Of a stretch of 64,000 nt of DNA, positions 1-64,000 are shown piece after piece. A model generated the notes under the pieces. It worked only from the letters and a program-made list of their open reading frames with translations. It was not told where the DNA came from and searched no databases. A program made the translations under genes and the position numbers. How positions within the stretch are numbered: position 1 is the stretch's first letter; each line of letters opens with the position of its first letter. The DNA is taken from IMG/VR virus record IMGVR_UViG_3300027575_000002, positions 1-64,000 of that record; one strand, given 5' to 3'. Origin of the DNA: a virus.

Positions 1-1016
1 CCGAGGACGTACACGACTGCTTCGGCTGGGCAACGCACAACCCATGCGGAGAGTGCTTCACCTGCCACATGGTCGAGGTATTCAGCGAGGTGCGGAGGGT
101 ACTGCGGGACGACGGTACGCTGTGGCTCAACTTGGGGGACACGTTCGACGAGGGGCAGATGCTGGTGCCGACCTCGGTGGCAATGGCGCTGAGGGCCGAC
201 GGGTGGCGACTGGTGCAGGACATCATATGGTACGCGCCGAACAAGATGCCGGAGAGCGTGACTAATAGGTGCTCCAAGAGCCACGAGCATATATTCTTGC
301 TTGCGAAGGGAAAGGACTGGTACTTCGATCACGAGGCGATAAAGGTTGGAGCGAAGTCTAAGTACAAGAGCAGCGACTTCATACCCAACAGCGACAAGGA
401 CAAGCAAGCGACAGCGGCGACAGCGGCATCTGCCAATGGTCGAGATGACGAAGTAATGGACAGAGATGTAAACAAGCGCGACGTGTGGGTCGTACCTGTA
501 GCATCCTTCAAGGGTGCCCACTTCGCCACATTCAGTCCACGCCTGATCGAGCCGTGCATACTGGCTGGAACCAGCGAGTACGGATGCTGCGCAGAGTGCG
601 GGAAACCGTATGAGAGGGTGGTGGTGAAGAGTGGGGCGGTCGTGGTGGGGAACGAGGGCAAGTACGACAGGAGTATAGCCAGCAACCGCAACGGTCTGCC
701 CGGCAGCAACTCTACGCTATCAGGAGTCCCAGCCACCACTACCACCGCAGGATGGCGGCAGGGGTGCGAGCACGTCGGCGCGGGCGTCGTGCCATGCCTG
801 GTCCTCGACCCGTTCGCGGGCAGCGGCACGACGCCGGCCACTGCGGTGTCGCTAGGCAGGCGCGGGGTGGGGATAGACCTGTCGGAGCGATACCTGCGGG
901 AGTTCGCGGTGCCGAGGTGCGAGGCGGCGATCAGCGGGGATAGGGCGGCAAGGAAGTCGCCGGAGGTGGTACTGAGGCCGGCGGTGGACGACTACGAACC
1001 GGAGGTGATACAGTGA
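1..1016 (+). CDS. DNA N6-adenine/N4-cytosine methyltransferase, 5' end outside window
   Basis: Frame 3 is open from nt 3 to the window edge; listed ORF 69..1016 is only the part after the first Met. HFATFSPRLIEPCI plus C-terminal SAM motif LVLDPFAGSGTT fit the N6_N4 MTase family (DPPY motif expected upstream of window). Ends in DDYEPEVIQ-stop. Confidence 0.85.
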   Translation, partial: EDVHDCFGWATHNPCGECFTCHMVEVFSEVRRVLRDDGTLWLNLGDTFDEGQMLVPTSVAMALRADGWRLVQDIIWYAPNKMPESVTNRCSKSHEHIFLLAKGKDWYFDHEAIKVGAKSKYKSSDFIPNSDKDKQATAATAASANGRDDEVMDRDVNKRDVWVVPVASFKGAHFATFSPRLIEPCILAGTSEYGCCAECGKPYERVVVKSGAVVVGNEGKYDRSIASNRNGLPGSNSTLSGVPATTTTAGWRQGCEHVGAGVVPCLVLDPFAGSGTTPATAVSLGRRGVGIDLSERYLREFAVPRCEAAISGDRAARKSPEVVLRPAVDDYEPEVIQ

Positions 1017-1603
1017 TCCTGTCGGGCAGGAAGTCAACCGAGCATCAGGGGCTGCTGTTCGACCCTGAGATACTGGAGGGACAGCACGGCGTTGTCCGGA
1101 ACGTGATAGGCGATCTGGCCGAGCGACTGACCGCAACGCTGGTCGGCGGGGTCAGGCACAAGACCGACTGCACTGCCGACTACTGTCCGGACGTTAGTGC
1201 TGGCACCAACTACTTCGAGTCCAAGGCAGTTGGCAGGAGCAGGACCGCGTTCGTGTACGGCGGCAGGTTGTTGAAGGACAGGGAGTTCGCGGCGACTCGC
1301 AAGTTGACGTACATCATCTGGCACCACCGGGTGCTGACCACCGAGGCCAAGTCGGTCGCGGAGCTGGAGAATATGGCGCTGTGTGGGCTGGTCGCCTGCT
1401 ACGCCGTGCCGTTCTGCGAGGTGGATAGGATATGCTCAGCAATGACGCCGGATAGACTCAACAGCAAGTACGGCGGGTCGGCGACCAGGCCGACATATGG
1501 GAGTGGGTACAGGATCAACCTCAAGCTACTCAAGCGGTGGGAGGTCTACGGGTGGGCAGACAAGCTGACAACCGCAGGTATAGTCACCAGCGCCAACTGC
1601 TGA
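1013..1603 (+). CDS. hypothetical protein, candidate PD-(D/E)xK nuclease
   Basis: GTG start overlaps MTase stop (GTGA), GGAGG 7 nt upstream. Motif CPD-x9-ESK (nt 1187-1225) fits PD-(D/E)xK spacing; no other recognisable domain. Confidence 0.55.
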   Translation: MILSGRKSTEHQGLLFDPEILEGQHGVVRNVIGDLAERLTATLVGGVRHKTDCTADYCPDVSAGTNYFESKAVGRSRTAFVYGGRLLKDREFAATRKLTYIIWHHRVLTTEAKSVAELENMALCGLVACYAVPFCEVDRICSAMTPDRLNSKYGGSATRPTYGSGYRINLKLLKRWEVYGWADKLTTAGIVTSANC

Positions 1604-1605
1604 TA

Positions 1606-1842
1606 ATGCTGATGGGGTCCAAGTGCCACTACTGCCCGGAGCGCAGGCCGTGGGAGCTTGAGTTCCACCACACCGTAAAGGTAAAGTGGTATCCTGCGAA
1701 GACATCGCGCCACCGCAGGATCAAGCTGTGGATGCTGGACTACTGCGAGGGAAGGCTGGTGCTGGCGTGCGGGACGTGCAACAAGAGGCAAGGAGTTCCT
1801 CCGTTGCCCAAGGGTGAAACGGAAGAACCGATACCATTCTGA
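1606..1842 (+). CDS. HNH endonuclease-like protein
   Basis: CHYC...LEFHH...ACGTCNKRQG pattern (CxxC, HH, CxxCN) typical of HNH; start taken at first ATG after the upstream stop. Confidence 0.6.
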   Translation: MLMGSKCHYCPERRPWELEFHHTVKVKWYPAKTSRHRRIKLWMLDYCEGRLVLACGTCNKRQGVPPLPKGETEEPIPF

Positions 1843-1844
1843 GG

Positions 1845-2063
1845 TTGAGTATGGGAGCCGTCATCGGACAGCACTACACTTGCAAGTCCAGCGCGTCGCC
1901 CGACTGCGTTGGTCAGACCTACGCCGTCCGTGCAGTGGCCACGGCTGTGCCGGAGTACCAGGAGAAGGTGGTGGTCGAGGGGGTGGACGGGCCAGATAGG
2001 GGGCGGTGGTTCGTGATGAGTGTCAATAGGTTTGAGAGGATGTTCATACCGAAGGATACGTAG
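1845..2063 (+). CDS. hypothetical protein
   Basis: 72-aa ORF directly abutting upstream gene; no recognised motif. Confidence 0.45.
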   Translation: MSMGAVIGQHYTCKSSASPDCVGQTYAVRAVATAVPEYQEKVVVEGVDGPDRGRWFVMSVNRFERMFIPKDT

Positions 2064-2080
2064 GATATACTCCCTACGAA

Positions 2081-2116
2081 TTTTTATCATATATAATAAT
2101 ATATAATAAAAATAAT
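2081..2116. repeat. A/T-only tract with tandem 10-mers ATATAATAAT/ATATAATAAA
   Basis: About 36 nt almost pure A/T in an otherwise GC-rich genome; tandem 10-mers at 2091-2110. Confidence 0.8.
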
Positions 2117-2232
2117 CCGTCCCTGGCCAGCTTAAGGTCGTACTTGCCTAGTGTATTCAAGGGATTTTGTATGGCAAGGGGAATTTTACCTATAGGTAAA
2201 AGTTATTATAGAGCAAGGCTCCGATTTTCCTA

Positions 2233-2260
2233 TTGCCAACCCGTTGACTTGGGGTAGAAT
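2233..2260 (+). promoter_or_regulatory. candidate sigma70-type promoter TTGCCA-N16-TAGAAT
   Basis: -35 at 2233-2238, -10 at 2255-2260; ATG of next ORF at 2269, so the transcript would be leaderless or nearly so. Confidence 0.4.
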
Positions 2261-2268
2261 GGATCGCT

Positions 2269-2475
2269 ATGGACACCGCGCCGAATACTGCTAAAGGTGA
2301 ATATCTGCACCACTCGATCAACGGTGGATTCCGGTACGCCTACTGGTGCTCTCACTGCAAACGCAAGTTTATCAGCGGTTCCCCAGAGGAGAGCACTCCT
2401 ATCTTGTGTCACGGGTGCTACACCGGCGGCAACGAGTATAATCGCAACAGCAGGTATGGAGTCAGAGATGTGTGA
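2269..2475 (+). CDS. hypothetical zinc-ribbon protein
   Basis: CSHC...CHGC pairs; first ORF after the A/T-rich region. Confidence 0.45.
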   Translation: MDTAPNTAKGEYLHHSINGGFRYAYWCSHCKRKFISGSPEESTPILCHGCYTGGNEYNRNSRYGVRDV

Positions 2476-2701
2476 CAATACTACTACCGCCGATGAGATA
2501 CTGAGGCTGAGACCCAACGCGGTATGCACGCGCAACCCCAGTTCTACTGGCTGGAAGGTGTACGACAGGATCGGCAGCATGTGGTCTGCGCTGAGCCACA
2601 GCTACCCCACCAAGGACGAGGCGTGGGCCGACGCGCTGGATTACCTGCGGTCGAGGACTGCTACGTCCCCTTCAGGAGTAGGCGCGGCCGCAGTAAAATG
2701 A
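2456..2701 (+). CDS. hypothetical protein
   Basis: C-terminal part of ORF 2297..2701 from internal Met (MESEMCDN...); upstream part overlaps 2269..2475 and looks non-coding. Confidence 0.4.
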   Translation: MESEMCDNTTTADEILRLRPNAVCTRNPSSTGWKVYDRIGSMWSALSHSYPTKDEAWADALDYLRSRTATSPSGVGAAAVK

Positions 2702-2892
2702 CCAACAGAATGCTACCACGATGCGAGGTCACCGGCATGCCGCGCCACGAGTCCAAGGTCCATGCCAAAAACGCGGCGAACAAGGCGAAGCGCAACTGCG
2801 GCGGAGGGTACAATGTGGGTAGAGTATACCAGTGCAAGGACTGCAAGGGTTGGCACTACCAGGGAAGCGCGGGCAACTTGACAAGGGAGTAG
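2698..2892 (+). CDS. hypothetical basic Cys-containing protein
   Basis: ATG overlaps the upstream stop; CKDCKGWHY motif. Confidence 0.45.
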   Translation: MTNRMLPRCEVTGMPRHESKVHAKNAANKAKRNCGGGYNVGRVYQCKDCKGWHYQGSAGNLTRE

Positions 2893-3000
2893 CAAGATGG
2901 ACGGAGACTACTGGCTGGACCGCAGGAGGAGCGAGGCCCTGCGACTGCTGCTGAGGCTGCTGGACGAGCGGCTCCCCCACCCCCTGGTGAAGGGGGGTCG

Positions 3001-3201
3001 GTGATGCGCAAGAGGAATCGGTGTACGACCTGCGGCGCGGAGATACCCGTCGAGCGCGTGCAGGCGATGGGCAAGGGCGTGGACACGTGCGTGGAGCACA
3101 GCGATGTGAGGATGCTGACCGTAGCGGACGTGGACGTAGACGAGGCGGACGGCGAGGACATGGTGCGCAGCTGCCAGAGTGCAACGCACGACCAGAGGTA
3201 A
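3001..3201 (+). CDS. TraR/DksA-type zinc-finger protein (tentative)
   Basis: RCTTCGAEIPVERVQAMGKGVDTCVEH resembles CxxCGxxIPxxR...CxxC of phage TraR/DksA C4 fingers (last Cys replaced by His). Confidence 0.45.
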   Translation: MMRKRNRCTTCGAEIPVERVQAMGKGVDTCVEHSDVRMLTVADVDVDEADGEDMVRSCQSATHDQR

Positions 3202-3213
3202 GGGGGAGCAAGG

Positions 3214-3405
3214 ATGTGGAATAATAATATCTGGAGGCGAGTTCACATCATACTACGGTACGGTCTGTTGTGGTTCATCGAGGCGACAAGGCTCTACTTC
3301 AGAGAGCTAGTCGATATTCGTAACAGGTGGCCCAGTGCTCCAGTGGCGCGGAGCGAATTTAACCAAGAGGTGTGGGCACGACCGGATCAGCGCGGGCCGG
3401 CGTGA
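3214..3405 (+). CDS. hypothetical protein (doubtful)
   Basis: Strong SD AAGGGGGAG upstream of ATG, but composition is atypical and the 3' half overlaps a structured region. Confidence 0.3.
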   Translation: MWNNNIWRRVHIILRYGLLWFIEATRLYFRELVDIRNRWPSAPVARSEFNQEVWARPDQRGPA

Positions 3406-3521
3406 GGCCGGCAGGTGGAAGACCAAGCGGTATCACTCGCAGGACCGCTACCCCAGTGACCCGTCGGACTCTAGACGTAATCCGAACCTATCTGGTACAA
3501 GGTGCTCACTGGGGTAGAAAT

Positions 3522-3588
3522 CAGCTCGTAGCTCAATGGCAGAGCAGGACAAATGTCTTGGTTGTAGGTTCGAGTCCTACCGGGCCGA
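3522..3588 (+). tRNA. tRNA-like element with truncated anticodon arm (not a canonical tRNA)
   Basis: Acceptor CAGCTCG/CGGGCCG (6 of 7 pairs), D-arm GCTC-AATGGCA-GAGC, T-arm GTAGG-TTCGAGT-CCTAC. Only 18 nt lie between the D and T arms: AGGAC-AAAT-GTCTT is a 5-bp stem with a 4-nt loop, so there is no 7-nt anticodon loop. Confidence 0.4.
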
Positions 3589-3601
3589 ACAGGGGGCGGA
3601 C

Positions 3602-3892
3602 ATGAAGAGGCTAGACAGCAAGAATATAGATTGCGACGAGTGCCATACCAATAAAGCGGTGATGGAGTTCGAGTGGTTCGAGACACTGAGCGGGCAGTTG
3701 GCGGCGTCGTGCGTGTGCGTGGACTGCCTGCGTAAGGCGGTGGAGATGATGGAGAACTGTTCAGACCAAGCGCAGAGGGGTACACCTCGTCGTGATTGTT
3801 TTGCACGGAATAAGCGAAGGCGAACGCTACGAGAGCAGTACACTGGCACAGACAAGGAACCTATCAAGGTAGTGGGCACACACCAAGGATAA
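3602..3892 (+). CDS. hypothetical Cys-rich protein
   Basis: ATG with GGGGG SD; CDEC...CVCVDC motifs. Listed ORF 3536.. would run through the tRNA-like element. Confidence 0.5.
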   Translation: MKRLDSKNIDCDECHTNKAVMEFEWFETLSGQLAASCVCVDCLRKAVEMMENCSDQAQRGTPRRDCFARNKRRRTLREQYTGTDKEPIKVVGTHQG

Positions 3893-3913
3893 CAGCACTG
3901 GTTTGTAGGGTTT

Positions 3914-4636
3914 ATGCATATGACAGCAACAGCAAACAAGCCGAGGTCAAAGCACACCCCGCTGGGTGGCGTGCAACTAGAGCAGCGCACCGCCGCCATA
4001 CACCGACTGGACAAGGCCGGGTTCACGCAGACGGAGATAGCCCTGCGCATAGGCACCTCGCAGGCCACCGTCCACTACCACCTGCGCAAGCTGGCCGAGG
4101 AGATGCGGACCTCGCGCATCAAGGACCGGGACGCCAACATAGACAGGCGCATCGCCGAGTTGCAGCTGGTCCGGCAGGAGGCGTGGGACGCCTGGGAGAA
4201 GAGCAAGCAGGACATGACCATGACCAAGCAGGAGCAGGGGCTGGTCAAGGTCTACAGCGAACCGGACGAGAATGGCAAGCGCCGCGCGGTGGGCGAGGAA
4301 TTGTCGCTCGTCAAGGTGATCGACTCCATCGAGAGCAGGCTACCCGGCTGCGAGTACCTCCAGGTCATGCGCCAGGCGACTATGGACATAGCCAAGTTGC
4401 AGGGGCTATTCGAGGACGTGACGAACAACAACACGCAGATCAACGTTAGCACCGGCCCTGCGCAGGTGGGGATATACCTGCCTGCCAACGGCCGCGATGT
4501 CGGAGGCTCTCCTTCAGGAGGTGCGGCGGCCATAGACATTTCCGCTCAAGATGTGACCGCGCCGATTGATTCTGACGCGGAGGTGGTAGAGTCTCCGGTT
4601 GACGACATTGAGGTACTGGAGAGGGACGAGGCATGA
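3914..4636 (+). CDS. candidate terminase small subunit (HTH protein)
   Basis: HTH-like GFTQTEIALRIGTSQATVHYHLRKL, coiled middle, acidic tail; lies just upstream of the large terminase. Confidence 0.5.
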   Translation: MHMTATANKPRSKHTPLGGVQLEQRTAAIHRLDKAGFTQTEIALRIGTSQATVHYHLRKLAEEMRTSRIKDRDANIDRRIAELQLVRQEAWDAWEKSKQDMTMTKQEQGLVKVYSEPDENGKRRAVGEELSLVKVIDSIESRLPGCEYLQVMRQATMDIAKLQGLFEDVTNNNTQINVSTGPAQVGIYLPANGRDVGGSPSGGAAAIDISAQDVTAPIDSDAEVVESPVDDIEVLERDEA

Positions 4637-4761
4637 CACCTATTGAAATGTACCTCAACGACCTGTCAGCGTGGGTATTCGGCTTGGGCACCGTCCGCGC
4701 ACCGTTGGTATACCGCGTCCTGTACCTACACCAGTGGAGTGATTCCTTCCAGGAGGTGTAG
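4633..4761 (+). CDS. small hypothetical protein
   Basis: 42 codons, ATGA overlap with upstream stop; ends 1 nt before the next start. Confidence 0.3.
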   Translation: MTPIEMYLNDLSAWVFGLGTVRAPLVYRVLYLHQWSDSFQEV

Positions 4762-4762
4762 C

Positions 4763-4957
4763 ATGTTTCGCAGGCCTTGGGGCGAGGACGACGACAAAGT
4801 GCTGCGCAGACTGCACTCCGCCGGTGCGAATGATGATACCATAGCCAGGGAGATGGGCCGTGGGCAGGACACGATTGCGAGCAAGCGCGGACGGCTTGGG
4901 TTGATCGCCAACAGGAGGAAGAACGTCAGGATAAAGGAGCCGATGAAGCAGTGCTGA
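4763..4957 (+). CDS. GcrA/Myb-like HTH protein (tentative)
   Basis: W-x7-L-x2-L...IAREMGRGQDTIASKRGRLGL resembles the N-terminal domain of GcrA-like regulators; SD AGGAGGTG. Confidence 0.45.
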   Translation: MFRRPWGEDDDKVLRRLHSAGANDDTIAREMGRGQDTIASKRGRLGLIANRRKNVRIKEPMKQC

Positions 4958-6414
4958 CCATTGCGCCAAAGCAGCGAGAGAGGCACCAGCGAACACCAGC
5001 GGAGGCCATACGCCCGCAGGGTGGCCCGCAGGAGAGGTTCCTCGCGTGTAGTGCCGACATATGCCTGTACGGTGGGAGCGCGGGGGGTGGCAAGACGTTC
5101 GCCTTGCTCATGGAGGCGGCGAGGCACATAGACAGGAGGGGGTACTCGGCGGTCATATTCAGGAGGACGTACCCGGAGGTGACACAGCCTGGGGGACTGT
5201 GGCCGGAGTCGATGAACTTGTATCCGCTGATGGACGCCAAGCCGAACGGCACGGAACTGTCGTGGAAGTTCCCGTCCGGAGCCAAGGTGCAGTTCGGACA
5301 CATACAGTATGCGAAGGACGTGCTGAGCTGGCGCGGGGCACAGATAGCCCTGATAGGGTTCGACCAGCTGGAGTCCTTCGAGGAGCAGCAGTTCTGGTAC
5401 CTGCTGTCGCGCAACCGCTCGACGTGCGGCGTGAGGCCGTACATCCGCGCGACCGCCAACCCGCAGCCTGGGTGGCTCGCGGACTTCATCGCGTGGTGGA
5501 TAGACCAGACTACCGGCTTCCCGATACCGGAGAGGTCAGGCGTGATACGGTGGATGGTGCGCAGGAACGACGACATAGTGTGGGGCGACGACCCGGCGGC
5601 ACTCCAGCAGGAGCACGGCACGACACCGAAGAGCGTGACGTTCATCGGTGCGAAGTTGACCGACAACCCTAAGCTGATGGAGGCGGACCCCGGATACCTC
5701 GCCAACCTGCAAGCGCTGCCGAGGATCGACAGGGAGCGACTGGAGAAGGGCAACTGGTCGGTCAGCAACAGCGAGTGCGAGTGGCCGGCGGAGTTCTTCG
5801 ACGGGATATTCTTCGACGAATGGCCGGAGAACTGGAGCACGTTCCGCAAGGTCATGGCACTGGACCCCAGTAAGGGCTCGGACAGCAGGACGGGCGACGA
5901 CTCCTCGTGGGCGATGCTCGCGGTGGACATGAGCAAGATGACGGCGTACTTCGACTTCGACATGGACAACAGGAGGCCGGTGGAGCCGCTGCCAAGCTCC
6001 CCAGGGATGCGCTCGATAGTCACGGACGGCATCGACCTGGCGGCGAGGTTCGGCCCGTGCGGTATCCTGATAGAGTCCAACGGGATGCAGGAGCTGATCG
6101 TGCTGCCGTTCATACGCTGGGCCACGCAGCGCGGGCTGCTGGTCCCGGTGTACCACAAGTGCAACACGGTCAACAAGGAGCTGCGCATCATAACCGGGTG
6201 GAACCCGCTGCTCGCCCAGCGGAGGGTCAAGGTCAAGAACACACCGGGGGGACGCAGGTGCATTCAGCAGCTCCGCGACTTCAAGCGCGACCAGAAGCCG
6301 TCCGCCGGGATACACGACGACGGGCCGGACTCCGGGGAGCTGGCGCTGGATATGTTTAATGAGACCTTAAGGCAGGTTGGCGTGCCTGCGGGAGTGTACG
6401 TATGCCAGGCGTGA
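4951..6414 (+). CDS. terL: terminase large subunit
   Basis: Walker A GGSAGGGKT, Walker B-like LIGFDQLESFEE, C-terminal nuclease-like region with conserved acidic residues; 487 aa. Confidence 0.9.
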   Translation: MLTIAPKQRERHQRTPAEAIRPQGGPQERFLACSADICLYGGSAGGGKTFALLMEAARHIDRRGYSAVIFRRTYPEVTQPGGLWPESMNLYPLMDAKPNGTELSWKFPSGAKVQFGHIQYAKDVLSWRGAQIALIGFDQLESFEEQQFWYLLSRNRSTCGVRPYIRATANPQPGWLADFIAWWIDQTTGFPIPERSGVIRWMVRRNDDIVWGDDPAALQQEHGTTPKSVTFIGAKLTDNPKLMEADPGYLANLQALPRIDRERLEKGNWSVSNSECEWPAEFFDGIFFDEWPENWSTFRKVMALDPSKGSDSRTGDDSSWAMLAVDMSKMTAYFDFDMDNRRPVEPLPSSPGMRSIVTDGIDLAARFGPCGILIESNGMQELIVLPFIRWATQRGLLVPVYHKCNTVNKELRIITGWNPLLAQRRVKVKNTPGGRRCIQQLRDFKRDQKPSAGIHDDGPDSGELALDMFNETLRQVGVPAGVYVCQA

Positions 6415-6575
6415 CTTGTCCAAACTGCGGCAAGGTGATGACCACGGCGACGGACACGGGTGCGGATGTTTGCGCGGAGTGCGGGCACACGTCCGAGAAC
6501 GGATGTGACTGCGACTACTGCTCGGAGGGCGAGACGCCGTTGTACGTGCCGGACCCGGTACATCCAAAAGGCTGA
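6402..6575 (+). CDS. small zinc-ribbon protein
   Basis: 57 codons, CPNCG...CAECG; overlaps the terL stop. Confidence 0.4.
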   Translation: MPGVTCPNCGKVMTTATDTGADVCAECGHTSENGCDCDYCSEGETPLYVPDPVHPKG

Positions 6576-6610
6576 CTACCCACCAATCGACCTAGGCGAG
6601 GACTACACAC

Positions 6611-6910
6611 ATGGCAGCAGCTAATCCCTGGCTCAACGGCGGCACCACGATAGCGGGAGTGGGCGGACCGGACGGACCGAACCTGTGTGCTCCGTGCCCC
6701 AACGTCGTACCGATTACGCTGAGCGACTCGGTAGACCTGGCGACCGTCTCGCGATATATCATGGTGGGGGCATCCGGCAACGTGACGCTGACGGACTGCA
6801 ACGCGAACAAGGCGGTGGTGTATATGGTTGCGGGGTACATGTACCCGATCATGGCGACGCGCCTGTGGAATACGGGCACGGCAGCCAGTGGTGTGGTGGT
6901 TCTGTACTGA
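6611..6910 (+). CDS. hypothetical protein
   Basis: 99-aa ORF, beta-rich, no motif recognised. Confidence 0.5.
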   Translation: MAAANPWLNGGTTIAGVGGPDGPNLCAPCPNVVPITLSDSVDLATVSRYIMVGASGNVTLTDCNANKAVVYMVAGYMYPIMATRLWNTGTAASGVVVLY

Positions 6911-6993
6911 GGGACGCATCAATGACATTCTGGATTATTCCGCTCGCGCTGCTGTTGTGGCTCGCGGGCGTGTACGCGGATAGGAGATAAATC

Positions 6994-7641
6994 ATGGCAA
7001 GAATCGACGAATACACGCTAAGCCAATCGGTGCCGTTTCAGCAACGGGCTATCAGCGCCGTTATCGACTATATCCTTGGCACGATCTACAAGGAGTGCGC
7101 CTACGACATTCAAACGATCAGCGTCAGCGGAGTGCCCACGGGAGGATCGTTCACGCTGACGGGCGGGCCGCTCGGAAGCAACACGGTCGTAATCCCGTGG
7201 AATGCAACCCCCTCGCAGGTGGCAGTGGCGATCAATGCTGTCCTGTCGATTCCCGCAGGCCCGATATGCTTCTGCCAAGGAACCGTTTTGCCCGCTGGTA
7301 GTGTCGTCGTGATCTGGGCCGGCACGCTTTCGCAGCAACCACAAGGGCTGATGTCCGTCGCGGCGAATGCCTTGACGGGCGGCACGGCACCAAACGCCAG
7401 CGTAGCTCATACTGTTGTCGGTGTGGCCCAAGACGCGCATCCTCTGCATTCGTCTTTGGCCAATCAAATTGTCGCTAACCCGTCAGCATTCATGGTTTCA
7501 CGCGCTCAGATGTTGGCCAGCGATGCAACGATCCAAGCAGATTATATGGGCGGGACGCCGGGGACGGAAACACAAATCACCGACGCTCACATTGATGCAG
7601 CAGTCGCGTCACAATTCAACCTCTGGAGTGGGGCATACTAA
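6994..7641 (+). CDS. hypothetical structural-like protein
   Basis: SD AGGAGA; Gly/Thr/Ala-rich 215 aa. Confidence 0.55.
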   Translation: MARIDEYTLSQSVPFQQRAISAVIDYILGTIYKECAYDIQTISVSGVPTGGSFTLTGGPLGSNTVVIPWNATPSQVAVAINAVLSIPAGPICFCQGTVLPAGSVVVIWAGTLSQQPQGLMSVAANALTGGTAPNASVAHTVVGVAQDAHPLHSSLANQIVANPSAFMVSRAQMLASDATIQADYMGGTPGTETQITDAHIDAAVASQFNLWSGAY

Positions 7642-8091
7642 ATGGCCGGCAACATCACCGAAAAAGCTGGCTCAGCCGTAACTACCGTTTCCAGCGGCGG
7701 CAGCGTCAGCAACGCGGCGGCGTCCATTGCGAACGGAGCCTCGAATCTCACTAATTCGACGGGCCTGTGCAATTCAACTATCGCCAGACTTACGGCTGCG
7801 GCCGGGTCTGTGCCAGCGGAAGGCGCTACGGTAAGCCTCTACCTTGTGCCAAAGGCGGATGGGACAAACATCGCTGGAGTCGATACATCGACGCCTTATC
7901 TTTCCCCCAACTACCTAGTTGGGTTTTTCTACTGGCCTGCGGCTTCGAGCGCATCGTCGCAGATCATGGACATCACAGGCATACCTCTTGAGGCTTACGA
8001 CTACGCCCCGTACATCATCAACAATTTGGGTCAGAGCATCAGTAGCGGATGGTCGCTTGTGTTCTACCCGACTACGGGGCAGTACACGTAA
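7642..8091 (+). CDS. hypothetical structural-like protein
   Basis: Abuts upstream stop; Ser/Ala/Gly-rich N-terminus. Confidence 0.55.
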   Translation: MAGNITEKAGSAVTTVSSGGSVSNAAASIANGASNLTNSTGLCNSTIARLTAAAGSVPAEGATVSLYLVPKADGTNIAGVDTSTPYLSPNYLVGFFYWPAASSASSQIMDITGIPLEAYDYAPYIINNLGQSISSGWSLVFYPTTGQYT

Positions 8092-8924
8092 TGCCGAACT
8101 ATCTCAACGTCAATCGAACCAACCCGGTCAATTGGGGGTGGGGGCCGAACCAAGGTCTTGTCGCCTGGTACAAGGCGATCCCGAATTATTGGGGCGGTTT
8201 GGCTACGTGGTACGACCTATGCAAGTTGAACAATGGCACGTTGGTCAACATGAATGGCAGCACAAGCGGGCCGTCCCCGCAAGCGGCACCGGGTGGGGAT
8301 GGGTCGATGCTGTTCAATGCGGCGGCGAGCACTAAGGTTTCGATTCCTAATGTGGCGTCTCTCAACTTCGGCGCAGGAAATTTCACCGTCTCTTGGCGGG
8401 AGTATCGTACCAGCAACGCGAACGGAGCGACGAGCATTTCCGTTGCAAATTTAGGCTCGGGCGACTATGCCGCGATGCTCCTGGGGTTTTCGTCGGCAGG
8501 GTCAACTCTTGCAATCTACATGAGCAGCGCCGGCTCAAGCTGGGACATTGCTAGCGCAAAATCGCTTGGAACTGTGACTCTTAATACTTGGTGCAAATTT
8601 AGGATTACGCGGATCGGCACATCATTTTTCGCTTACAAGAATGGTGTGCAAACCGATACTTGGCCATCGAGCGCCGGGCTTTGGAACAATGGGCAGCCTA
8701 CGACGCTAGGCGTGTACGTCGGCGCTCTTACTCCGTTCTATTTTTCTGGATACATGGACAGCGTGCGTTTTGCTTCCATTGGGACACAGCCAAGCCAGGG
8801 GGTCGCGATTGATGCCGACGACATGGCCGGAAACCCACGAGCGCTAAACCGGATCAAGCACGCCAGGTATCCGGGGGCGACGGCGGGTGGACTACTGATG
8901 CGAAGACGGAGGGCCTGCGCATGA
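8091..8924 (+). CDS. LamG/concanavalin A-like domain protein (fibre or receptor-binding candidate)
   Basis: TAATG coupling; GLVAWYKA...NNGTLVNMNG...GSMLFNAA...NFTVSWREY matches the Laminin_G_3 pattern. Confidence 0.6.
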   Translation: MPNYLNVNRTNPVNWGWGPNQGLVAWYKAIPNYWGGLATWYDLCKLNNGTLVNMNGSTSGPSPQAAPGGDGSMLFNAAASTKVSIPNVASLNFGAGNFTVSWREYRTSNANGATSISVANLGSGDYAAMLLGFSSAGSTLAIYMSSAGSSWDIASAKSLGTVTLNTWCKFRITRIGTSFFAYKNGVQTDTWPSSAGLWNNGQPTTLGVYVGALTPFYFSGYMDSVRFASIGTQPSQGVAIDADDMAGNPRALNRIKHARYPGATAGGLLMRRRRACA

Positions 8925-9964
8925 GTCTTCTCTATGCCCCTGGGGTAACCTCCAAGTCGATCACGGTTCAGATCGTCAACGACAGCGGCATTGGCGTGAC
9001 TGGACTGGTCGCAGCGACGTGGCCAACGGTCTACTACCAAATTTTTGGCGCGAACGCAGAAGTAGCTATAACGCTCAGCGATTTGGCGACGATCACGACG
9101 CCGTGGACTTCGGGCGCCGTCTACGAATTAAGTGGGGGATACTACAGACTCGACTTGCCTAATGCGGCCGTGGCGTCGGCAGGCAAAGTAAAGGTTTTCG
9201 CAGAGACTACCGGCAAGCACTTGATTGCAGAGACGCTTGCACCGGACTATCCGCAGATGGATGCGAGGCAGTGGGTCGGTACGACGATTCCCGCACCAAC
9301 GCAGACAGGGGTGCCGATCACTGATCCGCACTACTTCGGTGGGGTGGTAGGTACGTTTGCTGTTGGTATTCCGAGTGTAAACGCGACCCAAGTCCAGAAT
9401 GACCTGGATAACTTGCAAACAGTACCAGGGTCCGGCGTGTTTACAGTCGAGGCGGGTGTCAACTTTCCTGGTGGTTCCGGTAGTGCGGCGGTGTGGGAGC
9501 AGCTCCTGTCGTCGTCTGGGTTCAGCACTCCTGGTAGTATCGGTGCCCTGCTCAAGGAGGACATAACCGGAGTCCTGGCACTCCAGTCCCAGCTGTCCGG
9601 CGGTACGTTCACCATCGTTTCGCCCGTCGCGCAGAACGGCACAATAACGATAGTCAGCGGGGATGACTACAGTGCGGCAGACGGTCGGCAGATCATATTC
9701 ACCGGCGCGTCACCGAACGTGTGGCCGAACTTGACCGGGGCGAACATCGTCCTCGAAGTATATTCGCTGACATCTGATAGCATGGTGGTGGAGTTCCCCG
9801 CGTCCCCGCAGACGCCGACCGGCACTCAGGTAGTGTGGTGCACTCCCGCCAGTGTGCAGACGGGCCAACTGAAGCACGGCACGAGGTGGCAATACTACCT
9901 AGTGGCGACGCTGGCCGATAATACCATCGCGACCCTGGCGATAGGGTACTTGACCGTGGGATAA
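8921..9964 (+). CDS. hypothetical fibre-like protein
   Basis: 347 aa, overlaps upstream stop; Thr/Gly/Val-rich. Confidence 0.55.
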   Translation: MSLLYAPGVTSKSITVQIVNDSGIGVTGLVAATWPTVYYQIFGANAEVAITLSDLATITTPWTSGAVYELSGGYYRLDLPNAAVASAGKVKVFAETTGKHLIAETLAPDYPQMDARQWVGTTIPAPTQTGVPITDPHYFGGVVGTFAVGIPSVNATQVQNDLDNLQTVPGSGVFTVEAGVNFPGGSGSAAVWEQLLSSSGFSTPGSIGALLKEDITGVLALQSQLSGGTFTIVSPVAQNGTITIVSGDDYSAADGRQIIFTGASPNVWPNLTGANIVLEVYSLTSDSMVVEFPASPQTPTGTQVVWCTPASVQTGQLKHGTRWQYYLVATLADNTIATLAIGYLTVG

Positions 9965-9965
9965 T

Positions 9966-10193
9966 ATGATGAAGGCGACCGGACTCGGACACGCCAACGG
10001 GCTGAAGCAGGTGCTCCTCCCGATGTCGCAGGAGCATAGGTGGAGGTTCTTCATCAAGTACCTCCGAACCAGGAAGAGGGCGAATCAACGTGCCAAAGAA
10101 GACGCCATACGAGGTACTGGAAGTGCCGAAGTCTGCGGACAAGGAGGCAGTGAAGAGGGCGTACCGCAAGAAGTCGCACAAGACGCATCCTGA
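9966..10193 (+). CDS. small hypothetical protein (3' tail probably non-coding run-on)
   Basis: First ~40 codons have GC-rich third positions; this signal is lost after ~10085, where the J-domain frame takes over. Confidence 0.3.
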   Translation: MMKATGLGHANGLKQVLLPMSQEHRWRFFIKYLRTRKRANQRAKEDAIRGTGSAEVCGQGGSEEGVPQEVAQDAS

Positions 10194-10728
10194 CGCTGGC
10201 GGAGACGCCGAGGAGTTCAAGGCTGTGAACTCCGCGTACAGACTGCTCACCGACGACTCGCGGCGCGAGAGGTACGACGCGACGGGGGACGACGGCGAAG
10301 AGAGGGTCGTGCAGGACCACGAGGCGGAGGTGATTGGTCTTCTCGCCGCCGTATTCTCCGCAATACTGGAGGCGATGATCGCGCTAGACGGCGACCCAGG
10401 CGAACACGACTTGGTGGAGATGGCGAAGAAACAGCTTGCAGACGTGAAGCGGACCATCAAGGACCAGATGCACAAGATGCAGAAGCGCAAGGACAAACTG
10501 CTCAGGACCATCGATAGGATTGAGACCAGCAACGGCACAAACCACCTCCGCACCGTGGTCGAGCAGAAGTTGAACCAGATTGAACGGGACTTGCGCCGCG
10601 CCGAGATAGAGGTGCTGAAGGGCGAGGAGGCACTGAAGCTGCTCAAGAAGTTCAAGTACCGTAAGGACCAGACGATGGGCGCATACGGATGGATCACTAC
10701 GCAGGTAACGTCCGCGACAACCTATTGA
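10090..10728 (+). CDS. J-domain (DnaJ-like) co-chaperone
   Basis: PYEVLEVPKSADKEAVKRAYRKKSHKTHPDAGGD with the HPD tripeptide; C-terminal coiled-coil; GTG start. Confidence 0.8.
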   Translation: MPKKTPYEVLEVPKSADKEAVKRAYRKKSHKTHPDAGGDAEEFKAVNSAYRLLTDDSRRERYDATGDDGEERVVQDHEAEVIGLLAAVFSAILEAMIALDGDPGEHDLVEMAKKQLADVKRTIKDQMHKMQKRKDKLLRTIDRIETSNGTNHLRTVVEQKLNQIERDLRRAEIEVLKGEEALKLLKKFKYRKDQTMGAYGWITTQVTSATTY

Positions 10729-10737
10729 GGCACCAAA

Positions 10738-11133
10738 ATGATTAACAACGAAATAATTGTGGGCGTGGAAGAGCTAAGTGACGAGGAACTGCGAGAGGAA
10801 AGAAATAAGTGCAATGTTCGTGGAGACAACGCAGCAGCAAAATTGTTCATAGACGAACTTGAGTCGCGCTATCCAATGTTCAGGGAAGAGGACGCCACCA
10901 ATGGTTGCGATGGGTCGTATCGCTTACCGAATGGCGGATGGAGCAACGTGATGTGGCACAGAGTGATATTTTTCTCTCGCCCTGCCCGCTCCGCTCCTGC
11001 CGATGCTCAGAAAAAGTGGTCTGTGCTCGTCCGATCAATAAGGCAAAGAGAATTGGGCGACGTGGACTGCGTATGCCTGTCTGCGGACATGCTAAAGGAC
11101 GGATGGCAATGTAATTGTGGAGCGAGGATATGA
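10738..11133 (+). CDS. hypothetical protein
   Basis: 131 aa; A/T-richer 5' part. Confidence 0.5.
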   Translation: MINNEIIVGVEELSDEELREERNKCNVRGDNAAAKLFIDELESRYPMFREEDATNGCDGSYRLPNGGWSNVMWHRVIFFSRPARSAPADAQKKWSVLVRSIRQRELGDVDCVCLSADMLKDGWQCNCGARI

Positions 11134-11525
11134 TCCGAGTCGGTGACATCGTAGACTACTACTGGGCTGGCAACACTCACCCGCTCGCGGCCATAGTGGC
11201 CAAGGTCCACGAGTCGGAGGCGTGGGAGTTTCGCCCTGGCCCTGCCGCGATGACGCCAAGCGGTCGCGCGACCAAGGACGCGGGGATCACGGTCGCGCTG
11301 TGCGTGGTGCTGGAGGACGGCACGACGACCAACAGGAAGCGCGTGTCCGTCATCGGCAGGGACGACAAGCAGCCGGTCGGGTCGATGTACTGCACGGAGA
11401 GGCCGACATTAACTGAAGTCTATAAGGCGTGGGAAAAGTTTGTTGAAACTACTGCCGCTCCTTTTGAACCACTGTACAGACAAAAGCTGTTTGAACGCTG
11501 GATCATAAAGCACATAACAACGTAA
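11130..11525 (+). CDS. hypothetical protein
   Basis: ATGA overlap with upstream stop. Confidence 0.5.
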   Translation: MIRVGDIVDYYWAGNTHPLAAIVAKVHESEAWEFRPGPAAMTPSGRATKDAGITVALCVVLEDGTTTNRKRVSVIGRDDKQPVGSMYCTERPTLTEVYKAWEKFVETTAAPFEPLYRQKLFERWIIKHITT

Positions 11526-11550
11526 ACAATACACACAGGTGAGACAAGCG

Positions 11551-11658
11551 GTGACCAAGCGTGATGCATTCGAGTGGCTTATGGTGGCAGGTGGGGTCGT
11601 GTTCCTGGTGTGCGGCATCCTACAGTTATTGCTACTGTATGGCGAATGGAATAAGTGA
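11551..11658 (+). CDS. small membrane peptide (35 aa)
   Basis: GTG start, hydrophobic core VAGGVVFLVCGILQLLLL; overlaps the portal start. Confidence 0.3.
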   Translation: MTKRDAFEWLMVAGGVVFLVCGILQLLLLYGEWNK

Positions 11659-13715
11659 TGAAACTAACTTGGTGGCAGCGGATCAAGGTACTCGTCTTCG
11701 GCACGGTAGACGTGCGGGAGGACGCCGTGCCGCTGCCCGCCGAGCAGGAGCCGGAGCGGGCCATATTCTCCGACGACCTGCACCCAGTCGCCAAGGGCGC
11801 GAAGCCACCGATGCTGACCGCTACGCAACTCCGCCAGCGCACGGCAGACCTCGAAGTCGTAAACCGATACCGGATGGAGCGGCACAGCTTCGACGTTATG
11901 GAGTCGTTCTGGGGCGGCGGACAGACCGGGGTGTACCCAGGGGGTACGGACCTATTCGAGCCGCTGCTGCGGTCGCTGAACCAGTCGCGCGGGTACGGCA
12001 TACCCATAGCGCAGCCGAGCGACAGGTCGCATGGCAAGAAGTGGCCGCTGTGGCAGTCGGACACGGACCTCAACAGGTTCATAGGCGGGTCGCGCATAGT
12101 GGATGGCGTGAACTCGTTCGCAATCGGCCTGCGCTCCAACCTGATAAACGCCATCATCGGCAAGGGGTTCACCTACAAGGTTGGCGGGCGCGACACCGAG
12201 GAGGCGAAGAAGTACGTGGCGTCGGCTGGTGAGGCGGAGGACGGCGACCAGACCCCACTGGACCGCCTCGCTGCGTCGGTGCAGTCCTGGCTCGACTCCA
12301 AGTTCTTCGCGCGGAACAACTGGACGCAGACCAGCCTACCGGAGCACAAGCGCGAGGATGAGTCCACGCTGGCGAGTGGCGAGACCAAGGAGCGGGAGGT
12401 GTGCCACCGGGTAATTAGGGACGGCAACTCGTTCGTGCGCCTGCACTACAACAGCAAGGACGGCACGGTTGACGCCCGATTCGTTGACGGCGTGCTGGTG
12501 TGGGGTGCGCCGGCCGGCAAGAGTTTCGAGGACGGGTGGAGTTTCGGCATACAGCACAAGGTGTACAAGGTCCAGGAGCGCGACGAGGAGGGAAACCCCA
12601 CCGGCAATACCAAGACAGTGCACGACCGCGAGCGCATCATGGCCTACTTCATCCGGCCAAAGGAGCCGGACGAGCAGGGGAACAGTGACATAGGCGGGGA
12701 GATCGTGCCGGCCTGGGAGATGCAGCACATAAAGATGATGGGGGAGGACGCGGAGGTCAAGCACGGCACACCCCTGTTCGTGTTCCAAGTGTTGGAGTCC
12801 CTGATGAGCGCGGCGACCATTCGCAAGATCAGTGGCGAGACGCAGGCGGTCAAGGCGGCGACCGCCGAGCTGTGGAAGCACATGATCGGTACGCGGCAGC
12901 AGATCGGTACCATCCAGTCACCGGGTACGGACGCCGTGCAGGGCGACAGCGTGGGCGACGGTGGACCCGGAACTACACACCTCAATATACCACAGGGCGG
13001 GGCTGTGCGCAGGATGCCGGGCAACGTCGAGCCGGTCACGTACCCCACGACGCCGGCCTTCGCGGAGAACGACCTCGCAGTGCAGGGGGCGCTGCGCCAG
13101 GCGGGGGCGTCTGTGGCGACGCCCGAATACCTGATAAGCGGGGACGCCTCGAACGCTAACTACAGTAGCCTCGTGGAGGCGGGGTCGCCGTGGGTCGTGT
13201 CGCGCGAGGCCGACCAGGAGCACTTCAAGTCGCCGTTCCAGCGCCTGATGTGGCGCGTCGTGGGATGGGCGGTGGAGTGCGGAGAGCTGCCCCAAGAGGC
13301 GATGACGCTGCTGGACATTTCCGTTGAGGCTCCGCTGGTGTCCAAGGACGATAAGGTGGAGCAGGCGTCAGTGTCCACACAGGAGCTAGCGGCAGGCATC
13401 ACCTCGCCGCAGATCGAGATAGGCAAGCGCGGCGAAGACCCAAGGCGGGTGGCGAAGGACTTGGAGGAGTGGAAGCGACTGACCGGCGGACAGCAGCCTG
13501 GGAAACCGCCGACGGGACAGGAGCAGGATGGGGGACCACCACCCAGCGGACAGCAAAACGGCGCGGTCGATCCCAAGAGGTCGCAGGCGGCGAAGCTGGC
13601 CGCGGCGTCGGCTGCGCAAAAGACGGGCAACGTGTCACATGTGCAAGAGTCCGCAGATGACGGTTGGATCGACCTACCGCCGGGGGCAGAAGAACTGCTG
13701 GAGGTGGGAACATGA
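11655..13715 (+). CDS. portal protein
   Basis: 686 aa, downstream of terL; RDGNSFVRLHY and SNANYSSLVEAGSPW resemble conserved portal segments; Pro/Gly/Gln-rich C-terminal tail. Confidence 0.7.
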   Translation: MMKLTWWQRIKVLVFGTVDVREDAVPLPAEQEPERAIFSDDLHPVAKGAKPPMLTATQLRQRTADLEVVNRYRMERHSFDVMESFWGGGQTGVYPGGTDLFEPLLRSLNQSRGYGIPIAQPSDRSHGKKWPLWQSDTDLNRFIGGSRIVDGVNSFAIGLRSNLINAIIGKGFTYKVGGRDTEEAKKYVASAGEAEDGDQTPLDRLAASVQSWLDSKFFARNNWTQTSLPEHKREDESTLASGETKEREVCHRVIRDGNSFVRLHYNSKDGTVDARFVDGVLVWGAPAGKSFEDGWSFGIQHKVYKVQERDEEGNPTGNTKTVHDRERIMAYFIRPKEPDEQGNSDIGGEIVPAWEMQHIKMMGEDAEVKHGTPLFVFQVLESLMSAATIRKISGETQAVKAATAELWKHMIGTRQQIGTIQSPGTDAVQGDSVGDGGPGTTHLNIPQGGAVRRMPGNVEPVTYPTTPAFAENDLAVQGALRQAGASVATPEYLISGDASNANYSSLVEAGSPWVVSREADQEHFKSPFQRLMWRVVGWAVECGELPQEAMTLLDISVEAPLVSKDDKVEQASVSTQELAAGITSPQIEIGKRGEDPRRVAKDLEEWKRLTGGQQPGKPPTGQEQDGGPPPSGQQNGAVDPKRSQAAKLAAASAAQKTGNVSHVQESADDGWIDLPPGAEELLEVGT

Positions 13716-13981
13716 GCGAAGATTCAAAACTCGTGCCAAAGACATGGAGCGACTTTCGCAAAATCCTCCTAGACTACATCGGTGAAGGGTGGGCGGAGCA
13801 GCTCGACACCGCAGTCAGGGAGGAGTTCGGTGGTGACGATTACAGTACACCATCACCCTGCGGTGAGTGCGGTGCTCCGTACCTAGAGTCACACAAGCCA
13901 GAGTGCACTCGTCCGGCGCGTGACCGCGAGTTCATGGAGAAGTACATCCCCGTTGACCGAACGCAGGAGGGTCTGGACTAA
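13712..13981 (+). CDS. hypothetical protein
   Basis: ATGA overlap with portal stop; 89 aa. Confidence 0.45.
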   Translation: MSEDSKLVPKTWSDFRKILLDYIGEGWAEQLDTAVREEFGGDDYSTPSPCGECGAPYLESHKPECTRPARDREFMEKYIPVDRTQEGLD

Positions 13982-14045
13982 GTGTAGTCACTACCTACAC
14001 ATCACTGGCGCAGGCCAAGTCCTTTGTCGAGCAAGAGAACGCAAA

Positions 14046-16817
14046 ATGCAAGCGCGGATAACCACAGACGGTACCATACAACTGCGAGAAGGTGGCAAGG
14101 TCTGCGAGTACAGGGTCGGAGAGCCAGGATTTGCCCGCGCTGCGTCCATCGTGCGCGCCGTGTCAAGCGGCGTGGACGTGACCAGTATGCTGGGCAGGAG
14201 CGTGATGGAGGTCAAGGACACCAGCGGACACGAGCACAAGGGTAGCGGACAGGGTGGTGGGCAATTCACAGGAGGTGACGGGGCAGGTGGCAAGAAGGTA
14301 CAGCGGCAGAAACTTGAAGCAATCGCGAAGGACCAAGGCTATGAGGATAGCGACCTTGCCAACGTGGATGACGACGATTTGGAGAGGGCATTCGGCGGTG
14401 CTCTCAAAAAAGCCGAAGAGCGGGAACAAGCCGAGCGAGACGAGGCTGACGACGAAGACGCGACCTCCGACGACGTTAAACCAACCAAGGATTCACCGGA
14501 GCAAGATACATCCCTCCAAGAAGGGGCATTGCAGACGATTGTACCGCAACTGACGCCCAGGGCTCAAGCAAAAATCAAGGCGAACCTCAAGGGAATACAC
14601 TTCGCGGCATCGCGAGAGGGTCTTGCGAAGAAGGTCGCCGACGATGTGGCTGCGATCCAACCAGAGCGATTGCGCGAAGCATTCCGCAAGCAAACCGAAA
14701 AATTCTTTCTGTCGTCGCATGGTCTCTTCCACGGCAGCGTCGGCAAACTCTATTTGGCGAGTGATCCAGGAATGCAGAAAAGCGTGGAAGGGATGACTAA
14801 AGACGATCCTGCCACTTTCAAGATGAATACCAGTTCTTCTGAAAGCATCATGCACGAGTTGGTCGCACACGAGATCGGTCATGTCGTGGATGGTCCTAAT
14901 TACGAGTTCAGCGGTACACCGGAATGGAAAGCGATTCACGAAAGTGAAGTTGAACCCAAAAAAGTATTTGGATTCGGCGGCGTTAGATTGAGCAAAATCG
15001 CCAATCAAGATCGGCGCGAGGGCTTCGCTGAATTGTTTCGCATCGCAAACTCGTCTCGCCGCAATAAGGTTGCCAAGGCGTTTCCCAAAGCAACAGCCTT
15101 CTTCCAAAAAAATGGACTATGGCCGGCTCAAGATATAAGTGAGTCCCTCCTTCTGGAGGTGACAGAGACTAAGGACGCCAGCGGGCACGAGCACGCGGCG
15201 GACGGAAAGTTTGGGAGCGGGGGGAACAGCGAAAGTAAATCAGCAGACAAACCCAAGCACGGCTCCCGCGCCGCCGCACTGCACGCCAAGCACCAAGAGC
15301 TGAAGCAGCAGCGGGTGGATGCGTACAACGAGGTAAAGGGCGACGCGCAGAAGGCACTGGACGACGCCGGCGAACACACGAGGTCAGCGCTGAAATCAGC
15401 CTTCCACCTACTGAGTACGGACGCATACCCAAAACTCAACAAGGCGTTTACGGAGCTGGACGAGTTGTGCAGCGGGTTCGATGTCGATGGTCTACCACCA
15501 GGAGAATTATTCGGTGCGCTTAAGGAGATGGAGGTACTCGGCAAGAGGGTGCTGGACGCCAACATGAAGGTCAAGCCCGGAACCGGCGAAGACGACCTAA
15601 ACGCAGACGACATAAAAGAAAACGACAGGCTGCTGACCTCGCTAATAAAGAGCACCCGCGAGGGCCGCCAGCACCTCAAGGCATACGTCCAGCACCGGCG
15701 CGAAATGCGTGCGATCAAGTCCGGCGAGCCGATGGAGGTGAGGGAGTGCATGGAAATAGATGACGAGGAGTTCAGCAGCGCAGTGGATGTACTGGAAAAG
15801 AAAGACGCGGAAGGACACGAACACAAGGGCAGCGGCGAGGGAGGAGGGCAATTCACCAGTAGCGGCGAAGGGAGTACCAAGTCTGCTGAAAAGACAAAGC
15901 GATCCGCACCTGGGTCGCAGATGAGTGAGGATGTAAAGAAGAAGCTGCGAGATCACGGCATGGTCGGTACGTTTCCGCCCGCTGAAGTACTAACAAGTGC
16001 GATCAAATATGCAGACCTCCAGCAGGGCAGCGACCAATTGAAGTACGTAGCTCTCATGTCCTGGGACCAGCACACCAAAAGCGGGAGAATCAGCAGGCAG
16101 TATAGATATACTCAAGACTTCCACGACCGCAACGCCGCGCAAAAATTTGAGCGAGTCAAGGCAATCGAACCGCATATCAAGAATATCGAAAAGACTTTGA
16201 CAGCACAGATGAACGACGAATCTTTGCCACAGAAGTCGAGGGAGGCGGCGGCAATAGCGTCTGCGATTCGAGAGACCGGACTTCGCCCCACCGACAGCGC
16301 CGAGTCCGTCGAGCATGGACACTTCGGCATATCGTCTATACAGGCCAGGCACTGCAAGGTAGTTGGCGACGAGGTACACTTGGACTTTATCGGCAAGGAG
16401 GGGGTGCGCAATCAGACCACAATCCGAGAACCTGCAAATGTTGCGTTCCTAAAAAACGCTTTGAAATCGGCGAAGGGGGATCAATTCGTCTTCCAAAAGG
16501 CCAGCAGTGACGACGCGGGCGACGCACTAAAAGATGCGTCGAAGAAATCGGGGGGGCCAGAGGACATCAAGATCAAGGACTTGCGCACCCTCAAGGCCAC
16601 GCAGACCGCGTACAAACTGGTAGACTCATATGGGGGGCCGCCACCCCCGCTGACGGGCAACAAGACCAAGGACGTGAAGGCCGTACAAAAAGCGATTTTG
16701 TCTATGAGCGGAGAAGTGGCCAAAGTTCTAAACAACACGCCCACGCAGGCTAGGGACAACTACATACACCCAGAGGTCTGGAAAAAATGGCAGTCAAAAA
16801 TTCAAAGCGCGAGTTGA
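14046..16817 (+). CDS. polyvalent virion protein: Zn-metallopeptidase domain plus type IB topoisomerase domain
   Basis: HELVAHEIGH (HExxH at 14868-14882) with downstream EGFAELF. C-terminal GLRPTDSAESVEHGHFGISSIQARHCKVVGDEVHLDFIGKEGV, IKIKDLRTLKAT and LNNTPTQARDNYIHPEV (Tyr codon 16761-16763) match TopIB motifs. Linker motif KDxSGHEH...G(Q/K)F occurs three times (14211-14270, 15171-15224, 15801-15857). Lies right after the portal, the usual position of MuF-like minor head proteins. Confidence 0.8.
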   Translation: MQARITTDGTIQLREGGKVCEYRVGEPGFARAASIVRAVSSGVDVTSMLGRSVMEVKDTSGHEHKGSGQGGGQFTGGDGAGGKKVQRQKLEAIAKDQGYEDSDLANVDDDDLERAFGGALKKAEEREQAERDEADDEDATSDDVKPTKDSPEQDTSLQEGALQTIVPQLTPRAQAKIKANLKGIHFAASREGLAKKVADDVAAIQPERLREAFRKQTEKFFLSSHGLFHGSVGKLYLASDPGMQKSVEGMTKDDPATFKMNTSSSESIMHELVAHEIGHVVDGPNYEFSGTPEWKAIHESEVEPKKVFGFGGVRLSKIANQDRREGFAELFRIANSSRRNKVAKAFPKATAFFQKNGLWPAQDISESLLLEVTETKDASGHEHAADGKFGSGGNSESKSADKPKHGSRAAALHAKHQELKQQRVDAYNEVKGDAQKALDDAGEHTRSALKSAFHLLSTDAYPKLNKAFTELDELCSGFDVDGLPPGELFGALKEMEVLGKRVLDANMKVKPGTGEDDLNADDIKENDRLLTSLIKSTREGRQHLKAYVQHRREMRAIKSGEPMEVRECMEIDDEEFSSAVDVLEKKDAEGHEHKGSGEGGGQFTSSGEGSTKSAEKTKRSAPGSQMSEDVKKKLRDHGMVGTFPPAEVLTSAIKYADLQQGSDQLKYVALMSWDQHTKSGRISRQYRYTQDFHDRNAAQKFERVKAIEPHIKNIEKTLTAQMNDESLPQKSREAAAIASAIRETGLRPTDSAESVEHGHFGISSIQARHCKVVGDEVHLDFIGKEGVRNQTTIREPANVAFLKNALKSAKGDQFVFQKASSDDAGDALKDASKKSGGPEDIKIKDLRTLKATQTAYKLVDSYGGPPPPLTGNKTKDVKAVQKAILSMSGEVAKVLNNTPTQARDNYIHPEVWKKWQSKIQSAS

Positions 16818-17002
16818 GCGAAGCACAACTAAATTCACCTGACATTGACCAGGACGGCGAATTCGACGTAGAACATTACCAGTTACCTAGTGGTGACAAT
16901 ATCAAAGACAACTACTTACGAACCGTATGGAATGACGCAGTTGAAGGACTCAAGACAGGGGACGGGGTAGAAGACACCTCTGAACTAGGAGCAAATCAAT
17001 GA
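16787..17002 (+). CDS. small very acidic protein
   Basis: 71 aa rich in D/E; lower-GC patch. Confidence 0.4.
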   Translation: MAVKNSKRELSEAQLNSPDIDQDGEFDVEHYQLPSGDNIKDNYLRTVWNDAVEGLKTGDGVEDTSELGANQ

Positions 17003-17163
17003 TGGTATTCAAAGTAGAGAGCAAAGCGGAGCTGGTGTACTTATTCGATTCTGTGGAGCAGGTAGTCAAGCCCGCGCCGACGCTACTCACTATCCTCGTC
17101 GGCTGCGGCGTGTATCGCGGGTTCTTCCTTGCCAACGAGAGCGACTTGGAGGTAGTAGCATGA
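16999..17163 (+). CDS. small hypothetical protein
   Basis: 54 codons, ATGA overlaps at both ends. Confidence 0.35.
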   Translation: MMVFKVESKAELVYLFDSVEQVVKPAPTLLTILVGCGVYRGFFLANESDLEVVA

Positions 17164-17432
17164 GCCGAAAAACAAACAGACTTCGCTCCAGGTTGATTCG
17201 CGCAGAGAAGCGGACGACCAAAGAGGTAGACAAGATTCAAGCTGCTATCAACGGCAGGCGGTCAGTAAAAGTGGTCGTCCAAGGACCGAAGGGCATGGGC
17301 TTCGAGTTCTGTAATTCGGTAATTATGGCAATCGAATTAGGGGCAAGCGGCGAGATTGTATTGAGAGTCAAGGCTATGGAGGCTACATCTACCACGACAC
17401 ACCGCGACTTACATCGTTTTGAGGATATGTAA
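17160..17432 (+). CDS. hypothetical protein
   Basis: 90 aa, basic N-terminus. Confidence 0.45.
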   Translation: MSRKTNRLRSRLIRAEKRTTKEVDKIQAAINGRRSVKVVVQGPKGMGFEFCNSVIMAIELGASGEIVLRVKAMEATSTTTHRDLHRFEDM

Positions 17433-17617
17433 TGGACGACCAACCAAAACCACCGCTCGGCATACGCTGCCCCAAGTGCAGGACTCGCCTGCGCACCACG
17501 GACAGCGACCCGCTGCCTGAGTCCACGATACGAAGGTACAAGACGTGCGTTACATGCGGATACCGCGTGGTGACCAAGGAGCTGGTGGTGAGGGAATTGG
17601 GGAGTAAACCGACGTGA
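17432..17617 (+). CDS. zinc-ribbon protein (NrdR/Ogr-like finger)
   Basis: CPKC...RRYKTCVTCGYR. Confidence 0.5.
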   Translation: MDDQPKPPLGIRCPKCRTRLRTTDSDPLPESTIRRYKTCVTCGYRVVTKELVVRELGSKPT

Positions 17618-17772
17618 AGCGACAACTCAACTGGCAGCGGCGCAAGCGAGCGGCGGGCTTGTGCGAGAAGTGTGGCGGGAAGAAGGACCGGCAGGACCGC
17701 GTGAACTGCTTGAGGTGTAGGCTGAAGGACAGCAAGAGATACCGCGCAAAGAAGAATCCGGTTCAACCGTAA
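17614..17772 (+). CDS. small basic zinc-finger protein
   Basis: 52 codons, CEKCG...CLRC; GTGA overlap. Confidence 0.35.
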   Translation: MKRQLNWQRRKRAAGLCEKCGGKKDRQDRVNCLRCRLKDSKRYRAKKNPVQP

Positions 17773-17784
17773 TTGAGTTCACCA

Positions 17785-17976
17785 ATGCTCCAAGTCATAG
17801 GTCTGATCGTCGCTTGCTACGCCCTGGTGCGCCTGGTCCAGGTTCCGCTGGAGATGGCGGGGCACCGGGATACGTCGTTTACTGCCCGGCTGCTGATAGT
17901 CTGCGCTTGGTCGGCGGGCGGGTTCCTAGTGATAGCGTCCCTCGCCCTGTTCCTACTGTTAGGAAACAGCAGGTAG
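17785..17976 (+). CDS. small membrane protein
   Basis: Two hydrophobic segments. Confidence 0.45.
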   Translation: MLQVIGLIVACYALVRLVQVPLEMAGHRDTSFTARLLIVCAWSAGGFLVIASLALFLLLGNSR

Positions 17977-18033
17977 CGGCCGGGAACCTTTCCTACTCGC
18001 GGATTTCAGGCACCCAAAATTCCGACCCTGCTA

Positions 18034-18062
18034 TTGCAATCAATTCCCCGATTGGTAATACT
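18034..18062 (+). promoter_or_regulatory. candidate late promoter TTGCAA-N16/17-TAATAC/AATACT
   Basis: Lies in the 205-nt gap upstream of the head gene block; the -10 is imperfect. Confidence 0.35.
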
Positions 18063-18081
18063 ACCCTAGCAACGAAAATTG

Positions 18082-18167
18082 GCGGCACGATCCCCGTGCT
18101 ACCTATCGATTGGCTTCACCCCGGAGTAGCTACCGGGTGAATGTCACAATAAATCGTGCCGCTTTTT
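18082..18167 (+). terminator. leader helix plus U-tract (candidate attenuator/terminator)
   Basis: GCGGCACGAT (18082-18091) pairs with ATCGTGCCGC (18153-18162), followed by TTTTT (18163-18167). A competing local hairpin is GCACG/CGTGC (18085-18099). Confidence 0.4.
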
Positions 18168-18181
18168 CTATTGGCTTCCAC

Positions 18182-19447
18182 ATGGCAGCAACCAAGCAAA
18201 GAGCAGGCAGAGTAATCGACCTCCTGGAGGACATCAACTACTCCGTGGCGGGCGGCGCGACAGTAGACCGGGCCGCGTCCTGCATACGCAACTGCAAGGT
18301 GCTCACCAAGTATTCGCCGAACAAGAACGGCATGGACGTGGAGGGCATGACCTACGACCCGACGTTCCACGCGCGGGTGCGCGACGCACTGGAGTCGGCG
18401 GTGGTGGTCAACATCGGGCACGCACCCAAGGGCGAGCCGGACCAAGTGCGCCACCCCCGCGAGCCGAACGGCGTGCTGATGCCGCCCAGCGGGGGGCAAC
18501 CCTCCGACCCACAAGAGACGCGGGCAGACTGGTACCTCAACAAAGACCACGACATGACGGCGCGGATACTCACCGCAGCCGAGTCGCCGCAAATCTCCAA
18601 GAAGCAATACACGCTGTCCATCAACGCGCGGGGGTACGGAGAGGTCGGCAGCGACCGCCGCTACCACATGATGGAGTTTGAGAACCCCGGACTGCGGTGC
18701 GCGGACCTAGTGACGCGCGGCGGGGCGGTAATCAACTTCCTTGAGGAGCGAGAGACCATGACGACCAAGCAAGTCCCCTTCAAGGAGATCGTGGCGCGGT
18801 GCATCGCCAAGCCGTGCAAGAACGCACCCAAGAACCTCAAGAAGGGGTGGACCGACCTGCTCGAAATGTACGAGGACATGGCCGAGACGAAGGTGGACGA
18901 TCCGGCACCCAAGGCGGACGCCGAGGCGGAGGACATGGATTGGAAGGCGCACCTCGGCAACCTGCTGAAGGCCATCGCCAACGACCCGGAGATGGAGCCG
19001 GAGATGATCCGCTCCAAGATCACGGCCGCGCTGAAGTGCCTCGACGAGGGAGAGGACAAGGGGACCACCGACGACGAAGAGGAGGGCGAGGACGTGAAGG
19101 ACAAGGGCGAGGAAAAGAAGAAGGAGGCGATGGAGGCGGCAGAACTCCAGCGCTACCGAGCCGAGAAGGGCGTCATCAACTTCTGCGAGCAGGCGGAGAA
19201 CGGTGGACCATACCAACCGACCTCAGACGAGGTGGACGCCCTGATCGGCGTCACCGACGAGGCGAAGCGCAGGAAGTTAGTCAAGAAGTTCAAAACGGCG
19301 AGGGGTGAGAAGGCCATCGGAACGTCCAGCTCCCGCGACGTGGTGGAGTCGCGCGAGACCGGCAAGGACAAGACGGCGAACCTCGACTTCAGCGACCGCG
19401 ACCCGGAGAAGCGAGACAAGCGACTCGCGGCCTTCGCGGTGCGGTAA
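18182..19447 (+). CDS. candidate prohead protease/scaffold fusion
   Basis: Lies before the capsid gene. VVVNIGHAP and YTLSINARGYG loosely resemble the His and Ser regions of HK97-type (S78) proteases. C-terminal half is acidic and coiled, like a scaffold. Confidence 0.45.
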   Translation: MAATKQRAGRVIDLLEDINYSVAGGATVDRAASCIRNCKVLTKYSPNKNGMDVEGMTYDPTFHARVRDALESAVVVNIGHAPKGEPDQVRHPREPNGVLMPPSGGQPSDPQETRADWYLNKDHDMTARILTAAESPQISKKQYTLSINARGYGEVGSDRRYHMMEFENPGLRCADLVTRGGAVINFLEERETMTTKQVPFKEIVARCIAKPCKNAPKNLKKGWTDLLEMYEDMAETKVDDPAPKADAEAEDMDWKAHLGNLLKAIANDPEMEPEMIRSKITAALKCLDEGEDKGTTDDEEEGEDVKDKGEEKKKEAMEAAELQRYRAEKGVINFCEQAENGGPYQPTSDEVDALIGVTDEAKRRKLVKKFKTARGEKAIGTSSSRDVVESRETGKDKTANLDFSDRDPEKRDKRLAAFAVR

Positions 19448-19482
19448 TTCGGCGGAAACACAGACACGCAGGGGACAGGACC

Positions 19483-20427
19483 ATGTTGACGATCCGAGAC
19501 AAGCAGCAGCAGGCCGACCGCATCGCATTCGAGCGGGACTGCGAGCGTATGGGGTTCTCGCGCCGCGTCGAGCGCGAGCTGCGCACCCTGTACCACGGTC
19601 GGGCGGCGGTGGCAAGCGGTCGGACGCTCCCTGCTCAGCAGCCACAGGGACTAATCAAACCGGACACCAACGACGCTATGCACAAGTTCCGCACCGCGTT
19701 CATCTACGACCACTTCATGGAGGGGTTCTCGTCCAGCGCGACGGGCAAGTGGGTGACGACCGGGACCACGGGGTCGGGGGCGTCGGTGGCGATCAACACT
19801 GCGGCACCCGCCGGCGGCAAACTGACGTTCACGACGGGGGCCACGCAGAACAACATCGCGCAGATGCAGTCGGCGTACAGCGTATTCCAGTTCCTCAGCA
19901 ACCAGCCCCAGCAGTGCATCTGCAACCTGGCGTACACCGAGGGCAACGTCAACCTCGCCGGCATCGCGTTCGGGTTCGCGTCGAGCTGGACCAACATCCT
20001 CGCCAACACCACCTACGCCCTCCCCACGACGCTGAGCGGGGCACTGATCTACAAGATTCCCGGCGGAACCTACTGGAACGTGTTCGGCAGCGTGGGCACC
20101 ACGCAGTACACCCAGCTCACGACCGCAATCTGCCAGAACGCGGGCACACCTCAGAACATGGCCATATACGCAATGATGGACAGCGCGAGCAACGTCGAAC
20201 TCACGTTCGAGGTCTACGGCGCGGGCAACACCGCCACCCCGCAGGCTCCCTGGGCGTACCCATCGACGCTGGGCATGAGCCGATACCAGATCGCCAAGTT
20301 CTACATCCCCTACGCGAGCGCTGCGGCGATGCAGCTCGGTCTGTTCGTCATCAGCGGCGATCCGGGCGGGACGAGCGAGGTGGTGAACCTCGACCTCATA
20401 GGCGGCGGCATCCTGAGCATACCGTAA
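19483..20427 (+). CDS. hypothetical head-associated structural protein
   Basis: 314 aa, beta-rich, between the protease/scaffold candidate and the capsid gene. Confidence 0.55.
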   Translation: MLTIRDKQQQADRIAFERDCERMGFSRRVERELRTLYHGRAAVASGRTLPAQQPQGLIKPDTNDAMHKFRTAFIYDHFMEGFSSSATGKWVTTGTTGSGASVAINTAAPAGGKLTFTTGATQNNIAQMQSAYSVFQFLSNQPQQCICNLAYTEGNVNLAGIAFGFASSWTNILANTTYALPTTLSGALIYKIPGGTYWNVFGSVGTTQYTQLTTAICQNAGTPQNMAIYAMMDSASNVELTFEVYGAGNTATPQAPWAYPSTLGMSRYQIAKFYIPYASAAAMQLGLFVISGDPGGTSEVVNLDLIGGGILSIP

Positions 20428-20481
20428 CCAGCGGCGGAGCACGGCACGGGTCGGAACAGAGGCAAAGAAGGAAACCATACT

Positions 20482-21741
20482 ATGCTGCAACTCGACTACA
20501 GGGCTATTGCCCGGCAGAAGCCGGAAGTCAAGAGGAGCGTCGCCCTCGACATCCTGGAGAACCTGGAGGAGTCGGCCTCCAACATGTTCCGGTTCGCCGG
20601 CACCTCGCAGGGCATGAACCTGCGCGCCGGTGCTCTCAGGCCGACCGACGCCTTCTCGATCCGCAACTGCTTCACCGCGTTCGTCAAGGAAGGGGAGGAA
20701 ATCCTCCGGCTGATCGACCCGCGCCGCAAGTCGGGCGGGTTCTCCATCAGGGACGTGTACGAGGCGGCGGGCGACACGATCAACAGCGGCGACTTTGCCA
20801 ACATCACCGGGCAGTTCATCTGGAACCGCTTCCTCGAAGGTTACAACTACCCGATGGCCCTGTGGCCGATGCTAACCCAAGAATATCAGACTAATTTCTT
20901 GAACGGCGAGCGCATCCCAGGCGTCGGCGAGTTCGGCACGGCGGGCATCGAGGTGGTCGGCGAGGGCGAGCGGTTCCCGACAATGGGCCTCAACGAGGAG
21001 TGGATCGACACCCCCCCCCTCCAAAAGCGCGGCTTTACATGCGAAATCACGAAAGAGATGACCATACAGGACCAAACGTCACTGGTGATGGAGCGGGCGG
21101 CGGGTGGGGGCAAGTGGATCAGCATCAACAAGGACATACGATGCCTCCAGCACGTCACGGGCGTCGTCAACACGTACTCGCGCAACGGCGTGTCGAGCAA
21201 CAACTACCAGACGGCAGGCAGTTACATCAACAAGACGGCCGTACCGCTGGTCAACTGGCAGAGCGTGCAGACGGTCGAGCTGCTGCTGGCCAACATCACC
21301 GACCCCAACACCGGGACGCCGGTGGTCCTGGAGGCGACGCAGTTCCTCGTACCCCTCGCGCTTAAGCGCACCAGCAACTTCCTTATGCAGGCTGGCAGCG
21401 TGGCGATGGTGGACAACACGCCGACGAACAACACCGTCCGATCCTACGGCGACAACCCGATGGCGCAGGGGTACTGGGGCCAGAAGCGGGCCGACGTGAT
21501 GTGCAACAGCTTCGTGGGCAACACGGCGGTAATCGGCGGCACCAAGAACAACACCACGAGCTGGTGGCTCGGCGACTTCAAGCGCGCGTACAAGTACAAG
21601 CAGGCGTGGGCGGCAGAGACGACGCAGATGGCTCCGAACTCGCTGGAGAGCTTCCACCGGGACGTGGTAACGGGATGGAAGTTCACGGAGATGGGCACGC
21701 CGATGACCGAGAACCCGCGCTACGCGGCGCAGGGAAATTGA
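20482..21741 (+). CDS. major capsid protein (HK97-fold candidate)
   Basis: 419 aa, correct position and size; GERIPGVGEFGTAGIEVVGEGERFP...CEITKEMTIQD resembles capsid E-loop/P-domain segments. Confidence 0.65.
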   Translation: MLQLDYRAIARQKPEVKRSVALDILENLEESASNMFRFAGTSQGMNLRAGALRPTDAFSIRNCFTAFVKEGEEILRLIDPRRKSGGFSIRDVYEAAGDTINSGDFANITGQFIWNRFLEGYNYPMALWPMLTQEYQTNFLNGERIPGVGEFGTAGIEVVGEGERFPTMGLNEEWIDTPPLQKRGFTCEITKEMTIQDQTSLVMERAAGGGKWISINKDIRCLQHVTGVVNTYSRNGVSSNNYQTAGSYINKTAVPLVNWQSVQTVELLLANITDPNTGTPVVLEATQFLVPLALKRTSNFLMQAGSVAMVDNTPTNNTVRSYGDNPMAQGYWGQKRADVMCNSFVGNTAVIGGTKNNTTSWWLGDFKRAYKYKQAWAAETTQMAPNSLESFHRDVVTGWKFTEMGTPMTENPRYAAQGN

Positions 21742-21779
21742 CCAACACGAAAACCAAGATCGCCCCTCGACTCTAGCAG

Positions 21780-22283
21780 GTGAAGACGATGGCAGACACC
21801 AAGCAGCCGACCGCAGACGAGAAGATCGCGGCGCTCGAGGCTCGCCTCGCGAAGCAGGCCGACCAGATCGACGCCCTCATGGTGCTGGTCAAGGCGCAGG
21901 CGGTCCAGCCGGACAGCGAGTGGACCCGCGAGCGCGTCAAGCAGGCGGCGCTGGAGGGCGTGCACGCGGCGATTGCAGCTTACATCGAGCTGCCGTACCA
22001 GGACCGCAGCCAGATCGAGGCGAACCGGTACGAGTTCGACGGCAAGCTGATCTTCTCCGTCCTGCTCGGCACGGGCAAGAAGGGTGAGTGGCCGAGGCTG
22101 GCCATACGCGCCGACCGGCCCGGCGACGCGAAGTCGCGGTACATGGAGGTGTGCGGCATCGGCAGCGTGACCGCAGACGCCAACCACCCGGAGTTTTCGC
22201 GGTGGACCGTCGCGGACGCGACCAAGGACAAGGCGGCGCAGGACGCGGTGAACCTGGAGTTCGAGTACGAGCAGGCGGCGTGA
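21780..22283 (+). CDS. hypothetical protein
   Basis: 167 aa; start uncertain (GTG 21780 or ATG 21789). Confidence 0.5.
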   Translation: MKTMADTKQPTADEKIAALEARLAKQADQIDALMVLVKAQAVQPDSEWTRERVKQAALEGVHAAIAAYIELPYQDRSQIEANRYEFDGKLIFSVLLGTGKKGEWPRLAIRADRPGDAKSRYMEVCGIGSVTADANHPEFSRWTVADATKDKAAQDAVNLEFEYEQAA

Positions 22284-22318
22284 GCCGAGACTGCGCAACC
22301 TAGTGGAGAGATGCCACA

Positions 22319-23344
22319 ATGCTTACGCTAGCTGATGGACAACTCGCGACGACCGCCACCGCACTCGGCACGCAGGGGTCTTGGCCCATAGCCAACGCGC
22401 CGCAGCCGCAGCCGTGGGGCAACCCGGTCAACGTGTCGCTGCTCAACACGAGCGGGGCGAACACGGAGACCATCCTCGTATTCGTGCAGCGCGGGTCCAA
22501 CAACACCACCACCAACCGGAGGGTGGCTCGGTTCGTGCTGTCCCCCAACGAGCAGGGATTCATCACCTCGCTGGTCCTCGGACCCGCCGACGTGATCCTC
22601 GCGCAGACGACGGACGGCACGACGGTGGACTACCTAATCAGCGAGGGCATGCCGGGACCGCTGAACGTCTTCACGCTCGACAGCAAGGGGCAGATAAAGC
22701 AAACCAATGGCACCAGCATCACCGGGGCGACGACGCTGACCAGCACGTCGGCGAACGCCCTCTCGGTCGGCGCGAACGGTGCGACAAACCCCGTATTCAA
22801 CGTCAACGCGGCCACGTCCTCGGTGGCGACGGGCGTCCAAGTCACCGGAGCGGCAGCCGGCAGCGGCGTCGCGCTCCTGGTCATCAGCAGCGGAACGAAC
22901 GAGGCAGCCACCATCGACACAAAGGGCACTGGGACACTGGGCCTCCAGACCGTCAGCGGTACTGGCAACGTCCTGTGCGGGACCGGCCTGCTCGTCAACG
23001 CGAGCGTGACGGCGGGCGGCGTCGGGTACGGCACGGGGGCGGGCGGGACGGTGGCTCAGGGCACGTCGCGCACGACCGGGGTCACGCTCAGCAAGCTGAG
23101 CGGCACCATCACGCTCGTATCGGCGGCAGGGTCCGCCACGGCGTTTACCATGACGGTCACGAACACCCTAGTGGCTGCGACCGACTCCATCATCGTCAGC
23201 CAGAAGTCGGGAACCGATGCATACCAGGCCGTGGTGAGCGCGGTCGGAGCTGGATCGTTCAAGCTCACCATCACCGACCTGACGGGGACGACAACCGAGA
23301 CCCCGGCGTTCAACGTGCAGGTCATCAAGGGAGTCGCCGCGTAA
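22319..23344 (+). CDS. hypothetical Thr/Gly/Ala-rich structural protein
   Basis: 341 aa, repetitive beta-strand-like composition. Confidence 0.55.
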   Translation: MLTLADGQLATTATALGTQGSWPIANAPQPQPWGNPVNVSLLNTSGANTETILVFVQRGSNNTTTNRRVARFVLSPNEQGFITSLVLGPADVILAQTTDGTTVDYLISEGMPGPLNVFTLDSKGQIKQTNGTSITGATTLTSTSANALSVGANGATNPVFNVNAATSSVATGVQVTGAAAGSGVALLVISSGTNEAATIDTKGTGTLGLQTVSGTGNVLCGTGLLVNASVTAGGVGYGTGAGGTVAQGTSRTTGVTLSKLSGTITLVSAAGSATAFTMTVTNTLVAATDSIIVSQKSGTDAYQAVVSAVGAGSFKLTITDLTGTTTETPAFNVQVIKGVAA

Positions 23345-23526
23345 TGAACGTGCAGACCAGTGCGCAAGAGATGAATGCCATCATCGGCACGCAGACTATT
23401 CGGATCAACCAGCTCGAAACCGAGCTGGAGCGGACCAAGGCGGAGCTGGACCAGGAGCGGACGGCACGAGAGAGCGACCGACTCCAGCTCCAGGCAATCG
23501 ACGTGCAAGAGATTGGAGTCCAGTAG
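23344..23526 (+). CDS. small coiled-coil protein
   Basis: 60 codons, TAATG coupling; heptad-like QLETELERTKAELDQER. Confidence 0.4.
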   Translation: MNVQTSAQEMNAIIGTQTIRINQLETELERTKAELDQERTARESDRLQLQAIDVQEIGVQ

Positions 23527-23762
23527 TGGCGGCAAGCGGAATAATGCTGCAAGTCCAGGCACTAGACCAGCAGTCGCTGGTCAACGTGACTATGGCACTC
23601 AACGACATGACTGCGCAGCCGAAGCCTAACTACAGCATCAACGGGCAGAGCTACTCGTGGGCGGAGCTGTTCGACAAGTTGCAGGAGATGAAGAGAAAAT
23701 TACTCGTTGACATTCAGGATGACGATGGACCCTGGGAAGTAGTAAATTACGGAAGATTCTGA
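23526..23762 (+). CDS. head-tail joining protein candidate (gpW-like)
   Basis: 78 aa; NYSINGQSYSWAELFDKLQEMKRKL resembles the gpW family pattern; position-based. Confidence 0.35.
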   Translation: MAASGIMLQVQALDQQSLVNVTMALNDMTAQPKPNYSINGQSYSWAELFDKLQEMKRKLLVDIQDDDGPWEVVNYGRF

Positions 23763-23789
23763 ATCTTATGTGGACATAGAGAATTTTCA

Positions 23790-24230
23790 ATGGTCTCCGT
23801 ATACCAACGCGGGGCGGTATTCGGCCAGGCCGGGCAGGAGCCGACACCCAACACGTACACCGAGGGGACTCTCTACAGCCCGACGCTCGTTGGCAACAAC
23901 GTGGTCTGGGACAACGCAGAGACGATCCAATACTTCCAGACCAAGATAGGTGTCGCGCCCTCGACAATCGCTGTGACAGTGCAAAACACTTTGTGGACGA
24001 TCATCAAGAAGAAGCTGCTCGACCCGACCTCGCCCCTGATAGGGATGGACAACATCGTGGTGCTGCCCAGTCAATTCCTCAATGGGATCACGCCGAAATC
24101 CAAGGACGTACTCGAACGCGCAGACGGCACGCAGTGGGCGATCGGGGCTGGCGACGAGATGGTGCAGCAGTTAGTCGGCAGTGACTTCCAGGTGGCGGTC
24201 AAGAAGTCGCACGGGCAGGGAGTGGCGTGA
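23790..24230 (+). CDS. neck/head-tail connector candidate
   Basis: Position only. Confidence 0.45.
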   Translation: MVSVYQRGAVFGQAGQEPTPNTYTEGTLYSPTLVGNNVVWDNAETIQYFQTKIGVAPSTIAVTVQNTLWTIIKKKLLDPTSPLIGMDNIVVLPSQFLNGITPKSKDVLERADGTQWAIGAGDEMVQQLVGSDFQVAVKKSHGQGVA

Positions 24231-24231
24231 C

Positions 24232-24693
24232 GTGCCCAACTCTATCGAGACGCAGCAGCGCCTGGATTTGCAGACCATAGTCCAGGCGGGCAACATCGGG
24301 ATACCGCAGGCGCAGATAGTAATCAGGGACGAGCCGGTGGTGGTGGACGGCGACCCGCTTCCGCTACTGATCCTGTGCCCCGGAACCAAGGTGGCATCGA
24401 AGCCGTTCAACTTCGAGGGCGCGACGACGGAGCGGGTGTACGTGACGAGGTTCGTGTACGTCGAGGGAACTTCGGGTGATGGCACGCTGGCCCTGCCGAG
24501 CTACGAGTCGATTCAGGCTGCGATACGCCAGAGCGTCAACAGCAGCGGCGGCAACTTCCGCACTACTCTGCCGAACTGCCCCACGGTGCAGATGCTCTGG
24601 TTCAGGGACGAGACGAATGACGTTCCAAAGCTGGACATCAACTACCCGTACAGACTTCTGGAGCTAGAAGTCCACAGTCAGGAGCAGGGGTAA
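24232..24693 (+). CDS. neck/tail completion candidate
   Basis: GTG start 1 nt after the upstream stop; position only. Confidence 0.45.
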   Translation: MPNSIETQQRLDLQTIVQAGNIGIPQAQIVIRDEPVVVDGDPLPLLILCPGTKVASKPFNFEGATTERVYVTRFVYVEGTSGDGTLALPSYESIQAAIRQSVNSSGGNFRTTLPNCPTVQMLWFRDETNDVPKLDINYPYRLLELEVHSQEQG

Positions 24694-25001
24694 TGGTGAA
24701 GGTGGGCGACGACCTGTGGCTATTCCTGGACGGGCGCGGGCCTGACCACACGCCACTTGCCGCGAAGGTGACGAGGGTCTGGCCTAACGGGACGGTCAAC
24801 ATCGCAGCATGGTCGGAGAACGGTACACCGCTCATCCAGCACGAGATGAACCCGGTAGCGGTGGTCGAGACCCAGGCGCCCAAGCACGGGCACTTCTGCA
24901 CGCTGCCGGGAGCCAACGTGTCGCCGTGGGTGGACGAGGTAGAGGCAGTGATCCATGCACCAGCAGTCGAAACAAAGGCCGAAGAGGTGAAGCATGAATA
25001 A
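24693..25001 (+). CDS. hypothetical protein
   Basis: TAATG coupling; 102 aa. Confidence 0.45.
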   Translation: MVKVGDDLWLFLDGRGPDHTPLAAKVTRVWPNGTVNIAAWSENGTPLIQHEMNPVAVVETQAPKHGHFCTLPGANVSPWVDEVEAVIHAPAVETKAEEVKHE

Positions 25002-25701
25002 CAGAGCGCGACGGTTCAAGCGTGCGATGCAGGCGATCACGGGCAACGAGCCGGTCCAATGGTCATCTGAGATGTGGCACATGTTCCAGGACCAGCTGTT
25101 TGGCATCGGACTCAACAAGGGGCCGATGGGGGTGAGGTTTGCCGTCACCCTCACCTCATTCGGGCAGGCGTACATGGGCGTGACCGGACAGGTGTCCTCG
25201 CCCGCCATCACGCCACCGACCGGGGTCAGCGGTGTGCTCGGACTCAACGCCTGGACGTTCCCTCGCGGCAACCAGACCTACACGTTTGGTACTGGATTGT
25301 CTGCAAACGGCAGCCCGCAGATCAACCAGATAATCCAGGTGACGCGCACCATTGCGGCGAGCGGCAACTACGCCGGGGCCATCAATGCCCAGAACTCCAA
25401 CATCTGCGGAGTCGCGGCCTCCACGGTCACGGCACTCAAGGCGGCGTCCGTCGAGCTGCTCAACGCAGCGCAGGGCGGGACTACCGCCAGCACTATAGTG
25501 CTCGGCAACAACGGGTCGAACCCGTGGGCTGGCCCGTTCGGCACGACCGGAACGTACACGCTCAACAGCGGGGAGATGTGGTATCACGAGACCCCGACCG
25601 CCGGCGGATATGCAGTCGGCTCGAGCGATGTACTAAAGATGGTCAACAGCGACTCCGTAAATAACGCTTCTGTCCGGACGTGCTACCTGGGACTGGCGTA
25701 A
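24994..25701 (+). CDS. hypothetical tail-associated protein
   Basis: 235 aa; position only. Confidence 0.5.
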   Translation: MNNRARRFKRAMQAITGNEPVQWSSEMWHMFQDQLFGIGLNKGPMGVRFAVTLTSFGQAYMGVTGQVSSPAITPPTGVSGVLGLNAWTFPRGNQTYTFGTGLSANGSPQINQIIQVTRTIAASGNYAGAINAQNSNICGVAASTVTALKAASVELLNAAQGGTTASTIVLGNNGSNPWAGPFGTTGTYTLNSGEMWYHETPTAGGYAVGSSDVLKMVNSDSVNNASVRTCYLGLA

Positions 25702-25722
25702 ACAAAACCGCAGGAGAAGGCA

Positions 25723-26253
25723 ATGCTCACGATAGTAAACAAGTTCCTGGCGGTCGAGCGCGAGAGGCGCAAGTTAATCCTGCCGAAGGGCGGGGTCAAA
25801 GAACTCTACCAGCAGCTCACGCAGCAGCAGCAGCAGGTGGGCCTCGCTAAGCCTGCGTTCATCGGGCGAGCGCAGGTCAACAGCACGAACCTCTACGTCC
25901 GCAAGTTCGCAGTAAAGGCGGGTTCGGAGTGGATCAGCATCGAAACATTCGAGTCGCTGGACTCCACGCGCAACTACAACCTGTTCACGCAGCGCCTCGC
26001 CGGCAAGCGCGAGATCACGTTCCAGATCAGCGGATACTACGACTACAACAACACCCCCAGCTCGCTCGGACTGGTGGACGGCGCGACGATCACCAACGTG
26101 AAGTTGTTCGTGGACCAGCTCAACAACAAGTTCTGGAACCTCCCGCTTGCCACGGTGGACAGCGTTAGCGTGGACAACGACATGACGGGGCCGAACTACA
26201 CCGGCTTCTCGATGGAGTGCCACTCGCAGCTCGGATTCGACTACCCGGTATAA
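25723..26253 (+). CDS. candidate major tail tube protein
   Basis: 176 aa, good SD, two genes upstream of the chaperone pair; no sheath-sized gene nearby. Confidence 0.4.
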   Translation: MLTIVNKFLAVERERRKLILPKGGVKELYQQLTQQQQQVGLAKPAFIGRAQVNSTNLYVRKFAVKAGSEWISIETFESLDSTRNYNLFTQRLAGKREITFQISGYYDYNNTPSSLGLVDGATITNVKLFVDQLNNKFWNLPLATVDSVSVDNDMTGPNYTGFSMECHSQLGFDYPV

Positions 26254-26258
26254 CACAC

Positions 26259-26675
26259 ATGCTCCACTACAGTGCAAGACAACGAAATGATGGTCGCTGG
26301 GACTACACGTGCAGCGGCAGACCGGTCGGATATTGCTGTCCGTACTCGCCCATTCCAGAGGACGGCAGCATACCCAGCGCAGAAAAATGGAACGAGAAGA
26401 TCGCGCCCCTGCGAGACAAGTTCCACACGCTTGGACACGCGACCGAAGATGAGGCGCAGGACTGCTACAAGCAATACCTGTTGGACACGTCCCTGACGCT
26501 GAAAACGACTGAACCTGAAAATGCGAATCAGCAGAACAGGTGCAGGGTATGCAAGAAGTTCACTGCCTGCCTTGCGATGGTTGGTGCATACAGCATGTTC
26601 GTATTATGCCCGGAACACCAGACTCGCGAGGTAGTGGCAGGACTACTGGTGGTCGGTGAGAGTTGGGAGAGTTAA
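26259..26675 (+). CDS. hypothetical Cys-rich protein
   Basis: 138 aa. Confidence 0.45.
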   Translation: MLHYSARQRNDGRWDYTCSGRPVGYCCPYSPIPEDGSIPSAEKWNEKIAPLRDKFHTLGHATEDEAQDCYKQYLLDTSLTLKTTEPENANQQNRCRVCKKFTACLAMVGAYSMFVLCPEHQTREVVAGLLVVGESWES

Positions 26676-26682
26676 AAAGACA

Positions 26683-27327
26683 ATGGCAGAGACACAACAC
26701 ACACTCGGAGCCAAGGCGTCGTTCTCTATCGACCCGCAGGACTGGACCAAGTCAGCAAAGACTGACAATAAGGGAATGGCGGAGTACACGCTGTCTGCGC
26801 GGACGTTCAACGACGAGGCGGCATACGAGCGCTGGTACAAGAAGCGGCTGGAGGACGAAGTACACGAGACGGTGTACGGACTCCGATCCAAGGCGGAGGT
26901 GTTGGCCGAAGAGGGTCGCAACCACACCATGAGGCAGATGGACCTGCCCAAGTCCCAGGACGCGGACGCCAAGGAGGAGGCGCGACTTGCGGTCGAGTGC
27001 CGCAAGAAGGCGACGCTATTCGACTACGAGGCCGACCGCTGCATCAAGGAGTGGTCGCAGGAGAAGGCGCAGGGCAAATTCGGATACCACGAGTCGGCCT
27101 GCGAGAACTCCCTGCGCTACGAGCCGGGGCAGGCGTACCTGCTGCTGCTCATGCTAAAGAGGGTGCACCCGACTGCCACAATCGAGGAGGCGACGAAGCT
27201 GATCCGCGACCACTACGCAATCGTGGACGAGAAGATTCGCGAGGTAAACGACACAGGAAAAAACTCCAGGTCCACGACATCTTCAGCGGGCGAGCAGAAG
27301 GCGGAGAAGGATTCGAGTTCAACCTAG
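26683..27327 (+). CDS. tail assembly chaperone (gpG analogue)
   Basis: Immediately upstream of the tape measure; contains a slippery heptamer 21 codons before its stop. Confidence 0.6.
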   Translation: MAETQHTLGAKASFSIDPQDWTKSAKTDNKGMAEYTLSARTFNDEAAYERWYKKRLEDEVHETVYGLRSKAEVLAEEGRNHTMRQMDLPKSQDADAKEEARLAVECRKKATLFDYEADRCIKEWSQEKAQGKFGYHESACENSLRYEPGQAYLLLLMLKRVHPTATIEEATKLIRDHYAIVDEKIREVNDTGKNSRSTTSSAGEQKAEKDSSST

Positions 27328-27440
27328 ACAACATCGCGTCCATCCTGGTGCGCGAGCCGTTCCGCATGAGCAAACAGGACATTGGCGAGCTGACCATGCG
27401 GGACTTGATACAGATTTACTTCCGACCGCAGAAGGGGTGA
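26683..27440 (+). CDS. tail assembly chaperone -1 frameshift product (gpGT analogue)
   Basis: A -1 slip at A_AAA_AAC (27258-27264) continues in frame 3 as KKLQVHDIFSGRAEGG...IQIYFRPQKG to the stop at 27440. Confidence 0.55.
27258..27264 (+). promoter_or_regulatory. -1 programmed frameshift slippery heptamer A_AAA_AAC
   Basis: Zero-frame codons GGA AAA AAC; fits X_XXY_YYZ. Confidence 0.55.
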
Positions 27441-27444
27441 CGAC

Positions 27445-27612
27445 GTGAGTGCAGGCAACTGGTTCTGGATTCTATACGTAATCATCTTCCTGTTCGGGGG
27501 ATTCTACGGATTCAGCAGCGGCTGGGACCGCAGGTGGAGCGGCGGGGGACTGGTGCTCATGGTGCTGGTGGGACTGCTCGGCTGGGGAGTGTTCGGACCA
27601 CCGATCAGGTGA
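27445..27612 (+). CDS. small membrane protein
   Basis: 55 codons, two hydrophobic segments, GTG start. Confidence 0.35.
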   Translation: MSAGNWFWILYVIIFLFGGFYGFSSGWDRRWSGGGLVLMVLVGLLGWGVFGPPIR

Positions 27613-27688
27613 GAAGCAACAGATCAAAAACGGAGAAACAAACAACAAAAGACTTGCAGAGATGTGAGTCTTTTATTTTAGGAGCAGC

Positions 27689-30562
27689 GTGGCAGGATTC
27701 GGCGACATCATTGGCGGCATCAAGAGCATCGGCGGCAAGATCGCCGGTGCCTTTGGCTCGCGCTCACCCTCTGCCCCGGCAGGACCGCAGGGACCGCCCC
27801 AGCCGATAGGACTCGACAGGGTAGGGGCTGCGGCAAAAGCCGTCAAGGAGCGCGAGGCGTCGTCACCCGCGAAGCAGCCCATAGGCGACCCGCAGAAGGC
27901 CACGGGGCACGGAGACTTCCTACACGGCGGAGAGTACAGCACATTCTCGTCCTCAAACGTGCGCGGCGCATCATATGATCCCGAAAACAACTTCCTGGAG
28001 ATCGGATACAAGAACGGCGGGAGGTACGGATACCACGACGTAAATCGAGGCGAGGCCAAGTCGTTCTACGACGCAGCCTCCAAGGGCAAGTGGGTGTGGG
28101 ACCACCTGCGCCTGCGGGGTACGGTGTTCGGATACCAAAAGGCGTACACGTACCTTGGCGGCAAGTCTCAGGGGTACACGCCGAAGTACGCAATGTCCAG
28201 CAGGCACAAGGAACTCCACAGGGGCATCGGCCCAGAGGGCCGCACGCCCCTTGAGTGGCGCGAGGGTGCGAGTCCATACGCGAACCAATTCAGGGAGCAC
28301 GAGGGTCCGCACCCGATGGGGAAGGCGGACGAGCTGCCGGGGTACGTAGTCGGGGGCAAGCGCGGCAAGAATACGCAGCACGAGTCACCAGAGGAGATTG
28401 AAACGCGGCCGAGTCGCAACCGACCGTCGGCGGCAGAAGACTTGGCCTCGGCGTTCAAGAGCGACGACCGCAAGGTGCTCGGCAAACCCCCGCCATCTCC
28501 TGCACCACCTCCTGCACCAGCATTCCCTCCCGGTGGTGGTACTAGGAGCTTGTTCTCCAAGATCGGCAGGGGAATATCCTCGCTGTTCGGCGGGCAGAAG
28601 AAGGCGGCGGGCGGACCAGTCGAGCAGCGACTCGGCGACGGGGGAGACAACGAGCCGGCGATGCTCACCCCCAGAGAATACGTAATGCCCGCCGCGCAGG
28701 CTCAGAAGCCGGAGAACGCCGAGATACTGGAGGCAATGCGCAGGGGCGAGACTGTATCCAAGCCGGACGAGAAGAAGAGTCCCGGAATAATCGGCAAGAT
28801 GGTCGGGGGACTCAAGGACAAGTACCAGGGACTCGTTGACAGGTACGGCAAGAACACTGCGATAGCGATCATGGCCGCAGGCGCGGCGGGGATGGCCCTA
28901 CCGATACCGGGCAGCGCAATAGCCACGATGGGTATGGCGACGGGAGCGGCGGAACTCTACAAGAGGTGGCAGGCACCCAAGCACCTGGACAAGGGCGGGT
29001 TCGTGTCCGGGGGTCGAGGGTACGGACTGGCACCTGAAGTTAAGGGGCCAATCGATCCGGGCATACCGCTCAGTAGCCCAAGACCGCAGGGGTACGACCT
29101 CGCGCCGCTGGGTGCAGACGACAGCAAGTCTGGCAGCACACCCCCACCCATCGGGGCATCGAAGCTGGACGACGCAGCATCGGCACTCAAGGACGCAGCC
29201 AAGCTACTCCTCGACGTATCGAAGGCCAGCGAGACCAAGGCGGACAAGGACGCACCGGAACGGAACACCGGGAGCGGATTCGACGCAGCAGGCCGCCTCA
29301 GCAGGGGCAGCACCATAGACAACCTGCTGCGCGGGGGCCTCGGATACAAGGGAGGACTACCGGGTGCAGTGGCGGCGACGGGCGGGGCGATAGGAGGGGA
29401 GGGAGCGGCCGGCGTACTCGGCGGTCCCGCAGGACTTGCGGCAATCTCCGGAGTCGTGGCGTTCGAGACCAGCATCAAGTCTGTGATTGGTGCCAGCAAA
29501 TTGCTCGCGGGTACATTCCTCTCGGTGGTCAGCACGGCGAAGAACCCGTCCGCACTTCTGGGTGGTGTAGCGTCGTCCGTGACCAGCCAGGTGGGAGCGT
29601 ATAGCCCAGCGGCGGTCGAGCGTTTCCAGATTCGACTCGACAACCTGTCGGCAGCACTGGGGCGCGGATTCGAGCCGTTGCTCACGATACTCGGCGACGT
29701 TGCAGACCAGTGGAACGAACTGGCGACGGAGACTGCACCCCAGATTCGGTCGATAATCGGTGAACTCGGCCCACCCATCAAGGACGTAGCCAAGGTCATA
29801 GGCACGGAGACGGTGGCCGCACTGCGCGATATAGCGGCGTGGGCGAAACCGTTTATCGGAGACTTGCAGCAGCTCACTCCGTCGGCCGGGCAGCTGGTGC
29901 AGACCTTCTTCTCCCTGGTGAATGCGGGTGGGTCGGTGCTGGACTCGATCCTCAAGGTCACCGAGGGGTTCCTCGGAATTGAACCCGCTAAGGACGGGTT
30001 CGTATCGGAGGTTCAGGAGATAACCGCCACGCTCAGGGCGCTCGCGTTAACAATCGAGACAGTCGCAAGGGGGGTAGCAGAGTCGGGAGAGCGGCTCAGA
30101 TCAATCGGGTCGGGCACGCGCAACGTACTGGAGAGCATAACTGGAACACCAGCCGTCCGATTACTACTAGGCGGCAACAGGTCTGAAGAATCCAAGGACA
30201 AAGAGGATGGAATCCTAGACCTATTCAACAGGAGTCGCGACCTGTTCAGATTGCAGCAGCAGAACAGAGAGAGGGAAGCGAGAGACCTGCGCGAGGGCGG
30301 AGGGGGTCACGACGCCGATGACAAGAAAAGGACGTTCGCCGCACAACCTGCCCGACAGGCCGACATCGAGGTCGGCAAGGAGGCGAGGGCCGCCGCGTTC
30401 GGAGCGTCGCAGTGGCAGGACAAGCTGATAGAGCAGGGGGAGCAGCAGACCGAACTCGCGCAAGACCAGTTGGACGCTACTCAGAATCTCGCTACCTTAC
30501 TACGGGAGATGTTTACCTTCAACTACAATACCGTCACACAGTCACAAGCGGTGTATCCATAA
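27689..30562 (+). CDS. tape measure protein with N-terminal KTSC domain
   Basis: 957 aa, Gly/Ala-rich hydrophobic segments, follows the chaperone pair. SSNVRGASYDPENNFLEIGYKNGGRYGYHDV...AASKGKWVWDHL matches KTSC (central YxY). Confidence 0.8.
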   Translation: MAGFGDIIGGIKSIGGKIAGAFGSRSPSAPAGPQGPPQPIGLDRVGAAAKAVKEREASSPAKQPIGDPQKATGHGDFLHGGEYSTFSSSNVRGASYDPENNFLEIGYKNGGRYGYHDVNRGEAKSFYDAASKGKWVWDHLRLRGTVFGYQKAYTYLGGKSQGYTPKYAMSSRHKELHRGIGPEGRTPLEWREGASPYANQFREHEGPHPMGKADELPGYVVGGKRGKNTQHESPEEIETRPSRNRPSAAEDLASAFKSDDRKVLGKPPPSPAPPPAPAFPPGGGTRSLFSKIGRGISSLFGGQKKAAGGPVEQRLGDGGDNEPAMLTPREYVMPAAQAQKPENAEILEAMRRGETVSKPDEKKSPGIIGKMVGGLKDKYQGLVDRYGKNTAIAIMAAGAAGMALPIPGSAIATMGMATGAAELYKRWQAPKHLDKGGFVSGGRGYGLAPEVKGPIDPGIPLSSPRPQGYDLAPLGADDSKSGSTPPPIGASKLDDAASALKDAAKLLLDVSKASETKADKDAPERNTGSGFDAAGRLSRGSTIDNLLRGGLGYKGGLPGAVAATGGAIGGEGAAGVLGGPAGLAAISGVVAFETSIKSVIGASKLLAGTFLSVVSTAKNPSALLGGVASSVTSQVGAYSPAAVERFQIRLDNLSAALGRGFEPLLTILGDVADQWNELATETAPQIRSIIGELGPPIKDVAKVIGTETVAALRDIAAWAKPFIGDLQQLTPSAGQLVQTFFSLVNAGGSVLDSILKVTEGFLGIEPAKDGFVSEVQEITATLRALALTIETVARGVAESGERLRSIGSGTRNVLESITGTPAVRLLLGGNRSEESKDKEDGILDLFNRSRDLFRLQQQNREREARDLREGGGGHDADDKKRTFAAQPARQADIEVGKEARAAAFGASQWQDKLIEQGEQQTELAQDQLDATQNLATLLREMFTFNYNTVTQSQAVYP

Positions 30563-31620
30563 TGGGAATACTATCAGTACCGTGGTCGGAGGAGTGCAAG
30601 ACCCGCCAGCAAGCGAGCCAGAGCTGGTCCCCGGACAGCGCGTCCGTCACGTACACCATACGCATCGGGGAGTCGGTAGGGGGCACGAGCGAGGACGTGT
30701 ACCAGGCCATACCGCAGATAGTGGGATCGTCCACTGTGGTACAGCAGTCAGGGTCCACGCCGATGCTCAGCCGACTGACCCCCTGGACCCACCCGCTGTA
30801 CCCGTGGCTACGCGCCACGAAGATCTTGAGCATCAACGGGGAGGGACCGAAGTCCAGGGCGACGACCGACAGCGGATACGGCTCTTACGGAGACGCCTGG
30901 AGGGACTACGTAATATCCGTGCTGTTTGAGGTGCCGTCCTTCCCGATACAGGAGGACGACGCGATAGACGCGGAGTACCAGAGGTACACGACGATAAAGT
31001 GGGACGACAACCTGGAGACCCTGGCGCGGAAGGGGGTGCAGTGGACATTCTTCGGAGGTGCTACAGGTCCATTCGCAGGCGACGCATATCTGCGCACCCC
31101 CAAGGGAATACTCCACCTGTTGTGGCACGACGTGCCCAGCGCGTTCGTCGAAGCGAGCGGATTCTACCCGACCAACTTCCGAAACTGCATCGGCAAGCTC
31201 AACCTGTACCCGTTCCCAAACTTCCCATTCCCAAGCTCCAACGGCACCAAGGTCAAGCAGTTCGCGCCCGGCACGCTATTGTGCCTGCCCATTAAGAGCA
31301 ATCCACGCGCGCAGGTGAACGCGGCGCTGTTCGACTTCGACAACCCACCTGCCGACTACTTCTTCCGCACGCTGGACTGCGAGATAATGCTCGTGGAGTT
31401 TGACCCGCCGACCCCCGGCACCGCGACCGTGTACGTCCCGACGTACCAGGAGACGATCTCGATCCTGGGGCACAACACACTGCCGACGCCCATGCCCGTG
31501 GGCAACTACGCATTCTACCCGGCGACCAATGGACCCGTGCCGACGGGTGTACTATCCAGCGACCTGTTCCTGCAATACCAGTACGCGGACTTCGAGACGA
31601 TCTTCGAGGGCCTGACGTAA
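30562..31620 (+). CDS. distal tail protein candidate
   Basis: TAATG coupling to the tape measure; position only. Confidence 0.45.
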   Translation: MGILSVPWSEECKTRQQASQSWSPDSASVTYTIRIGESVGGTSEDVYQAIPQIVGSSTVVQQSGSTPMLSRLTPWTHPLYPWLRATKILSINGEGPKSRATTDSGYGSYGDAWRDYVISVLFEVPSFPIQEDDAIDAEYQRYTTIKWDDNLETLARKGVQWTFFGGATGPFAGDAYLRTPKGILHLLWHDVPSAFVEASGFYPTNFRNCIGKLNLYPFPNFPFPSSNGTKVKQFAPGTLLCLPIKSNPRAQVNAALFDFDNPPADYFFRTLDCEIMLVEFDPPTPGTATVYVPTYQETISILGHNTLPTPMPVGNYAFYPATNGPVPTGVLSSDLFLQYQYADFETIFEGLT

Positions 31621-34178
31621 TGGACCTCGCACTGCTGCGCCGAATCGAGGCACTGGAGAGGCTAATTGCGGAGCTAGGCACAGCAAACCGCACGCAGTTC
31701 GCTCCACCCCTGCGCGTCATAGACGACAACTCGTTCGGCAGGACAGTCGGCGTGGACACCAGCGAGGCGGCGGTCAACACGTTCGCGACCACCGGCGCAT
31801 TCTTGCGCGACGCCTTCGCCGGATTCTACGACGACAAGTGGGACTCGGTGGCGCAGACGTGGGAGGACGTGAACGACATCACCTCGCTGACCGCGTGCTG
31901 GCTTGTGGACGACTCGCTCGCCAAGAAGCTCCCGCCGGCAAGTCGGTGGATCGGTGTGCTGCAAGATGACGGTATCCCAGGCCCAGCGGGGCCGTTCTAC
32001 ATCGCACTGAACAACAGGGTGCTCGGTGACACCAGTGATACGGACAACTGGCTGGAAGTCGTCACGGACCCGGAGAACGTCCTCGACTACCCGATAGTGG
32101 TGGTATCGACGACAGCACTCGCCGACGGCCAGCTCGCCATCAACACCCCGCCAGACTTCGCGGCGCAACTCAGCATAATAATAACCGACAGCGGGTCCGC
32201 AATCACTGCGGGTGACCTAGTGCTGGTAGACCCGACGCAGGCCGGGACGGAGACCATCTCGCTCGTCGGCGGCACTGCGACATACATCACCTCCAACTAC
32301 TACACGTCCGCAATGTCCGCAAACATCACCGGACTGATGGGCGGGTCATCGACCACCATAGAGATCGAGGTCTACGAGTATCCACCGGGCGTACTGCTCA
32401 ACTACAGCGGTAACACCTGGATAGACAACGTGCTCGACACGGGACCGCCCACGGACGGGAACTGGACCAAGGTCAGCCTGCCCGCGCTGACGGACGACGG
32501 CACGATCTCGATCAACAACACGTACTCCACGGGGGACTACGGCCAGAGGGCTTTGCCAATAGTGCTAATCCAGTCCGACGGAGTCGGCGGCGGTGGATAC
32601 TCGTCGTCCAACCCACCAGTGACATACTGCCAATTGCTGGCAGAGGCTACGGGAGTGTGGAGGACGCTGACCGACGACGACGGAAACGTGTTCTGCTTGT
32701 TCGTGCCCGACTGCCAGGAGGTGCTCGGAGCGTGCCAGCCCAGCACCGGTCCTGCGGGTGGCAGCTGCCCCACGGTCTCCTGGCCACCGACCATATGCGC
32801 GACGTGGACGGCGAGGGGATTCTACGTCCTCGGTGGTGTCGATGTGTGCTATACGCAGACGTTCCATAGCACTCTGACCTTTCAGGGGCCAGTAGATCAG
32901 ACTAACGGTACGTATAGCGGTGTGTACACAGGAACTTCTCAGTTTCTTTCCTCATCCGATCCTTCTCCTCTCGTTCCTGCTACACCCAGCATGAACGTAA
33001 CGATAACCGCGTACTGCTGCGCAACAGATGGCAGCACGATATGGGGCGTCACCGACTGCGGCGGTGTGATAAGTACGACCCCCGACCCGCCGGTCTCAGG
33101 CGTCGGCGGAGGACTCTACGACTTCACGTATACGGGGTACTACAACGGACCCGGCATGTTTACCGGATACTACATTGGCGACCCGCCGTGCGCGGACGCA
33201 GGACCGCTCAACGGGAGCCAGGCGCTGTCTACGTCCGTAGGGGCGTGCGGCAGCGGGAACCCCATAATCAAAGTCGGGCCGTCCACTCCCATCACACCTC
33301 CTGGCGTCCTGCTCTTATCGGCGAGCAACCCCTCCGCACCTTTGACGCCCACGACGTTCACAATGTCCCAGACAAACGCCACGACGCTGGCGGGGTCGTT
33401 CACACTCCCAGGGGTGTCCGGGACGATAACGTACCAAGTGCAGTACATGTCCACCCTCGGCAGATACTATGCCAGCGCAGTGAACTCCAACCTCCCGAAC
33501 GACTACAGCGGCTCGTTTGTATCCGTATCCGGTGCGGCAGGGTTTACACTGGGGTCTGTTGCACTGTCGCCAGTCATAGGGGGGTCCAACACTCGGATAG
33601 TGGTCACGCAACCCGCCGGACTCGTCCTGGCCTCTGCGAGTGCGTCAACAGTAGCCGCGTCCACATCCACAATCGCGGTGGGGAACCCGGTCACCGTGAC
33701 CGTAACGCTCCTGAGCGCGGGGAGTGCACCGGTCCCCAACAAACTGGTGACCCTAGCTGCGACGGGTAGCAGCACGGGCAACGGCGCGACGGCGATCACC
33801 AACGCCAGCGGCGTTGCCGCGTTCACGGTCACCGACAGCACAGCGGAGAGCATAACGTACAGTGCTGTGGATACGACGGATTCGGTCACGGTCACGGCAA
33901 CGGCCAGCGTGACGTACACAAGCGGAAGCATGACGACGATCACGAGCGCCTTTTTCGTCAACAGCGGCGGCATGTCGTTCCCCGTCGCGAGCCAAGCCGG
34001 GATGAGCGTCGGAACGGCGTTGACCATTCATTGCGTACGAACATCGGACAGCGCGACGTTTACTGTGACGGGAATAGTCACCGCGCTTGGTGCGTCCGTA
34101 ACTATCGGCAGCGTCACGATCAATTCGCCCGGCAACAGCGGCGACCTTTGCAACACAGGAGCCGTGGTAACATTCTGA
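31620..34178 (+). CDS. tail tip/fibre protein with bacterial Ig-like (Big) repeats
   Basis: 852 aa; C-terminal VTVTLLSAGSAPVPNKLVTLAATGSSTGNGATAITNASGVAAFTVTDSTAESITYSA is invasin/intimin-type Big_1-like. Confidence 0.6.
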   Translation: MDLALLRRIEALERLIAELGTANRTQFAPPLRVIDDNSFGRTVGVDTSEAAVNTFATTGAFLRDAFAGFYDDKWDSVAQTWEDVNDITSLTACWLVDDSLAKKLPPASRWIGVLQDDGIPGPAGPFYIALNNRVLGDTSDTDNWLEVVTDPENVLDYPIVVVSTTALADGQLAINTPPDFAAQLSIIITDSGSAITAGDLVLVDPTQAGTETISLVGGTATYITSNYYTSAMSANITGLMGGSSTTIEIEVYEYPPGVLLNYSGNTWIDNVLDTGPPTDGNWTKVSLPALTDDGTISINNTYSTGDYGQRALPIVLIQSDGVGGGGYSSSNPPVTYCQLLAEATGVWRTLTDDDGNVFCLFVPDCQEVLGACQPSTGPAGGSCPTVSWPPTICATWTARGFYVLGGVDVCYTQTFHSTLTFQGPVDQTNGTYSGVYTGTSQFLSSSDPSPLVPATPSMNVTITAYCCATDGSTIWGVTDCGGVISTTPDPPVSGVGGGLYDFTYTGYYNGPGMFTGYYIGDPPCADAGPLNGSQALSTSVGACGSGNPIIKVGPSTPITPPGVLLLSASNPSAPLTPTTFTMSQTNATTLAGSFTLPGVSGTITYQVQYMSTLGRYYASAVNSNLPNDYSGSFVSVSGAAGFTLGSVALSPVIGGSNTRIVVTQPAGLVLASASASTVAASTSTIAVGNPVTVTVTLLSAGSAPVPNKLVTLAATGSSTGNGATAITNASGVAAFTVTDSTAESITYSAVDTTDSVTVTATASVTYTSGSMTTITSAFFVNSGGMSFPVASQAGMSVGTALTIHCVRTSDSATFTVTGIVTALGASVTIGSVTINSPGNSGDLCNTGAVVTF

Positions 34179-34271
34179 TGAGCATCACGGACCAGGCCGC
34201 GTAGCTGGTGAACTTTCCCAGCGCGACGACGGTCACGCTCTTGGACGTGCAACAATAACGGAGGGGGTGCA

Positions 34272-35378
34272 ATGAGCCAACTAACGGGGGCATACAACCT
34301 GGGGCCGGCCGGCGACGACAACTCTGCCGCGGGAAGCGGGCCGTGGACCCTCACGGCAACGCCGGCGACGTTCAGCTACGTCGAGTGGTGGACAGATCAG
34401 ATCTTCACGCTCTCCCAGCTCGCATCGCTGGCCGCGACGTTTGATTCGACGCTTGGCGGCTCGGCGGGCGGATCACCGCGCATCAAGGTCGGTTTGGACA
34501 CCGGCGGTGTGATTGCGACGTACCTGTTGATCTATTTGGGCAATCCGCCGGAGATCATCGACACGCCGGCCGAACTCAACACACTGTCCGGAGTCAACTT
34601 GATCGGGGCCAGCACGGACGGCACAATCATCTACGATACGTCCGCGTTTGCGGGCGGCTCGCCGTGGACTAGCTACTCAGCGGCGGTCTCGCTGCTGGGC
34701 TCGTTGACTGTTGAGGACATCGATATCGTTGCCGACAACTTCGCGCCGTACCCGAGCCAGCGGTTGACTTTCACGGGCTTCACCGGGAGCATCACCGATG
34801 CCCTTCCGTTCGCTGACAGCTTCGGTGCCGCAACGGGGGAGTTCGCGGCAATGCGGACAATCGCGGCGCAAGCGACAAAGCCGCTCAACAGCACATGGTC
34901 GATCAGGCAAGGCGGCTGGGTGACTGCCAACGGCATCGCTGCGGGCACGGCCAGCATCGGCCCGAACATCGCGTTGGTTCAAGGCGCGAACGATGCCGAC
35001 GTGTCCGTGCAAGCGACGTTCAACTTCACCGGCCAGGGTAGCGAGTATGTCGGCCTGGTCGCGCGTGCCGGCGGTCCGTGGGTAGCGAGCGGTGACGGCA
35101 CGGAATACGTGGGTAATTACTGGCGGCAAGGCAAGACGTGCTCGGCGGCGATCTGGCGGCTTGTGGGTGGCGTTCCGACTGTGCTGGTCAACGTCGCCGG
35201 CTTCCCGCTCACGACGGGCGTCCTGCGGTTCGACGTGATCGGCGGCAATCTCGGCCTGTACCTCAACGGCGTGCTGCTGGTGTCGGCCGTGGATAGCAAG
35301 CCGCTTGCAGCGGGGACGTGCGGGATGCGCTGCTACGTTGGCACGCAGATGAGTCAGTTTTCGGCAGTCGCGAAATAA
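34272..35378 (+). CDS. fibre/receptor-binding candidate with ConA-like C-terminal domain
   Basis: 368 aa; C-terminal jelly-roll-like pattern (VGLVARAGG...WRLVGGVPTVL...LRFDVIGGNLGLYLNGVLL). Confidence 0.5.
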   Translation: MSQLTGAYNLGPAGDDNSAAGSGPWTLTATPATFSYVEWWTDQIFTLSQLASLAATFDSTLGGSAGGSPRIKVGLDTGGVIATYLLIYLGNPPEIIDTPAELNTLSGVNLIGASTDGTIIYDTSAFAGGSPWTSYSAAVSLLGSLTVEDIDIVADNFAPYPSQRLTFTGFTGSITDALPFADSFGAATGEFAAMRTIAAQATKPLNSTWSIRQGGWVTANGIAAGTASIGPNIALVQGANDADVSVQATFNFTGQGSEYVGLVARAGGPWVASGDGTEYVGNYWRQGKTCSAAIWRLVGGVPTVLVNVAGFPLTTGVLRFDVIGGNLGLYLNGVLLVSAVDSKPLAAGTCGMRCYVGTQMSQFSAVAK

Positions 35379-35390
35379 CTCGGTGATCCG

Positions 35391-35774
35391 ATGTCTACGA
35401 CCGACAAACCCTGCACGTTCGACGGCGACGGCTGCTGCAAGAGGCACAGGGGCAACCGGCACGACGGGGAGGACCAGCAGCGACTCGCCCGCGACCCAGG
35501 GCCGGAGGGGCAGGCGTGGCGCAGGGGCATGGACGCGGTGTACGGGATAGTCGATGCTACACCGCTGACCAACAGGACCAAGAGGCCGTGTAGGCACCGA
35601 GGCTACAAGGTGCGCAGGCGGAGCGGCAGGCCGGTGACAAAAAGGTGTGGGAAATGCGGTGACAAGCGGGAGTACATAGTGTTCGTGTGCGAGAAAGAGC
35701 CTGACGACAAGAGGGACAAGCGCTTTCCCCTGCCCATAGCGTCGGAGTGCCTCAGTTGCGGAGACTGGGAATAA
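35391..35774 (+). CDS. hypothetical Cys-rich basic protein
   Basis: 127 aa with several CxxC pairs. Confidence 0.45.
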   Translation: MSTTDKPCTFDGDGCCKRHRGNRHDGEDQQRLARDPGPEGQAWRRGMDAVYGIVDATPLTNRTKRPCRHRGYKVRRRSGRPVTKRCGKCGDKREYIVFVCEKEPDDKRDKRFPLPIASECLSCGDWE

Positions 35775-35809
35775 GAATCCACTGACCACCGCCTAAAGGA
35801 GTGCGATCC

Positions 35810-36487
35810 ATGCTGTTTGCTCAGATAGTCGAGAAATTTCCCCCAGAAGTCCTGGTGCAATTGCAAAAGAACGCCGAGGCAGACGCACTGGCACACTCAA
35901 TAACCGTAATCTGCGCGGCACTTGGGGGCGCAGGCATCAGCCTGCTCGGTGCGTTCGTGACCTTCTACTTCTGGGCCAAGAAAAAAAACAGAGAGGACCG
36001 CCTTGGAGAGAACGACCTGCGCAACTTGGAGGCCAAGGCCGATGCCGAGAAGAACAACACCACCTTCAGGCAGCTACAAGAACTGAGCAAGTACCAGTCG
36101 GACTGGTACAAGAGCCGCACGGAGGAGATGACAGCAACTTTCAATCGCGAGAGAAAAGAAACAGCAGAGACGTTAGCGCGCGAACGAATAGAAGTTAATC
36201 GTCAACTGGATGAAATGCGAAGTGCTATGACGAAGGTCAACAAGGATCATACTGAACTTCGCATAGCACACGATGAGTGCAGGTCAAACGATGTACTCAG
36301 AAAGGCGGAGGTGGAGGCGCTCAAGATACATGTCGCCAGCTTCAAGACTATCGACATGGGCGTAGACGATCTAGTAGAGAAGGTGGTGAAAAAATTAAAC
36401 ATAGAGGCGGAGAAGGCTGCGCACAAGCTAATCGCCGTGGCGGTTGAGGTCAAGAAGGCGGAGGCGGACCTGGCAGTAAAACCGTAA
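35810..36487 (+). CDS. membrane-anchored coiled-coil protein (lysis/spanin-like candidate)
   Basis: One TM segment (ITVICAALGGAGISLLGAFVTFYFW) then a long coiled-coil; SD AAAGGAG. Confidence 0.45.
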   Translation: MLFAQIVEKFPPEVLVQLQKNAEADALAHSITVICAALGGAGISLLGAFVTFYFWAKKKNREDRLGENDLRNLEAKADAEKNNTTFRQLQELSKYQSDWYKSRTEEMTATFNRERKETAETLARERIEVNRQLDEMRSAMTKVNKDHTELRIAHDECRSNDVLRKAEVEALKIHVASFKTIDMGVDDLVEKVVKKLNIEAEKAAHKLIAVAVEVKKAEADLAVKP

Positions 36488-36536
36488 CGCAATTATTTTA
36501 GCGCGGTCGCCAATTTCCTCAAAAAGTTGTGATAGT

Positions 36537-36713
36537 ATGGACTTCGTATACGAAATTTTTTTGGAGTACGTTCCAGTGACCGTAGCAGTGATCCTATCGT
36601 GGATATACTGGATACTGACACACTACGATCCAACGGGCACAGACTACTTCGTCATGCCCGGCAACCCAAACGACCCTCGTTCCTACGAGGGCAGACATCT
36701 AAGGAGAGAGTAA
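36537..36713 (+). CDS. small membrane protein (holin-like candidate)
   Basis: 58 codons with one TM segment. Confidence 0.3.
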   Translation: MDFVYEIFLEYVPVTVAVILSWIYWILTHYDPTGTDYFVMPGNPNDPRSYEGRHLRRE

Positions 36714-37022
36714 ATGTCCATCACGACGACAGTGCAGGAGCGGTATCTGGCCGCTGACTCGACGATCTCGCCGACCATCATCACCGACATCATGGCGCTG
36801 ATCCAAGCACTGCTCGGCGGGTGCACCGGAGCGCAGGTCAAGGCGAGGCGGGCACGCCGGCCCGTACTCACGCAGCTGTACGTGCAGGCCGGCGCGGACG
36901 TGAAGTGGTGGAATGACCCCGCCACCGCCGCGCAGGTATCCAACGCCTCCATGATCGTGCTCGACGCGTCCTCAGCGGCGGAGATCGACGAGTTCAAGGC
37001 GGCGCAACTGCCCCCCGCGTGA
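36714..37022 (+). CDS. hypothetical protein
   Basis: 102 aa. Confidence 0.45.
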   Translation: MSITTTVQERYLAADSTISPTIITDIMALIQALLGGCTGAQVKARRARRPVLTQLYVQAGADVKWWNDPATAAQVSNASMIVLDASSAAEIDEFKAAQLPPA

Positions 37023-37064
37023 AGGCGGCAGGACCGATTCCAAAACCAAACAGGAGCATCACCG

Positions 37065-38078
37065 ATGATTAAATACCACGTCACACCGCCCCGCATCCAC
37101 TCCATGCCGGGTGTAGTATGTTCGCCTTATGACCCATTGCACGTCAGGCATATGCGCGGTGGCAGAAGGTCATCGGCCCATGAACTGTTGAAGCTACCCC
37201 AGCACGTACCGATTGGTACGACAATGCCTCTCAACTACTGGCTGCCGAAGATCATGACAATGCTCGGCAACGACACGAATGGATGCTGCGTCACGTCTGC
37301 GGCCGGGTTCCTCAAGCAGTGCATGGGCATCCTCATCAGCGACGCCACCTGCATCGCGTGGGCGACCAAGAACGGCACGCTCAACGGTGCGGACCTGTCG
37401 CAGGTCAACAACCTGATGCAACAGTCGGGATTTTCGCAGGACAGTAACCTCTACAACGAAGGACCGGCCAACAACGTCGATTATACTACGCCGTCCTCAC
37501 TCCAGGGCGGCATAGCGACTTCGCCGGTCCAGATAGCCATCGACGCGGACGCGCTGCCGTCTGGAGCGGGCAACGGCAACGGGTGGTACGCATTCGGTGG
37601 CACGCCTGGGTCGTTTCCGAACACCGATCACTGCGTCATGCTGCCGGCCTTTGCAATCCCGACGGTGGTGCAGCAGCTATGGACGGCGTTTCAGCAGCAG
37701 TATGGATCGCTACCCGCTATTCCTTGGCCGGCTGGAGCGGTGTACGGTATCTACACCTGGGCAGGAATCGGGTTCGTGGACGATCCTTGGATCATGTCCA
37801 CTGTCACGGAAGCGCACGGGTACAACTCGTCAAACATTACGGTCGGGACAGGCACTCCTTCCCCGGACTCAGTGCTGACACCCACTGCGCCGAATCCGAC
37901 GCCTAACCCAACGCCGACACCAGCCACCGGCGGCCCCAACGCTGCAACCGTCGCAGCCATCCAAGCCGATCCGTACTTCCAGTCGCTTTTCCCCGGATCG
38001 GCGACCATCACACCGCAAACGACGCTCGCTCAGTTGCTCGCAATCGTGGGTGGATCGCAACCAAAAAAGGGGCAATAG
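37065..38078 (+). CDS. papain-like cysteine peptidase (endolysin candidate)
   Basis: GNDTNGCCVTSAAGFL (Cys) and NTDHCVMLPAF (His) arranged as in papain-fold peptidases; Pro/Thr linker; sits in the lysis region. Confidence 0.4.
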   Translation: MIKYHVTPPRIHSMPGVVCSPYDPLHVRHMRGGRRSSAHELLKLPQHVPIGTTMPLNYWLPKIMTMLGNDTNGCCVTSAAGFLKQCMGILISDATCIAWATKNGTLNGADLSQVNNLMQQSGFSQDSNLYNEGPANNVDYTTPSSLQGGIATSPVQIAIDADALPSGAGNGNGWYAFGGTPGSFPNTDHCVMLPAFAIPTVVQQLWTAFQQQYGSLPAIPWPAGAVYGIYTWAGIGFVDDPWIMSTVTEAHGYNSSNITVGTGTPSPDSVLTPTAPNPTPNPTPTPATGGPNAATVAAIQADPYFQSLFPGSATITPQTTLAQLLAIVGGSQPKKGQ

Positions 38079-38080
38079 CC

Positions 38081-38665
38081 GTGGCCGACGACTTCGATGC
38101 AGAAATTGCGGCATACAGGGCAGCTACGGAAAAGATGCAAGCAGCCATCAGCGAACGAGCTGCTGTAGTCGGAGGTGCTCGACCGGTCACGGCGGCAACG
38201 AACGGCACTAAGGCTGAATCGTGGACGGCATGGGCGAAGCGGTGGGGCACTCACGCGGCGGTAGCGAGCACGTTTGCGAGCGCGGGATATGTCGCCAAGC
38301 AGACGCCTACGCCGGTGCAACAGCCTGATCCGGTGCCGGCAGTAGCGAAGGTCGAACCAAAGCCGTTACCGTCTCTGCCAAGGCAGCCAGTCGATGACCA
38401 GCCAATCGAGAAGTCCATCACGAAGGTTCGCGTACTGCAACGCGGATTCGGCTACACGTTTCCGATGCCTGCCGATGTTGCGCAGGTGGTGCTGACTCGG
38501 CAGCCGAATCCGGTTGTCGTGTCGCTGGCGGCAGCGGTTGCCGCGCGAGTGGACGCCAAGGCGAAGCTCCGGATACCGGACACGGTAGCGGAGGGAGCGT
38601 ACCGGCTGATTTATTTGGGGTACGAAGGTAACGTAGTCAATGAAGAGGCTGTAGAAGTCAAATGA
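38081..38665 (+). CDS. hypothetical protein
   Basis: 194 aa, GTG start. Confidence 0.45.
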   Translation: MADDFDAEIAAYRAATEKMQAAISERAAVVGGARPVTAATNGTKAESWTAWAKRWGTHAAVASTFASAGYVAKQTPTPVQQPDPVPAVAKVEPKPLPSLPRQPVDDQPIEKSITKVRVLQRGFGYTFPMPADVAQVVLTRQPNPVVVSLAAAVAARVDAKAKLRIPDTVAEGAYRLIYLGYEGNVVNEEAVEVK

Positions 38666-39018
38666 TTCAAGTGTGCGACAAATGCGGTTGTCGGTGGGGA
38701 GGCTTGGTGCATCCTGATTATCCGACGCCAAAGAATTGTCCATTTTGCGAGGTCACCTCCATGCACTATCGAAACGGCCGCGAGGCCAAGAACGGCGACA
38801 AGATCATTTCGCTCAGTGGATACGGGGCCGCAGGTGGCCAAATCAACGGCGTCGGTATCCTCTATGATGCCGTACCAGGCAATGACCACTGCAACGGTCA
38901 AATCGCACCGATTCAGCAGACCGGTCTCAGTGCATGTCTGTGCGATTGCCTGCACGTCGATGACGTGATGGCGCTGCTCGCGGAAAAAGGATTGGAGAAA
39001 CGTCCGGCCGGAAAGTGA
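38662..39018 (+). CDS. hypothetical Cys-rich protein
   Basis: 118 aa, CDKCGC...CPFC. Confidence 0.45.
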   Translation: MIQVCDKCGCRWGGLVHPDYPTPKNCPFCEVTSMHYRNGREAKNGDKIISLSGYGAAGGQINGVGILYDAVPGNDHCNGQIAPIQQTGLSACLCDCLHVDDVMALLAEKGLEKRPAGK

Positions 39019-39087
39019 CATTTGTCTCGCCAGTAACTACATTATTCGTTTAACCAATCACCAATCGCCCGCAACCACGTATGGAGA

Positions 39088-39624
39088 ATGTCAATGGGTA
39101 AGTTCCTCTGTATTGTCCTTTGCTTCGCGGTCGTCGCCGGCATCGCCGACGCTCGACTTGGTGACCGCATCCGTGAGCGCCGAGCCGAGCGACACGAACG
39201 CAAAGCGTCGGCGATTCGCGGTCGCATGGGTGCCGGTGCGTGCGGCTCGGCGCCTTCGTCGTCAATGACCGTGACGTACAGCCGACAGGCGACGGCAACG
39301 GTCGGATCGTGTGCGAACGGTATGTGTGCCGTGCCGCAGACGTTCGTCGCACCGACTCCGGCTCCTGCCCCAGCAGCAGTCCCGGAGAAGATCGCACCTC
39401 CCGCCAAAACCGCACCCAGGCAATCCGAAGTAATCGACTTGGGCAACGGTTGGAACCGCATCAGCTGCACCGAAGAGACGGAGGCCGGCGACGAATCGCC
39501 GGTGACCTTTCGCGGACGATGGGGAGCCGTGGGCGCCGGGGATCGCGAAGCCGACGGGCATGGTGCGGTACGAGCCGGCGAGGTACACGCAGGTAGTCGC
39601 TCGGACGATGACGGCCAACGGTGA
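39088..39624 (+). CDS. secreted protein (N-terminal signal peptide); 3' tail looks non-coding
   Basis: MSMGKFLCIVLCFAVVAGIADA signal-like; Pro/Ala linker. After ~39505 the sequence is Arg/Gly-rich junk while frame 2 looks coding. Confidence 0.45.
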   Translation: MSMGKFLCIVLCFAVVAGIADARLGDRIRERRAERHERKASAIRGRMGAGACGSAPSSSMTVTYSRQATATVGSCANGMCAVPQTFVAPTPAPAPAAVPEKIAPPAKTAPRQSEVIDLGNGWNRISCTEETEAGDESPVTFRGRWGAVGAGDREADGHGAVRAGEVHAGSRSDDDGQR

Positions 39625-40168
39625 CGCCCCGAGCATCACCAGGGCGTCTCGATCTGAAGGGCAAGAAAAGTACCTCTCGCCCGGCGGACTCACGAAAGCC
39701 AGCGGGTGGAAGTCCACGACATACGCTTTATTCGGTGATGGAGGGATTAAAGAGGCGAAGAACATCGGCGTATGGAATGGCACCTATCCGCGATGGGGGC
39801 TTAGCGCGAATGGCCCCATCGTTCGCTACGAGGACGGCACGCCGCAAAAGGCAATGCAGCAAGAGCTGGCCTATGTGCAAACGTACCCGGTTAATGCTCG
39901 CTTCGATGACGTGCTGACCTATAACGGCGTCGTGTTCGAGCATAGATCGTGGTTCAAGGACGCGGAAGACGGATGGACACCAGAAGTGTTGTACTGCGAC
40001 CGCTCGGCTCGGCCGCCCGGCTATCAACTCGTCACGCGCAAGGACTGCCGAGAGTGCCATCGGCTTGCTGGCGGGGCGGGTGGAGAGAGCGGCGACGGCC
40101 TGTACAATAAAGGCTTGCCGCCGGGTAGCGACAACATCTTTTCGTTCCCGATAGGCGGGATCGAGTGA
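39560..40168 (+). CDS. hypothetical protein with single CxxCH motif
   Basis: 202 aa from the first ATG; CRECH near the C-terminus. Frame 2 is open and GC3-rich from 39506. Confidence 0.5.
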   Translation: MVRYEPARYTQVVARTMTANGDAPSITRASRSEGQEKYLSPGGLTKASGWKSTTYALFGDGGIKEAKNIGVWNGTYPRWGLSANGPIVRYEDGTPQKAMQQELAYVQTYPVNARFDDVLTYNGVVFEHRSWFKDAEDGWTPEVLYCDRSARPPGYQLVTRKDCRECHRLAGGAGGESGDGLYNKGLPPGSDNIFSFPIGGIE

Positions 40169-40203
40169 GCCAACCGCGTCGGTTGGAACGCTGGGTGAGG
40201 AAT

Positions 40204-40243
40204 GCCGGCATTGCGGGCCATTCCGCAATGCCGGCAATTTTTT
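40204..40243 (+). terminator. intrinsic terminator
   Basis: Perfect 13-bp stem GCCGGCATTGCGG/CCGCAATGCCGGC, 6-nt loop, then AATTTTTT. Confidence 0.8.
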
Positions 40244-40258
40244 AAGAAGGAACTACCC

Positions 40259-40513
40259 ATGTTTGACCCGCAACCGATCCTGCACCTGATCTCCGCAACT
40301 CCGGCCGGATTCGGGCCGTTCCTGCAACAGGCGATGACGATACTCGGCACGGACCTGCTGACGCTCGCGAAGTGGTTCCTCGCGAACCCTACGGCGCTCA
40401 CGGCGTTCATCGCGGACGCGAGCACGGGGAACATTGATAAAGCACTGCTGGACTTGGAAGTGGCGTGGAAGGCGAGTCAACAACCGCCCACGGAATTGCA
40501 GAGCAATAGATGA
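40259..40513 (+). CDS. hypothetical protein
   Basis: 84 aa from the ATG after the terminator; SD AAGAAGGAA. Confidence 0.45.
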   Translation: MFDPQPILHLISATPAGFGPFLQQAMTILGTDLLTLAKWFLANPTALTAFIADASTGNIDKALLDLEVAWKASQQPPTELQSNR

Positions 40514-40537
40514 CAATCGTTCGGTGCACAGACATCA

Positions 40538-40583
40538 CGAAAACGGTCGATATTCCATTGAAGTATCGACCGTTTTCGTTTTG
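40538..40583 (+). terminator. intrinsic terminator at end of rightward late block
   Basis: 15-bp stem CGAAAACGGTCGATA/TATCGACCGTTTTCG, 11-nt loop, then TTTTG. Confidence 0.7.
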
Positions 40584-40661
40584 AGGACTTGGCTCCGAAA
40601 TAGGCAACGGATCGCTCCAGACGCCCGGATTCGCGTCCTGGGCAACAAGTTGGCAAACACC

Positions 40662-42704
40662 CTAGCGCACCCAAATCAATTCAGAAATCGCCCGCGTGAT
40701 GGCGACGTACAGTAGGTTGTCCTCCTGCTCCTGCTGCCATGCGCTTATGTTCTTGCGTTGCGGTGCGTCGTCCGGTTGCAGGATGAATACCCGCTGCGCT
40801 TCCAGGCCTTTGGCCTTGTGTACGCTGCTCAGCCGCACCCCCTGCCTGTCCTTCGAGTCTGTGAACATGTCCTCGATCTTTCGCACAACCTCGGCGGCGT
40901 CCTTGGCCTCGTCGGTGAAGCACCGCAGGCACATCGCCCGGTCCTTCATGGCGTCGATCTTCTCGTCGCTGGGGTTCTTGCGCGCCTGCTCCTTCTCCAC
41001 CTCACCGGACAGCCAGGCGTCGATGGCGCTGATTACATCCGTCGTCTTGATCGTCCGCAGCTTCGTCACCACCTCGCTGGGTTCACCCTTCACCTTCAGT
41101 ATCTTCTTGATGGTGCCGATGAGCCCGGTGCCGATGTCCCGGCCCTGGATATTGGCACGGATGCCCCGCTTGATGAACGTGAAGCAGTTCTTGACCAGCG
41201 GCGCGTTGGTCCGACATAGGACGAAGTCGCCGTCTCTCACCAGCGGCATGTACGTGTCCTTGTGCTCGCGCGTGATCTTCCGCTTGTTTGGACCAAATCC
41301 CTCGGTGTAGGTCAGGTAGTTGGCCGTAGACACCTTCCCGGCGGGGCAGGTATCGTGCGCGGCGAAGTCCTTTACGTACTTGTTGGCCTCCTTGACGATT
41401 GCTCGCCCGCACCTGCGCGTTACGGTCAGGGGCAGGGTGACGCATCCTCGGTTAGTCGCTTCGAGTTCTGCTCGTAGGTTAGGTATCGAGTTCACGTCCG
41501 CACCGCAGAATCCATAGATTGCCTGCCTTGCGTCCCCAACAAAAATTAGTCGCTTGCCTGCTCGCTTCGCTAGTGCCTGCTGGCAACGATTTAGGTCTTG
41601 CGCCTCGTCAACCAGGAGCAGGTCGTACTGCTGGACGTATAGGTTGAGCGCGATGGGTAACCATATCATGTCGTCGTAGTTGCAGCGGTTGTCTTTGCCT
41701 GCATCCAAGCACTCCTCAAGCACCATTGGAACCAGGGCAAACACCTCGCCCTTGCTGTTGTTCATTTCGATTTCGTAGTGGTCTACTAAGGCGTCGAGGT
41801 CATCGTCCGTTACGTCGTCCACTCGAAACTTTCCGCTGCCGCACCCCACTAGATTCATCTTGCACTTGCTGACCAACTCCTCGGCGGCGTTGGCGACCAG
41901 CAGCACCTCCGGGTTCTTCCGCAGTGTCTTGCTGTCGGTCTCTAGTATGCGACAGATGATGTCCTGTACTCGATACTTCGCCGCGCCGTCACCGCAGTCC
42001 ACCCTTGGGTACGCCTTGCGCACAGCACGGAACCCAAGTCCATGCATTGTCAATGCCTCGACACCCTTTGGCACTCGCTCTGCCAGTTCGTCCTTGATAC
42101 TCCGATTGAACGCACAGAAGCAAACCATCCTCGCCACACCTGCCGACTTCGCCATCTCGCGCCACACCGCGTCTTGCTGTGGTGAAGGAGTCATATCTGA
42201 GTGACCACCCATCACGAACTTCAATCCCTCGATGATTGTGGTCGTCTTCCCGGTCCCGGCATAGGCGGTCACGATCACGTGCGGAGCCTGCGGTAATGCG
42301 TTGGCGTCCACGACGCGCTGGAGACCGGCAAAGAGAGGAGTGGACGTTCGTGTGATAGAGGGTGGTGAAAAGTTCTTCTCTTGTTCAGTCACCCATGCTT
42401 CAACCTGTTGTGTGACCTCCTCTGTGCAGTCCTGCCAGTCGTGGTCGCACTCGTTGGTGTCGCGCGGCAGATCCACCGGGTCGCTCACCTCGGCGTGCTG
42501 GTCGCAGTTGGTGCAGTGGTAGGCTCTGAGGATGGTGGGATTGCGGAGGACTGGCATGGATATGGTACTCAGGGGTCGGGACCGCCCGCCGACCAGGTGT
42601 AGGTCGAGTATCCGGGTGGTTCCACCGGGCGAACAAAAAGCGCCCCGCGCGGCTGGCCGCGAAGCGGGCCGATTGGTCATCGACACCGCGCGGAGCGGGA
42701 TCAT
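40662..42704 (-). CDS. UvrD/Rep/PcrA-like SF1 helicase
   Basis: AYAGTGKTT (Walker A), LLLVDEAQDL, FVGDARQAIYGFCGAD, VHKAKGLEAQRVFIL, LLYVAITRA. Start uncertain: 42704 (TAATG coupling) or internal Met 42557 (MPVLRNP). Confidence 0.85.
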   Translation of the reverse strand: MIPLRAVSMTNRPASRPAARGAFCSPGGTTRILDLHLVGGRSRPLSTISMPVLRNPTILRAYHCTNCDQHAEVSDPVDLPRDTNECDHDWQDCTEEVTQQVEAWVTEQEKNFSPPSITRTSTPLFAGLQRVVDANALPQAPHVIVTAYAGTGKTTTIIEGLKFVMGGHSDMTPSPQQDAVWREMAKSAGVARMVCFCAFNRSIKDELAERVPKGVEALTMHGLGFRAVRKAYPRVDCGDGAAKYRVQDIICRILETDSKTLRKNPEVLLVANAAEELVSKCKMNLVGCGSGKFRVDDVTDDDLDALVDHYEIEMNNSKGEVFALVPMVLEECLDAGKDNRCNYDDMIWLPIALNLYVQQYDLLLVDEAQDLNRCQQALAKRAGKRLIFVGDARQAIYGFCGADVNSIPNLRAELEATNRGCVTLPLTVTRRCGRAIVKEANKYVKDFAAHDTCPAGKVSTANYLTYTEGFGPNKRKITREHKDTYMPLVRDGDFVLCRTNAPLVKNCFTFIKRGIRANIQGRDIGTGLIGTIKKILKVKGEPSEVVTKLRTIKTTDVISAIDAWLSGEVEKEQARKNPSDEKIDAMKDRAMCLRCFTDEAKDAAEVVRKIEDMFTDSKDRQGVRLSSVHKAKGLEAQRVFILQPDDAPQRKNISAWQQEQEDNLLYVAITRAISELIWVR

Positions 42705-43069
42705 TACACCAAATCCATTCCACGCGTCCCGTCATCATTGACCGCAATTCTGCGCCCGTTAATGAGGCTGATGACGAGCGTCAAACCGCACTCGGCGGCT
42801 TCCGTCAATCGCCGATCGAAATCCGTTACAACTCCGTCACTGTCAGTCCACCGCCAGCGACGCATGGCCACCAGATCGGCGACGTTATCGAACGAATGCA
42901 CCTGAGATTCGATTTCGGACGGCTGAACGTCGATGGAAACGCCTAGCGCAGCGAACACCGGCAGTTTTTTGAGCCATTGAGCGATCAGCGGACGGAAACA
43001 ATCACTGTTGCCTGGGAATGGCGGCGGCACAAAGCCGCTGTCCATCGATGGCATTACGCTGTGAACCAT
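42704..43069 (-). CDS. hypothetical protein
   Basis: 121 aa. Confidence 0.45.
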   Translation of the reverse strand: MVHSVMPSMDSGFVPPPFPGNSDCFRPLIAQWLKKLPVFAALGVSIDVQPSEIESQVHSFDNVADLVAMRRWRWTDSDGVVTDFDRRLTEAAECGLTLVISLINGRRIAVNDDGTRGMDLV

Positions 43070-43169
43070 TGTAATTCTCCCAGCCCTTACCAGGGGCTAC
43101 TCCAACCGATTGATACGCTGGTGGGCCGCGTCAGAAGCCCCGCGCGAACGACGCGCGGGGCGGGGATTG

Positions 43170-43439
43170 TTAGGCTGACGCCAGTCGGTGACAGCTACGG
43201 TGGTAATCGGCGATTGCCGCCGCGTCGGTCTCGCCGCGGCCAGTAGTGTCAACCCAAGAGACATAGGGGGCCTGATACAGCGAGCCGTGATCGTACCGAC
43301 ACTCGACCATGCCGTCCTCGACATCCACGATGAGTACGCGGATCATGCTGTCGTCGATGCCCTTGATGGTTCGATTTTTCATTTTAATTTCTCCCAGCCA
43401 TTTTCGTGTAAGTTGCGTCATCCATTCACCCGACACCAT
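43170..43439 (-). CDS. hypothetical protein
   Basis: 89 aa from the Met with SD GAGAGAGGTG; a GC hairpin (43138-43162) lies just downstream. Confidence 0.45.
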   Translation of the reverse strand: MVSGEWMTQLTRKWLGEIKMKNRTIKGIDDSMIRVLIVDVEDGMVECRYDHGSLYQAPYVSWVDTTGRGETDAAAIADYHRSCHRLASA

Positions 43440-43481
43440 CAATATACACCTCTCTCGTGATGGTTGCAACCCCTCCTCACC

Positions 43482-43502
43482 AGATTTTTCAAGATTTATA
43501 CC
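43482..43502 (-). promoter_or_regulatory. 21-nt motif GGTATAAATCTTGAAAAATCT (copy B)
   Basis: 19 of 21 nt identical to 46838-46858, same orientation, both intergenic; contains a TATAAA -10-like core. Confidence 0.35.
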
Positions 43503-43546
43503 CATGTTGACGCAACTCCATACGCCACATGGGTTAATGAATTCGA

Positions 43547-45172
43547 CTATTTTGCCGCAGACTCTGCCGCCTGCCGCCTCACCTCCGCCATCCGCGCCGC
43601 CAGCTCGTCGGGCGAGGGGGGCGGCTCGCTGTCCACTCCGAGATTCTTGCCCCTGCCCGGCAGGTCGATCCCGCCGAAGTCCGCCACGTCGCCGAGCCTG
43701 ATACCACCGTCCGGCAGCTTGCTGGTCTCGCCCTTGGCGTTCGGCTCGCTCATATCGGTGTAGTGCAGCCACAGCCTGCCACCCTCGCGACGGTCGAGGT
43801 CGGTCAGTGCGTACCCCTCGACCCACGCCTCCCACGCCCCCTGGATCAGGCACAGTCGCTCCATCCACCGCCCACCGAGTCCTCGGTTGTCGCCCTGTGC
43901 GTCCGGCTCGGAGTCCACCAGCCTGCCCAGTGCCTCGCGCAGCGGTTTGAACGCGAGGTGGCGGGAGTCCTTGGCGTCGGTGATTCCGACCAGTGCCCAG
44001 AACTCCTTGGCCTTGTCCATGCGGGACCAGTCCAGCTTCTTTTCGCCTGGCGGGCACTCGGCGCGGTACGCGAATCCGTCGCTAGCCGAGCACCCCATCA
44101 GGTAGCACAGCGCCGCCGCTTGGCCACCGGTGATGCGGAGCTGGCTGATCCTCCGTGCAGGCTTCTTGTTCTCCTCGTACAAGTGCTCCACGCACTTGAT
44201 GAGCCGCCTGTGCCGGTCGAGGAACCCCACCGCCTCCGGCAGAGTCTTGTACCCCTGCGCCGCCGTGCGGTCCCACAGGAGGTCGAACGCGGCGGCGAGC
44301 ATCTTGGACATCTCCTTGCGCTCGTCCATCGGGCGCGACTCGACTACACCGTCCGACGCCCGCCTCCGTGTGCGAAAAGTCGGTGAGGTGTAGAACACGT
44401 CCGCCTCGCTGCGCGGCACGCAGTTGTCCGTGGTACTGCGGATGCGCTCGTTGGTGCTGAGGCCGGTGACGACGATGGTCTCGATGACCGGCCCGGTCAA
44501 GTTGCCGTCTGCGTCCTTGACGCAGGCCCAGAACGGGTACTTCGCCTTCGCAGGGTCCGCGCGGTCGGGGTCGTCCTCCCACATCTGGTGGGCATCGATC
44601 AGGGCCACCCCAGTGTGCTGACCCGACGTGACCTCGCCAGTGCGCTGCACGACGATGGTGCTGCCGTTGACCGTACCGTCGGTCATCCTGACCATCTCAC
44701 CCTTCGCGTATTCCTTTCCGCCGACCTTGAGCTTGGCGAGGCCGCAGGGCATCTCCACCTCTTCCGGGCACATCAGGACACCCGCCCACTGGCCATTGAG
44801 GATTATCTGCCGCAGGGACTTGAACCACCAGTCGCGCAGCTCGCGGTTGTCGGCGTTGGCTAGGCACCGCACCTTGTTGCCGCGCGAGTCGGTGAGCAGG
44901 TAGTCGTCGCCGTACCCCCACTGGTCCAACTTGGTGAGGGGTTGCTTCTCGACGCACTTGGCGCGGAACTCGTCCTCGGTCTGCCAGCCGAGCAGCGTCC
45001 TCGCGGTCTTCGCCGTCAGCGCGTCGGGCCACTGCCAGAGCTTGACCTTGACCTCCGGGTATCGCACGGCCTTGATGATCGGCTCGGCGTGTGGTTGCGG
45101 CGGTGCGGTCGCCTGACCGTTGGTGGCGGGTTGCTCCTTCTCCACCGGTGGCGGGGATACGAGTCGGGGCAT
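43547..45172 (-). CDS. ParB/Srx-like N-terminal domain protein
   Basis: NADNRELRDWW...NGQW...VNGSTIVVQRTGEVTSGQHTGVALIDA resembles the ParB-like nuclease/DGQHR-type domain; 541 aa; SD AGGAGA; starts MPRLVSP. Confidence 0.55.
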   Translation of the reverse strand: MPRLVSPPPVEKEQPATNGQATAPPQPHAEPIIKAVRYPEVKVKLWQWPDALTAKTARTLLGWQTEDEFRAKCVEKQPLTKLDQWGYGDDYLLTDSRGNKVRCLANADNRELRDWWFKSLRQIILNGQWAGVLMCPEEVEMPCGLAKLKVGGKEYAKGEMVRMTDGTVNGSTIVVQRTGEVTSGQHTGVALIDAHQMWEDDPDRADPAKAKYPFWACVKDADGNLTGPVIETIVVTGLSTNERIRSTTDNCVPRSEADVFYTSPTFRTRRRASDGVVESRPMDERKEMSKMLAAAFDLLWDRTAAQGYKTLPEAVGFLDRHRRLIKCVEHLYEENKKPARRISQLRITGGQAAALCYLMGCSASDGFAYRAECPPGEKKLDWSRMDKAKEFWALVGITDAKDSRHLAFKPLREALGRLVDSEPDAQGDNRGLGGRWMERLCLIQGAWEAWVEGYALTDLDRREGGRLWLHYTDMSEPNAKGETSKLPDGGIRLGDVADFGGIDLPGRGKNLGVDSEPPPSPDELAARMAEVRRQAAESAAK

Positions 45173-45203
45173 GTGTCGGTCTCCTGTGCAGTTGGTATGT
45201 AGG

Positions 45204-45440
45204 TTATTGGATGACTTCTGGTTCGTATTGGTCCTTGGCCTCGTACCGCAAGTCCTTCAGCGGTACTGGCACCTGCCCCTCGATTCCTCTTATCCTTCGC
45301 ACCTCGTCCACCGAGTACCCGCTGTGCAGGCCCGCCCAGCAGTCCTGGCACACGGCCAGCTCCTGCTGCGTGGACCCGTCGGGGCGCTTGATGACGTGGC
45401 GCTTCTTGGGTTGGTGTGCTTCGACCTTGTCGAAGCACAC
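45204..45440 (-). CDS. small protein ending in QYEPEVIQ
   Basis: 78 aa, GTG start with no clear SD; CQDCW; C-terminal motif shared with four other ORFs. Confidence 0.45.
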   Translation of the reverse strand: MCFDKVEAHQPKKRHVIKRPDGSTQQELAVCQDCWAGLHSGYSVDEVRRIRGIEGQVPVPLKDLRYEAKDQYEPEVIQ

Positions 45441-45578
45441 AGAACATCTATAAGAAATTAGACTACCCTCCTTCCTTTACGAACAATCTGCCTAACATGG
45501 CCAGTAGATATGCCATATTCTTCAGCAGATACGGTTTGACTTTGATTACAACCGATGCAAAACTAACTTTGGCATATT

Positions 45579-45812
45579 TCAGTCTCCGCTGAGTTTTTTC
45601 CTGATGACTCTTCTTCCGCCCCCGCAAGTTTGAAAACGAATGCCACTCGTTCTCTCCAGTCCATACTCCCGCAGACTGGTGTTGATCGTCGCTGGCGCGT
45701 AGCTGATCGCCAGCTCCTGCTCCTGCTCGCGGATGGCCTGAGCGATTCGCTCCTCGCGGGACCGGTCGTGGTTGCGGATGCGCTCGATGTAGTCCTGGTA
45801 TGGTGATGACAT
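45579..45812 (-). CDS. hypothetical protein
   Basis: 77 aa from the Met with SD GAGGAG. Confidence 0.45.
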   Translation of the reverse strand: MSSPYQDYIERIRNHDRSREERIAQAIREQEQELAISYAPATINTSLREYGLERTSGIRFQTCGGGRRVIRKKLSGD

Positions 45813-45956
45813 ACATGTCTCCTCGCGGACGAGTTTGGTGTGCCGGCCCGCCATACGTGACGGCCGCTCCAGTCCCCCTCGCGTCGGTGATTTGCACACG
45901 GGTCACCGATATATCGCAGCATACGCCATCGTGCGGGAGGGGTGGTGGAGGGGTCG

Positions 45957-46184
45957 TCAGATGAGTCCCTGCTGGATCAGCCAGCCGCGACCGACCACGA
46001 TCCTCGGTGAGTTGTCCCTACCCCACACGGTCGGGGGAGCTAACCCGTTCACATCAACAATGGGGTATGGTTTGCCGTTCATTCCGACAGCGGCGCGAAC
46101 TGCCTTGCTCAGACGTTGGTCGGCTCTGATGCTCTTGGTGTTGAGTTTCAGCGATCCTTGAGGGGACATACCTTCGTGTGACAT
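45957..46184 (-). CDS. hypothetical protein
   Basis: 75 aa, SD GGAGAC. Confidence 0.45.
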   Translation of the reverse strand: MSHEGMSPQGSLKLNTKSIRADQRLSKAVRAAVGMNGKPYPIVDVNGLAPPTVWGRDNSPRIVVGRGWLIQQGLI

Positions 46185-46196
46185 ACGTGTCTCCGA

Positions 46197-46280
46197 TCAA
46201 TAGGTTAGGACTACCGCCACCACGTTGGCAGCGGCTAGGGATACCAGGGCGAGGGCGAGCAGTTCGATCAGGTACTTCAT
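46197..46280 (-). CDS. 27-aa hydrophobic peptide
   Basis: SD GGAGG; MKYLIELLALALVSLAAANVVAVVLTY. Confidence 0.3.
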   Translation of the reverse strand: MKYLIELLALALVSLAAANVVAVVLTY

Positions 46281-46308
46281 GGGTCGGCCTCCGTGCGAGG
46301 TGGGGTGG

Positions 46309-46701
46309 TTACATGCTGGCGATCAGGGCGGTTAACTCTGCCTTCACCTCGGCAGTGATATGGTAGTCATTAAAGCCGGTACGGTGGTCAGCAAGACACT
46401 TTGTCAACTCCTCAACCTTTCGGTTTGTGTCGCGCTGAGCTTGACGTTGAGCCAGCTCTGCGTCTACCGCTTCGATGTCGAACCGGAGCCAACTGCGGTG
46501 GTACTTCTGCGCTCCAATTTCTTCGTAGCTAGGTGCGGCACCGAATTGCTTCGGTTCGATGCTTTCGGCTACCTGGACGTTTACTCGACCGCTGGGTGTC
46601 ACCTTTACGATACGTCCCTTGGTATAGCTGTTGCCGTACCTGCCGCTACCACTCCGTGCAATGTAAACTTCTTGGTTGATAGCAAGTCCATTTGTCGTCA
46701 T
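46309..46701 (-). CDS. hypothetical protein
   Basis: 130 aa. Confidence 0.5.
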   Translation of the reverse strand: MTTNGLAINQEVYIARSGSGRYGNSYTKGRIVKVTPSGRVNVQVAESIEPKQFGAAPSYEEIGAQKYHRSWLRFDIEAVDAELAQRQAQRDTNRKVEELTKCLADHRTGFNDYHITAEVKAELTALIASM

Positions 46702-46837
46702 CTCGTCACCCTCGCCGCCCAGTTATTGGCTGGATCACCCGGCGTCCTGTTGTGGTATGCGAGCGAATTGCTCGCGTCATGGTGGTATTGTAGCATGGGT
46801 ATAAAGGTTGGCAAGGGGAATTTTGCAGAAAAGGCGA

Positions 46838-46858
46838 GATTTTTCCAAATTTATACCG
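46838..46858 (-). promoter_or_regulatory. 21-nt motif GGTATAAATTTGGAAAAATCT (copy A)
   Basis: See 43482-43502. An inverted TTTATACC lies ~45 nt downstream on the same strand. Confidence 0.35.
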
Positions 46859-46890
46859 ATATCGTCGTAAGTCATTGATACGATAGGGGT

Positions 46891-47139
46891 TTAGGGCGAC
46901 GGCCGACTTCCCGTCTTGACCTTGAATCCGTGCTTTTTCCTGTGGCACGGCCTGCAATACAGCCATCCGGTCTTCGCGCTCCTGCCGCATACGATGCACA
47001 CGCCCGGCACTATCGGCTTGCTCGTTTCTGGCGCAGGGGTTGTGACCTTGATCGTGCGGCACTGTTTGCACCTGCGCTTGGACGCTCCTATCTTTTTCCT
47101 CTGACCGCATCCTGCGCACACCTTCATCTTCAGTCCCAT
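46891..47139 (-). CDS. basic multi-CxxC zinc-finger protein (first gene of leftward block)
   Basis: CAGCG...CKQC...CIVCG...CRPCH; 82 aa, very basic. Confidence 0.5.
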   Translation of the reverse strand: MGLKMKVCAGCGQRKKIGASKRRCKQCRTIKVTTPAPETSKPIVPGVCIVCGRSAKTGWLYCRPCHRKKHGFKVKTGSRPSP

Positions 47140-47526
47140 AACTTACTCATTCATTTACTTAGGTATTAAGTTATGTATGCAGCACGACCCCACCGCCTCC
47201 TCCCTCCCAACCTCCCCCCACCTCGAAATTGCGCGAGCGCAACTAACTAAGGTGGGTATGTGGGGGTATGGCGGGTGTATGGAGCGCTTACAGTACACAC
47301 AGCCGAACTGTAGGCTTGCGCGTTGCTCTTTCGTCGCTGAACTTCTCCCTTAGTGGGGCCAGATGCACGTCTGCTCCACACTCTTCCATTCCCACGGGAC
47401 TTTCACCCACAGGAGCCAGCGACTCACCCCACCTGGCCCGCGTTCAATAGTCGCTACGTGGTGATAGGGGACCACGGCGGCGCGGACGGGAGGACTTTTG
47501 TATCCCCACGATTCGGAGTACTGCGG

Positions 47527-47555
47527 TTGATTTCCGACAAGACATGCTGTATAAT
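47527..47555 (+). promoter_or_regulatory. near-consensus sigma70-type promoter TTGATT-N17-TATAAT
   Basis: -35 at 47527-47532, -10 at 47550-47555, 17-nt spacer. Confidence 0.6.
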
Positions 47556-47566
47556 GTGCTTGTCGG
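47534..47566. promoter_or_regulatory. operator-like inverted repeat CCGACAAG-N17-CTTGTCGG spanning the -10
   Basis: Perfect 8-bp arms at 47534-47541 and 47559-47566. Confidence 0.5.
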
Positions 47567-47575
47567 TATTTGTTC

Positions 47576-47615
47576 GTCCTGCCGGCTCATTCAAATGGCC
47601 GGCAGGACATTTTTA
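47576..47615 (+). terminator. promoter-proximal intrinsic terminator
   Basis: 11-bp stem GTCCTGCCGGC/GCCGGCAGGAC, 11-nt loop, then ATTTTT; starts ~20 nt after the -10. Confidence 0.65.
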
Positions 47616-47719
47616 CTATACCACACCGCCCGCGCCAATTTCAACCCCAATCCAAAAATTCCGCGTGGTACTGTCGAGGTGGTGAAGCGAATTGCAGAGT
47701 ACAAGAAGGACAACCAGTC

Positions 47720-48013
47720 ATGACCACCGCAAGAGATGGACTTCCGCACGCGCTGGCCCGCCGCAAGACCCAACTTCGCCATAAGGAGACCGGGCAAATA
47801 TGGCTCCTGGTGAGTCTCGGTCATGCGTATGGTACACCTGGGAGCACATCCTACAAGAGATTCCCGCAGTGGGAGTTGGAGTCACTAGACGGCGCGGAGC
47901 GATTCAGGATCGACGGCGCGACGCCTGCCGAGGTGCGCACGAACGCGGCCAGGGAGTTCGAGGCGACGTTCGAGTGCGTCGAACACGATTCTTGGTTGGG
48001 AGCCGGTATATAA
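47720..48013 (+). CDS. hypothetical protein
   Basis: 97 aa; first ORF of the rightward early block. Confidence 0.45.
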   Translation: MTTARDGLPHALARRKTQLRHKETGQIWLLVSLGHAYGTPGSTSYKRFPQWELESLDGAERFRIDGATPAEVRTNAAREFEATFECVEHDSWLGAGI

Positions 48014-48025
48014 TCGGAGCGTAGA

Positions 48026-48319
48026 ATGCTACAAAATATGACCCCGCTTGAACGAACCATCAGACTGCGAAGGATGAGGGACATCATCTTAGAGCACCTG
48101 AAGCCGGGCGACGTAGTGAAGCGCGTCGGCGACCGCGACGACGTATTCCTCGGCATGTTCGAGCACAAGGGATACAGACTCGGAATAGACGGTTGGTTCG
48201 GCAAGTTTGAATTCACCAACGTCAAAGGGCACAGGACCAAGTCACTGGTTGAGATGCCGTGTATACTGGAGATGTTGGGTTACGACAGGACCACACTAGA
48301 TCGGAAGGTGCAAACATGA
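48026..48319 (+). CDS. hypothetical protein
   Basis: 97 aa. Confidence 0.45.
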   Translation: MLQNMTPLERTIRLRRMRDIILEHLKPGDVVKRVGDRDDVFLGMFEHKGYRLGIDGWFGKFEFTNVKGHRTKSLVEMPCILEMLGYDRTTLDRKVQT

Positions 48320-48579
48320 AAAAAATCTACTCCCCCGCCGACTGGTTCGCACAACCCCGCACCGAACTGGTCCGTGGTATCGACTACACCTGCTCGCAGA
48401 CCTCCATCGTGCAGAAGGTGCGCAACGCCGCGTCGAAGCAGGGCGTCAGCGTGAGCGTGATAGACAACGGGGACAGGGTGGTGATATGGGTGAGGTCTAC
48501 AAAATCTTCGTGCCTAATTGGAGGCCAGTCAGGGACAACCAACTCACCGGTGCCCACCACTTCACCAAGCACAGGCTGA
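48316..48579 (+). CDS. hypothetical protein (3' tail runs into rusA frame overlap)
   Basis: ATGA coupling; the last ~30 codons overlap RusA and have weaker third-position GC. Confidence 0.35.
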   Translation: MKKIYSPADWFAQPRTELVRGIDYTCSQTSIVQKVRNAASKQGVSVSVIDNGDRVVIWVRSTKSSCLIGGQSGTTNSPVPTTSPSTG

Positions 48580-48860
48580 AGCGCGGCGACGCGGAGATGG
48601 TCACAGCGTATGCTAGGATGGCGGATATACCCAGGGCGACCACCAAGCGCAGGGTGTGGCTGGAGATAACCCTGGTCGGCAGGCAGCGCGAGTGCGACCC
48701 ACTGAGCTTTGCGAAGTCAACGCTCGACGCGCTCAAATTGTGCGGAATGCTGGTGGACGACAATTCCAAGTGGTGCGACCCGCTGTCGCCGTTCGCGCGG
48801 TACAATAGGAATGGTGAGGCTGGAACAACGATTGTTTTGGAAGACATCGAGGAGGTATAG
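48486..48860 (+). CDS. rusA: RusA-like Holliday junction resolvase
   Basis: DPLSFAKSTLDALKLCGMLVDDNSKW matches the RusA D-x-x-N/K...DD catalytic region; N-terminal YKIFVPNWRPVRDNQL. Confidence 0.7.
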   Translation: MGEVYKIFVPNWRPVRDNQLTGAHHFTKHRLKRGDAEMVTAYARMADIPRATTKRRVWLEITLVGRQRECDPLSFAKSTLDALKLCGMLVDDNSKWCDPLSPFARYNRNGEAGTTIVLEDIEEV

Positions 48861-48861
48861 C

Positions 48862-49050
48862 ATGCTGGTACTTTCACGCAGGGTGGGCGAGTCCGTAGTG
48901 CTGCGCGACCGCGACACTAACGAGGTGGTCGCCACCGTCAAGGTGGCGATGGTGGACGGTAGCAAGGTTCGCTTGGGGTTCGACGCACCGATGTCAATCC
49001 GCATCGACAGGGAGGAGATCGACCTGGAAATCAACGGAGCCACTCGATGA
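48862..49050 (+). CDS. csrA: CsrA/RsmA-family RNA-binding translational regulator
   Basis: MLVLSRRVGESVVL...KVRLGFDAPMSIRIDREEI aligns with CsrA (MLILTRRVGE...QVRIGVNAPKEVSVHREEI); 62 aa; SD GAGGAGG. Confidence 0.8.
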   Translation: MLVLSRRVGESVVLRDRDTNEVVATVKVAMVDGSKVRLGFDAPMSIRIDREEIDLEINGATR

Positions 49051-49226
49051 TTACACGCTGTGACGTATGCCTGATGTACTTCGAGGACGTGTACCGCAGT
49101 ACCATCTGCCCACACGCAGCATTCGCAGCGAACGACGGCGACAACTACTTCAGCGTGCACGACGACGCATACCTCAGCGAGTTACCGCAGGGCGAAGAAC
49201 AGGACGAGAATCAACAACAGCAATAG
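49047..49226 (+). CDS. small acidic Cys-containing protein
   Basis: 59 codons, ATGA coupling to csrA. Confidence 0.4.
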   Translation: MITRCDVCLMYFEDVYRSTICPHAAFAANDGDNYFSVHDDAYLSELPQGEEQDENQQQQ

Positions 49227-49242
49227 TCGGAGTACGGACGCT

Positions 49243-49821
49243 ATGCAGACACTTCAAACCGTAGACCACTACCAGCAGTGGCTGGACCACTACCGAAAGT
49301 GGCGAGGATGCACCAAGTGCCCCCTCCACAAGCAGCGCACCCGCATAGTTCTGGCAAGGGCGGCAAACGGCTTTCCGGCGGACCTGCTCTTCGTAGGGGA
49401 AGCCCCCGGTCAAAACGAGGACACCATCGGCCAGCCGTTCATGGGACCGGCCGGACAACTCCTCGACCAGATCGTCGAGCGCGCGGTGCCCGTGACCATG
49501 ACCACCGCGTACACAAACTTGTGCGCTTGCTTACCCAGGGAAGCCAAGAAGACCAACGACCACCGGCCTGAGAAGGCAGAGATCGAGGCGTGCCGACCGC
49601 GCTTGGACGAGATGCTGGAGATATGCTGTCCGCGCCTGGTGGTGTGTGTCGGCAAACTGGCTGCGGACTGGCTCAACGAAGACATGGAGCGGGCAGGGAC
49701 CAAGTACGTAAACATAGAACACCCGGCGTTCATACTCGCGCACATGCCTATGGCCCAAAAAGGTTTTGCGACCATGAAGTGCATAATTAAGATACGGAAC
49801 GCCATAGAGGATTTAGGATGA
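49243..49821 (+). CDS. uracil-DNA glycosylase, family 4
   Basis: CTKCPLH...LLFVGEAPGQNEDTIGQPFMGPAGQLL is the family-4 UDG signature. Confidence 0.85.
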   Translation: MQTLQTVDHYQQWLDHYRKWRGCTKCPLHKQRTRIVLARAANGFPADLLFVGEAPGQNEDTIGQPFMGPAGQLLDQIVERAVPVTMTTAYTNLCACLPREAKKTNDHRPEKAEIEACRPRLDEMLEICCPRLVVCVGKLAADWLNEDMERAGTKYVNIEHPAFILAHMPMAQKGFATMKCIIKIRNAIEDLG

Positions 49822-50033
49822 TCGACCTCATACGCAGCTACTCGCAGGACGACGAGGCCGCAAACTGCGGTCGCGGGTCGGACTTCTCCCCCGATCCCGT
49901 CTACCAAGACGAGAGCGGGGCGTGGTACTTCTGGGACGAGACGGGGGCAGACCGCGTGGGGCCATACGCCACGCAGGAGAACTGCCGCCGCGCACTGCAC
50001 GACTACGCCCTGTCTCTAGGAGATGAGCAATGA
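49818..50033 (+). CDS. small acidic protein
   Basis: 71 aa. Confidence 0.45.
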   Translation: MIDLIRSYSQDDEAANCGRGSDFSPDPVYQDESGAWYFWDETGADRVGPYATQENCRRALHDYALSLGDEQ

Positions 50034-50410
50034 TGTTAAACTTAAATGACTACTTAAATAACTACTACGAGAAGGAAGAGGCTAAGGCTCTGATAGCAGT
50101 AGGAGCCACCGGCGGGTGCGTGGTTATTACCACTAACAGCGAGTGGTTGACGACAGAAATGAATGCTGTTGGGAGCTGCAGCGCTGATGACCTCGGCATC
50201 GATTACAGTGATTGCGACGCCGGGTTGTATCTGTGGGAAGGTACGCTAAAAACAGTGAATAGCGGACCTTGGGACTGCCCCGAACCGGAAACAGAAATCA
50301 TCGGCAAAGTCAGGGAAGTGCAGGTAAGCGAATTGCCATCACTTCTGAATATGTCACCGCCAGCACAATTACTCCTGGAGGACGGCGATGCCGATACTAG
50401 CAAGTCCTAG
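50030..50410 (+). CDS. hypothetical protein (low-GC gene)
   Basis: 126 aa; A/T-rich 5' end. Confidence 0.45.
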   Translation: MMLNLNDYLNNYYEKEEAKALIAVGATGGCVVITTNSEWLTTEMNAVGSCSADDLGIDYSDCDAGLYLWEGTLKTVNSGPWDCPEPETEIIGKVREVQVSELPSLLNMSPPAQLLLEDGDADTSKS

Positions 50411-51482
50411 CATCAATCTCACCGATGAGCAGAACGACGCCATACACTACCTCACCACCAGCAAGGACCAAGTGAGAAAAATGGGTGGGTACGGAGGCAC
50501 GGGGAAGTCAACCATCGTAAGGGAGCTAGCGAGACGACTTCCGCATTGTGCAGTGTGCACGTTCACGGGCAAGGCAGCGCAGGTGCTCCGCAAGAAGGGA
50601 GTCCCGGCGTCCACGATCCACTCGCTGATCTATACCCCGACAAAAGACCCGGACACGGGCAAGGTGGTGTTCACCCTCCGACCGCCGTGGGAGTTCGCAG
50701 CGCAGACGATCCTCGTGGACGAGGCCAGCATGGTCAACAAGCGGCTGGACGCGGACCTGCGGTCGTTCGGCGCGCCGATCGTCTACATAGGAGACCACGG
50801 ACAGCTGGAGCCGGTTGGAGGTGAGGACTTCAGCCTCATGGCAAAGCCTGACATCACACTTGAGAAGATTCACCGCAATGCGGGCGAAATAGCGTACTTC
50901 GCCCAACACCTGCGCGAGGGCAATAACGCGAAGGACTGGGACGCGGAAAAGATGTTGGATGGTAGCGAGCACGAACTTGGCAAGGTCGAGATAGTCACCG
51001 CCAATCAACTCGGGGACCTCGCAATCACCGAAGACGACCAGCTAATATGTGCGTTCAACCGGACGCGGTGTGACCTAAACAGCGCAGTACGCCAGCACCT
51101 CGGCAAGCCACAGGGCACACCGGTAGAGGGCGACCGCGTGATATGCCTACAGAACAGCAGGGAGTACGCACTGTTCAACGGCATGATGGGGACCATCGCC
51201 AACCTGTACGACGACAAGGACGAGATGGTGTTCGAGTCCGGCGACTTCCGAGTGCGCGTCGGCTTCAACAGGGAGGCCTTCGGCGCGGAGAAGAAGCCAG
51301 AGCACAGCTGGCAGGACATCCCCTTCGACTGGGCATACTGTATCACGTGCCACAAGGCGCAGGGCGACGAGTTCGAGCACGCAATCGTGGTGGAGCAGAG
51401 GTGCAGCAAATGGAGCCATTCTCGCTGGAGTTATACTGCGGCGAGCCGCGCAAAGAATAAGTTGACGTGGGTACTAGCATGA
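50388..51482 (+). CDS. Dda/RecD-like SF1 helicase
   Basis: GGYGGTGKST, ILVDEASMV, IGDHGQLEPVG, ITCHKAQGDEFEHAIVV, YTAASRAKNKL. Confidence 0.8.
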   Translation: MPILASPSINLTDEQNDAIHYLTTSKDQVRKMGGYGGTGKSTIVRELARRLPHCAVCTFTGKAAQVLRKKGVPASTIHSLIYTPTKDPDTGKVVFTLRPPWEFAAQTILVDEASMVNKRLDADLRSFGAPIVYIGDHGQLEPVGGEDFSLMAKPDITLEKIHRNAGEIAYFAQHLREGNNAKDWDAEKMLDGSEHELGKVEIVTANQLGDLAITEDDQLICAFNRTRCDLNSAVRQHLGKPQGTPVEGDRVICLQNSREYALFNGMMGTIANLYDDKDEMVFESGDFRVRVGFNREAFGAEKKPEHSWQDIPFDWAYCITCHKAQGDEFEHAIVVEQRCSKWSHSRWSYTAASRAKNKLTWVLA

Positions 51483-51682
51483 TACAATACTACAAGGGCG
51501 AGCAACCGTACCCAGTCGGCGACAGCAGGAACGACCGCAAGTTTACGTTCGCAGCACCGGAGGACCACCTGATTCCACCTGCACCGGTTTCGCTGACCGC
51601 AGAGCAGTGGGAGGACATCGACAGGGACCGAGCGGAACTAGAGGACTGGCTGGACCACCTTGGAAGGACATACGATGCCTAA
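51479..51682 (+). CDS. hypothetical protein
   Basis: 67 aa, ATGA coupling. Confidence 0.4.
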   Translation: MIQYYKGEQPYPVGDSRNDRKFTFAAPEDHLIPPAPVSLTAEQWEDIDRDRAELEDWLDHLGRTYDA

Positions 51683-52028
51683 GCTCTTGGCTCCATCCCC
51701 TGCACCGACCTCGGCGATCACCGCCGCGCTGACCAAGACCCTCGACGCCAGGGCTGGCATATACGCAGTGCGCAACCGGAGCAACGGCAAGGTGTTCGTC
51801 GTCGCGCACACCTACGACCAGCGCGACCACTGGTTGGACTTCCAGACGCTGCTCGACGCGGGTGGGTGCGTGCAGCACAAGCACATACAGGCGGCGTGGA
51901 AGAAGTATGGCAGGAATTACTTCGACTGCTGGCCGCTGATCGACTGCCCTATGGTACAGTTGGAGCAGAAGCGCGTCGAGTTCATCCGCGCTTTCGAGAG
52001 CGACGACCCGAAGAGGGGGTACAACTGA
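51675..52028 (+). CDS. GIY-YIG nuclease domain protein (domain only)
   Basis: GIYAVRNRSNGKVFVVAHTYDQRDHW...HKHIQAAWKKYG fits GIY...(Y/F)(I/V)G...R...H...N-type motifs; 117 aa, no extra DNA-binding domain. Confidence 0.6.
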   Translation: MPKLLAPSPAPTSAITAALTKTLDARAGIYAVRNRSNGKVFVVAHTYDQRDHWLDFQTLLDAGGCVQHKHIQAAWKKYGRNYFDCWPLIDCPMVQLEQKRVEFIRAFESDDPKRGYN

Positions 52029-52453
52029 TGCCGATACTACAAGCTCCAACACCGCAGCTTGCCGAACTACAACCAAGACAAAAGGACTACGGTGAGTGGC
52101 AGACGAAGTTTACGCTGTTATCCACTACTCTGCAACTGGCAGTGCCATTGTGGATTGAACGTCTACGGTCATCAGGATGGGAACACATCCAAGCACGAGC
52201 CAAACAGTGCTCGCAAATTGTCGGCGAAAAGGGCGACGTAATACTGTTTCGCGGCGGTAAGAAGGGCGAGAGCGCAGCAGCATTTAATGCACTTGCGGAA
52301 GGTATTGCATGCCTAGCGTTCGCACCGGGCGGTGTCAAGATATTCGGTGAACACTGGGAGGCTTGCCAAGAAGAGGATGCGCCAGGAAGGACCAAGGCTG
52401 CTCTGTCCACTATGGTGGATGCTATGCAACGTTTGTTCAAGGAGCCATCATAA
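52028..52453 (+). CDS. hypothetical protein
   Basis: 141 aa; starts MPILQAP. Confidence 0.45.
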   Translation: MPILQAPTPQLAELQPRQKDYGEWQTKFTLLSTTLQLAVPLWIERLRSSGWEHIQARAKQCSQIVGEKGDVILFRGGKKGESAAAFNALAEGIACLAFAPGGVKIFGEHWEACQEEDAPGRTKAALSTMVDAMQRLFKEPS

Positions 52454-52701
52454 TGCCTGTACTTCAAGCACCTGAACCACAGCAGAGCAAACCAAAATTG
52501 TGCATTGTCCACAAGGACGACAAGCACTTCGCCATTAAGCACGGGCTGTGCATGGAGTGCTACACCGCAGCGAAGCGCGCCGTGGAGTCCAGCCAGGAGA
52601 CGTGGGAGGGATTCATCAGGATGGGCATAGCGACGGACGACAGCGGGGACGACAAGTTCATGCAGGCACTCAAGGGTGCGAAGATTTTGGGAGGGAAGTA
52701 G
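52453..52701 (+). CDS. hypothetical protein
   Basis: 82 aa; starts MPVLQAP; TAATG coupling. Confidence 0.45.
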   Translation: MPVLQAPEPQQSKPKLCIVHKDDKHFAIKHGLCMECYTAAKRAVESSQETWEGFIRMGIATDDSGDDKFMQALKGAKILGGK

Positions 52702-52703
52702 GG

Positions 52704-53642
52704 ATGCCGGTATTGAGCAAGGCAACGAGCGCGAACGGTGTGCAGCCGCACACACCAAGTGCATTGACCGACCTCGGTGGGTTCTTCACCAACGCGATAC
52801 CAACCACCGAACTAGTGGAGTCCTACGTCTACGTCTGTGCGTACGGCCGAAATCGATGCGGTAAGACGACACTGGCCTGTGAGTTTCCAAAACCGCTGCT
52901 GCTTGTGTCGCTAGAACCAGAAGAGAACGGCGGTGCAACGTCAGTAGCCAACGTACCCGGCATTACCCTTGAGCGCGTCCGGCACTTCTCACTCAAGGGC
53001 AGGGACGGCAGCCTGGAGCGCGTCTATGGTACACAGAAGTTCGTCGGCATGGCCGAGCAGCTCAAGAAGAGTAACCCGTTCAAAACAGTGGTGATCGACG
53101 GCGCGGTTAGTCTGCAAGACATATGCCTGTGCGAGATCGCAGGACTGACCAAGGTGCCGGAGATGCTCAAGTGGGGCGGGTTCCCGGAGGGGACGTACCA
53201 GCTCCGCGCCGAGAAGCTGCGCGAGTCGCTCCGCCCTTGGCTGGAGCTGAGGTGCAACATAGTCGTCCTCGCGCAGGAGAAGGACCACGCACCACCGCCT
53301 CCAGATCGAGGCAAGCACAAGCTGCTGGAGACCATGCAGCAAGGATCGTTCATGGCCCCGGCCATCGGGGACACCAACGCGCTGTGGCTCCAGAACCACT
53401 GTGGGTACATACTGCATATGTACGAAGACGAGGTGGTCGAGTACAAGGACGACCCCAACGCCGGCAGGTTGGAGATACGGACGGGAAAGCGGCAGAGGTT
53501 CCTGCGCTTGTTGTATCATCCTCAGTACGCAGCAGGGGGTCGATGGAGCTACGGAAAAGATGTCCCCGAATTTGTAACAGCACCGACACCCACTGGACTT
53601 TATAGGGCAATGGTACAGTACATACCTTCGCTCAAGGTATAA
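52704..53642 (+). CDS. Sak4-like (AAA_24) RecA-fold ATPase
   Basis: Walker A YGRNRCGKTT, Walker B VVIDGAVSL, VVLAQEKDH; size and context fit phage AAA_24 annealing/recombination ATPases. Confidence 0.6.
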   Translation: MPVLSKATSANGVQPHTPSALTDLGGFFTNAIPTTELVESYVYVCAYGRNRCGKTTLACEFPKPLLLVSLEPEENGGATSVANVPGITLERVRHFSLKGRDGSLERVYGTQKFVGMAEQLKKSNPFKTVVIDGAVSLQDICLCEIAGLTKVPEMLKWGGFPEGTYQLRAEKLRESLRPWLELRCNIVVLAQEKDHAPPPPDRGKHKLLETMQQGSFMAPAIGDTNALWLQNHCGYILHMYEDEVVEYKDDPNAGRLEIRTGKRQRFLRLLYHPQYAAGGRWSYGKDVPEFVTAPTPTGLYRAMVQYIPSLKV

Positions 53643-53698
53643 TGAAACCAACGATACGGTAGTCAACATTCACACCAGCCAAGGGAGAAAGTTAAACC

Positions 53699-54961
53699 AT
53701 GCCAGTCCAACAGCAGCAGTCGTCACTCGGTACGGTCCTGGGCCAGCGGCTCATGGACGCGCACAACATGAACAAGGACAAGCCGGTGGAGTTCGGGCAG
53801 ATGCGCCTGCCGACCGGCATCAAGCGCGGGGTGTTCCACCTCCAGACCATCAAGGTAGGCACGTACAAGGCCGACGTGCAGGAGACCGCGCTGCGCGGCC
53901 AAATGTACATGATGCTCGGCGGAGTCGCCGTGTCGCCGGAGCAGGAGGACGGCGAGAAGGTCGCCGGACTGTCGATGCAGAACATCATGATCCCGATGTG
54001 CGACACGCCGATCCACAACAACAAGCACACCACCAAGAAGAATTGGCCGCACGACGGGACCAAGTTCGAGGACCACTGGGGTGACTTCATCAACTTCATC
54101 CACTGGTTCGGCGTCCCGCCGTGCCAAGCCAAGACCTCGGCGGAGGTGGAGGCGTACTACATGGGTGCCGCCGCGATGCTGACGGACCCCAAGAACCCGA
54201 AGTACCAGGGTCCGCGCTACGTCAGCTTCGAGACCTACGACTTCACCCCACCTGCCGACCCCAAGAAGCCGGGTGAAAAGCCGCAGCCGATCACCCTTGA
54301 GAAGTGGCTGGGGCCGACGCAGTACACTCCGGGGACCGACCCCTCATTAAACGGCGTCGGCCACCCAAGCGATCCGCCCCCCGCTGCGGCGATGAACCCA
54401 TGCGAGCCGTTCACCGAGCCGCCGCAGGCGTCTCCGCCTCCCAGCAACCAGACCTTCGCCGAGGCGCCGACTGACCCCGCTGACGAAATCGCTGCCCTCG
54501 CTGCTCTAGCGCGGACGCAGGAGCAGAAGGCCACAGCGGAGAACCTGGCTGCGGGTGCGAAGCTCTTCGAGTACGCCAAGGCCAACGTCGGCGCGACGCA
54601 GGAGCAGTGCGAGGCCGCGACGTGGGAGCAGCTGGAATTGATGGCCCTCGGCGACAGCGGTGCGATCCCGGTCGTGACTGCCGCCGCACCACCACCAACT
54701 CAAGCAGCGCCTGCCGCTGCCCCTCCGCAGGTCAACGCCCCGGCAGTCGGCAGCAAGTGGAAGTTCGCCAAGCGCAAGCTGGACGGCACGCCACTCCTCC
54801 GCCCCGACAAGACTCCGTTCACACCGATCCCATGCGAGGTGGCGACGGTGGACACTGCGGCGAAGACCGTCACCCTCAAGGACGACAAGGGCCAGCCGGT
54901 GAAGGCGCCGGGCGGCAAGAGCGAGGCGGTGGTGAAGTGGGAGTGGCTCGAAGCGGCGTAA
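53699..54961 (+). CDS. hypothetical protein (position suggests ssDNA-binding role; unproven)
   Basis: 420 aa, globular N-terminal half, long Pro/Ala linker, small C-terminal domain. Confidence 0.5.
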   Translation: MPVQQQQSSLGTVLGQRLMDAHNMNKDKPVEFGQMRLPTGIKRGVFHLQTIKVGTYKADVQETALRGQMYMMLGGVAVSPEQEDGEKVAGLSMQNIMIPMCDTPIHNNKHTTKKNWPHDGTKFEDHWGDFINFIHWFGVPPCQAKTSAEVEAYYMGAAAMLTDPKNPKYQGPRYVSFETYDFTPPADPKKPGEKPQPITLEKWLGPTQYTPGTDPSLNGVGHPSDPPPAAAMNPCEPFTEPPQASPPPSNQTFAEAPTDPADEIAALAALARTQEQKATAENLAAGAKLFEYAKANVGATQEQCEAATWEQLELMALGDSGAIPVVTAAAPPPTQAAPAAAPPQVNAPAVGSKWKFAKRKLDGTPLLRPDKTPFTPIPCEVATVDTAAKTVTLKDDKGQPVKAPGGKSEAVVKWEWLEAA

Positions 54962-55100
54962 GAACCACCATGCTCCTAGCCATGCAGACGAGTTTCTTAC
55001 AACCAGAGGTCTACTCCTGAGCTGGTTGGGTGCTACACCTCGTTGAATTTACTAGGGGCATACTTAACCCGTGACACCGAGGGAAGTGTGGGTCGGTGTG

Positions 55101-55211
55101 TGGACCATATTCGCCGAACGGTATCGGCGTGCTCTAGAGTGGCAGCGGGTGCGAGAGTCGCGATGCTAAACACCTGCATAAGTCTAACGGGTTCAACTCC
55201 CGGATGGTCCA
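55101..55211 (+). ncRNA. tRNA-like structured element (8-bp acceptor-like helix plus T-arm), non-canonical
   Basis: TGGACCAT (55101-55108) pairs with ATGGTCCA (55204-55211). T-arm ACGGG-TTCAACT-CCCGG directly abuts the 3' strand. 6-bp hairpin CGCCGA-ACGGTA-TCGGCG sits in the D-arm position. The 57 nt in between do not give a normal anticodon arm. Confidence 0.3.
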
Positions 55212-55230
55212 ATCCTCTAAGGAGGTATGT

Positions 55231-55674
55231 ATGGATCGACGACACCACATCGTACCACCGGGTCGAGTGCGCAGGGTGCGCTTCGTCCAGGTGGTACACC
55301 ACAGAAGGAGAAGTATCTTGGACGCAAAACTGAGTTGGATTCCGCCGGCACCGCCGATGCTGCCGAACGTGGCACCGGTCACGGCCTACGTAGTCAACCT
55401 AACGCAGAATGGGACCGCACTGCCGGCGGTGAACGTACCGCAGAGCGCAGCGAGTGACCTGAGCGGCTACTCGCTCGACCTGGCGACCGACGTACCGGGC
55501 CTAGTGATCGCCGACAACGATACGTTCGCGGGGTCGGTGCAGCCCGTCAACACCTCCGTCACCCCGAACCTCGCGGGACCGGCGACGCCGTTTGGTCCGC
55601 TGACCATCGTCGAGGCTCCGGTTACGGTCGCACCGGGACCGGTGCAGAACCTGACCTTCGTGCAGACGAGCTGA
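55231..55674 (+). CDS. hypothetical protein (Arg-rich N-terminus, FN3-like body)
   Basis: Strong SD TAAGGAGGT 5 nt upstream. Confidence 0.5.
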   Translation: MDRRHHIVPPGRVRRVRFVQVVHHRRRSILDAKLSWIPPAPPMLPNVAPVTAYVVNLTQNGTALPAVNVPQSAASDLSGYSLDLATDVPGLVIADNDTFAGSVQPVNTSVTPNLAGPATPFGPLTIVEAPVTVAPGPVQNLTFVQTS

Positions 55675-55697
55675 AAGTAAGGCCACGTGACCAGGAA

Positions 55698-55730
55698 CGG
55701 CACTCGCAAGCTGGGGTGCCGCTTCTCATT
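55698..55730 (+). terminator. candidate terminator hairpin
   Basis: CGGCAC/GTGCCG stem with 12-nt loop, then CTTCTCATTTC. Confidence 0.35.
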
Positions 55731-55757
55731 TCATAGTGTTATGGATGACTAGCAACC

Positions 55758-58013
55758 ATGCCACACCTACTAGCCTGCGACACAGAGTGTACCGGCGTCG
55801 ATCCTCGACATGGGTCGCGCCCGTACATCGTCACAACCTACGACCAAGACACCAAGCTTAACACATTCTGGCAATGGGACGTTGACCCAGTAACGCGTGT
55901 ACCACAAGTCCCGCAGGACGATAAAACGGCTATCCAAGCGCTGCTGAACTCAGCCGACCTCATCTACTTCCAAGTCTCGAAGTTTGATGGGCATATGCTA
56001 CGCACCATAGACGTAGAAATACCTTGGTCCAAGGTACGCGACACAATCATGTCGGGCCACCTCCTCGCAAGCAACCACCCGCACGGCCTGGAGAAGATGT
56101 GCGCTGAGTACCTTGGCTACGACATCGAGCACTTCGAGGCCGCAGTCCAAAAGGCGACGGTGTTGACCCGCAAGATTGTCAAGCGGGACTACCCGACCTG
56201 GCGACTGGCCAAGGAAGGGGACAGGTCCATGCCGTCTATCGACCAGTCCTCCAAGCGCGACGAGGACAAGGAGTGGAAGGCGGACATGTGGCTCCTGCGT
56301 GCTCTGATAAAGCAGACTGTGGCCGACTTGATAGGCGTACCTACCGAGGACTTCACCCTCGCGGACATTGAGGAGTCAGACCCGGACATCGTCCACGCCG
56401 CTTGCGATTACAAGGAGTACCCCTACGAGTGGCTGACGCTAACCAAGGACTACGGCAACGCTGATAGTGCGACTACGCTGCCCCTCGGCCTGCGTATGGA
56501 GCAATTGATACGTGAGCGCGGACTGTGGAAGATATACGAGGAGCGCATGAAGCTCCCGCAGATCGCGTTCGAGATGGAGGAGCGCGGTGTCACGGCGTCG
56601 GAGGTCAACACCCTCGGCGTAATCGAGCAGTACGGCATGGAGGCCGCGGAGGCGGAGGACCAGTGCGTCTCGATAGCCAAGAAGTATGGGCACGACCTGG
56701 AGCTACCCGCCGGTGCGACGGTCAACGACAGCCTGCGCGAGTTCTTCTACGGCAGTACGTGGCTGGAGTGCCCGCGCTGCGGCAAGGAGACCAAGGTCAA
56801 GGAGTGGAGCGACGTGCTCAAGGACGACAACCAGCTGTGCCCCAAGTGCGAGAAGAAGGGCAAGGGTCACGCCCTGGTCCACACCAAGGTCCACCGCAGG
56901 AGGAACCTGGGACTGGAGAAGGTCTATAGCGAGAAGACCGGCAACCCTACGCTCGACAAGGATGCGATGGCGTACTATCTGGCGACACTGGAGGGCGAGC
57001 CGTGGGACTTCGTGGACGCGCTGATGACCAAGCGCTCGCGCGCCGTGGCGGTCGGGTACGCGGAGTCCTACGTGTGGTTCTGGCTTCCGACCAAAGACCC
57101 GCTGTGGCGCAGGATGCACCCGACGTACAACCCGGTCGGCACGGACCACCTGCGGTGGAGCAGCTACAACTACAACATGCAGAACGTCTCCGACCAGGAG
57201 GACTCGCCGCTGCGCGGGTGCTTCGGCCCGGCACCAGGGCGGGAGTGGTGGTCGATGGACTTCAAGAACTTGGAGCTGCGCATACCCGCCTACGAGTCTG
57301 GCGAGCCTGCGATGATCGAGCTGTTCGAGAGGTCCAGCGATCCCCCATACTTCGGCAGCTACCACCTGCTGAACGCCAGCATCATCTACCCCGACGAGTT
57401 CTGGCCGCTGGCCGAGAGGGAGGGGGAGTTCAAGCACCAGCACAAGAACAAGTACAAGCGCATCAAGGGATTCGGCTTCGCGAAGCAGTACGGATGCGGG
57501 CGGCGCAAGGCCGACAAGGTGACGGGCGTCGCCGGGTCGTTCGACATGCTGGACGCCAAGCTGCCGCTGGTCGCCAAGCTCACCGACTACATTATCAACT
57601 TCGCGCGGAAGAACGGGTACGTGGAGACTATACCCGACAGGGATATCGACCCGGACAGGGGATATCCGATCCTGGCGTCGAGGGACGAGCGCGGCAACGT
57701 GGGCACGACCACGCCGTTCAACTACCACACCAGCGGTACGGCCATGCAGTGTACCAACAAGGCGATGGTCCAGTGCGAGGAGAAGGCCCTGCGACCGTGG
57801 AGGGCGGAAGGGTTCGACGCATTCATCACCGCGCAGGTGCATGACCAGCTGGTGTTCGACATGCCGGCCGGGGAGGGGATGAGCAACATACCGAGGGCGA
57901 CGAGGTTGAGGGAGCTAATGGAGGACAGCGGACGCGCGATTAGCATACCGACGCCGGTTTCGGTAGAGTTTATTCCGCATGGCAAGTCGTGGGCGGAAGG
58001 GGTAGCAGTATGA
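55758..58013 (+). CDS. family A DNA polymerase with 3'-5' exonuclease domain
   Basis: ExoI LACDTECTG; motif A MDFKNLELRIPA; motif B KRIKGFGFAKQYGCG; motif C QVHDQLVFD; CxxC...CxxC insertion at 56769-56849. Confidence 0.9.
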   Translation: MPHLLACDTECTGVDPRHGSRPYIVTTYDQDTKLNTFWQWDVDPVTRVPQVPQDDKTAIQALLNSADLIYFQVSKFDGHMLRTIDVEIPWSKVRDTIMSGHLLASNHPHGLEKMCAEYLGYDIEHFEAAVQKATVLTRKIVKRDYPTWRLAKEGDRSMPSIDQSSKRDEDKEWKADMWLLRALIKQTVADLIGVPTEDFTLADIEESDPDIVHAACDYKEYPYEWLTLTKDYGNADSATTLPLGLRMEQLIRERGLWKIYEERMKLPQIAFEMEERGVTASEVNTLGVIEQYGMEAAEAEDQCVSIAKKYGHDLELPAGATVNDSLREFFYGSTWLECPRCGKETKVKEWSDVLKDDNQLCPKCEKKGKGHALVHTKVHRRRNLGLEKVYSEKTGNPTLDKDAMAYYLATLEGEPWDFVDALMTKRSRAVAVGYAESYVWFWLPTKDPLWRRMHPTYNPVGTDHLRWSSYNYNMQNVSDQEDSPLRGCFGPAPGREWWSMDFKNLELRIPAYESGEPAMIELFERSSDPPYFGSYHLLNASIIYPDEFWPLAEREGEFKHQHKNKYKRIKGFGFAKQYGCGRRKADKVTGVAGSFDMLDAKLPLVAKLTDYIINFARKNGYVETIPDRDIDPDRGYPILASRDERGNVGTTTPFNYHTSGTAMQCTNKAMVQCEEKALRPWRAEGFDAFITAQVHDQLVFDMPAGEGMSNIPRATRLRELMEDSGRAISIPTPVSVEFIPHGKSWAEGVAV

Positions 58014-58495
58014 CGGCCGCACATCTACAGCACAAATTGCGAAGCAGCAAGGCATTCCGGCCAAGGATGTACAGACTACCCAAGCAATTGACGCTGACGC
58101 ACTTGCTAGATTGGCGCAACCTCGCGCTATTCATGGGATGGCCGTGGGTGGCTGATGGAGAGACTGAAGAATGGTCAAATACCGGATATGCAGGTGTACG
58201 GCACAGGGTGCAATTAACTAATGAGGAGGCGACAAAGAGACGGTGGAGTGACCTGTTGTGCCAACGGGTCAACGTCGGGCATCCGTGTGAACGCAAGCAG
58301 CAGACACGCGGTCAGTGGATGGCCGAGTGTCTGTCGCAAGGGCTGGGCATCAAGAAGGGGTCGATAGCAGCGCGAATAGAGGAAGCAAAGCGACTAAGAC
58401 CGGACTTATACGATCCGAATTGGCAGGCTACTCCAGAGAAGGCAGAAGTGCCTGCCGCATTCGTTGACGATTACGAACCAACGGTCATTCAGTAA
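58010..58495 (+). CDS. hypothetical protein ending in DDYEPTVIQ
   Basis: ATGA coupling to the polymerase stop; 161 aa. Confidence 0.5.
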   Translation: MTAAHLQHKLRSSKAFRPRMYRLPKQLTLTHLLDWRNLALFMGWPWVADGETEEWSNTGYAGVRHRVQLTNEEATKRRWSDLLCQRVNVGHPCERKQQTRGQWMAECLSQGLGIKKGSIAARIEEAKRLRPDLYDPNWQATPEKAEVPAAFVDDYEPTVIQ

Positions 58496-58560
58496 GCAAG
58501 CCAGGCGGCGGGAATGCCCATTGCTATTGCCACGATTGCGTGGCTCGCGTCCTGACGGCT

Positions 58561-58598
58561 AAAACGAGGAAACCCCCGCCAATTTGGATCGGCAGGGG
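58561..58598 (-). terminator. intrinsic terminator for leftward islet
   Basis: On the minus strand, CCCCTGCC/GGCGGGGG stem (one G-U pair), 10-nt loop, then TTTCCTCGTTTT. Confidence 0.5.
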
Positions 58599-58625
58599 TC
58601 TCGCGGGGAAAATTGGACGGTCGCA

Positions 58626-59084
58626 CTACGCGGTGGCGGTCGCCTGTTCCGCCGGCTGTTCGGTGGCGGGCGGGGTCGCGGCGGTCGTCTGCGCGGCCTT
58701 CGCCTTGGCCTTCTTCTCCGCCTTCTTCGCGGTTGCGGCCTCCTTCTCCTCGGCCCGCTTCATGTCCTCCTCGACCCTCTGGTCGTCGGTCATTGGGGTG
58801 GCCAGGATGAAGAGTTGATTGTCGGGCAGCTTGTCGCACGACTTGCCGTTGGCGTCGAACGCGAACTTGGAGGTCTTGACGGTCTTGTAGCGGATTCGCG
58901 CGGCGGTCTTGGCCTTAACCTTCATGTCGTCGCGCGTGATGGGGTCGTGGAAGTCCTCGCCCTGCGTGATGATCCACGGTTGGCCGTTCAGGATGGTGTC
59001 CCAGTCGTACTTGCACCCGGTCCCTCCGGTCGCGGCCTTGAACTCGAACGTCTTCCCCTTGTTGATTTTTACGGCTTGAGGCAT
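58626..59084 (-). CDS. hypothetical protein with Lys/Ala-rich histone-H1-like tail
   Basis: 152 aa from internal Met (MPQAVKINKG...); C-terminal KRAEEKEAATAKKAEKKAKAKAAQ. Confidence 0.5.
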   Translation of the reverse strand: MPQAVKINKGKTFEFKAATGGTGCKYDWDTILNGQPWIITQGEDFHDPITRDDMKVKAKTAARIRYKTVKTSKFAFDANGKSCDKLPDNQLFILATPMTDDQRVEEDMKRAEEKEAATAKKAEKKAKAKAAQTTAATPPATEQPAEQATATA

Positions 59085-59143
59085 GGTAGACTGACCTTTC
59101 GGATTGTGGTCTGGTGGGCCTCCCGACGCGGGAGGTATACCCA

Positions 59144-59362
59144 TCAGTCCGGTTGTTTGGCGGATCGCATGCTGTTGAGTACGAGGTCGGAGGCCAGACA
59201 AACGTCGCGGTTGGTGCCACCGTCCCATCGGACTTCGACCAGGTAGGGGTCGAGGGACACGACGGACAGGACCACACCGAGGCGACCGGTTCCCTTCTGC
59301 CGGACACGCTGGCGATCACCTATGCGTCGAGATGGAGAGGGGAAAGATTGCACGGCGTTCAT
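59144..59362 (-). CDS. hypothetical protein
   Basis: 72 aa; strong SD GGAGG. Confidence 0.5.
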   Translation of the reverse strand: MNAVQSFPSPSRRIGDRQRVRQKGTGRLGVVLSVVSLDPYLVEVRWDGGTNRDVCLASDLVLNSMRSAKQPD

Positions 59363-59384
59363 GGTCTGATCCTCCTATTCGCAT

Positions 59385-59402
59385 GAATGACGCACGTCAT
59401 TC
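59385..59402. promoter_or_regulatory. 18-bp palindrome GAATGACG-CA-CGTCATTC
   Basis: Perfect 8-bp arms, 23 nt upstream of the start of the minus-strand gene 59144..59362. Confidence 0.4.
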
Positions 59403-59558
59403 GTACATAGGTATCATAGCACCATACCGAACGAATGCAATAGCAGTATGACGAGAAAACGAAAATAGCTGGTAGGCAGGCAACATAAACCTATCGACGC
59501 GGTAGGATAGAACGGTAGCAACTAGCAACACACTACGTACTTACGGCGAGGTGCGGAC

Positions 59559-59739
59559 ATGCCGAAATTGATAGCACCGATACCAAAAAATACCGAAAAT
59601 AATTCGGAAATTCAACCATACTGGACGAGTAACATCCCCGGATTCAGCCGAGATGGTAAATCGAACCCTTGAGGCGATTGAGATAGTCAAAAACTACAGG
59701 TACGACCAAGCAGACTACGAACCGGAGGTAATACAATAA
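59559..59739 (+). pseudogene. decayed mini-gene carrying both terminal motifs in two frames
   Basis: ATG 59559 opens MPKLIAPIPKN... (stop 59670-59672). A second frame, open from 59575, ends ...NYRYDQADYEPEVIQ-stop (59737-59739), overlapping the primase ATG. Confidence 0.3.
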
Positions 59740-62048
59740 TGCCAAAGTTGATAGCACCCGCGCTGACTTCAACTGCTAACGAAATTGACCACCTTCGTGC
59801 GTTCGAGCACCACAAGATCGAACTGACGGACAGAGGCAGCGAGGCCGTGGGTACGTGCCCGTTTTGCTTGAAGGACGGAAAATTGTACGTCAGTACGGAC
59901 ACTGGCCAGTGGCAATGCAAGGTGTGCGGCAAGTCGGGCAACCCGCTAACGCTCCTGCGCGAACTGTGGGCAGTGAGCGATGCCGCTACCAATGGGGCGA
60001 GCAGGACACTGGCCGAGGAGCGCGGGCTGCTGGACCCGCTGACGGTGACGGCGTGGGGGGTGTGCCAGTCGGTAGTAGACGGCTGCTGGATGGTTCCGGG
60101 GTACGATACCAAGGGGAACCTGACGCAGCTCTACAGGCGCGTGAGGATGCTCAAGGGTAGCGAGTGGGTCAACGTGCTTCTGCCGACGCCGGGCGTGTGG
60201 CCAGACGGTAAGACGCACGCGCTGCACATGGCGAGCGGCACGTACGACCCGGCCAGACCACGCGTAGACATCATGGAGGGGCCGTGGGATGCTATGGCGT
60301 TCTACGAGGTCGCGCTGAGCAGCAAGTGGGGTACAGACGGTAAACTGGAGCCGACTGGGAGCATGTCGTCGTCCATCTTGCACGACACCAACGTGGTGGC
60401 CGTACCTGGATGCAACACGTTCCGCGACGAGTGGGTGGAGATGTGCAGAGGGAAGGACGTTACAATATGGTTCGACAGTGACCACCCGATAGTGGACTCC
60501 GCGACCAACGAGCCGCGCCGACCGTGGGTGAGGCCAGGGTTCGACGCCACATTCCGCAACGCGAAGAAGCTGTCGGGCATCGCCAAGTCGGTGAGGTGGC
60601 TGCGCTGGGGAAAAGAAGGATTCGACCCTGAAAAGAAGAACGGATATGACGTTCGAGACCACCTGCGGTCCAACGCCAACCGCAGGGTCGCGCTTGAGGA
60701 GTTGTACGCCAAGGTCGAGCCGGCACCAGCCGACTGGTTCTCGGCGGCGACCAACTACCACGTCGGCAACGGGACTACGCACGCAGGAGCCGCGCCGATA
60801 GAGCCGATCCACTGCGACAACTGGCAGGACTGCATATCGTCGTGGCGCGACCCGGTGAGGGGCGAGGCGGCGCTGGAGTGGCGGCAGGACATAGAGGACG
60901 CGCTGGCCGTGATGCTGGCGGTGTGCGCGAGTACCAAGCAGGCGGGCGGGAACCAGTTGGTATTCCAGTTGGTGGCACCGCCGTCCAGCGCCAAGACCAC
61001 GCTGTGCAAGGGCCTGCTGGTGTCGAGGACGTGCCACAGCCTGGAGAACCTGACCGGGTTCTTCAGCGGGTACAAGATACCCGGAGAGAAGGACAAGGAC
61101 TGCTCGCTGATAGCCAGGATCAACGGCAAGACGCTGGTGACGTGCGAGGCGGACGTGATGGTCAACAACCCGATGTGGCCGGAGCTGATGGCGGAGTATC
61201 GGCGAATCCACGACGGTGCGGGTGGCAAGACGTTCAAGAACATGGATACCGACTTGCTGCACGAGGGGCTGCGCACGCCCTGGATACTGGCGGGCACGGA
61301 GAAACTGCTGGACGTGGACATGAGCCAGGTAGGGGACCGATTCCTGCGGGTGAAGATCAACACGCCGACAGAGAAGGTAAAGCGCGACATCATGCGGCGG
61401 TCGTTCCGCAACGAGCTGTCGGCGATGGCGTCCACGAGCAACGGCACGGCGGCAAGCATCAACAACAAGTTGCAGGCTAGAGCGCAGGCGATCACCGGCG
61501 GGTACGTGGACTGGCTGCGCGACAACGTGGAGGCGAAACTGGCGACCACGGTGATGCCGGAGCGGAGCGAGGACATGTGCCTGGACCTCGGTGAACTGAT
61601 AGCAGACATGCGAGCCAGACCGAATACAGACAAGCGCAAGGTCGAGACGCACGACACCAAGGAGCTACCGGCCCGCATATCCGCGCAGCTCGGTAGGCTG
61701 GCGATGTGCGCTGCGGTAGCATTGAATAAGCAGGAGGTCAGCACCGACATACTCCGCTTGGTCCGCAAGGTGACCATCGACAGCGCTGACGGACACAGTC
61801 TCAACGTGGCGAAGTGGCTGTGCAGGACTACGGACAGCGGCAAGTCCCACCAGGAGATGATGGGCGTCACGCCGGAGCAGGTCAAGCTGTGGTCGGGCAT
61901 GGCGAACGACAGGGTGGAGGCGTACCTCGCGTTCATGTGCAAGATCGGGATAGTGCGGCGAGAGGGTCCGTCGCGCAGCGGCGGGTGGTGGAAGCTGACG
62001 GACAGGTCGGCGGACTTGTGCAACAGACTGGAGATAAAGTATGCCTAA
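59739..62048 (+). CDS. DNA primase (Zn-ribbon plus TOPRIM) fused to P-loop NTPase (primase-helicase)
   Basis: CPFCLKDGKLYVSTDTGQWQCKVCGKSG; TOPRIM-like DIMEGPWDAMAF and IWFDSDHP; P-loop-like APPSSAKTT. Confidence 0.75.
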   Translation: MPKLIAPALTSTANEIDHLRAFEHHKIELTDRGSEAVGTCPFCLKDGKLYVSTDTGQWQCKVCGKSGNPLTLLRELWAVSDAATNGASRTLAEERGLLDPLTVTAWGVCQSVVDGCWMVPGYDTKGNLTQLYRRVRMLKGSEWVNVLLPTPGVWPDGKTHALHMASGTYDPARPRVDIMEGPWDAMAFYEVALSSKWGTDGKLEPTGSMSSSILHDTNVVAVPGCNTFRDEWVEMCRGKDVTIWFDSDHPIVDSATNEPRRPWVRPGFDATFRNAKKLSGIAKSVRWLRWGKEGFDPEKKNGYDVRDHLRSNANRRVALEELYAKVEPAPADWFSAATNYHVGNGTTHAGAAPIEPIHCDNWQDCISSWRDPVRGEAALEWRQDIEDALAVMLAVCASTKQAGGNQLVFQLVAPPSSAKTTLCKGLLVSRTCHSLENLTGFFSGYKIPGEKDKDCSLIARINGKTLVTCEADVMVNNPMWPELMAEYRRIHDGAGGKTFKNMDTDLLHEGLRTPWILAGTEKLLDVDMSQVGDRFLRVKINTPTEKVKRDIMRRSFRNELSAMASTSNGTAASINNKLQARAQAITGGYVDWLRDNVEAKLATTVMPERSEDMCLDLGELIADMRARPNTDKRKVETHDTKELPARISAQLGRLAMCAAVALNKQEVSTDILRLVRKVTIDSADGHSLNVAKWLCRTTDSGKSHQEMMGVTPEQVKLWSGMANDRVEAYLAFMCKIGIVRREGPSRSGGWWKLTDRSADLCNRLEIKYA

Positions 62049-63786
62049 GTTAGTTCAACCCGTGGTGACCACAGAGCAACCACAAACGAGTGAAACAATC
62101 ACTAAGCAATTAAGCCTTGCGGAGTTGATATCGCTGCATGAGCAGCTGAGGTGCGACCCACCGCCAGCAGACAAAAAGTCGCTGTCGGACAGGTTCCTCG
62201 TGCCGCCGTTCAGCGTGCTGGACGCGAGGCAGGGATACTGGCAGACACGCAAGCGCATGTGGATTGCATTGGGGATACAAAGTGAAATCGGCAGGGGCGA
62301 TACGCCGTCTACGTCCGCACGAGTTGGACCGGGCGACGCTCCCACCTATAGTCCTATAGGTTGGAGCGTCGCCAACAATGGCCTGCTCGGATTCTCCGAG
62401 CAGGCCAGGAACCACTACCGCGAGGCAAACGCCACGCCTGGAGGGAGCACGCTTCCAGCGTGCTCCCTTAAGAACGGCAAGACGCAGAGGGGGGATGGCC
62501 GTGGCAGACCACTTGCCAGAACCTTCGGTTCTGGCAACCCTGGTGATTTGGCTGAGGGGTTCAATATCAACAGTGGAAAAACAAATAGGTTGGCTCTCGG
62601 CGGGACGGGAGCCAACTCATGCTGGTTAGGCACAGCAGGGCCAGTAGGTGACCACGGTATCAACAAGAAGGCAGAAAATGCTGATGCTTCACTATATGGT
62701 GCATACGGCAAAGACGATGATGTGAGCCGCCGCAATGCGGCGGCTCAACCCCAGTCTGGTACGTCGATATTCGATCCTGTCGTGTGCGAGCTGGCGTACC
62801 GCTGGTTTTGCCCGCAGTTGGGTAGTGTGCTTGACCCCTTCGCGGGTGGATCAGTGCGCGGAATAGTGGCGGCGAAACTGGGCAGGAAGTACACAGGCAT
62901 GGACCTGAGCGCGAGGCAACTCGCTGCCAACGAGGCGCAGGCCGAGGCGATAGTGTCGAACAACAGACCGAGGTGGGTCGCCGGGGATTCGACGACGGTG
63001 TGTGAGGCAGTGCCAGGCGAGTACGACTTCGTGTTCAGCTGCCCCCCATACTTCGACCTCGAACTCTACAGCCACCACGAGGCCGACCTGTCGAACATGA
63101 CCTACGAGCAGTTCCTGGTGAAGTACCGCGAGATTGTCACCAACAGCTGCTCGATGCTCAAGGACGACAGGTTCGCGTGCTTCGTGGTGGGTGACCTGCG
63201 CGACGAGCGCGGCATGTACCGCAGGTTCGTGAGCGACACGATCCAGGCGTTCGTGGATGCAGGGCTGGAGTTGTACAACCGCGCCGTACTCGTCACCAGC
63301 GTTGGGTCACTGCCGATCAGGGTAGGCAGGCAGTTCAACAAATATCGCAAGTTGGGAACCACGCACCAGAACGTACTGGTGTTCGTCAAGGGTGACCCAG
63401 GCAAAGCGAGCGCAACGTGCGGCAGCGTGGACATGTCGGACTTGGAGTATCCGCAGCAGGGGGAATTGGCCATAGTCACCAATGACTTGACCGACGACGA
63501 TGTGCAAGTATTGGACGGTCGCGCGAGCGAAGACGGCGACATGATAGTGTTAGACTGCTCCACCGAGGAGGCAACCGTAGCCTGTGACGTGATCCGGTTT
63601 CAGGCATGGAAGGAGGGCAGAAATGCCCCACGCATATACATGCTAGGCAAGTCTGGATGGTCGCAGGTAGAGAGCGGCCAGATGTGCTACACGTCTAATG
63701 ACCGCGTGTACCTGCACCGCGAACACTTCCCAAACGCGCAGCTACCCGCTGTGGTGAACGACTACGAGCCGGAGGTGATACAATAG
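62041..63786 (+). CDS. DNA methyltransferase (N6-A/N4-C class)
   Basis: FLVPPFSVLDARQGYWQTRKRMW, motif I VLDPFAGGSVRG, motif IV FVFSCPPYFDLE; ends NDYEPEVIQ. Confidence 0.8.
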   Translation: MPKLVQPVVTTEQPQTSETITKQLSLAELISLHEQLRCDPPPADKKSLSDRFLVPPFSVLDARQGYWQTRKRMWIALGIQSEIGRGDTPSTSARVGPGDAPTYSPIGWSVANNGLLGFSEQARNHYREANATPGGSTLPACSLKNGKTQRGDGRGRPLARTFGSGNPGDLAEGFNINSGKTNRLALGGTGANSCWLGTAGPVGDHGINKKAENADASLYGAYGKDDDVSRRNAAAQPQSGTSIFDPVVCELAYRWFCPQLGSVLDPFAGGSVRGIVAAKLGRKYTGMDLSARQLAANEAQAEAIVSNNRPRWVAGDSTTVCEAVPGEYDFVFSCPPYFDLELYSHHEADLSNMTYEQFLVKYREIVTNSCSMLKDDRFACFVVGDLRDERGMYRRFVSDTIQAFVDAGLELYNRAVLVTSVGSLPIRVGRQFNKYRKLGTTHQNVLVFVKGDPGKASATCGSVDMSDLEYPQQGELAIVTNDLTDDDVQVLDGRASEDGDMIVLDCSTEEATVACDVIRFQAWKEGRNAPRIYMLGKSGWSQVESGQMCYTSNDRVYLHREHFPNAQLPAVVNDYEPEVIQ

Positions 63787-63790
63787 AGTC

Positions 63791-64000
63791 ATGCCAATAC
63801 TAAAATACCCAATGTTAACTCCAATTGAAAGACATGGAAACTTCCTAGTCAAGAGGGACGATCTTTGGGACGAGTGCGGCGTTGCTCACGGGGGCAAGGC
63901 AAGAACTGCTGGACTGATATGCCGCTACGTACTATCGAAGGGAGGGATTGCCATAGCCGTCGCGCTTGATCGGAACTCATCTGTGCCTGGAATGCTGTCG
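63791..64000 (+). CDS. PLP-dependent enzyme, ACC deaminase/D-cysteine desulfhydrase-like (3' end outside window)
   Basis: YPMLTPIERHGNFLVKRDDLWDECGVAHGGKARTAG resembles ...TPl.r...lyiKRDDl...GGNKxRkL of fold-type II PLP enzymes; runs to the window edge. Confidence 0.4.
   Translation, partial: MPILKYPMLTPIERHGNFLVKRDDLWDECGVAHGGKARTAGLICRYVLSKGGIAIAVALDRNSSVPGMLS

Follow-up and report, generated by a model that had tools for sequence, protein, structure and literature searches.

The csrA-like gene and its operon

The window (the whole stretch of 64,000 nucleotides of viral DNA analysed here) encodes a portal protein, a head(-maturation) protease, a primase, a family-A DNA polymerase (PolA), methyltransferases and a RecD-like helicase and, judged by this gene content, comes from a tailed phage that is uncultured and has a GC content of ~60%. 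Among the window proteins that were scanned, no integrase was found. A phage-encoded DnaJ (J) domain protein is present at 10090-10728 (+) with E = 5e-18. The region 18036-18182 (+) contains a promoter-like TTGCAA...TAATAC and, 3′ of it, a long hairpin, in which GGCGGCACGAT (18082) pairs with ATCGTGCCGC (18163), ending in UUUUUCU. This hairpin, with a fold z-score of −2.3, is located just 5′ of the ATG at 18183, i.e., at the head of the late/structural block, and the layout of the region resembles a late promoter followed by a terminator that is read through by an antiterminator. A strong terminator, consisting of a 15-bp stem and a T run (40203-40236), lies between the ends of the rightward structural block and of a leftward operon.

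The csrA-like gene is part of a series of rightward genes reaching from ~47.7 kb to at least 58 kb, which comprises two genes for 97-aa proteins, a RusA-like gene, csrA, a gene for a small Cys protein, a family-4 uracil-DNA glycosylase (UDG), the RecD-like helicase, an AAA_24 protein, a 420-aa protein and PolA (Table 1). The preliminary description had placed csrA in an early operon, between RusA and a family-4 UDG. The operon was recovered as a rightward replication ('early/middle') operon 3′ of a sigma-70-like promoter, and the UDG is firm, whereas RusA is a weak PHROG match; no Pfam or PDB match was obtained for the RusA-like protein. No strong terminator was found between the promoter at 47527 and ~55.7 kb. 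The label 'early/replication operon' is a fair description of the surroundings of csrA, and it is the placement of csrA inside replication operons that argues for early expression.

The head of the operon contains other possible control elements. The candidate promoter and the hairpin located within ~20 nt of it look like a promoter-proximal terminator or attenuator (47527-47612). A minus-strand promoter-like sequence, TTGAAA-18-TATAGT (47644 to 47615), overlaps the region of the promoter-proximal hairpin. In the divergent control region at 47255-47282 (+), GG(G/T)GTATGG-like repeats stand in tandem at a spacing of 11 nt (47262-47271 and 47273-47282) and may be operator or iteron sites. The product of the first leftward gene, 46891-47139 (−), is a basic protein of 82 aa that has four CxxC pairs and is probably a zinc-finger regulator. 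This gene is without an evident Shine-Dalgarno (SD) sequence and is preceded by a G-rich tract (47188-47224) and a 14-bp palindrome, TTGCGCGAGCGCAA, at ~47229-47242.

Table 1. Features at and around the csrA-like gene, with positions in the window
Feature	Position	Strand	Basis or remark
Sigma-70-like promoter TTGATT-17-TATAAT, candidate for the csrA-bearing rightward operon	47527-47555	+	10/12 consensus matches, best of the region
Perfect 11-bp GC-rich hairpin, then AUUUUUA, directly 3′ of the promoter	47576-47608 (arms 47576-47586 / 47598-47608)	+	Possible attenuator/terminator
Upstream gene, 124 aa, weakly RusA-like	48486-48860	+	phrog_1682, E = 5.8e-5
SD sequence GAGGAGG of csrA	48849-48855	+	Read from the sequence; 6 nt 5′ of the ATG; contains one GGA
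csrA-like gene, 62 aa, CsrA/RsmA family	48862-49050	+	Pfam, PHROG and PDB matches, AF2/Foldseek
Insertion codons, residues 16-21 (DRDTNE)	48907-48924	+	Alignments; flanked by AF2 strands 11-15 and 22-32
59-aa CxxC...CPH protein, neighbour of csrA	49047-49226	+	ATG overlaps the csrA stop (ATGA, 49047-49050)
Family-4 UDG	49243-49821	+	Pfam UDG, E = 1.2e-23; best PDB matches are family-4 (4zbx, 1ui0, 8ii* 'Type-4')
RecD-like SF1 helicase, synteny anchor	50388-51482	+	Pfam AAA_30 and UvrD_C_2

The csrA-like ORF runs from the ATG at 48862 to the TGA at 49048-49050, and its product is MLVLSRRVGESVVLRDRDTNEVVATVKVAMVDGSKVRLGFDAPMSIRIDREEIDLEINGATR. The gene 5′ of it ends with TAG at 48858-48860. The GC content of csrA is 60.3%, compared with 59.8% for the whole window, and its GC3 is 0.78. 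Both GC and GC3 are the same as those of the neighbouring genes, indicating that csrA is not a fresh acquisition. Judged by the strong SD sequence, the canonical MLxL start at the ATG and the composition, csrA looks like a settled, expressed gene.

Family membership, predicted fold and RNA-binding residues

The ORF had been described as a homologue of CsrA/RsmA with an internal insertion of a few residues, and a profile search with PF02599 had been proposed as a check. This search gave a match of 50.8 bits (gathering score 27) with E = 1.7e-13, covering profile positions 1-51 of 53. The identification was also borne out by PHROG 9500, 'CsrA-like regulator' (E = 5.3e-13), by PDB matches and by the predicted fold. 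With this profile match and its location on a phage genome, the protein belongs to the phage CsrA-like regulators of PHROG 9500. Matches were also obtained to nine solved CsrA/RsmA/RsmE sequences with E values of 1.6e-6 to 4e-3, the best being the solved E. coli CsrA 1y00 (E = 1.6e-6). The NCBIfam equivalog cut-offs of TIGR00202 and NF002469 were not reached (51.0 bits versus 70.1 and 49.6 bits versus 73, respectively). This means that the protein is a divergent family member rather than an orthologue-grade CsrA. Taken together, these matches confirm, at the level of sequence, that the ORF is a real but divergent phage copy of the bacterial translation regulator CsrA.

The AF2 monomer, obtained from an alignment of 17 sequences, has a mean pLDDT of 83 and displays the fold of five strands and a C-terminal helix within ~60 residues. 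The predicted strands span residues 11-15, 22-32 and 35-41, and the helix spans 51-61, while beta1 and beta5, at the two ends of the chain, are left unpaired, as is expected where these strands pair with the other subunit in a swapped arrangement. In a Foldseek search of the PDB, ranks 1-14 were all occupied by CsrA, RsmA or RsmE with a probability of 1.00 and TM values of 0.57-0.65, and there was no other significant match.

The residues were compared in an alignment of 20 sequences, consisting of the window protein, 16 database homologues and three model CsrAs and including the E. coli, Pseudomonas and Bacillus types. M1, L2, L4, R6, V36, G39 and R50 are invariant in this alignment. R50 of the window protein corresponds to R44 of E. 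coli CsrA, and I46, I48 and I53 are conservative replacements for E. coli V40, V42 and I47. In a review of mutational and structural work on CsrA, L4 and R44 are singled out as most critical to the binding of RNA, and each of the two surfaces that bind RNA is built by beta1 of one subunit and beta5 of the other (PMC7652899). Both critical residues, as L4 and R50, are kept in the window protein.

With the bacterial proteins, such as E. coli CsrA (1y00), P. aeruginosa RsmA (1vpz) and P. fluorescens RsmE-hcnA (2jpp), the window protein shares the family and the fold, the N-terminal MLxLxR, the C-terminal (V/I)x(V/I)xREE(I/L), the VRxG and AP motifs and the short C-terminal helix. It differs from them by an identity of 39-45%, by six extra residues in the beta2-beta3 turn, by the score below equivalog level, by Phe in 'RLGF' where enterics carry Val or Ile, and by Asp (D49) at the position of E. 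coli H43. In addition, the gene resides in a phage replication operon while bacterial csrA resides at a chromosomal locus.

The insertion that had been noticed earlier is thus real and amounts to six residues, D16-E21, in the beta2-beta3 turn, as evident from the HMMER alignment to 1y00, the homologue alignment and the AF2 model. From Met1 to the V(R/K)xG motif, the window protein has a distance of 35, compared with 28-30 in all others (89 CsrA sequences; 19 viral and 82 genomic loci). Among 80 JGI metagenome matches, the canonical distance was found in 71, and the others have 1-4 extra residues except for one (L218), which also has six. The motif SVVLxDxxTN[DE] is common to the window protein and to a viral CsrA-like protein (L189), with which it aligns gap-free across the insertion at 44% identity over 54 residues. 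From these alignments, the beta2-beta3 turn is a known-variable spot, and the long form is rare, not unique. The insertion and D49 could alter the behaviour of the protein.

Relatives of the phage and neighbours of csrA

Identity to the window was found for part of a 67.7-kb contig of an ENA metagenome and for a 4.6-kb JGI contig, and the other copies found of this phage (L020 and L021) are 100% identical. A megablast search of 50,697 deposited phage genomes gave no DNA-level relative of the window, and a tblastn search of the same genomes with the CsrA-like protein gave no similarity at E ≤ 1e-3. The polymerase shares at most 28% identity with any deposited phage. In IMG/VR, no relative was found of the RusA-like gene, of the small Cys gene or of the helicase as a single-sequence query, and there were two partial relatives only of the UDG; distant relatives were found with an alignment of the helicase. 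The CsrA-like protein is at most 49% identical to the viral copies in IMG/VR. Among cellular CsrAs, even the closest do not exceed 58% identity, and they are spread over Planctomycetota, Bdellovibrionota, Actinomycetota and Legionella, the best protein match (P0002, 58%) standing in a chromosomal TatA-CsrA-response-regulator context. Assignment of a host by means of the nearest cellular CsrAs was rejected, as the matches come from a scatter of unrelated phyla and reach no more than 54% identity (58% for the best protein match).

Homologues of the helicase with 50-57% identity are found on contigs of 72-94 kb. Four of the related loci (L126, L127, L128 and L131) have the layout of the window, with a large leftward gene, a divergent region, UDG, helicase, AAA_24, the 420-aa protein and PolA at 28-57% amino acid identity, and all four are without csrA and without the small Cys gene. 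In two others, L129 (an NCBI MAG contig; 9541-9720) and L132 (463-657), csrA is located directly 5′ of AAA_24 and overlaps its start. By gene order, csrA has another insertion point in this operon. The relatives differ from one another in the stretch from the divergent promoters to the UDG gene. The absence of csrA from four syntenic relatives and its presence elsewhere in the same operon in two make it an accessory gene, and the four relatives without it indicate that it is dispensable for the lineage.

Of 85 viral or metagenomic loci anchored on the helicase, 6 contain a CsrA domain, always on the strand of the helicase and within ~2.5 kb of it. This frequency is not strictly comparable with that of a 2020 survey, in which csrA was present in 30 of 2,517 phage genomes (PMC7366521). 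Elsewhere, csrA occurs just 5′ of a UDG-PolA fusion (L005) and near AAA_24 (L018/L019), in each case co-directional in the replication module. These gene orders indicate that csrA has entered phage replication operons more than once. One viral record (L002, IMGVR_UViG_3300029267_003963) apparently contains two separate CsrA-domain ORFs ~3 kb apart (4606-6189 and 9337-9738).

The gene directly 3′ of csrA deserves separate treatment, since the preliminary description had suggested it as a partner or antagonist of CsrA. The ATGA overlap of csrA with this 59-codon ORF stands on the sequence. A word-indexed search gave one homologue of the small Cys protein, whereas an exhaustive HMMER search gave 145 representative clusters, of which 21 have E ≤ 1e-10. 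The family has an N-terminal domain of ~45 residues in which C5, R17, C21, H23, F26 and N29 are invariant and C8 and P22 near-invariant. From this pattern the domain looks like a small zinc-binding module. No model of this family was found in Pfam or PHROGs. Its signature reads CxxC...R...CPH..F.ANDG.N.F; fusions to DUF3850/ASCH or an Acb2/Tad1 hairpin domain occur in single members, and the domain is present 5-7 times in two giant proteins.

The suggested partnership with CsrA was not supported. CsrA was found beside the small Cys family in none of 20 family loci (within 3-4 kb), and the family was found beside CsrA in none of 19 CsrA-bearing viral loci, nor in any of the 85 helicase-anchored loci. 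On the contigs of the closest homologue, the gene that precedes the small Cys gene encodes an unrelated protein of 149 aa or more, and in L117/L118 the small Cys gene is located ~400 nt 5′ of UDG without CsrA. A two-gene module of CsrA and the small Cys protein was rejected on these counts. With no co-occurrence in 39 other loci (20 + 19), the pairing in the window is incidental, and the ATGA overlap is ordinary phage gene packing.

CsrA homologues of phages have been catalogued in 2020-21 (PMC7366521; PMC8450108, in which GenBank and IMG/VR were searched with PF02599) and noted in individual genomes (PMC10269572), and phage csrA genes were described by Sobrero and Valverde in 2020, Campa in 2021 and Adler in 2025. 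Like the window, the tailed phages Burkholderia DC1 and CSP3, Pseudomonas F116 and those of the RsmM type, Serratia Parlo and PTXU04 (gp28) carry a small gene of the CsrA family, grouped in PHROG 9500 (PMC7366521, PMC8450108, PMC10269572, PMC11879866). In CSP3, csrA is located by the capsid gene as a 'moron', whereas in the window it is within the replication operon. L189 (IMGVR_UViG_3300007072_000007, 10055-10276), which carries the same insertion motif, has its csrA-like gene ~1 kb 3′ of a related RecD-like helicase. Its protein is more degenerate than that of the window, with V4 for L4, N7 for R7 and ISVS for VRLG, and scored 20.5 bits on the CsrA profile built here. Accessory CsrAs are also carried by other mobile elements, namely CsrT of Legionella and the CsrA of pMBA19a in Sinorhizobium, and are thought to tune the expression of element or host (PMC7366521). 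These plasmid and ICE carriers are another type of element, and the window has no type IV secretion context.

Evidently, the csrA of the window is a further divergent example of known phage CsrA and reveals no new mechanism or family. What it adds is a very divergent CsrA of an uncultured lineage of phages, a loop insertion that is rarely seen and the occurrence of csrA as an accessory gene at different positions of the replication operon. A comparison set is now defined, comprising relatives with csrA, without csrA and with csrA at another position.

GGA motifs and the proposed function

The window makes wide use of strong SD sequences, as had been stated in the preliminary description. An SD core of at least 4 nt, GGAG-type and hence GGA-containing, precedes 60 of 79 crude gene calls. 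A minus-strand tract with four GGA motifs had moreover been singled out in the divergent control region. The tract is indeed present at 47188-47224, GAGGTGGGGGGAGGTTGGGAGGGAGGAGGCGGTGGGG, but its status as a special CsrA target did not hold. Four GGAs in 37 nt occur in 58 clusters in the window, where a Markov-2 model predicts 31 on the plus strand and 3.7 on the minus strand; the fold z-score of the tract is −0.75, which is not significant, and its GGAs are not in hairpin loops. The tract was rejected as a CsrA target or sponge since it is not rarer than many other clusters, is without a fold and does not present its GGAs in loops.

Leaders (−60 to +12) contain on average 2.2 GGAs, compared with 1.7 in coding windows of equal length (72 nt), and this excess is about what one SD sequence per leader adds. 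The leaders of replication-operon and late genes do not differ significantly, either in GGA (p = 0.18) or in hairpin-presented GGA (p = 0.085). The csrA leader itself has four GGAs within 60 nt, of which two may be placed in the loops of short hairpins and one is part of the SD sequence. The SD GGA (48849-48855) together with a second GGA at 48839-48841, potentially in the loop of a short hairpin, is possibly an autoregulatory site, a candidate read from the sequence.

Regulators of CsrA activity were sought as well. No Csr/Rsm family of Rfam was found in the window, either at the gathering score or at E ≤ 1, and none of the intergenic GGA clusters in the window stands out; a novel sponge RNA beyond these Rfam families could still be encoded. 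The only element returned was a tRNA-like one at 3522-3588 (+), which matches the Rfam tRNA model with 45.5 bits (gathering score 29) and was not called by ARAGORN. Its acceptor, D and T arms are intact, but it has 2 nt in place of the 7-nt anticodon loop and hence cannot decode. No FliW was recognised in the preliminary description, and this still stands for the part of the ORFs covered by a Pfam scan of 28 window proteins and a Pfam table for 25 genes. The CsrA-like protein ends 12 residues after R50; a FliW partner switch, which combines a FliW gene with a C-terminally extended CsrA, is thus not apparent here.

In our judgement, the gene probably encodes a working CsrA-type RNA-binding dimer, which is made early along with the replication proteins and alters translation, the host Csr programme being its most likely target. 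Transcription would take place together with the DNA-replication genes of the rightward operon, and translation would start from the GAGGAGG site of the gene itself. If the solved CsrA proteins are a guide, the product would form a domain-swapped homodimer, and the beta1/beta5 edges (L2, L4, R6 and R7; I46, I48, R50 and I53) would bind GGA in single-stranded or hairpin-loop RNA, typically over SD sequences, thereby altering the translation or stability of the bound mRNAs. Soon after infection this could bring about a takeover of the host, since CsrA activity would then lie outside the host's own controls, and the post-transcriptional programme of the host, including metabolism, motility and possibly defence genes, might be re-set. 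The phage CsrA may also repress its own translation. In the literature searched, functional data on phage csrA are confined to E. coli phage PTXU04, in which knock-down of the csrA homologue led to smaller plaques (PMC11879866), and this finding indicates that a phage CsrA can matter to a phage. To be weighed along with the host-takeover proposal are the scatter of the nearest cellular CsrAs, the four syntenic relatives without csrA and the score below the equivalog cut-off. The functions considered here and below are not separable by sequence alone.

RegA of phage T4 is a small protein encoded among replication genes, which represses the translation of early mRNAs at their initiation regions. 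There is no sequence or fold relationship between RegA and the window protein; by a conjectural analogy, however, the phage CsrA might be directed at the phage itself. It would bind the GGA-containing SD sequences of early and replication mRNAs of the phage, including its own, and on accumulation shut off their translation, thus aiding the change from replication to late expression. We consider this possible but unlikely. Consistent with it are the invariably co-directional location of csrA within the replication operon, both in the window and in several further lineages of phages, the GGAG-type SD sequences of 60 of the 79 genes, the arrangement of GGAs in the csrA leader and the fact that E. 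coli CsrA autoregulates its own translation (PMC7652899). Nevertheless, the replication and late leaders are not significantly different, and their GGA content barely exceeds the background. Late genes have the same SD sequences, which leaves the specificity unexplained, and close relatives with the same operon layout are without csrA. An extension of this idea is that CsrA has been repeatedly captured into the replication operons of ~65-90-kb phages with PolA and a RecD-like helicase as a RegA-like repressor, which reads the GGA of GGAGG sites and times the shut-off of early and replication genes, with the insertion form (window and L189) as a phage-adapted subfamily. We put this forward as quite doubtful speculation.

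Repression of host immune genes, e.g., CRISPR-Cas, at the level of translation would be another use of a phage CsrA, for which early expression would be suitable. RsmA of Serratia binds cas mRNAs and represses three CRISPR-Cas systems, and phage RsmA homologues were proposed to be anti-CRISPR-like (Campa et al., PMC8450108). Even for the phages where it was proposed this role is hypothetical, and nothing in the window bears on it, so we regard it as distinctly improbable here.

The phage protein could also act on the host CsrA instead of regulating mRNAs directly, namely by forming mixed dimers with it or by taking up the host Csr/Rsm sponge RNAs, and so shift the amount of free host CsrA. Heterodimers are conceivable as the CsrA fold is an interleaved dimer (PMC7652899), and the rare beta2-beta3 insertion could tune such interactions. 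All of the RNA-binding residues are intact, though, which is unexpected for a pure poison subunit, and no Csr/Rsm-type sRNA was found in the window; this mode of action is most improbable.

That csrA is a passenger without any role in infection, as its lack in the four syntenic relatives and the variability of the promoter-to-UDG region could suggest, is scarcely credible for an intact ORF with every family-invariant residue, a strong SD sequence and host-like composition, given that CsrA was repeatedly acquired in the same kind of operon and that a csrA homologue affects plaque size in another phage (PMC11879866).

Follow-up and report, generated by a model that had tools for sequence, protein, structure and literature searches.

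In an uncultured soil phage, unrelated proteins that handle DNA share a Met-Pro-x-Leu-x-x-Pro start

Terminal peptides and start elements of known systems

Bacteriophage T4 carries a capsid targeting sequence (CTS), a short N-terminal peptide that is found on unrelated internal proteins, has one reader and diverges between phages (PMC3012670). In this study, we report that in a soil phage without a cultured representative some twelve proteins, all handling DNA but unrelated to one another, share the start Met-Pro-x-Leu-x-x-Pro. As with the CTS, one phage bears the peptide on proteins that have nothing else in common, and the peptide diverges across phages. However, the cargo of the CTS is virion-internal, whereas the carriers of the tag are replication, recombination and modification enzymes. 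Moreover, the prohead protease cuts the CTS off at a fixed site, while no cleavage motif accompanies the tag and all starts are Met-Pro.

Replisome docking motifs, which include the beta-clamp motif QL[SD]LF, the PIP box, the SSB tip DDDIPF and the acidic tails of T7 gp4 and gp2.5, are similar in that short terminal peptides on flexible linkers bring diverse DNA enzymes (methyltransferases, helicases, nucleases) to one hub; recognition of the SSB tip, in addition, needs a free terminus. The tag differs from them in its M-P-x-hydrophobic consensus, its location at the extreme N-terminus only and its genome-specific flavour, and no clamp gene was recognised. Encapsulin cargo-loading peptides and the encapsulation peptides of bacterial microcompartments are also short, terminal and borne on linkers, and they co-evolve with their shell. 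They resemble the tag in their presence, with linkers, on unrelated enzymes, but here a shell gene is not apparent, DNA enzymes make up the cargo and the sequence pattern is another one.

Elements recurring at the translation starts of many genes of one phage are known as well. The start-associated sequences of Cluster K mycobacteriophages and the T4 RegA/CsrA operators are nucleotide motifs that precede or span the start codon, whereas here it is the encoded residues that are conserved and not the bases. Finally, the eukaryotic GID4 Pro/N-degron (PMC9098119) has a Pro at the N-terminus and a hydrophobic residue after it. The likeness lies in the N-terminal Pro, which Met removal exposes in the degron and would expose in the tags, and in the hydrophobic residue two or three positions on (for example PTLV and PIPV; in the tags PKLI, PILQ, PVLQ and PxIP), but the ubiquitin-ligase pathway is absent from bacteria and phages and no GID4-like protein was identified.

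Motif starts in the 64-kb window

The preliminary description of the window (the whole stretch of 64,000 nucleotides analysed) listed ten MPxLxxP starts and three partial matches, all of which translate as it had given them. When all six frames of the window were scanned for [ATG/GTG/TTG]-P-x-L-x-x-P, only 13 sites were found. Ten are the ATG start codons of long ORFs, each of them within 42.5-63.8 kb. The nucleotide pattern ATGCC-N4-YT-N7-CC was observed 11 times against 1.11 ± 1.01 expected from 100 dinucleotide shuffles (maximum 5), and of the 10 six-frame matches to the core peptide P[KIVR]L[IVLQKA][AQSY]P, 9 stand immediately after Met. The MPxLxxP starts are a genuine feature of the window. 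The virion block is without them, as had been claimed, its sole MP start being MPGVTCP at 6402. It was an overstatement, on the other hand, that a whole temporal class is tagged: about the first five small genes of each divergent operon are without the tag, the UDG and several other genes of the module are untagged, and most relatives have an untagged PolA. It is certain protein families that bear the tag, namely the primase, the Sak4-like protein, methyltransferases, helicases and some small proteins.

On the plus strand, MPILASP (50388-50408) starts a Dda-like helicase (50388-51482), the orthologue of which in genome L080 begins with MTATQDVD and is untagged, so that the gain of the tag falls in this lineage. 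MPKLLAP(SP) (51675-51695) heads a GIY-YIG/homing-endonuclease-like protein of 117 aa, with the domain match running from residue 28, after a Pro/Ser/Thr/Ala linker. The gene of a 141-aa protein of unknown function with the tag MPILQAP(TP) (52028-52048) is real, though the pipeline caller skipped it: its orthologue in L099 (45% identity, E 4e-22) starts with MPKLPSQL, the flavour of that genome. MPVLQAP(EP) (52453-52473) belongs to an 82-aa Cys-rich protein, whose orthologues are tagged in L080 (MPSVPNT) and L006 (MPSIDLG) and untagged in L082 and L031, and MPVLSKA (52704-52724) to the Sak4-like AAA_24 ATPase, being of the family type M-P-x-[IVL]-x-[KR]-Q. MPKLIAP is found both on the primase-helicase of 769 aa (59739-59759) and, as MPKLIAP(IP), at the head of a 37-codon frameshifted remnant (59559-59579). 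The ParB-like/N6-N4 DNA methyltransferase of 581 aa carries MPKLVQP (62041-62061); its orthologues start with M..ELIE and are untagged, and here the tag and a 22-aa linker are added. In this lineage, comparison with orthologues indicates that the tag was added to the previously untagged helicase and methyltransferase by N-terminal extension. On the minus strand, MPRLVSP(PP) (45152-45172) precedes a long Pro/Ala/Gln-rich linker in a 541-aa protein of unknown function, with an MP start in four of six family members.

Further copies were absent from the earlier list. The start MPQAVKI of a 152-aa protein (59064-59084, minus strand) is backed by the L082 orthologue MPKPVKL. A second N6/N4 methyltransferase, whose C-terminal part occupies positions 69-1016, has the GTG start VPKLIAPTP just outside the window (L001 17447), and a version shifted by one residue, MSPVLKRP, lies at L001 16334 on the minus strand.

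Some listed starts are less certain. The possible tag MPILKYP of a PLP-dependent (PALP) enzyme (63791-63811, plus strand) competes with the pipeline-called start at 63812, and the domain match runs from residue 8. MPVLRNP (42537-42557, minus strand) had been suggested as a possible true start of the UvrD-like helicase; the motif is present at this internal Met and the helicase match begins about 80 residues downstream of it, but an independent gene caller starts the ORF at 42704, in a TAATG that overlaps the upstream stop, and 42557 is a possible start. The partial match MPHLLAC (55758-55778, plus strand) of the family A DNA polymerase runs directly into the exonuclease motif DTECTG, and PolA orthologues are mostly untagged, starting with M(I/L)xLDTE. 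MPVQQQQ (53699-53719, plus strand) is the N-terminus of a 420-aa candidate SSB-like protein, in which M1, P2, Q6 and S8 are invariant among 12 homologues; it was rejected as a tag plus linker, its start being conserved by orthology.

Conserved residues, tethers and genome flavours

Pro and Leu codons had correctly been said to differ between copies: all four codons are used for Pro2 and five for Leu4. Across 109 non-redundant related loci, codon identity at identical residues of positions 3-8 was 35.2% within a genome vs 34.6% between genomes. In this genome it was 21.6% for positions 2-8, and the tags were not detected as DNA repeats in the repeat comparison. Residues and not bases are conserved, with synonymous sites free. 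Two explanations had been offered in the preliminary description. A peptide-level tag is supported by the residue conservation, by the M-P-x-hydrophobic starts of orthologues and by the disordered tether. A constraint on translation initiation agrees with A/T-ending codons (GC3 of 0.36-0.50 in codons 2-6 vs 0.78 in gene bodies; no CTG at Leu4, vs 45% of Leu codons) and with weaker predicted structure at tagged starts (-9.5 vs -13.4 kcal/mol, p = 0.006), but it cannot fix Pro2, Leu4 and Pro7. The A/T-rich codons leave the start free of structure, without accounting for the motif. A CsrA-binding or RegA-like operator found no support: the nucleotides are not conserved, the tag contains no GGA, and neither a conserved hairpin nor an RNA motif common to the tagged starts was found. 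A translational benefit, with A/T-rich codons and weak structure, coexists with the tag.

The distance from the tag to the first conserved motif (LRPYxFHG) ranged from 9 to 46 aa in 94 primases, with a linker enriched in Pro (2.9x) as well as in Asn, Ser and Thr, and depleted in Trp, Met, Leu, Cys, Tyr, Phe and Ile. In the Sak4-like protein a low-complexity linker of 20-35 aa follows the tag; the AlphaFold2 model has a core with pLDDT >90, while residues 1-20 are coil at about 60. The tag is thus borne on a tether that is disordered, rich in Pro, Ser and Thr and variable in length, and no docking in cis was observed in the AlphaFold2 models.

An M-P-x-hydrophobic start occurs in an uncultured clade of 65-80 kb phages on the primase, on the Sak4-like ATPase, on DNA methyltransferases and on a few small proteins, with a genome-specific flavour at residues 3-7 (MPVSxR, MPxIP, MPxLVK and MPKLPS; here MPxLxxP). 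Independent pipeline calls include MP[LVK][VI]P five times in L080, MPxLV[KS] four times in L081 and MPVSxxR in L082; MP[KQ]LPS, counted three times in L099, relies on starts from our own gene caller. Identity at positions 3-7 of MP-start genes was 0.66 within a locus vs 0.42 between loci (z ~9.7), a within-locus value reached by none of 500 permutations, while for non-MP genes the values were 0.33 and 0.31. It was 0.65 for different families of the same genome, 0.69 for the same family in different genomes and 0.40 when both differed. The tags thus appear to evolve in concert within genomes, unrelated proteins of one genome being as alike as orthologues across genomes.

By family, the share of MP starts was 55% for primases, 77% for Sak4-like proteins, 55-90% for methyltransferase families and 90% for a 143-aa family, vs 14% for PolA and 0-11% for most other families. 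Pro2 was found in 11.9% of the other genes where the primase starts with MP and in 5.1% otherwise (p = 1e-4). Among homologues, an MP start was present in 99 of 120 for the primase and in 96 of 122 full-length Sak4-like proteins, M-P-x-[IV]-x-[KR]-Q being kept down to 25% identity. The comparison of orthologues proposed in the preliminary description therefore gave a retained M-P-x-hydrophobic start with a diverging linker and remainder.

The companion tail and possible roles of the tag

The shared C-terminal tail that had been reported alongside the N-terminal motif is real. Six copies of the DYEPEVIQ* type stand on a Pro/Ala linker, with synonymous differences and all three stop codons in use. 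On the plus strand, DYEPEVIQ* ends the second methyltransferase (990-1016), the 59559 remnant (59713-59739), where it follows the tag in a different frame, and the 581-aa methyltransferase (63760-63786), which bears tag and tail on the same protein. The tail codons of the remnant include GGAGGT, the Shine-Dalgarno sequence of the primase gene; in DYEPTVIQ*, on a 161-aa protein after PolA (58469-58495, plus strand), this sequence is lost and no gene lies downstream. QYEPEVIQ* (45204-45230, minus strand) ends a 78-aa protein upstream of the 541-aa gene. The tail behaves like the N-terminal tag, as a second tag of the same logic.

We tentatively propose, as a reading that is possible though short of probable, that the tag is a terminal docking peptide bringing DNA-metabolism enzymes to a common hub. 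The heptapeptide would be the local version of a protein-level tag, a short linear motif right at the N-terminus, composed of M-P-x-hydrophobic plus a few genome-specific residues and held off the folded enzyme by the disordered Pro/Ser/Thr-rich tether. One reader per phage-host system would bind it, most likely a phage-encoded replication or recombination hub, a variable hub of the host being less likely. The primase-helicase, the Sak4-like annealase, DNA methyltransferases, accessory helicases, the nuclease and certain small proteins would thereby be brought to replicating phage DNA. Pro2 would let methionine aminopeptidase expose an N-terminal proline and would also cap the peptide against aminopeptidases, while residue 4 (Leu/Ile/Val) and residues 5-7 would confer specificity, co-evolving with the reader so that each genome has its own flavour.

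Were the tag instead an N-terminal degron, and the tail a C-terminal one, for a host AAA+ protease or adaptor of the ClpXP, ClpAP or Lon type, or for an adaptor encoded by the phage, it would limit the lifetime of the replication and modification enzymes. The terminal position, the disordered tether and the presence of tags at both ends have the look of bacterial protease tags; ClpX recognises N- and C-terminal motifs, and lambda O has an N-terminal ClpX signal. We know of no bacterial recognin for N-terminal Pro, however, and the residues of the bacterial N-degron are Leu, Phe, Tyr and Trp. Degradation is unlikely also in view of the poor fit of conserved host proteases with genome-specific drift, the lack of an evident reason to destabilise the primase-helicase and annealase throughout a lytic-looking clade, and a replication module of this genome in which no protease or adaptor gene was found, even though the tag start resembles the GID4 Pro/N-degron pattern (PMC9098119). 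Targeting to the prohead, for injection of anti-restriction and replication enzymes with the DNA, or to a phage-built replication compartment would follow the logic of the T4 CTS, one N-terminal peptide on unrelated proteins (PMC3012670). Co-evolution with a scaffold or shell would yield genome-specific flavours, a head maturation protease is encoded at 20482-21741, and DNA methyltransferases are the most consistently tagged, along with helicases and the nuclease. Packaged anti-restriction proteins, P1 DarB among them, offer a parallel for this set. Such targeting is nevertheless improbable, since a cargo with the replicative primase-helicase and annealase, several hundred kDa in total, would be unprecedented, a conserved protease site is lacking after the tag, none of the genes was recognised as shell-like or chimallin-like, and the virion genes are entirely without the tag.

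It is likewise doubtful that the tag acts in translation, with the first codons or the nascent heptapeptide controlling initiation and early elongation of these genes, as an optimised expression leader, through a slow fMet-Pro first bond or as a nascent-peptide sensor. The A/T-ending codons 2-6, the avoidance of CTG at Leu4, the weaker structure and strong upstream Shine-Dalgarno sequences would suit this role, and a host-specific optimum could produce the flavours. But residues are kept and bases are not, the capsid genes, which are the most highly expressed, are without the tag, a translational leader needs no long disordered linker such as always follows the tag, the Sak4 motif is kept across lineages of differing G+C content, and CsrA-type sites, hairpins and shared RNA motifs were not found. 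The tail shows the same pattern and, since it cannot act in initiation, counts against a translational role. As for chance, an artefact of gene calling, or 5' ends made alike by common descent or gene conversion, two uncertain starts (42557 and 63791) and one pseudogene remnant are all that speaks for them, and they are very improbable: the enrichment, the within-locus identity and the codon tests contradict them, the same starts come out of independent pipeline calls, the tagged proteins have unrelated folds and share no detected DNA repeat, and codon identity at background level excludes gene conversion.

For the docking peptide, phylogenetic profiling over ±10 kb loci singled out no gene as its reader, and the tag matched no known clamp-, SSB- or polymerase-binding consensus. 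The shared start and the versions of it in related phages point towards an address label, not described before, that one partner would read on all these proteins. The tagged set consists of DNA-transaction enzymes, and in the 420-aa protein next to them the layout is SSB-like, with some homologues ending in ...DIPF like the bacterial SSB tip, which makes docking through terminal peptides plausible in this replisome.

Occurrence and position of the MPxLxxP start

Several proteins of this phage start with the heptapeptide MPxLxxP (the tag), and all the starts reported in the preliminary description, complete or partial, translate as it had stated. When the whole window was searched in six frames for a start codon followed by P-x-L-x-x-P, 13 sites were obtained. 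Ten of them are ATG codons heading long ORFs, all within 42.5-63.8 kb, and the capsid genes lack the tag. The degenerate DNA pattern occurred 11 times, compared with 1.11 ± 1.01 times in shuffled sequences, so the supposed enrichment beyond chance was confirmed. The peptide core without its Met was present 10 times; since nine of these occurrences immediately follow a Met, the motif is strictly N-terminal.

The genome belongs to a tailed phage and is represented by a 67.7 kb soil-metagenome contig, most of which is covered by the window. Its head/packaging block includes a head maturation protease and a portal, and two divergent operons start near 47.2-47.7 kb. In the leftward operon (47139 to 40662, minus strand), a 541-aa protein and a UvrD-like helicase are encoded along with several small genes. 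The rightward operon (plus strand, from 47720 to past the window end) opens with small genes, CsrA, UDG, a Dda-like helicase and a GIY-YIG-like protein. It continues with two small proteins, a Sak4-like AAA_24 ATPase, a 420-aa protein, a family A DNA polymerase (PolA) and a primase-helicase, and ends with a ParB-like/N6-N4 methyltransferase and a PLP enzyme, the second methyltransferase lying beyond the window. The phage-encoded CsrA homologue (62 aa; 48862-49050, plus strand) is found among the small genes heading this operon. In the polymerase (55758-58013, plus strand), about 300 residues separate the exonuclease (5-126) and polymerase (446-747) matches, and this inter-domain stretch includes a Cys-rich segment at 334-366.

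Three of the tagged starts need caution: 59559, which heads a frameshifted remnant; 63791, which has an alternative start at 63812; and 42557, an internal Met of the UvrD-like helicase gene (40662-42704, minus strand), whose start is ambiguous between 42704 and 42557. The 49 codons from 42704 to 42557 are Arg/Pro/Gly-rich and non-coding in appearance, and a Cys/His-rich stretch (CTNCD...ECDHDWQDC) lies between MPVLRNP and the helicase domain. The ParB-like label given earlier to the 541-aa protein could not be confirmed, as no Pfam, PHROG or PDB match was obtained. Further copies are VPKLIAPTP at a GTG start in the second methyltransferase, MPQAVKI at 59084 (minus strand) and MSPVLKRP, in which the motif is shifted. 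A 141-aa gene at 52028-52453 (plus strand), missed by the public pipeline, shows 45% identity to an ORF of the related locus L099, and the tag is present in both genomes. In the remnant gene at 59559-59739 (plus strand), an intact tag (MPKLIAPIP) is separated by about 110 nt of other sequence from the C-terminal tail described below, which lies in a different frame and directly abuts the primase start (TAATG). The remnant has the appearance of a tagged gene that was internally deleted and frameshifted.

Carriers and genome-specific versions of the tag in related phages

Primase genes identical to that of the window were found on ENA, JGI and Logan contigs, and more than 170 primase homologues were recovered on contigs of 65-80 kb. 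A nucleotide search revealed no DNA-level relative among GenBank phages, protein searches with PolA, the Sak4-like protein and the primase revealed no close one, and the primase family had zero homologues in 50,697 GenBank phage records. The clade is therefore without a cultured member among GenBank phages. A scan of GTDB genomes for a host returned only phage contigs binned into unrelated MAGs, labelled as archaeon, Dehalococcoidia, Planctomycetota and Pseudobdellovibrionaceae, and these assignments probably reflect contamination by phage contigs. Comparisons drew on 71 loci from IMG/VR and 80 from metagenomes, plus three for which independent gene calls were available.

The tag is tied to certain protein families. 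The frequency of a Met-Pro (MP) start was 55% in primases, 77% in Sak4-like proteins, 50% in the 420-aa family, 55-90% in the methyltransferase families, 90% in a 143-aa family and 67% in the 541-aa family, compared with 14% in PolA proteins and 0-11% in most other families. Among the best 120 primase homologues, 99 start with MP, mostly as MPVSxR. When 1.84 billion representative proteins were searched with the Sak4-like ATPase as query, 96 of 122 full-length relatives, down to 25% identity, started with M-P-x-[IV]-x-[KR]-Q. The MPVLSKA of this protein (start 52704), previously regarded as a partial match, is therefore the family motif in its local version. Orthologues in related phages keep an M-P-x-hydrophobic start, and residues 3-7 are genome-specific.

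These genome-specific versions are evident in the loci compared. The tags of L080 are MPLVPRI, MPLVPRV, MPLIPTG, MPKIPEK, MPVIPEK and MPSVPNT, and those of L081 are MPPLVKKS, MPPLVKKV, MPQLVKT and MPKLVSQ. L082 and L004 show MPVSPRR, MPVSRSR, MPVSIAS, MPVSRRK and MPIARRD; L031, MPxIP; L006, MPRLIDE/D; and L099, MPKLPSQ, MPKLPSS and MPQLPSK. Among MP-start genes, identity at positions 3-7 was 0.66 within a locus vs. 0.42 between loci (z ~9.7; 0 of 500 permutations), the corresponding values for non-MP genes being 0.33 and 0.31. Tag similarity was 0.65 for proteins of the same genome and 0.69 for orthologues at <50% identity, against a background of 0.40; that is, a shared genome raises it as much as orthology at this level. 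In addition, Pro2 was present in 11.9% of the other genes where the primase starts with MP and in 5.1% otherwise. Tags were few or absent in more distant relatives, with primases about 30% identical.

Comparison with orthologues shows that the tag has spread in this lineage. In the 581-aa methyltransferase, MPKLVQP and a 22-residue linker precede the M..ELIE start of untagged orthologues, and the Dda-like helicase begins with MPILASPS in this phage and with MTATQDVD in L080. Inteins were also observed in tagged gene families of the relatives, as a LAGLIDADG-containing insertion in a methyltransferase (L080, 12268-15291) and a PF14890 intein in a primase (protein P0118).

Constraint on the peptide, its tether and the companion tail

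The constraint lies on the peptide and not on the nucleic acid. As described earlier, codons differ between copies, with CCG, CCT, CCA and CCC used for Pro2 and CTA, CTC, CTT, TTG and TTA for Leu4. Across 109 non-redundant related loci, codon identity given an identical residue (positions 3-8) was 35.2% within genomes and 34.6% between them; in this genome it was 21.6% (positions 2-8). Since the within- and between-genome values are equal, the tags are maintained neither by gene conversion nor by an RNA or DNA site. The N-terminal tags, unlike the C-terminal tail, went undetected in a DNA repeat search. Chance, artefact and gene conversion were excluded as explanations by the enrichment, within-locus identity and codon-identity tests.

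The A/T-rich codons pointed out in the preliminary description are real, inasmuch as A/T-ending codons are preferred at codons 2-6 and the starts are weakly folded, although this preference cannot fix Pro2, Leu4 and Pro7. GC3 at codons 2-6 of tagged genes was 0.36-0.50, compared with 0.78 in gene bodies and 0.56-0.62 in untagged starts, and CTG was never used for Leu4. The folding energy of the -30 to +33 regions was -9.5 kcal/mol for tagged starts vs. -13.4 kcal/mol (p = 0.006), with z-scores against shuffles of about +0.4. Both features form a separate nucleotide-level overlay, in line with the selection that commonly keeps initiation regions open. Folding of the same regions, with shuffles, revealed no hairpin common to the tagged starts, nor did codon tables, codon identity and the DNA repeat search reveal any nucleotide motif. 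Consequently, a site for CsrA, as had been proposed, or for a RegA-type regulator was not supported, given the free synonymous sites, the absence of a repeat and a hairpin, and the lack of GGA in the tag. A start-associated-sequence-type RNA element was discarded because neither bases nor structure are conserved at the start, and anti-Shine-Dalgarno pairing of GCACC (codons 6-7) because it is absent from the predicted structures.

The tag is followed by a disordered linker that leads to the folded domain. Across 94 primases, 9-46 residues (median 18) separate the N-terminus from LRPYxFHG, the first conserved motif, and this stretch is enriched in Pro (2.9×), Asn (2.0×), Ser and Thr (1.6×) and poor in Trp, Met, Leu, Cys, Tyr, Phe and Ile. 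The Sak4-like relatives have a Pro/Lys/Ala/Thr-rich linker of 20-35 residues, followed by a conserved GS[IV]LSRA[IV]PV element and the P-loop. In the AlphaFold2 model of the Sak4-like protein, residues 1-20 are predicted as coil (pLDDT ~60) and the core has a pLDDT >90. No docking of the tag in cis was predicted in the models of the 420-aa and Sak4-like proteins. Similar linkers follow other tags of the window, namely SPAPTSAITAAL, PPPVEKEQPATNGQATAPPQP and VVTTEQPQTSETITKQ.

A companion peptide is found at the other terminus. Six reading frames of this genome end in [VF]xDYEP[ET]VIQ-stop, and they correspond to both methyltransferases, the 161-, 162- and 78-aa proteins and the remnant. The tails are located at 990-1016, 58469-58495, 59713-59739 (remnant) and 63760-63786 on the plus strand, at 45204-45230 on the minus strand, and at 16331-16357 (minus strand) of L001, a locus of this genome that extends just outside the window. 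A Pro/Ala-rich stretch lies ahead of every copy; synonymous differences separate the copies, and all three stop codons are in use. In four or five of the six tails, P-E-V is encoded by codons that also provide the GGAGGTGAT Shine-Dalgarno sequence for the gene that follows, and the tail without a downstream gene has Thr in place of Glu and has lost this sequence. Related loci have tails of their own: PPRKLRGH* or TPRRLRGH* ends three proteins of L082 (12295-16306), and [FV]SLFD* ends three proteins of L059. The latter recalls the clamp-binding tails of T4-like polymerases. That a C-terminal tag follows the same logic argues for recognition at the protein level.

Possible function of the tag and other terminal signatures

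A short linear motif at the terminus, possibly read by one partner in each phage-host system, is suggested by its terminal-only position, residue-level conservation, flexible tether, spread by extension and a version that co-evolves across unrelated proteins. Cells and viruses use shared terminal peptides to connect multiple enzymes to a common hub or target, as exemplified by the T4 capsid targeting sequence, encapsulin cargo and the interactomes of the clamp and SSB, and the clamp, PCNA and SSB interactomes provide precedents for tethering to a hub. In such an arrangement, methyltransferases, helicases, nuclease, annealase and primase-helicase would be tethered to a replisome or DNA-factory hub, which would be a coherent purpose for carriers that are DNA-transaction enzymes, and Pro2 would permit Met removal and may shield the short peptide from aminopeptidases. 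A more specific and rather doubtful version is that a phage-encoded reader binds the free P-x-hydrophobic N-terminus and a second reader the C-terminal tail. Such an address code would bring all DNA-transaction enzymes together in a replication factory or compartment, or inside the capsid, and its co-evolution would proceed genome by genome.

The 420-aa protein encoded between Sak4 and PolA (53699-54961, plus strand) is a candidate part of the hub, a lead rather than a finding. It has an invariant MPVQQQ N-terminus and Pro-rich linkers, and sequence searches of PDB and Pfam were empty. Its AlphaFold2 model is mediocre (pLDDT 63.6), with a predicted beta-rich N-terminal domain of beta1-3/alpha/beta4-5 order and a predicted C-terminal Tudor/SH3-like small barrel ending in KWEWLE (Foldseek E ~0.1, target TM ~0.7). 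Foldseek gave weak matches to phage DUF669, "Asp-rich" and SSB proteins (E 1e-5 to 3e-2), and some homologues end in a DIPF, DLPY or SIAY tip, as in bacterial SSB. Gene-presence profiling for a reader produced nothing convincing: one family was negatively associated and the 420-aa protein was not associated.

Docking, degradation and targeting are inseparable by sequence alone. The tag could possibly be a degron, and in this regard the Pro/N-degron read by GID4 (N-terminal Pro, a small or any residue, then a hydrophobic one) is similar to the P-x-[LIV] of most tags, if Met is removed as we infer. Family scans, which covered the replication module and some of the head block, revealed no GID4-type recognin or ubiquitin ligase, and neither bacteria nor phages would be expected to have the ubiquitin-dependent pathway. 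The bacterial Leu/N-degron (ClpS; N-terminal Leu, Phe, Tyr or Trp) was discarded, as the N-terminus here would be Met or Pro. It is also possible that the tag is a capsid or compartment targeting signal, the nearest precedent being the T4 capsid targeting sequence (PMC3012670), likewise one N-terminal peptide common to unrelated proteins of one phage. The T4 carriers, however, are virion-internal and have a prohead-protease cleavage site after the peptide, whereas here the carriers are the primase, helicases, methyltransferases and the Sak4-like protein, and no conserved residue pattern follows the tag. A role in translation is possible but weakened, since the constraint lies on residues, the tag sits on a tether and is absent from the capsid genes, and a C-terminal counterpart exists.

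Other known signals were also compared. The beta-clamp-binding motif and PIP box (QL[SD]LF, QLxLxL, Qxx[LIM]xx[FY][FY]) were rejected because the tags lack Gln1 and the aromatic pair; no sliding clamp was seen among the Pfam/PHROG matches of the replication module. Sec, Tat, lipobox and prepilin signals (h-region, twin-arginine, lipobox Cys, G|F) were rejected as well, the tags being 7-9 residues followed by polar Pro/Ser/Thr-rich linkers. The SSB tip, an acidic/hydrophobic C-terminal end after a disordered linker, is fitted loosely by DYEPEVIQ-COOH on its Pro/Ala linker and is not comparable to the N-terminal tag.

In the literature searched, we found nothing on a Met-Pro tag shared by the N-termini of phage replication proteins, on any such terminal code for replication and modification proteins of a phage, or on a Met-Pro one drifting in concert per genome. 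In kind, the tag is a terminal address or docking peptide; its carriers, consensus and genome-wise concerted drift are new. A dedicated Pro-reader system, if real, would provide both the first linear signal by which replication proteins of phages are sorted and the first counterpart, in prokaryotes or viruses, of Pro/N-terminal recognition. If the tag is a docking code, it would show which proteins of these phages cooperate, including several of no known function. It would also offer a handle for finding the hub, natural co-evolving peptide-reader pairs for engineering and a start-codon selection rule for annotators of this clade. A testable hypothesis is that methyltransferases tethered to the replisome protect the nascent phage DNA.

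No other genome-specific N-terminal signature was found, except for a small ML[TQ][IL] group in the head genes of the window. Four genes of the head block, at 19483, 20482, 22319 and 25723 (plus strand), start with MLTIRD, MLQLDY, MLTLAD and MLTIVN, respectively, MLQLDY being the start of the head maturation protease. Leu codons vary among the copies, and ML[TQ][IL] may be a second, smaller N-terminal signature, that of virion genes.

Follow-up and report, generated by a model that had tools for sequence, protein, structure and literature searches.

In phage T7, the single-stranded DNA-binding protein (SSB) gp2.5 and the primase-helicase gp4 bind T7 DNA polymerase at basic patches through acidic C-terminal tails, in which the terminal Phe is essential. 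The C-terminal tip of bacterial SSB, DDDIPF, serves as a hub address. Clamp-binding peptides comprise the gp45-binding C-termini of the T4 proteins gp43, gp33 and gp55, the bacterial motif QL[SD]LF, and the eukaryotic PIP boxes present on, for example, DNMT1 and SPRTN. At the DNA level, boundary or 'linker' sequences of lambdoid phages have been proposed to be recombination sites for module exchange. In phage HK620, the SSB tip NDYPPF is needed to recruit Sak4 (PMC5928155).

Here we analyze a terminal peptide for which we found no description in the literature. It was found in a stretch of 64,000 nucleotides (positions 1 to 64,000 of the virus record IMGVR_UViG_3300027575_000002; hereafter, the window), which is a rotation of the ENA contig ERZ27256005:k141_1062489 (67,737 bp); 3.6 kb of this contig, which was found again in several assemblies, lie outside the window. 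A preliminary description of the window had reported five ORFs with a common C-terminal peptide, and this was confirmed: all five copies of the (D/Q)YEP(E/T)VIQ tail (14-mer form, e.g. LPAVVNDYEPEVIQ) are in frame and immediately followed by a stop codon (990–1013, 58469–58492, 59713–59736 and 63760–63783 on the plus strand, and 45207–45230 on the minus strand). A sixth copy lies in the 3.6 kb outside the window, at the C-terminus (...APVFDYEPEVIQ*) of a minus-strand ORF of 162 aa encoding a small 'CGRYR' protein. All six copies are read in one common frame and are exactly terminal.

Dinucleotide-preserving shuffles gave an expectation of zero chance matches to the motif. The five tails scored 41–49 in a six-frame BLOSUM scan, as against 27 for the next best match; no extra copy was seen inside a gene or in another frame. 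Among frames running from stop to stop over 50 codons or more (718 frames, 257,000 pairs), all pairs with at least seven of eight identical terminal residues belonged to the tail family. Chance or an artefact as the origin of the tail is ruled out by the shuffles, the scan and the pairwise comparison of termini. The search outside this phage that had been proposed, performed with the exact peptide back-translated, gave one match in IMG/VR and six in GTDB species genomes; a stop codon follows in none of these seven, as opposed to all six copies in this phage, and the single IMG/VR match is internal, in a scaffold-like protein.

The bearers are all encoded in the early/replication region, on both strands. 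Methyltransferase 1 (family N6_N4_Mtase) ends in DDYEPEVIQ (987–1016 with the stop codon, plus strand); it is truncated by the window start, the full protein having 475 aa with the 5' part of its gene outside the window, and the GGAGG within its tail serves the next gene, which is GTGA-coupled and encodes a 196-aa protein (1013–1603). Methyltransferase 2 (62041–63786, plus strand, 581 aa) ends in NDYEPEVIQ (63757–63786 with the stop codon), a tail that is predicted to be disordered and includes a GGAGG upstream of the PLP-enzyme gene. The 78-aa zinc-ribbon ORF (45204–45440, minus strand) carries DQYEPEVIQ (45204–45233 with the stop codon) in divergent codons (CAATACGAACCAGAAGTCATCCAA). Codons are also divergent in the tail DDYEPTVIQ (58466–58495 with the stop codon) of the 161-aa ORF (ORF3, 58010–58495, plus strand); this bearer is translationally coupled to the polymerase gene (ATGA) and needs no downstream ribosome-binding site because the next gene is convergent. 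The remaining copy in the window lies within a 180-bp 'head...tail' remnant (59559–59739, plus strand). In it, a 37-codon ORF that starts with MPKLIAP duplicates the primase 5' end in diverged form, and overlaps with a 27-codon frame that ends in ADYEPEVIQ and whose stop codon overlaps the primase ATG (TAATG). The latter frame had been listed as an ORF of 28 codons; the source record does not annotate it, and it looks like a remnant and is probably not a real gene.

The bearers had been described as unrelated, which holds outside the tail for all of them except the two methyltransferases, which have a common SAM-binding domain (blastp E = 1e-6). No homologs of the 161-aa ORF were found in a search of 5.8 billion proteins or in an IMG/VR scan seeded with the ORF; its sole relative is a weakly similar protein of L003, an IMG/VR contig retrieved via its polymerase, and this protein ends in a different tail, LPMRPP, that genome's own. 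The 78-aa zinc-ribbon ORF has a homolog in L003 (E = 5e-9) without the tail, and an 85-aa homolog of the 162-aa bearer in the relative L084 has neither linker nor tail. Judging from these three bearers, the tail is an add-on to proteins whose homologs lack it or carry another one.

The two codon-divergent copies allow peptide and DNA constraint to be separated. The tail of the 161-aa ORF differs from that of methyltransferase 2 at 8 of 24 bases with one amino-acid-changing codon (0 of 100,000 simulations), and the tail of the 78-aa ORF differs at 7 of 24 bases, again with one such codon (P = 6e-5); GGAGG is lost in both. That these copies differ almost solely at synonymous sites (P <= 6e-5) bears out the peptide-level constraint proposed earlier and indicates that selection on the tail acts at the peptide level, not on DNA alone. 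The other copies, of which three had been counted as nearly identical in DNA, number four once the sixth is included; they retain a functional GGAGG and are too alike for the two kinds of constraint to be told apart.

A Pro/Ala-rich linker precedes every tail copy. In the AlphaFold2 model of methyltransferase 2, pLDDT is below 50 at residues 573–581 and 1–10, the domain at 475–560 is confident, and no intramolecular docking of either terminus is predicted. According to this model the tail is a disordered extension at the very end of the protein, set off by a flexible linker. It corresponds to the generic description of a SLiM, being short, disordered, terminal, evolutionarily plastic and portable among unrelated proteins.

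A genome-specific C-terminal tail is also common to DNA-acting enzymes in five relatives, of which four are syntenic and one is distant. Its bearers there are the two methyltransferases, which are joined in single genomes by a Mom-like protein, a PLP-enzyme/acetyltransferase fusion or a SprT-like protein. The general form of these tails is P-x(2-3)-[VLI]-x(1-2)-COOH; in most cases the tail is basic, of the type PPx(R/K)(R/K)(L/M)R. Three syntenic relatives again have a methyltransferase pair with matching tails whose sequence differs per genome: methyltransferases 1 and 2 end, respectively, in PPPVKKVL and APPVRRVT in L084, in PPTPERVF and TPTPEAVW in L086, and in AIPVRLR and PQPERLR in L087, where the SprT-like protein is also tailed. 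In L084 and L086 the co-resident tails match as peptides and use different codons. In L088, RRLR-type tails are found on methyltransferase 2, the PLP-enzyme fusion and the Mom-like protein, the latter two without a coupled downstream gene; the short methyltransferase 1 homolog of this genome is an exception (PPPAPEW), so that matching within genomes is imperfect. The observed matching score was reached by 4 of 120 permutations, a modest result; the tests for this and for the N-terminal peptide described below are based on five to six genomes. Such matching is as expected from a shared partner or matched tails. Homologs of methyltransferase 2 number several thousand. In about 35 homologs of this enzyme, PPxx(R/K)(L/M)R is retained as the tail at this position, and the comparison indicates that in this phage both methyltransferases changed together from a basic to an acidic tail; between the two types the charge is reversed and only the P...[VI] spacing is kept.

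The more distant relatives L004, L006, L008 and L025 (PolA about 40% identical) lack this tail, and L025 has no shared termini whatever. A megablast search of GenBank phages yielded no close cultured relative; the best protein matches, in the Erythrobacter phages ZS04 and R6L, comprise the methyltransferase core only and are not syntenic. When the last 119 residues of methyltransferase 2 were used in an exhaustive search, six weak matches were obtained, none with the tail aligned.

A second shared peptide, at the N-terminus (MPKLIAP; MPKLIAPALTST), is common to the primase and the methyltransferases. This head was found in the primase (59739–62048; head MPKLIAP at 59739–59759), in methyltransferase 2 (MPKLVQP, 62041–62061), in a 117-aa ORF resembling a homing endonuclease (MPKLLAP, 51675–51695, in codons unlike those of the primase head), all on the plus strand, and in a 541-aa ORF on the minus strand (43547–45172; MPRLVSP at 45152–45172) that begins 31 nt downstream of the tailed 78-aa ORF. 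HTH regulators are also among the bearers of the head. In six genomes the primase and methyltransferase 1 have a genome-specific head in common (3 of 720 permutations, again a modest result). The head may be a second docking peptide. Charge complementarity between head and tail was considered and dropped, the pattern being inconsistent across five genomes.

Whether the tail serves as a short linear motif for docking on one common partner, which may be the T7-like replisome, we regard as roughly an even call. The Pro/Ala-rich linker and (D)DYEP(E/T)VIQ-COOH would then form a common address for otherwise unrelated early proteins, namely both methyltransferases, the polymerase-coupled 161-aa protein, the zinc-ribbon protein and the 'CGRYR' protein; the putative partner, most likely part of the T7-like replication machinery, would bring DNA modification near newly made DNA. 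The preliminary description had suggested a docking tail by analogy to T7, and this analogy is reasonable since the replication module is T7-like, with a family A polymerase (PolA), a primase and a gp2.5-like/DUF669-fold SSB. The docking part of the suggestion agrees with the peptide-level constraint, the predicted disorder, the presence on both methyltransferases and the T7-like module, whereas binding to the replisome and the anti-restriction role suggested with it are hypothetical.

As in T7 gp2.5 and gp4, a short acidic disordered C-terminal peptide is found on unrelated proteins in a phage with a family A polymerase module, and the acidic run is present (D, D/N, E and E within the last nine residues, with no basic residue). 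Unlike the T7 tails, all six copies end in Gln and have Tyr at -7 as the sole aromatic residue, the bearers are methyltransferases and small accessory proteins instead of core replisome proteins, and relatives use a basic tail. The SSB-like protein and the primase of this phage, counterparts of the tailed T7 proteins, end in ...WEWLEAA and ...NRLEIKYA. The SSB tip, too, follows a disordered linker, ends the protein and has an acidic-aromatic-Pro-hydrophobic composition, and NDYEP... of methyltransferase 2 resembles NDYPPF of the HK620 SSB; however, the peptide described here is on enzymes and not on SSB, its end is not aromatic, and the direction of recruitment would be reversed. A tip resembling D-D-D-I-P-F on an OB-fold SSB was not found; DIPF or DLPY ends only some homologs of the SSB-like protein in other phages. 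With clamp-binding peptides the tail has in common that one short peptide is present on otherwise unrelated proteins, and the bearers of eukaryotic PIP boxes include a DNA methyltransferase and a SprT-family protease, the same classes that are tailed in these phages. Neither tail nor head matches the clamp/PCNA consensus sequences (QL[SD]LF, QLxLxL, Qxx[LIM]xx[FY][FY]), no clamp gene was found among the ORFs scanned, and T7-like polymerases are not known to use clamps.

A candidate for the hub, to be taken as a lead only, is the 420-aa SSB-like protein (53699–54961, plus strand), whose gene comes directly after that for the Sak4-like AAA_24 protein. An SSB domain of gp2.5-like/DUF669 fold forms its N-terminal part and a Tudor/SH3-like barrel (residues 350–420) its C-terminal part, and its linkers are disordered and rich in Pro and Ala; the Tudor-like call is based on Foldseek matches with E about 0.1. 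The charge of this putative receptor domain possibly covaries with the tail type, but L086 contradicts this. Pfam and PHROG scans of the early ORFs revealed no peptide-binding module, clamp or protease.

ClpX recognizes both N- and C-terminal signal classes, and in Caulobacter the Lon-dependent turnover of CcrM involves its C-terminus. The tail, perhaps together with the head, could be a degron, recognized by an AAA+ protease or adaptor of host or phage and timing the removal of early enzymes, the methyltransferases among them. We consider this unlikely, even though the tail is terminal, disordered and portable among unrelated early proteins, signals are present at both termini, and a genome-specific sequence could follow the host protease. 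The ...EVIQ end is unlike the known degrons (ssrA LAA, MuA RRKKAI), and in a comparison that also included ClpX N-motifs only the head MPKLIAP showed a loose resemblance, to the N-terminal signal 'Met-basic-hydrophobic x3'. No ClpP, Lon or adaptor gene was seen among the early-region ORFs scanned, and a switch from a basic to an acidic tail with the methyltransferases still matched is hard to explain by turnover. Since the bearers in relatives are specifically DNA-acting enzymes, targeting fits better.

The origin of the acidic tail bears on a different reading, in which a 3' gene junction made up of ribosome-binding site, spacer and stop/start is portable and was spread by the phage annealing recombinase for module exchange and the peptide is a by-product. 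In relatives, the Shine-Dalgarno sequence of the following gene coincides with the charged core of the tail (CGGAGGGTA, AAGAAGGTG, CCCGAGGCA). The L088 junction, which encodes RRLRR-stop, reads CGACTACG-GAGGTGATAC-ATGCCGATA and aligns with CGACTACG[AGCCG]GAGGTGATAC[AATAGAGTC]ATGCCAATA in this phage, where it is read in another frame. The acidic tail thus probably arose by indels/frameshift across the ribosome-binding site of the next gene: frame-changing indels across this site and its spacer would have turned the ancestral basic tail into an acidic one, which would then have been copied to other genes by gene conversion. Such an origin and the near identity of four copies, each with GGAGG 7–14 nt upstream of the next start codon, indicate that DNA-level processes (gene conversion, junction duplication) contributed to the spread. 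Short repeated DNA exactly at gene ends and starts, with intragenomic copying and a duplicated junction remnant (here, the primase start and tail at 59559–59739), resembles the lambdoid boundary sequences, and genes for a Sak4-like annealase and a PDDEXK exonuclease are present in the phage. The lambdoid sequences, however, are identical at the DNA level with no peptide constraint, whereas the two diverged copies, having lost GGAGG, keep the peptide through 7–8 mostly synonymous changes. The ribosome-binding site is unneeded at the 161-aa ORF and two L088 tails lack a coupled gene; all six copies share their frame and terminal position, and the 14-mer is not reused as a ribosome-binding site elsewhere. 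Together with the peptide match despite different codons in L084 and L086, this makes a by-product slightly less probable still than a degron.

The peptide might also act during its own synthesis, the last approximately eight residues slowing termination from within the exit tunnel and tuning downstream re-initiation. Pro-rich basic composition, which the canonical tails have, can slow peptidyl transfer or termination; the conserved part is exactly the last 8–10 codons, and stop/start overlaps (GTGA, TAATG, ATGA) follow most copies. This effect seems improbable, given that the copy in the 161-aa ORF and those of the L088 PLP-enzyme fusion and Mom-like protein have no coupled downstream gene, that the acidic and basic versions have no stalling-type sequence in common, and that the restriction to DNA-acting enzymes and the matching within genomes would be left unexplained. 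The P1 protein DarB contains a methyltransferase and is packaged in the phage. A tag loading enzymes into the capsid for co-injection with DNA is nevertheless very improbable here, because the likeness to encapsulin cargo-loading peptides and the T4 capsid-targeting sequence (a portable terminal peptide, a flexible linker, unrelated cargo) includes no sequence similarity, no structural protein carries or matches the motif and no other link to capsid proteins was found, the bearers are early replication/modification proteins encoded on both strands of one region, and a head on the primase and HTH regulators fits poorly.

Returning to docking, an argument against this reading is that a receptor already in existence would be an unlikely target for a peptide born by frameshift. 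An extended version, which we put forward tentatively and hold to be rather doubtful, is a genome-specific system of address labels in which tail and head co-evolve with a phage hub (the Tudor/SH3-like domain of the SSB or the polymerase) and bring the primase as well as modifying enzymes (methyltransferases, Mom-like protein, PLP enzyme, SprT-like protein) to DNA under replication. The label of this phage would have arisen anew by a frameshift through a ribosome-binding site, and gene conversion would have carried it to new clients as well as to both methyltransferases.

Should the tail act as a degron or in translation instead, unrelated genes would still have a compact regulatory element in common. 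If the docking address is true, it would be a rare, datable motif, born from a ribosome-binding site read in a new frame, that then swept the genome, as well as a 9-residue tag that could be used for pull-downs, deleted and transplanted. The head in common with the primase would then suggest that a peptide code of wider extent, so far unrecognized, exists among early proteins in this group. These phages would tether modification enzymes to a common hub by a swappable peptide; with the replication machinery as the most plausible hub, nascent DNA would be modified before it is exposed to host nucleases, and the address-label system, if true, would correspond in viruses to the network of PCNA and PIP boxes.

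All five ORFs that the preliminary description had ending in the peptide (D)DYEP(E/T)VIQ were recovered: every copy of (D/Q)YEP(E/T)VIQ in the window lies in the frame of an ORF and abuts a stop codon. These copies close methyltransferase 1 (990-1013), a 78-aa zinc-ribbon ORF (45207-45230, minus strand), the polymerase-coupled 161-aa ORF (58469-58492), a short frame before the primase (59713-59736) and methyltransferase 2 (63760-63783). They score 41-49 in a six-frame scan of the window, whereas the runner-up match scores 27; the scan found no additional copy in any frame, and shuffled sequence gave no match. Among 718 stop-to-stop frames compared, all pairs with at least seven of eight identical terminal residues belong to the tail family. 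Searches with the back-translated peptide gave one match in IMG/VR and six in 596 Gb of GTDB genomes, in no case at a C-terminus.

An ENA metagenome contig of 67,737 bp (L002) includes the window in rotated form, and the 3.6 kb that the window lacks contain a sixth copy, at the end of a 162-aa minus-strand ORF (...APVFDYEPEVIQ-stop). The contig is circular or terminally redundant, the window being a 64-kb piece with ends at 1 and 64000; the missing segment (L002 11960-15557) holds the genes for a PLP enzyme and a 214-aa protein as well as five small minus-strand genes, among them those of the sixth bearer and an HTH-like protein. Methyltransferase 1 had been described in a form truncated by the window, its real length being 475 aa, and the 28-codon frame taken for an ORF is absent from the called genes. 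The bearers are indeed unrelated outside the tail, except for the two methyltransferases, which have a common SAM-binding domain. Methyltransferase 1 also contains an internal degenerate copy, SPEVVL (CCGGAGGTGGTACT, 960-973), nine codons before the terminal EPEVIQ, and its homologue in the syntenic relative L084 shows the same doubling (PDRVL...PVKKVL).

A Pro/Ala-rich stretch precedes every copy (...LRPAV-, ...QLPAVV-, ...EVPAAFV-, ...LLTAPVF-). Comparison with homologues shows the tail to be an add-on: an 85-aa homologue of the 162-aa bearer, from a relative, has neither linker nor tail, a tail-less homologue of the 78-aa bearer exists, and a homologue of the 161-aa ORF ends in a different tail. 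The AlphaFold2 model of methyltransferase 2, which draws on 40 homologues, gives pLDDT values below 50 to the first ten and the last nine residues; the extra domain just before the tail (475-560) is confidently modelled, and no intramolecular docking is predicted. This domain also matches six repeated stretches of a 2,891-aa metagenomic protein, P0134. A disordered terminal peptide could be read as a degron, which we consider unlikely.

The tail DNA is nearly identical in four copies, not three as first described, with one to three differences, all synonymous; these copies do carry a GGAGG, placed 7-14 nt before the next start codon. The peptide could thus be the by-product of a junction or ribosome-binding-site cassette maintained at the DNA level, but the remaining two copies make this rather improbable. 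Both have lost the GGAGG, and their tails differ from that of methyltransferase 2 at 8 of 24 bases (161-aa ORF, 58010-58495) and 7 of 24 (78-aa ORF, 45204-45440, minus strand), with only one amino-acid-changing codon each, an outcome that random substitution reproduced in 0 and 6 of 100,000 trials, respectively. Since the gene 3' of the 161-aa ORF is convergent, a downstream ribosome-binding site is unnecessary there. The constraint therefore acts on the peptide, as had been proposed, and the Shine-Dalgarno role is a second constraint overlapping the tail in some copies. That the nascent peptide acts on termination and re-initiation is quite improbable: the 161-aa ORF precedes a convergent gene and two tails of the relative L088 have no coupled downstream gene.

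Four syntenic contigs (L084, L086, L087 and L088) were reached via methyltransferase 2 homologues. They have in common with this phage the gene order PDDEXK exonuclease, AAA_24/Sak4, ~400-aa protein, PolA, a conserved minus-strand gene, primase, methyltransferase 2, PLP enzyme, minus-strand HTH genes and methyltransferase 1. About 35 methyltransferase 2 homologues retain a tail in the corresponding place, following ...FPDA..P, with the consensus PPxx(R/K)(L/M)R(GT)-stop. In each relative the tail is common to different proteins, and co-resident copies differ in codons: methyltransferases 2 and 1 end in APPVRRVT and PPPVKKVL in L084 and in TPTPEAVW and PPTPERVF in L086; in L087 they end in PQPERLR and AIPVRLR, and a SprT-like protein in APTRLR; in L088 the endings are PARRRLRR (methyltransferase 2), PPIRRLRD (a PLP-enzyme/acetyltransferase fusion) and PSVRRLRG (a Mom-like protein). 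In the more distant L003, three proteins have LPMRPP close to their ends. The best match of a methyltransferase tail is its co-resident partner in four of five genomes, L088 with its short methyltransferase 1 homologue being the exception; the observed score was reached in only 4 of 120 permutations. The tail studied here is thus this phage's own acidic form of a tail that DNA-acting enzymes of these phages carry in a genome-specific sequence, and in this genome it has spread further, to three small early proteins. All versions have in common only a Pro followed, 3-5 residues on, by a Val/Leu/Ile, itself 2-3 residues from the C-terminus. That such peptides serve as a packaging tag is very improbable. 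An intein (Pfam Intein_splicing) lies in the AAA_24/Sak4 gene of L088, whose portal gene has a faint LAGLIDADG signal (101-1942 and 21677-21842).

The acidic version may have arisen at the junction of the methyltransferase 2 and PLP-enzyme genes, which is alignable between L088 and this phage. The L088 junction, CGACTACG-GAGGTGATAC-ATGCCGATA, reads R L R R stop, followed by a ribosome-binding site and start codon; that of this phage, CGACTACG[AGCCG]GAGGTGATAC[AATAGAGTC]ATGCCAATA, is translated in a different frame and gives D Y E P E V I Q stop. From this two-sequence alignment, the acidic tail looks like a new-frame reading, after indels, of the ancestral basic tail together with its ribosome-binding site and spacer. 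Methyltransferase 1 has almost the same tail DNA as methyltransferase 2, and its relatives end in PVKKVL or PVRLR, which implies that gene conversion would have kept the two tails matched.

An N-terminal head, MP(K/R)L(I/L/V)xP, opens the primase, both methyltransferases, a 117-aa homing-endonuclease-like ORF, a 541-aa ORF downstream of the 78-aa bearer and an orphan 37-codon ORF (59739-59759, 62041-62061, 51675-51695, 45152-45172 on the minus strand and 59559-59579 in the window; L002 15145-15165). Pro/Thr/Ser-rich linkers come after it, and the copies differ mostly synonymously, most clearly among those of the primase, methyltransferase 1, the orphan and the 117-aa ORF. In six genomes the primase and methyltransferase 1 have a common, genome-specific head (MPKLIAP here; MPKI(I/L)E, MPVS.., MPxIE, MPKIE and MP(V/I)S in the others), with a score that only 3 of 720 permutations reach. 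By tying a core replisome protein to a methyltransferase, the head lends indirect support to a role at the replisome. About half of the early-region genes begin with Met-Pro. The orphan lies in a 180-bp remnant upstream of the primase (59559-59739) and duplicates the primase 5' end; an overlapping 27-codon frame ends in the tail, and the source record calls no gene there. The remnant resembles what a gene junction would leave behind after duplication or decay. In L003 the head-encoding motif ATGCCNNNNATHGAR occurs 8 times versus 0.04 expected; one copy (9726-9740), intergenic and interrupted by an in-frame stop (ATGCCGTAGATCGAG), looks decayed.

A candidate tail partner, as a lead only, is the 420-aa protein (53699-54961) encoded after the Sak4-like AAA_24 gene. 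The best viral fold matches of its N-terminal domain are DUF669/gp2.5-like and annotated ssDNA-binding proteins; long disordered Pro/Ala-rich linkers and a C-terminal Tudor/SH3-like barrel are also present, the PDB matches of the latter being Tudor domains (target-normalised TM-score ~0.7, probability 1.0, E ~0.1). Some of its homologues from other phages terminate in DIPF or DLPY, resembling SSB tips, whereas this protein ends in WLEAA. The C-terminal tip of the cognate SSB, NDYPPF in the case of phage HK620, is known to recruit Sak4 proteins (PMC5928155). Several acidic residues of the consensus have been lost from the barrel loops of this phage, but no covariation with the tail can be claimed because L086, with non-basic tails, retains consensus loops. 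Among the replication neighbours, the family A DNA polymerase (55758-58013) has a Cys-rich zinc-ribbon insertion (residues 334-366; weak Pfam match, Cys_rich_KTR), present too in the polymerases of L084, L086 and L004, a distant relative with ~40% identical PolA. A 196-aa ORF (1013-1603), GTGA-coupled to methyltransferase 1 and conserved in L084, has no Pfam match; it contains YCPDVSAGTNYFESK, resembling a PD-(D/E)xK nuclease motif, and may encode a nuclease partner of methyltransferase 1.

The common terminal tail is thus confirmed and extended. The docking logic itself is already known from T7 tails, the SSB tip, clamp-binding peptides and PIP boxes; the motif, its protein carriers, its per-genome co-variation and the apparent ribosome-binding-site origin were not found described in the literature searched. 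The best explanation is a docking tail, a proposal that draws on the peptide-level constraint, the disordered add-on character and the matched methyltransferase tails, and we regard its chances as about even. Such a short linear tail would bring DNA-modifying and accessory proteins to one common putative partner, plausibly within the T7-like replication machinery.
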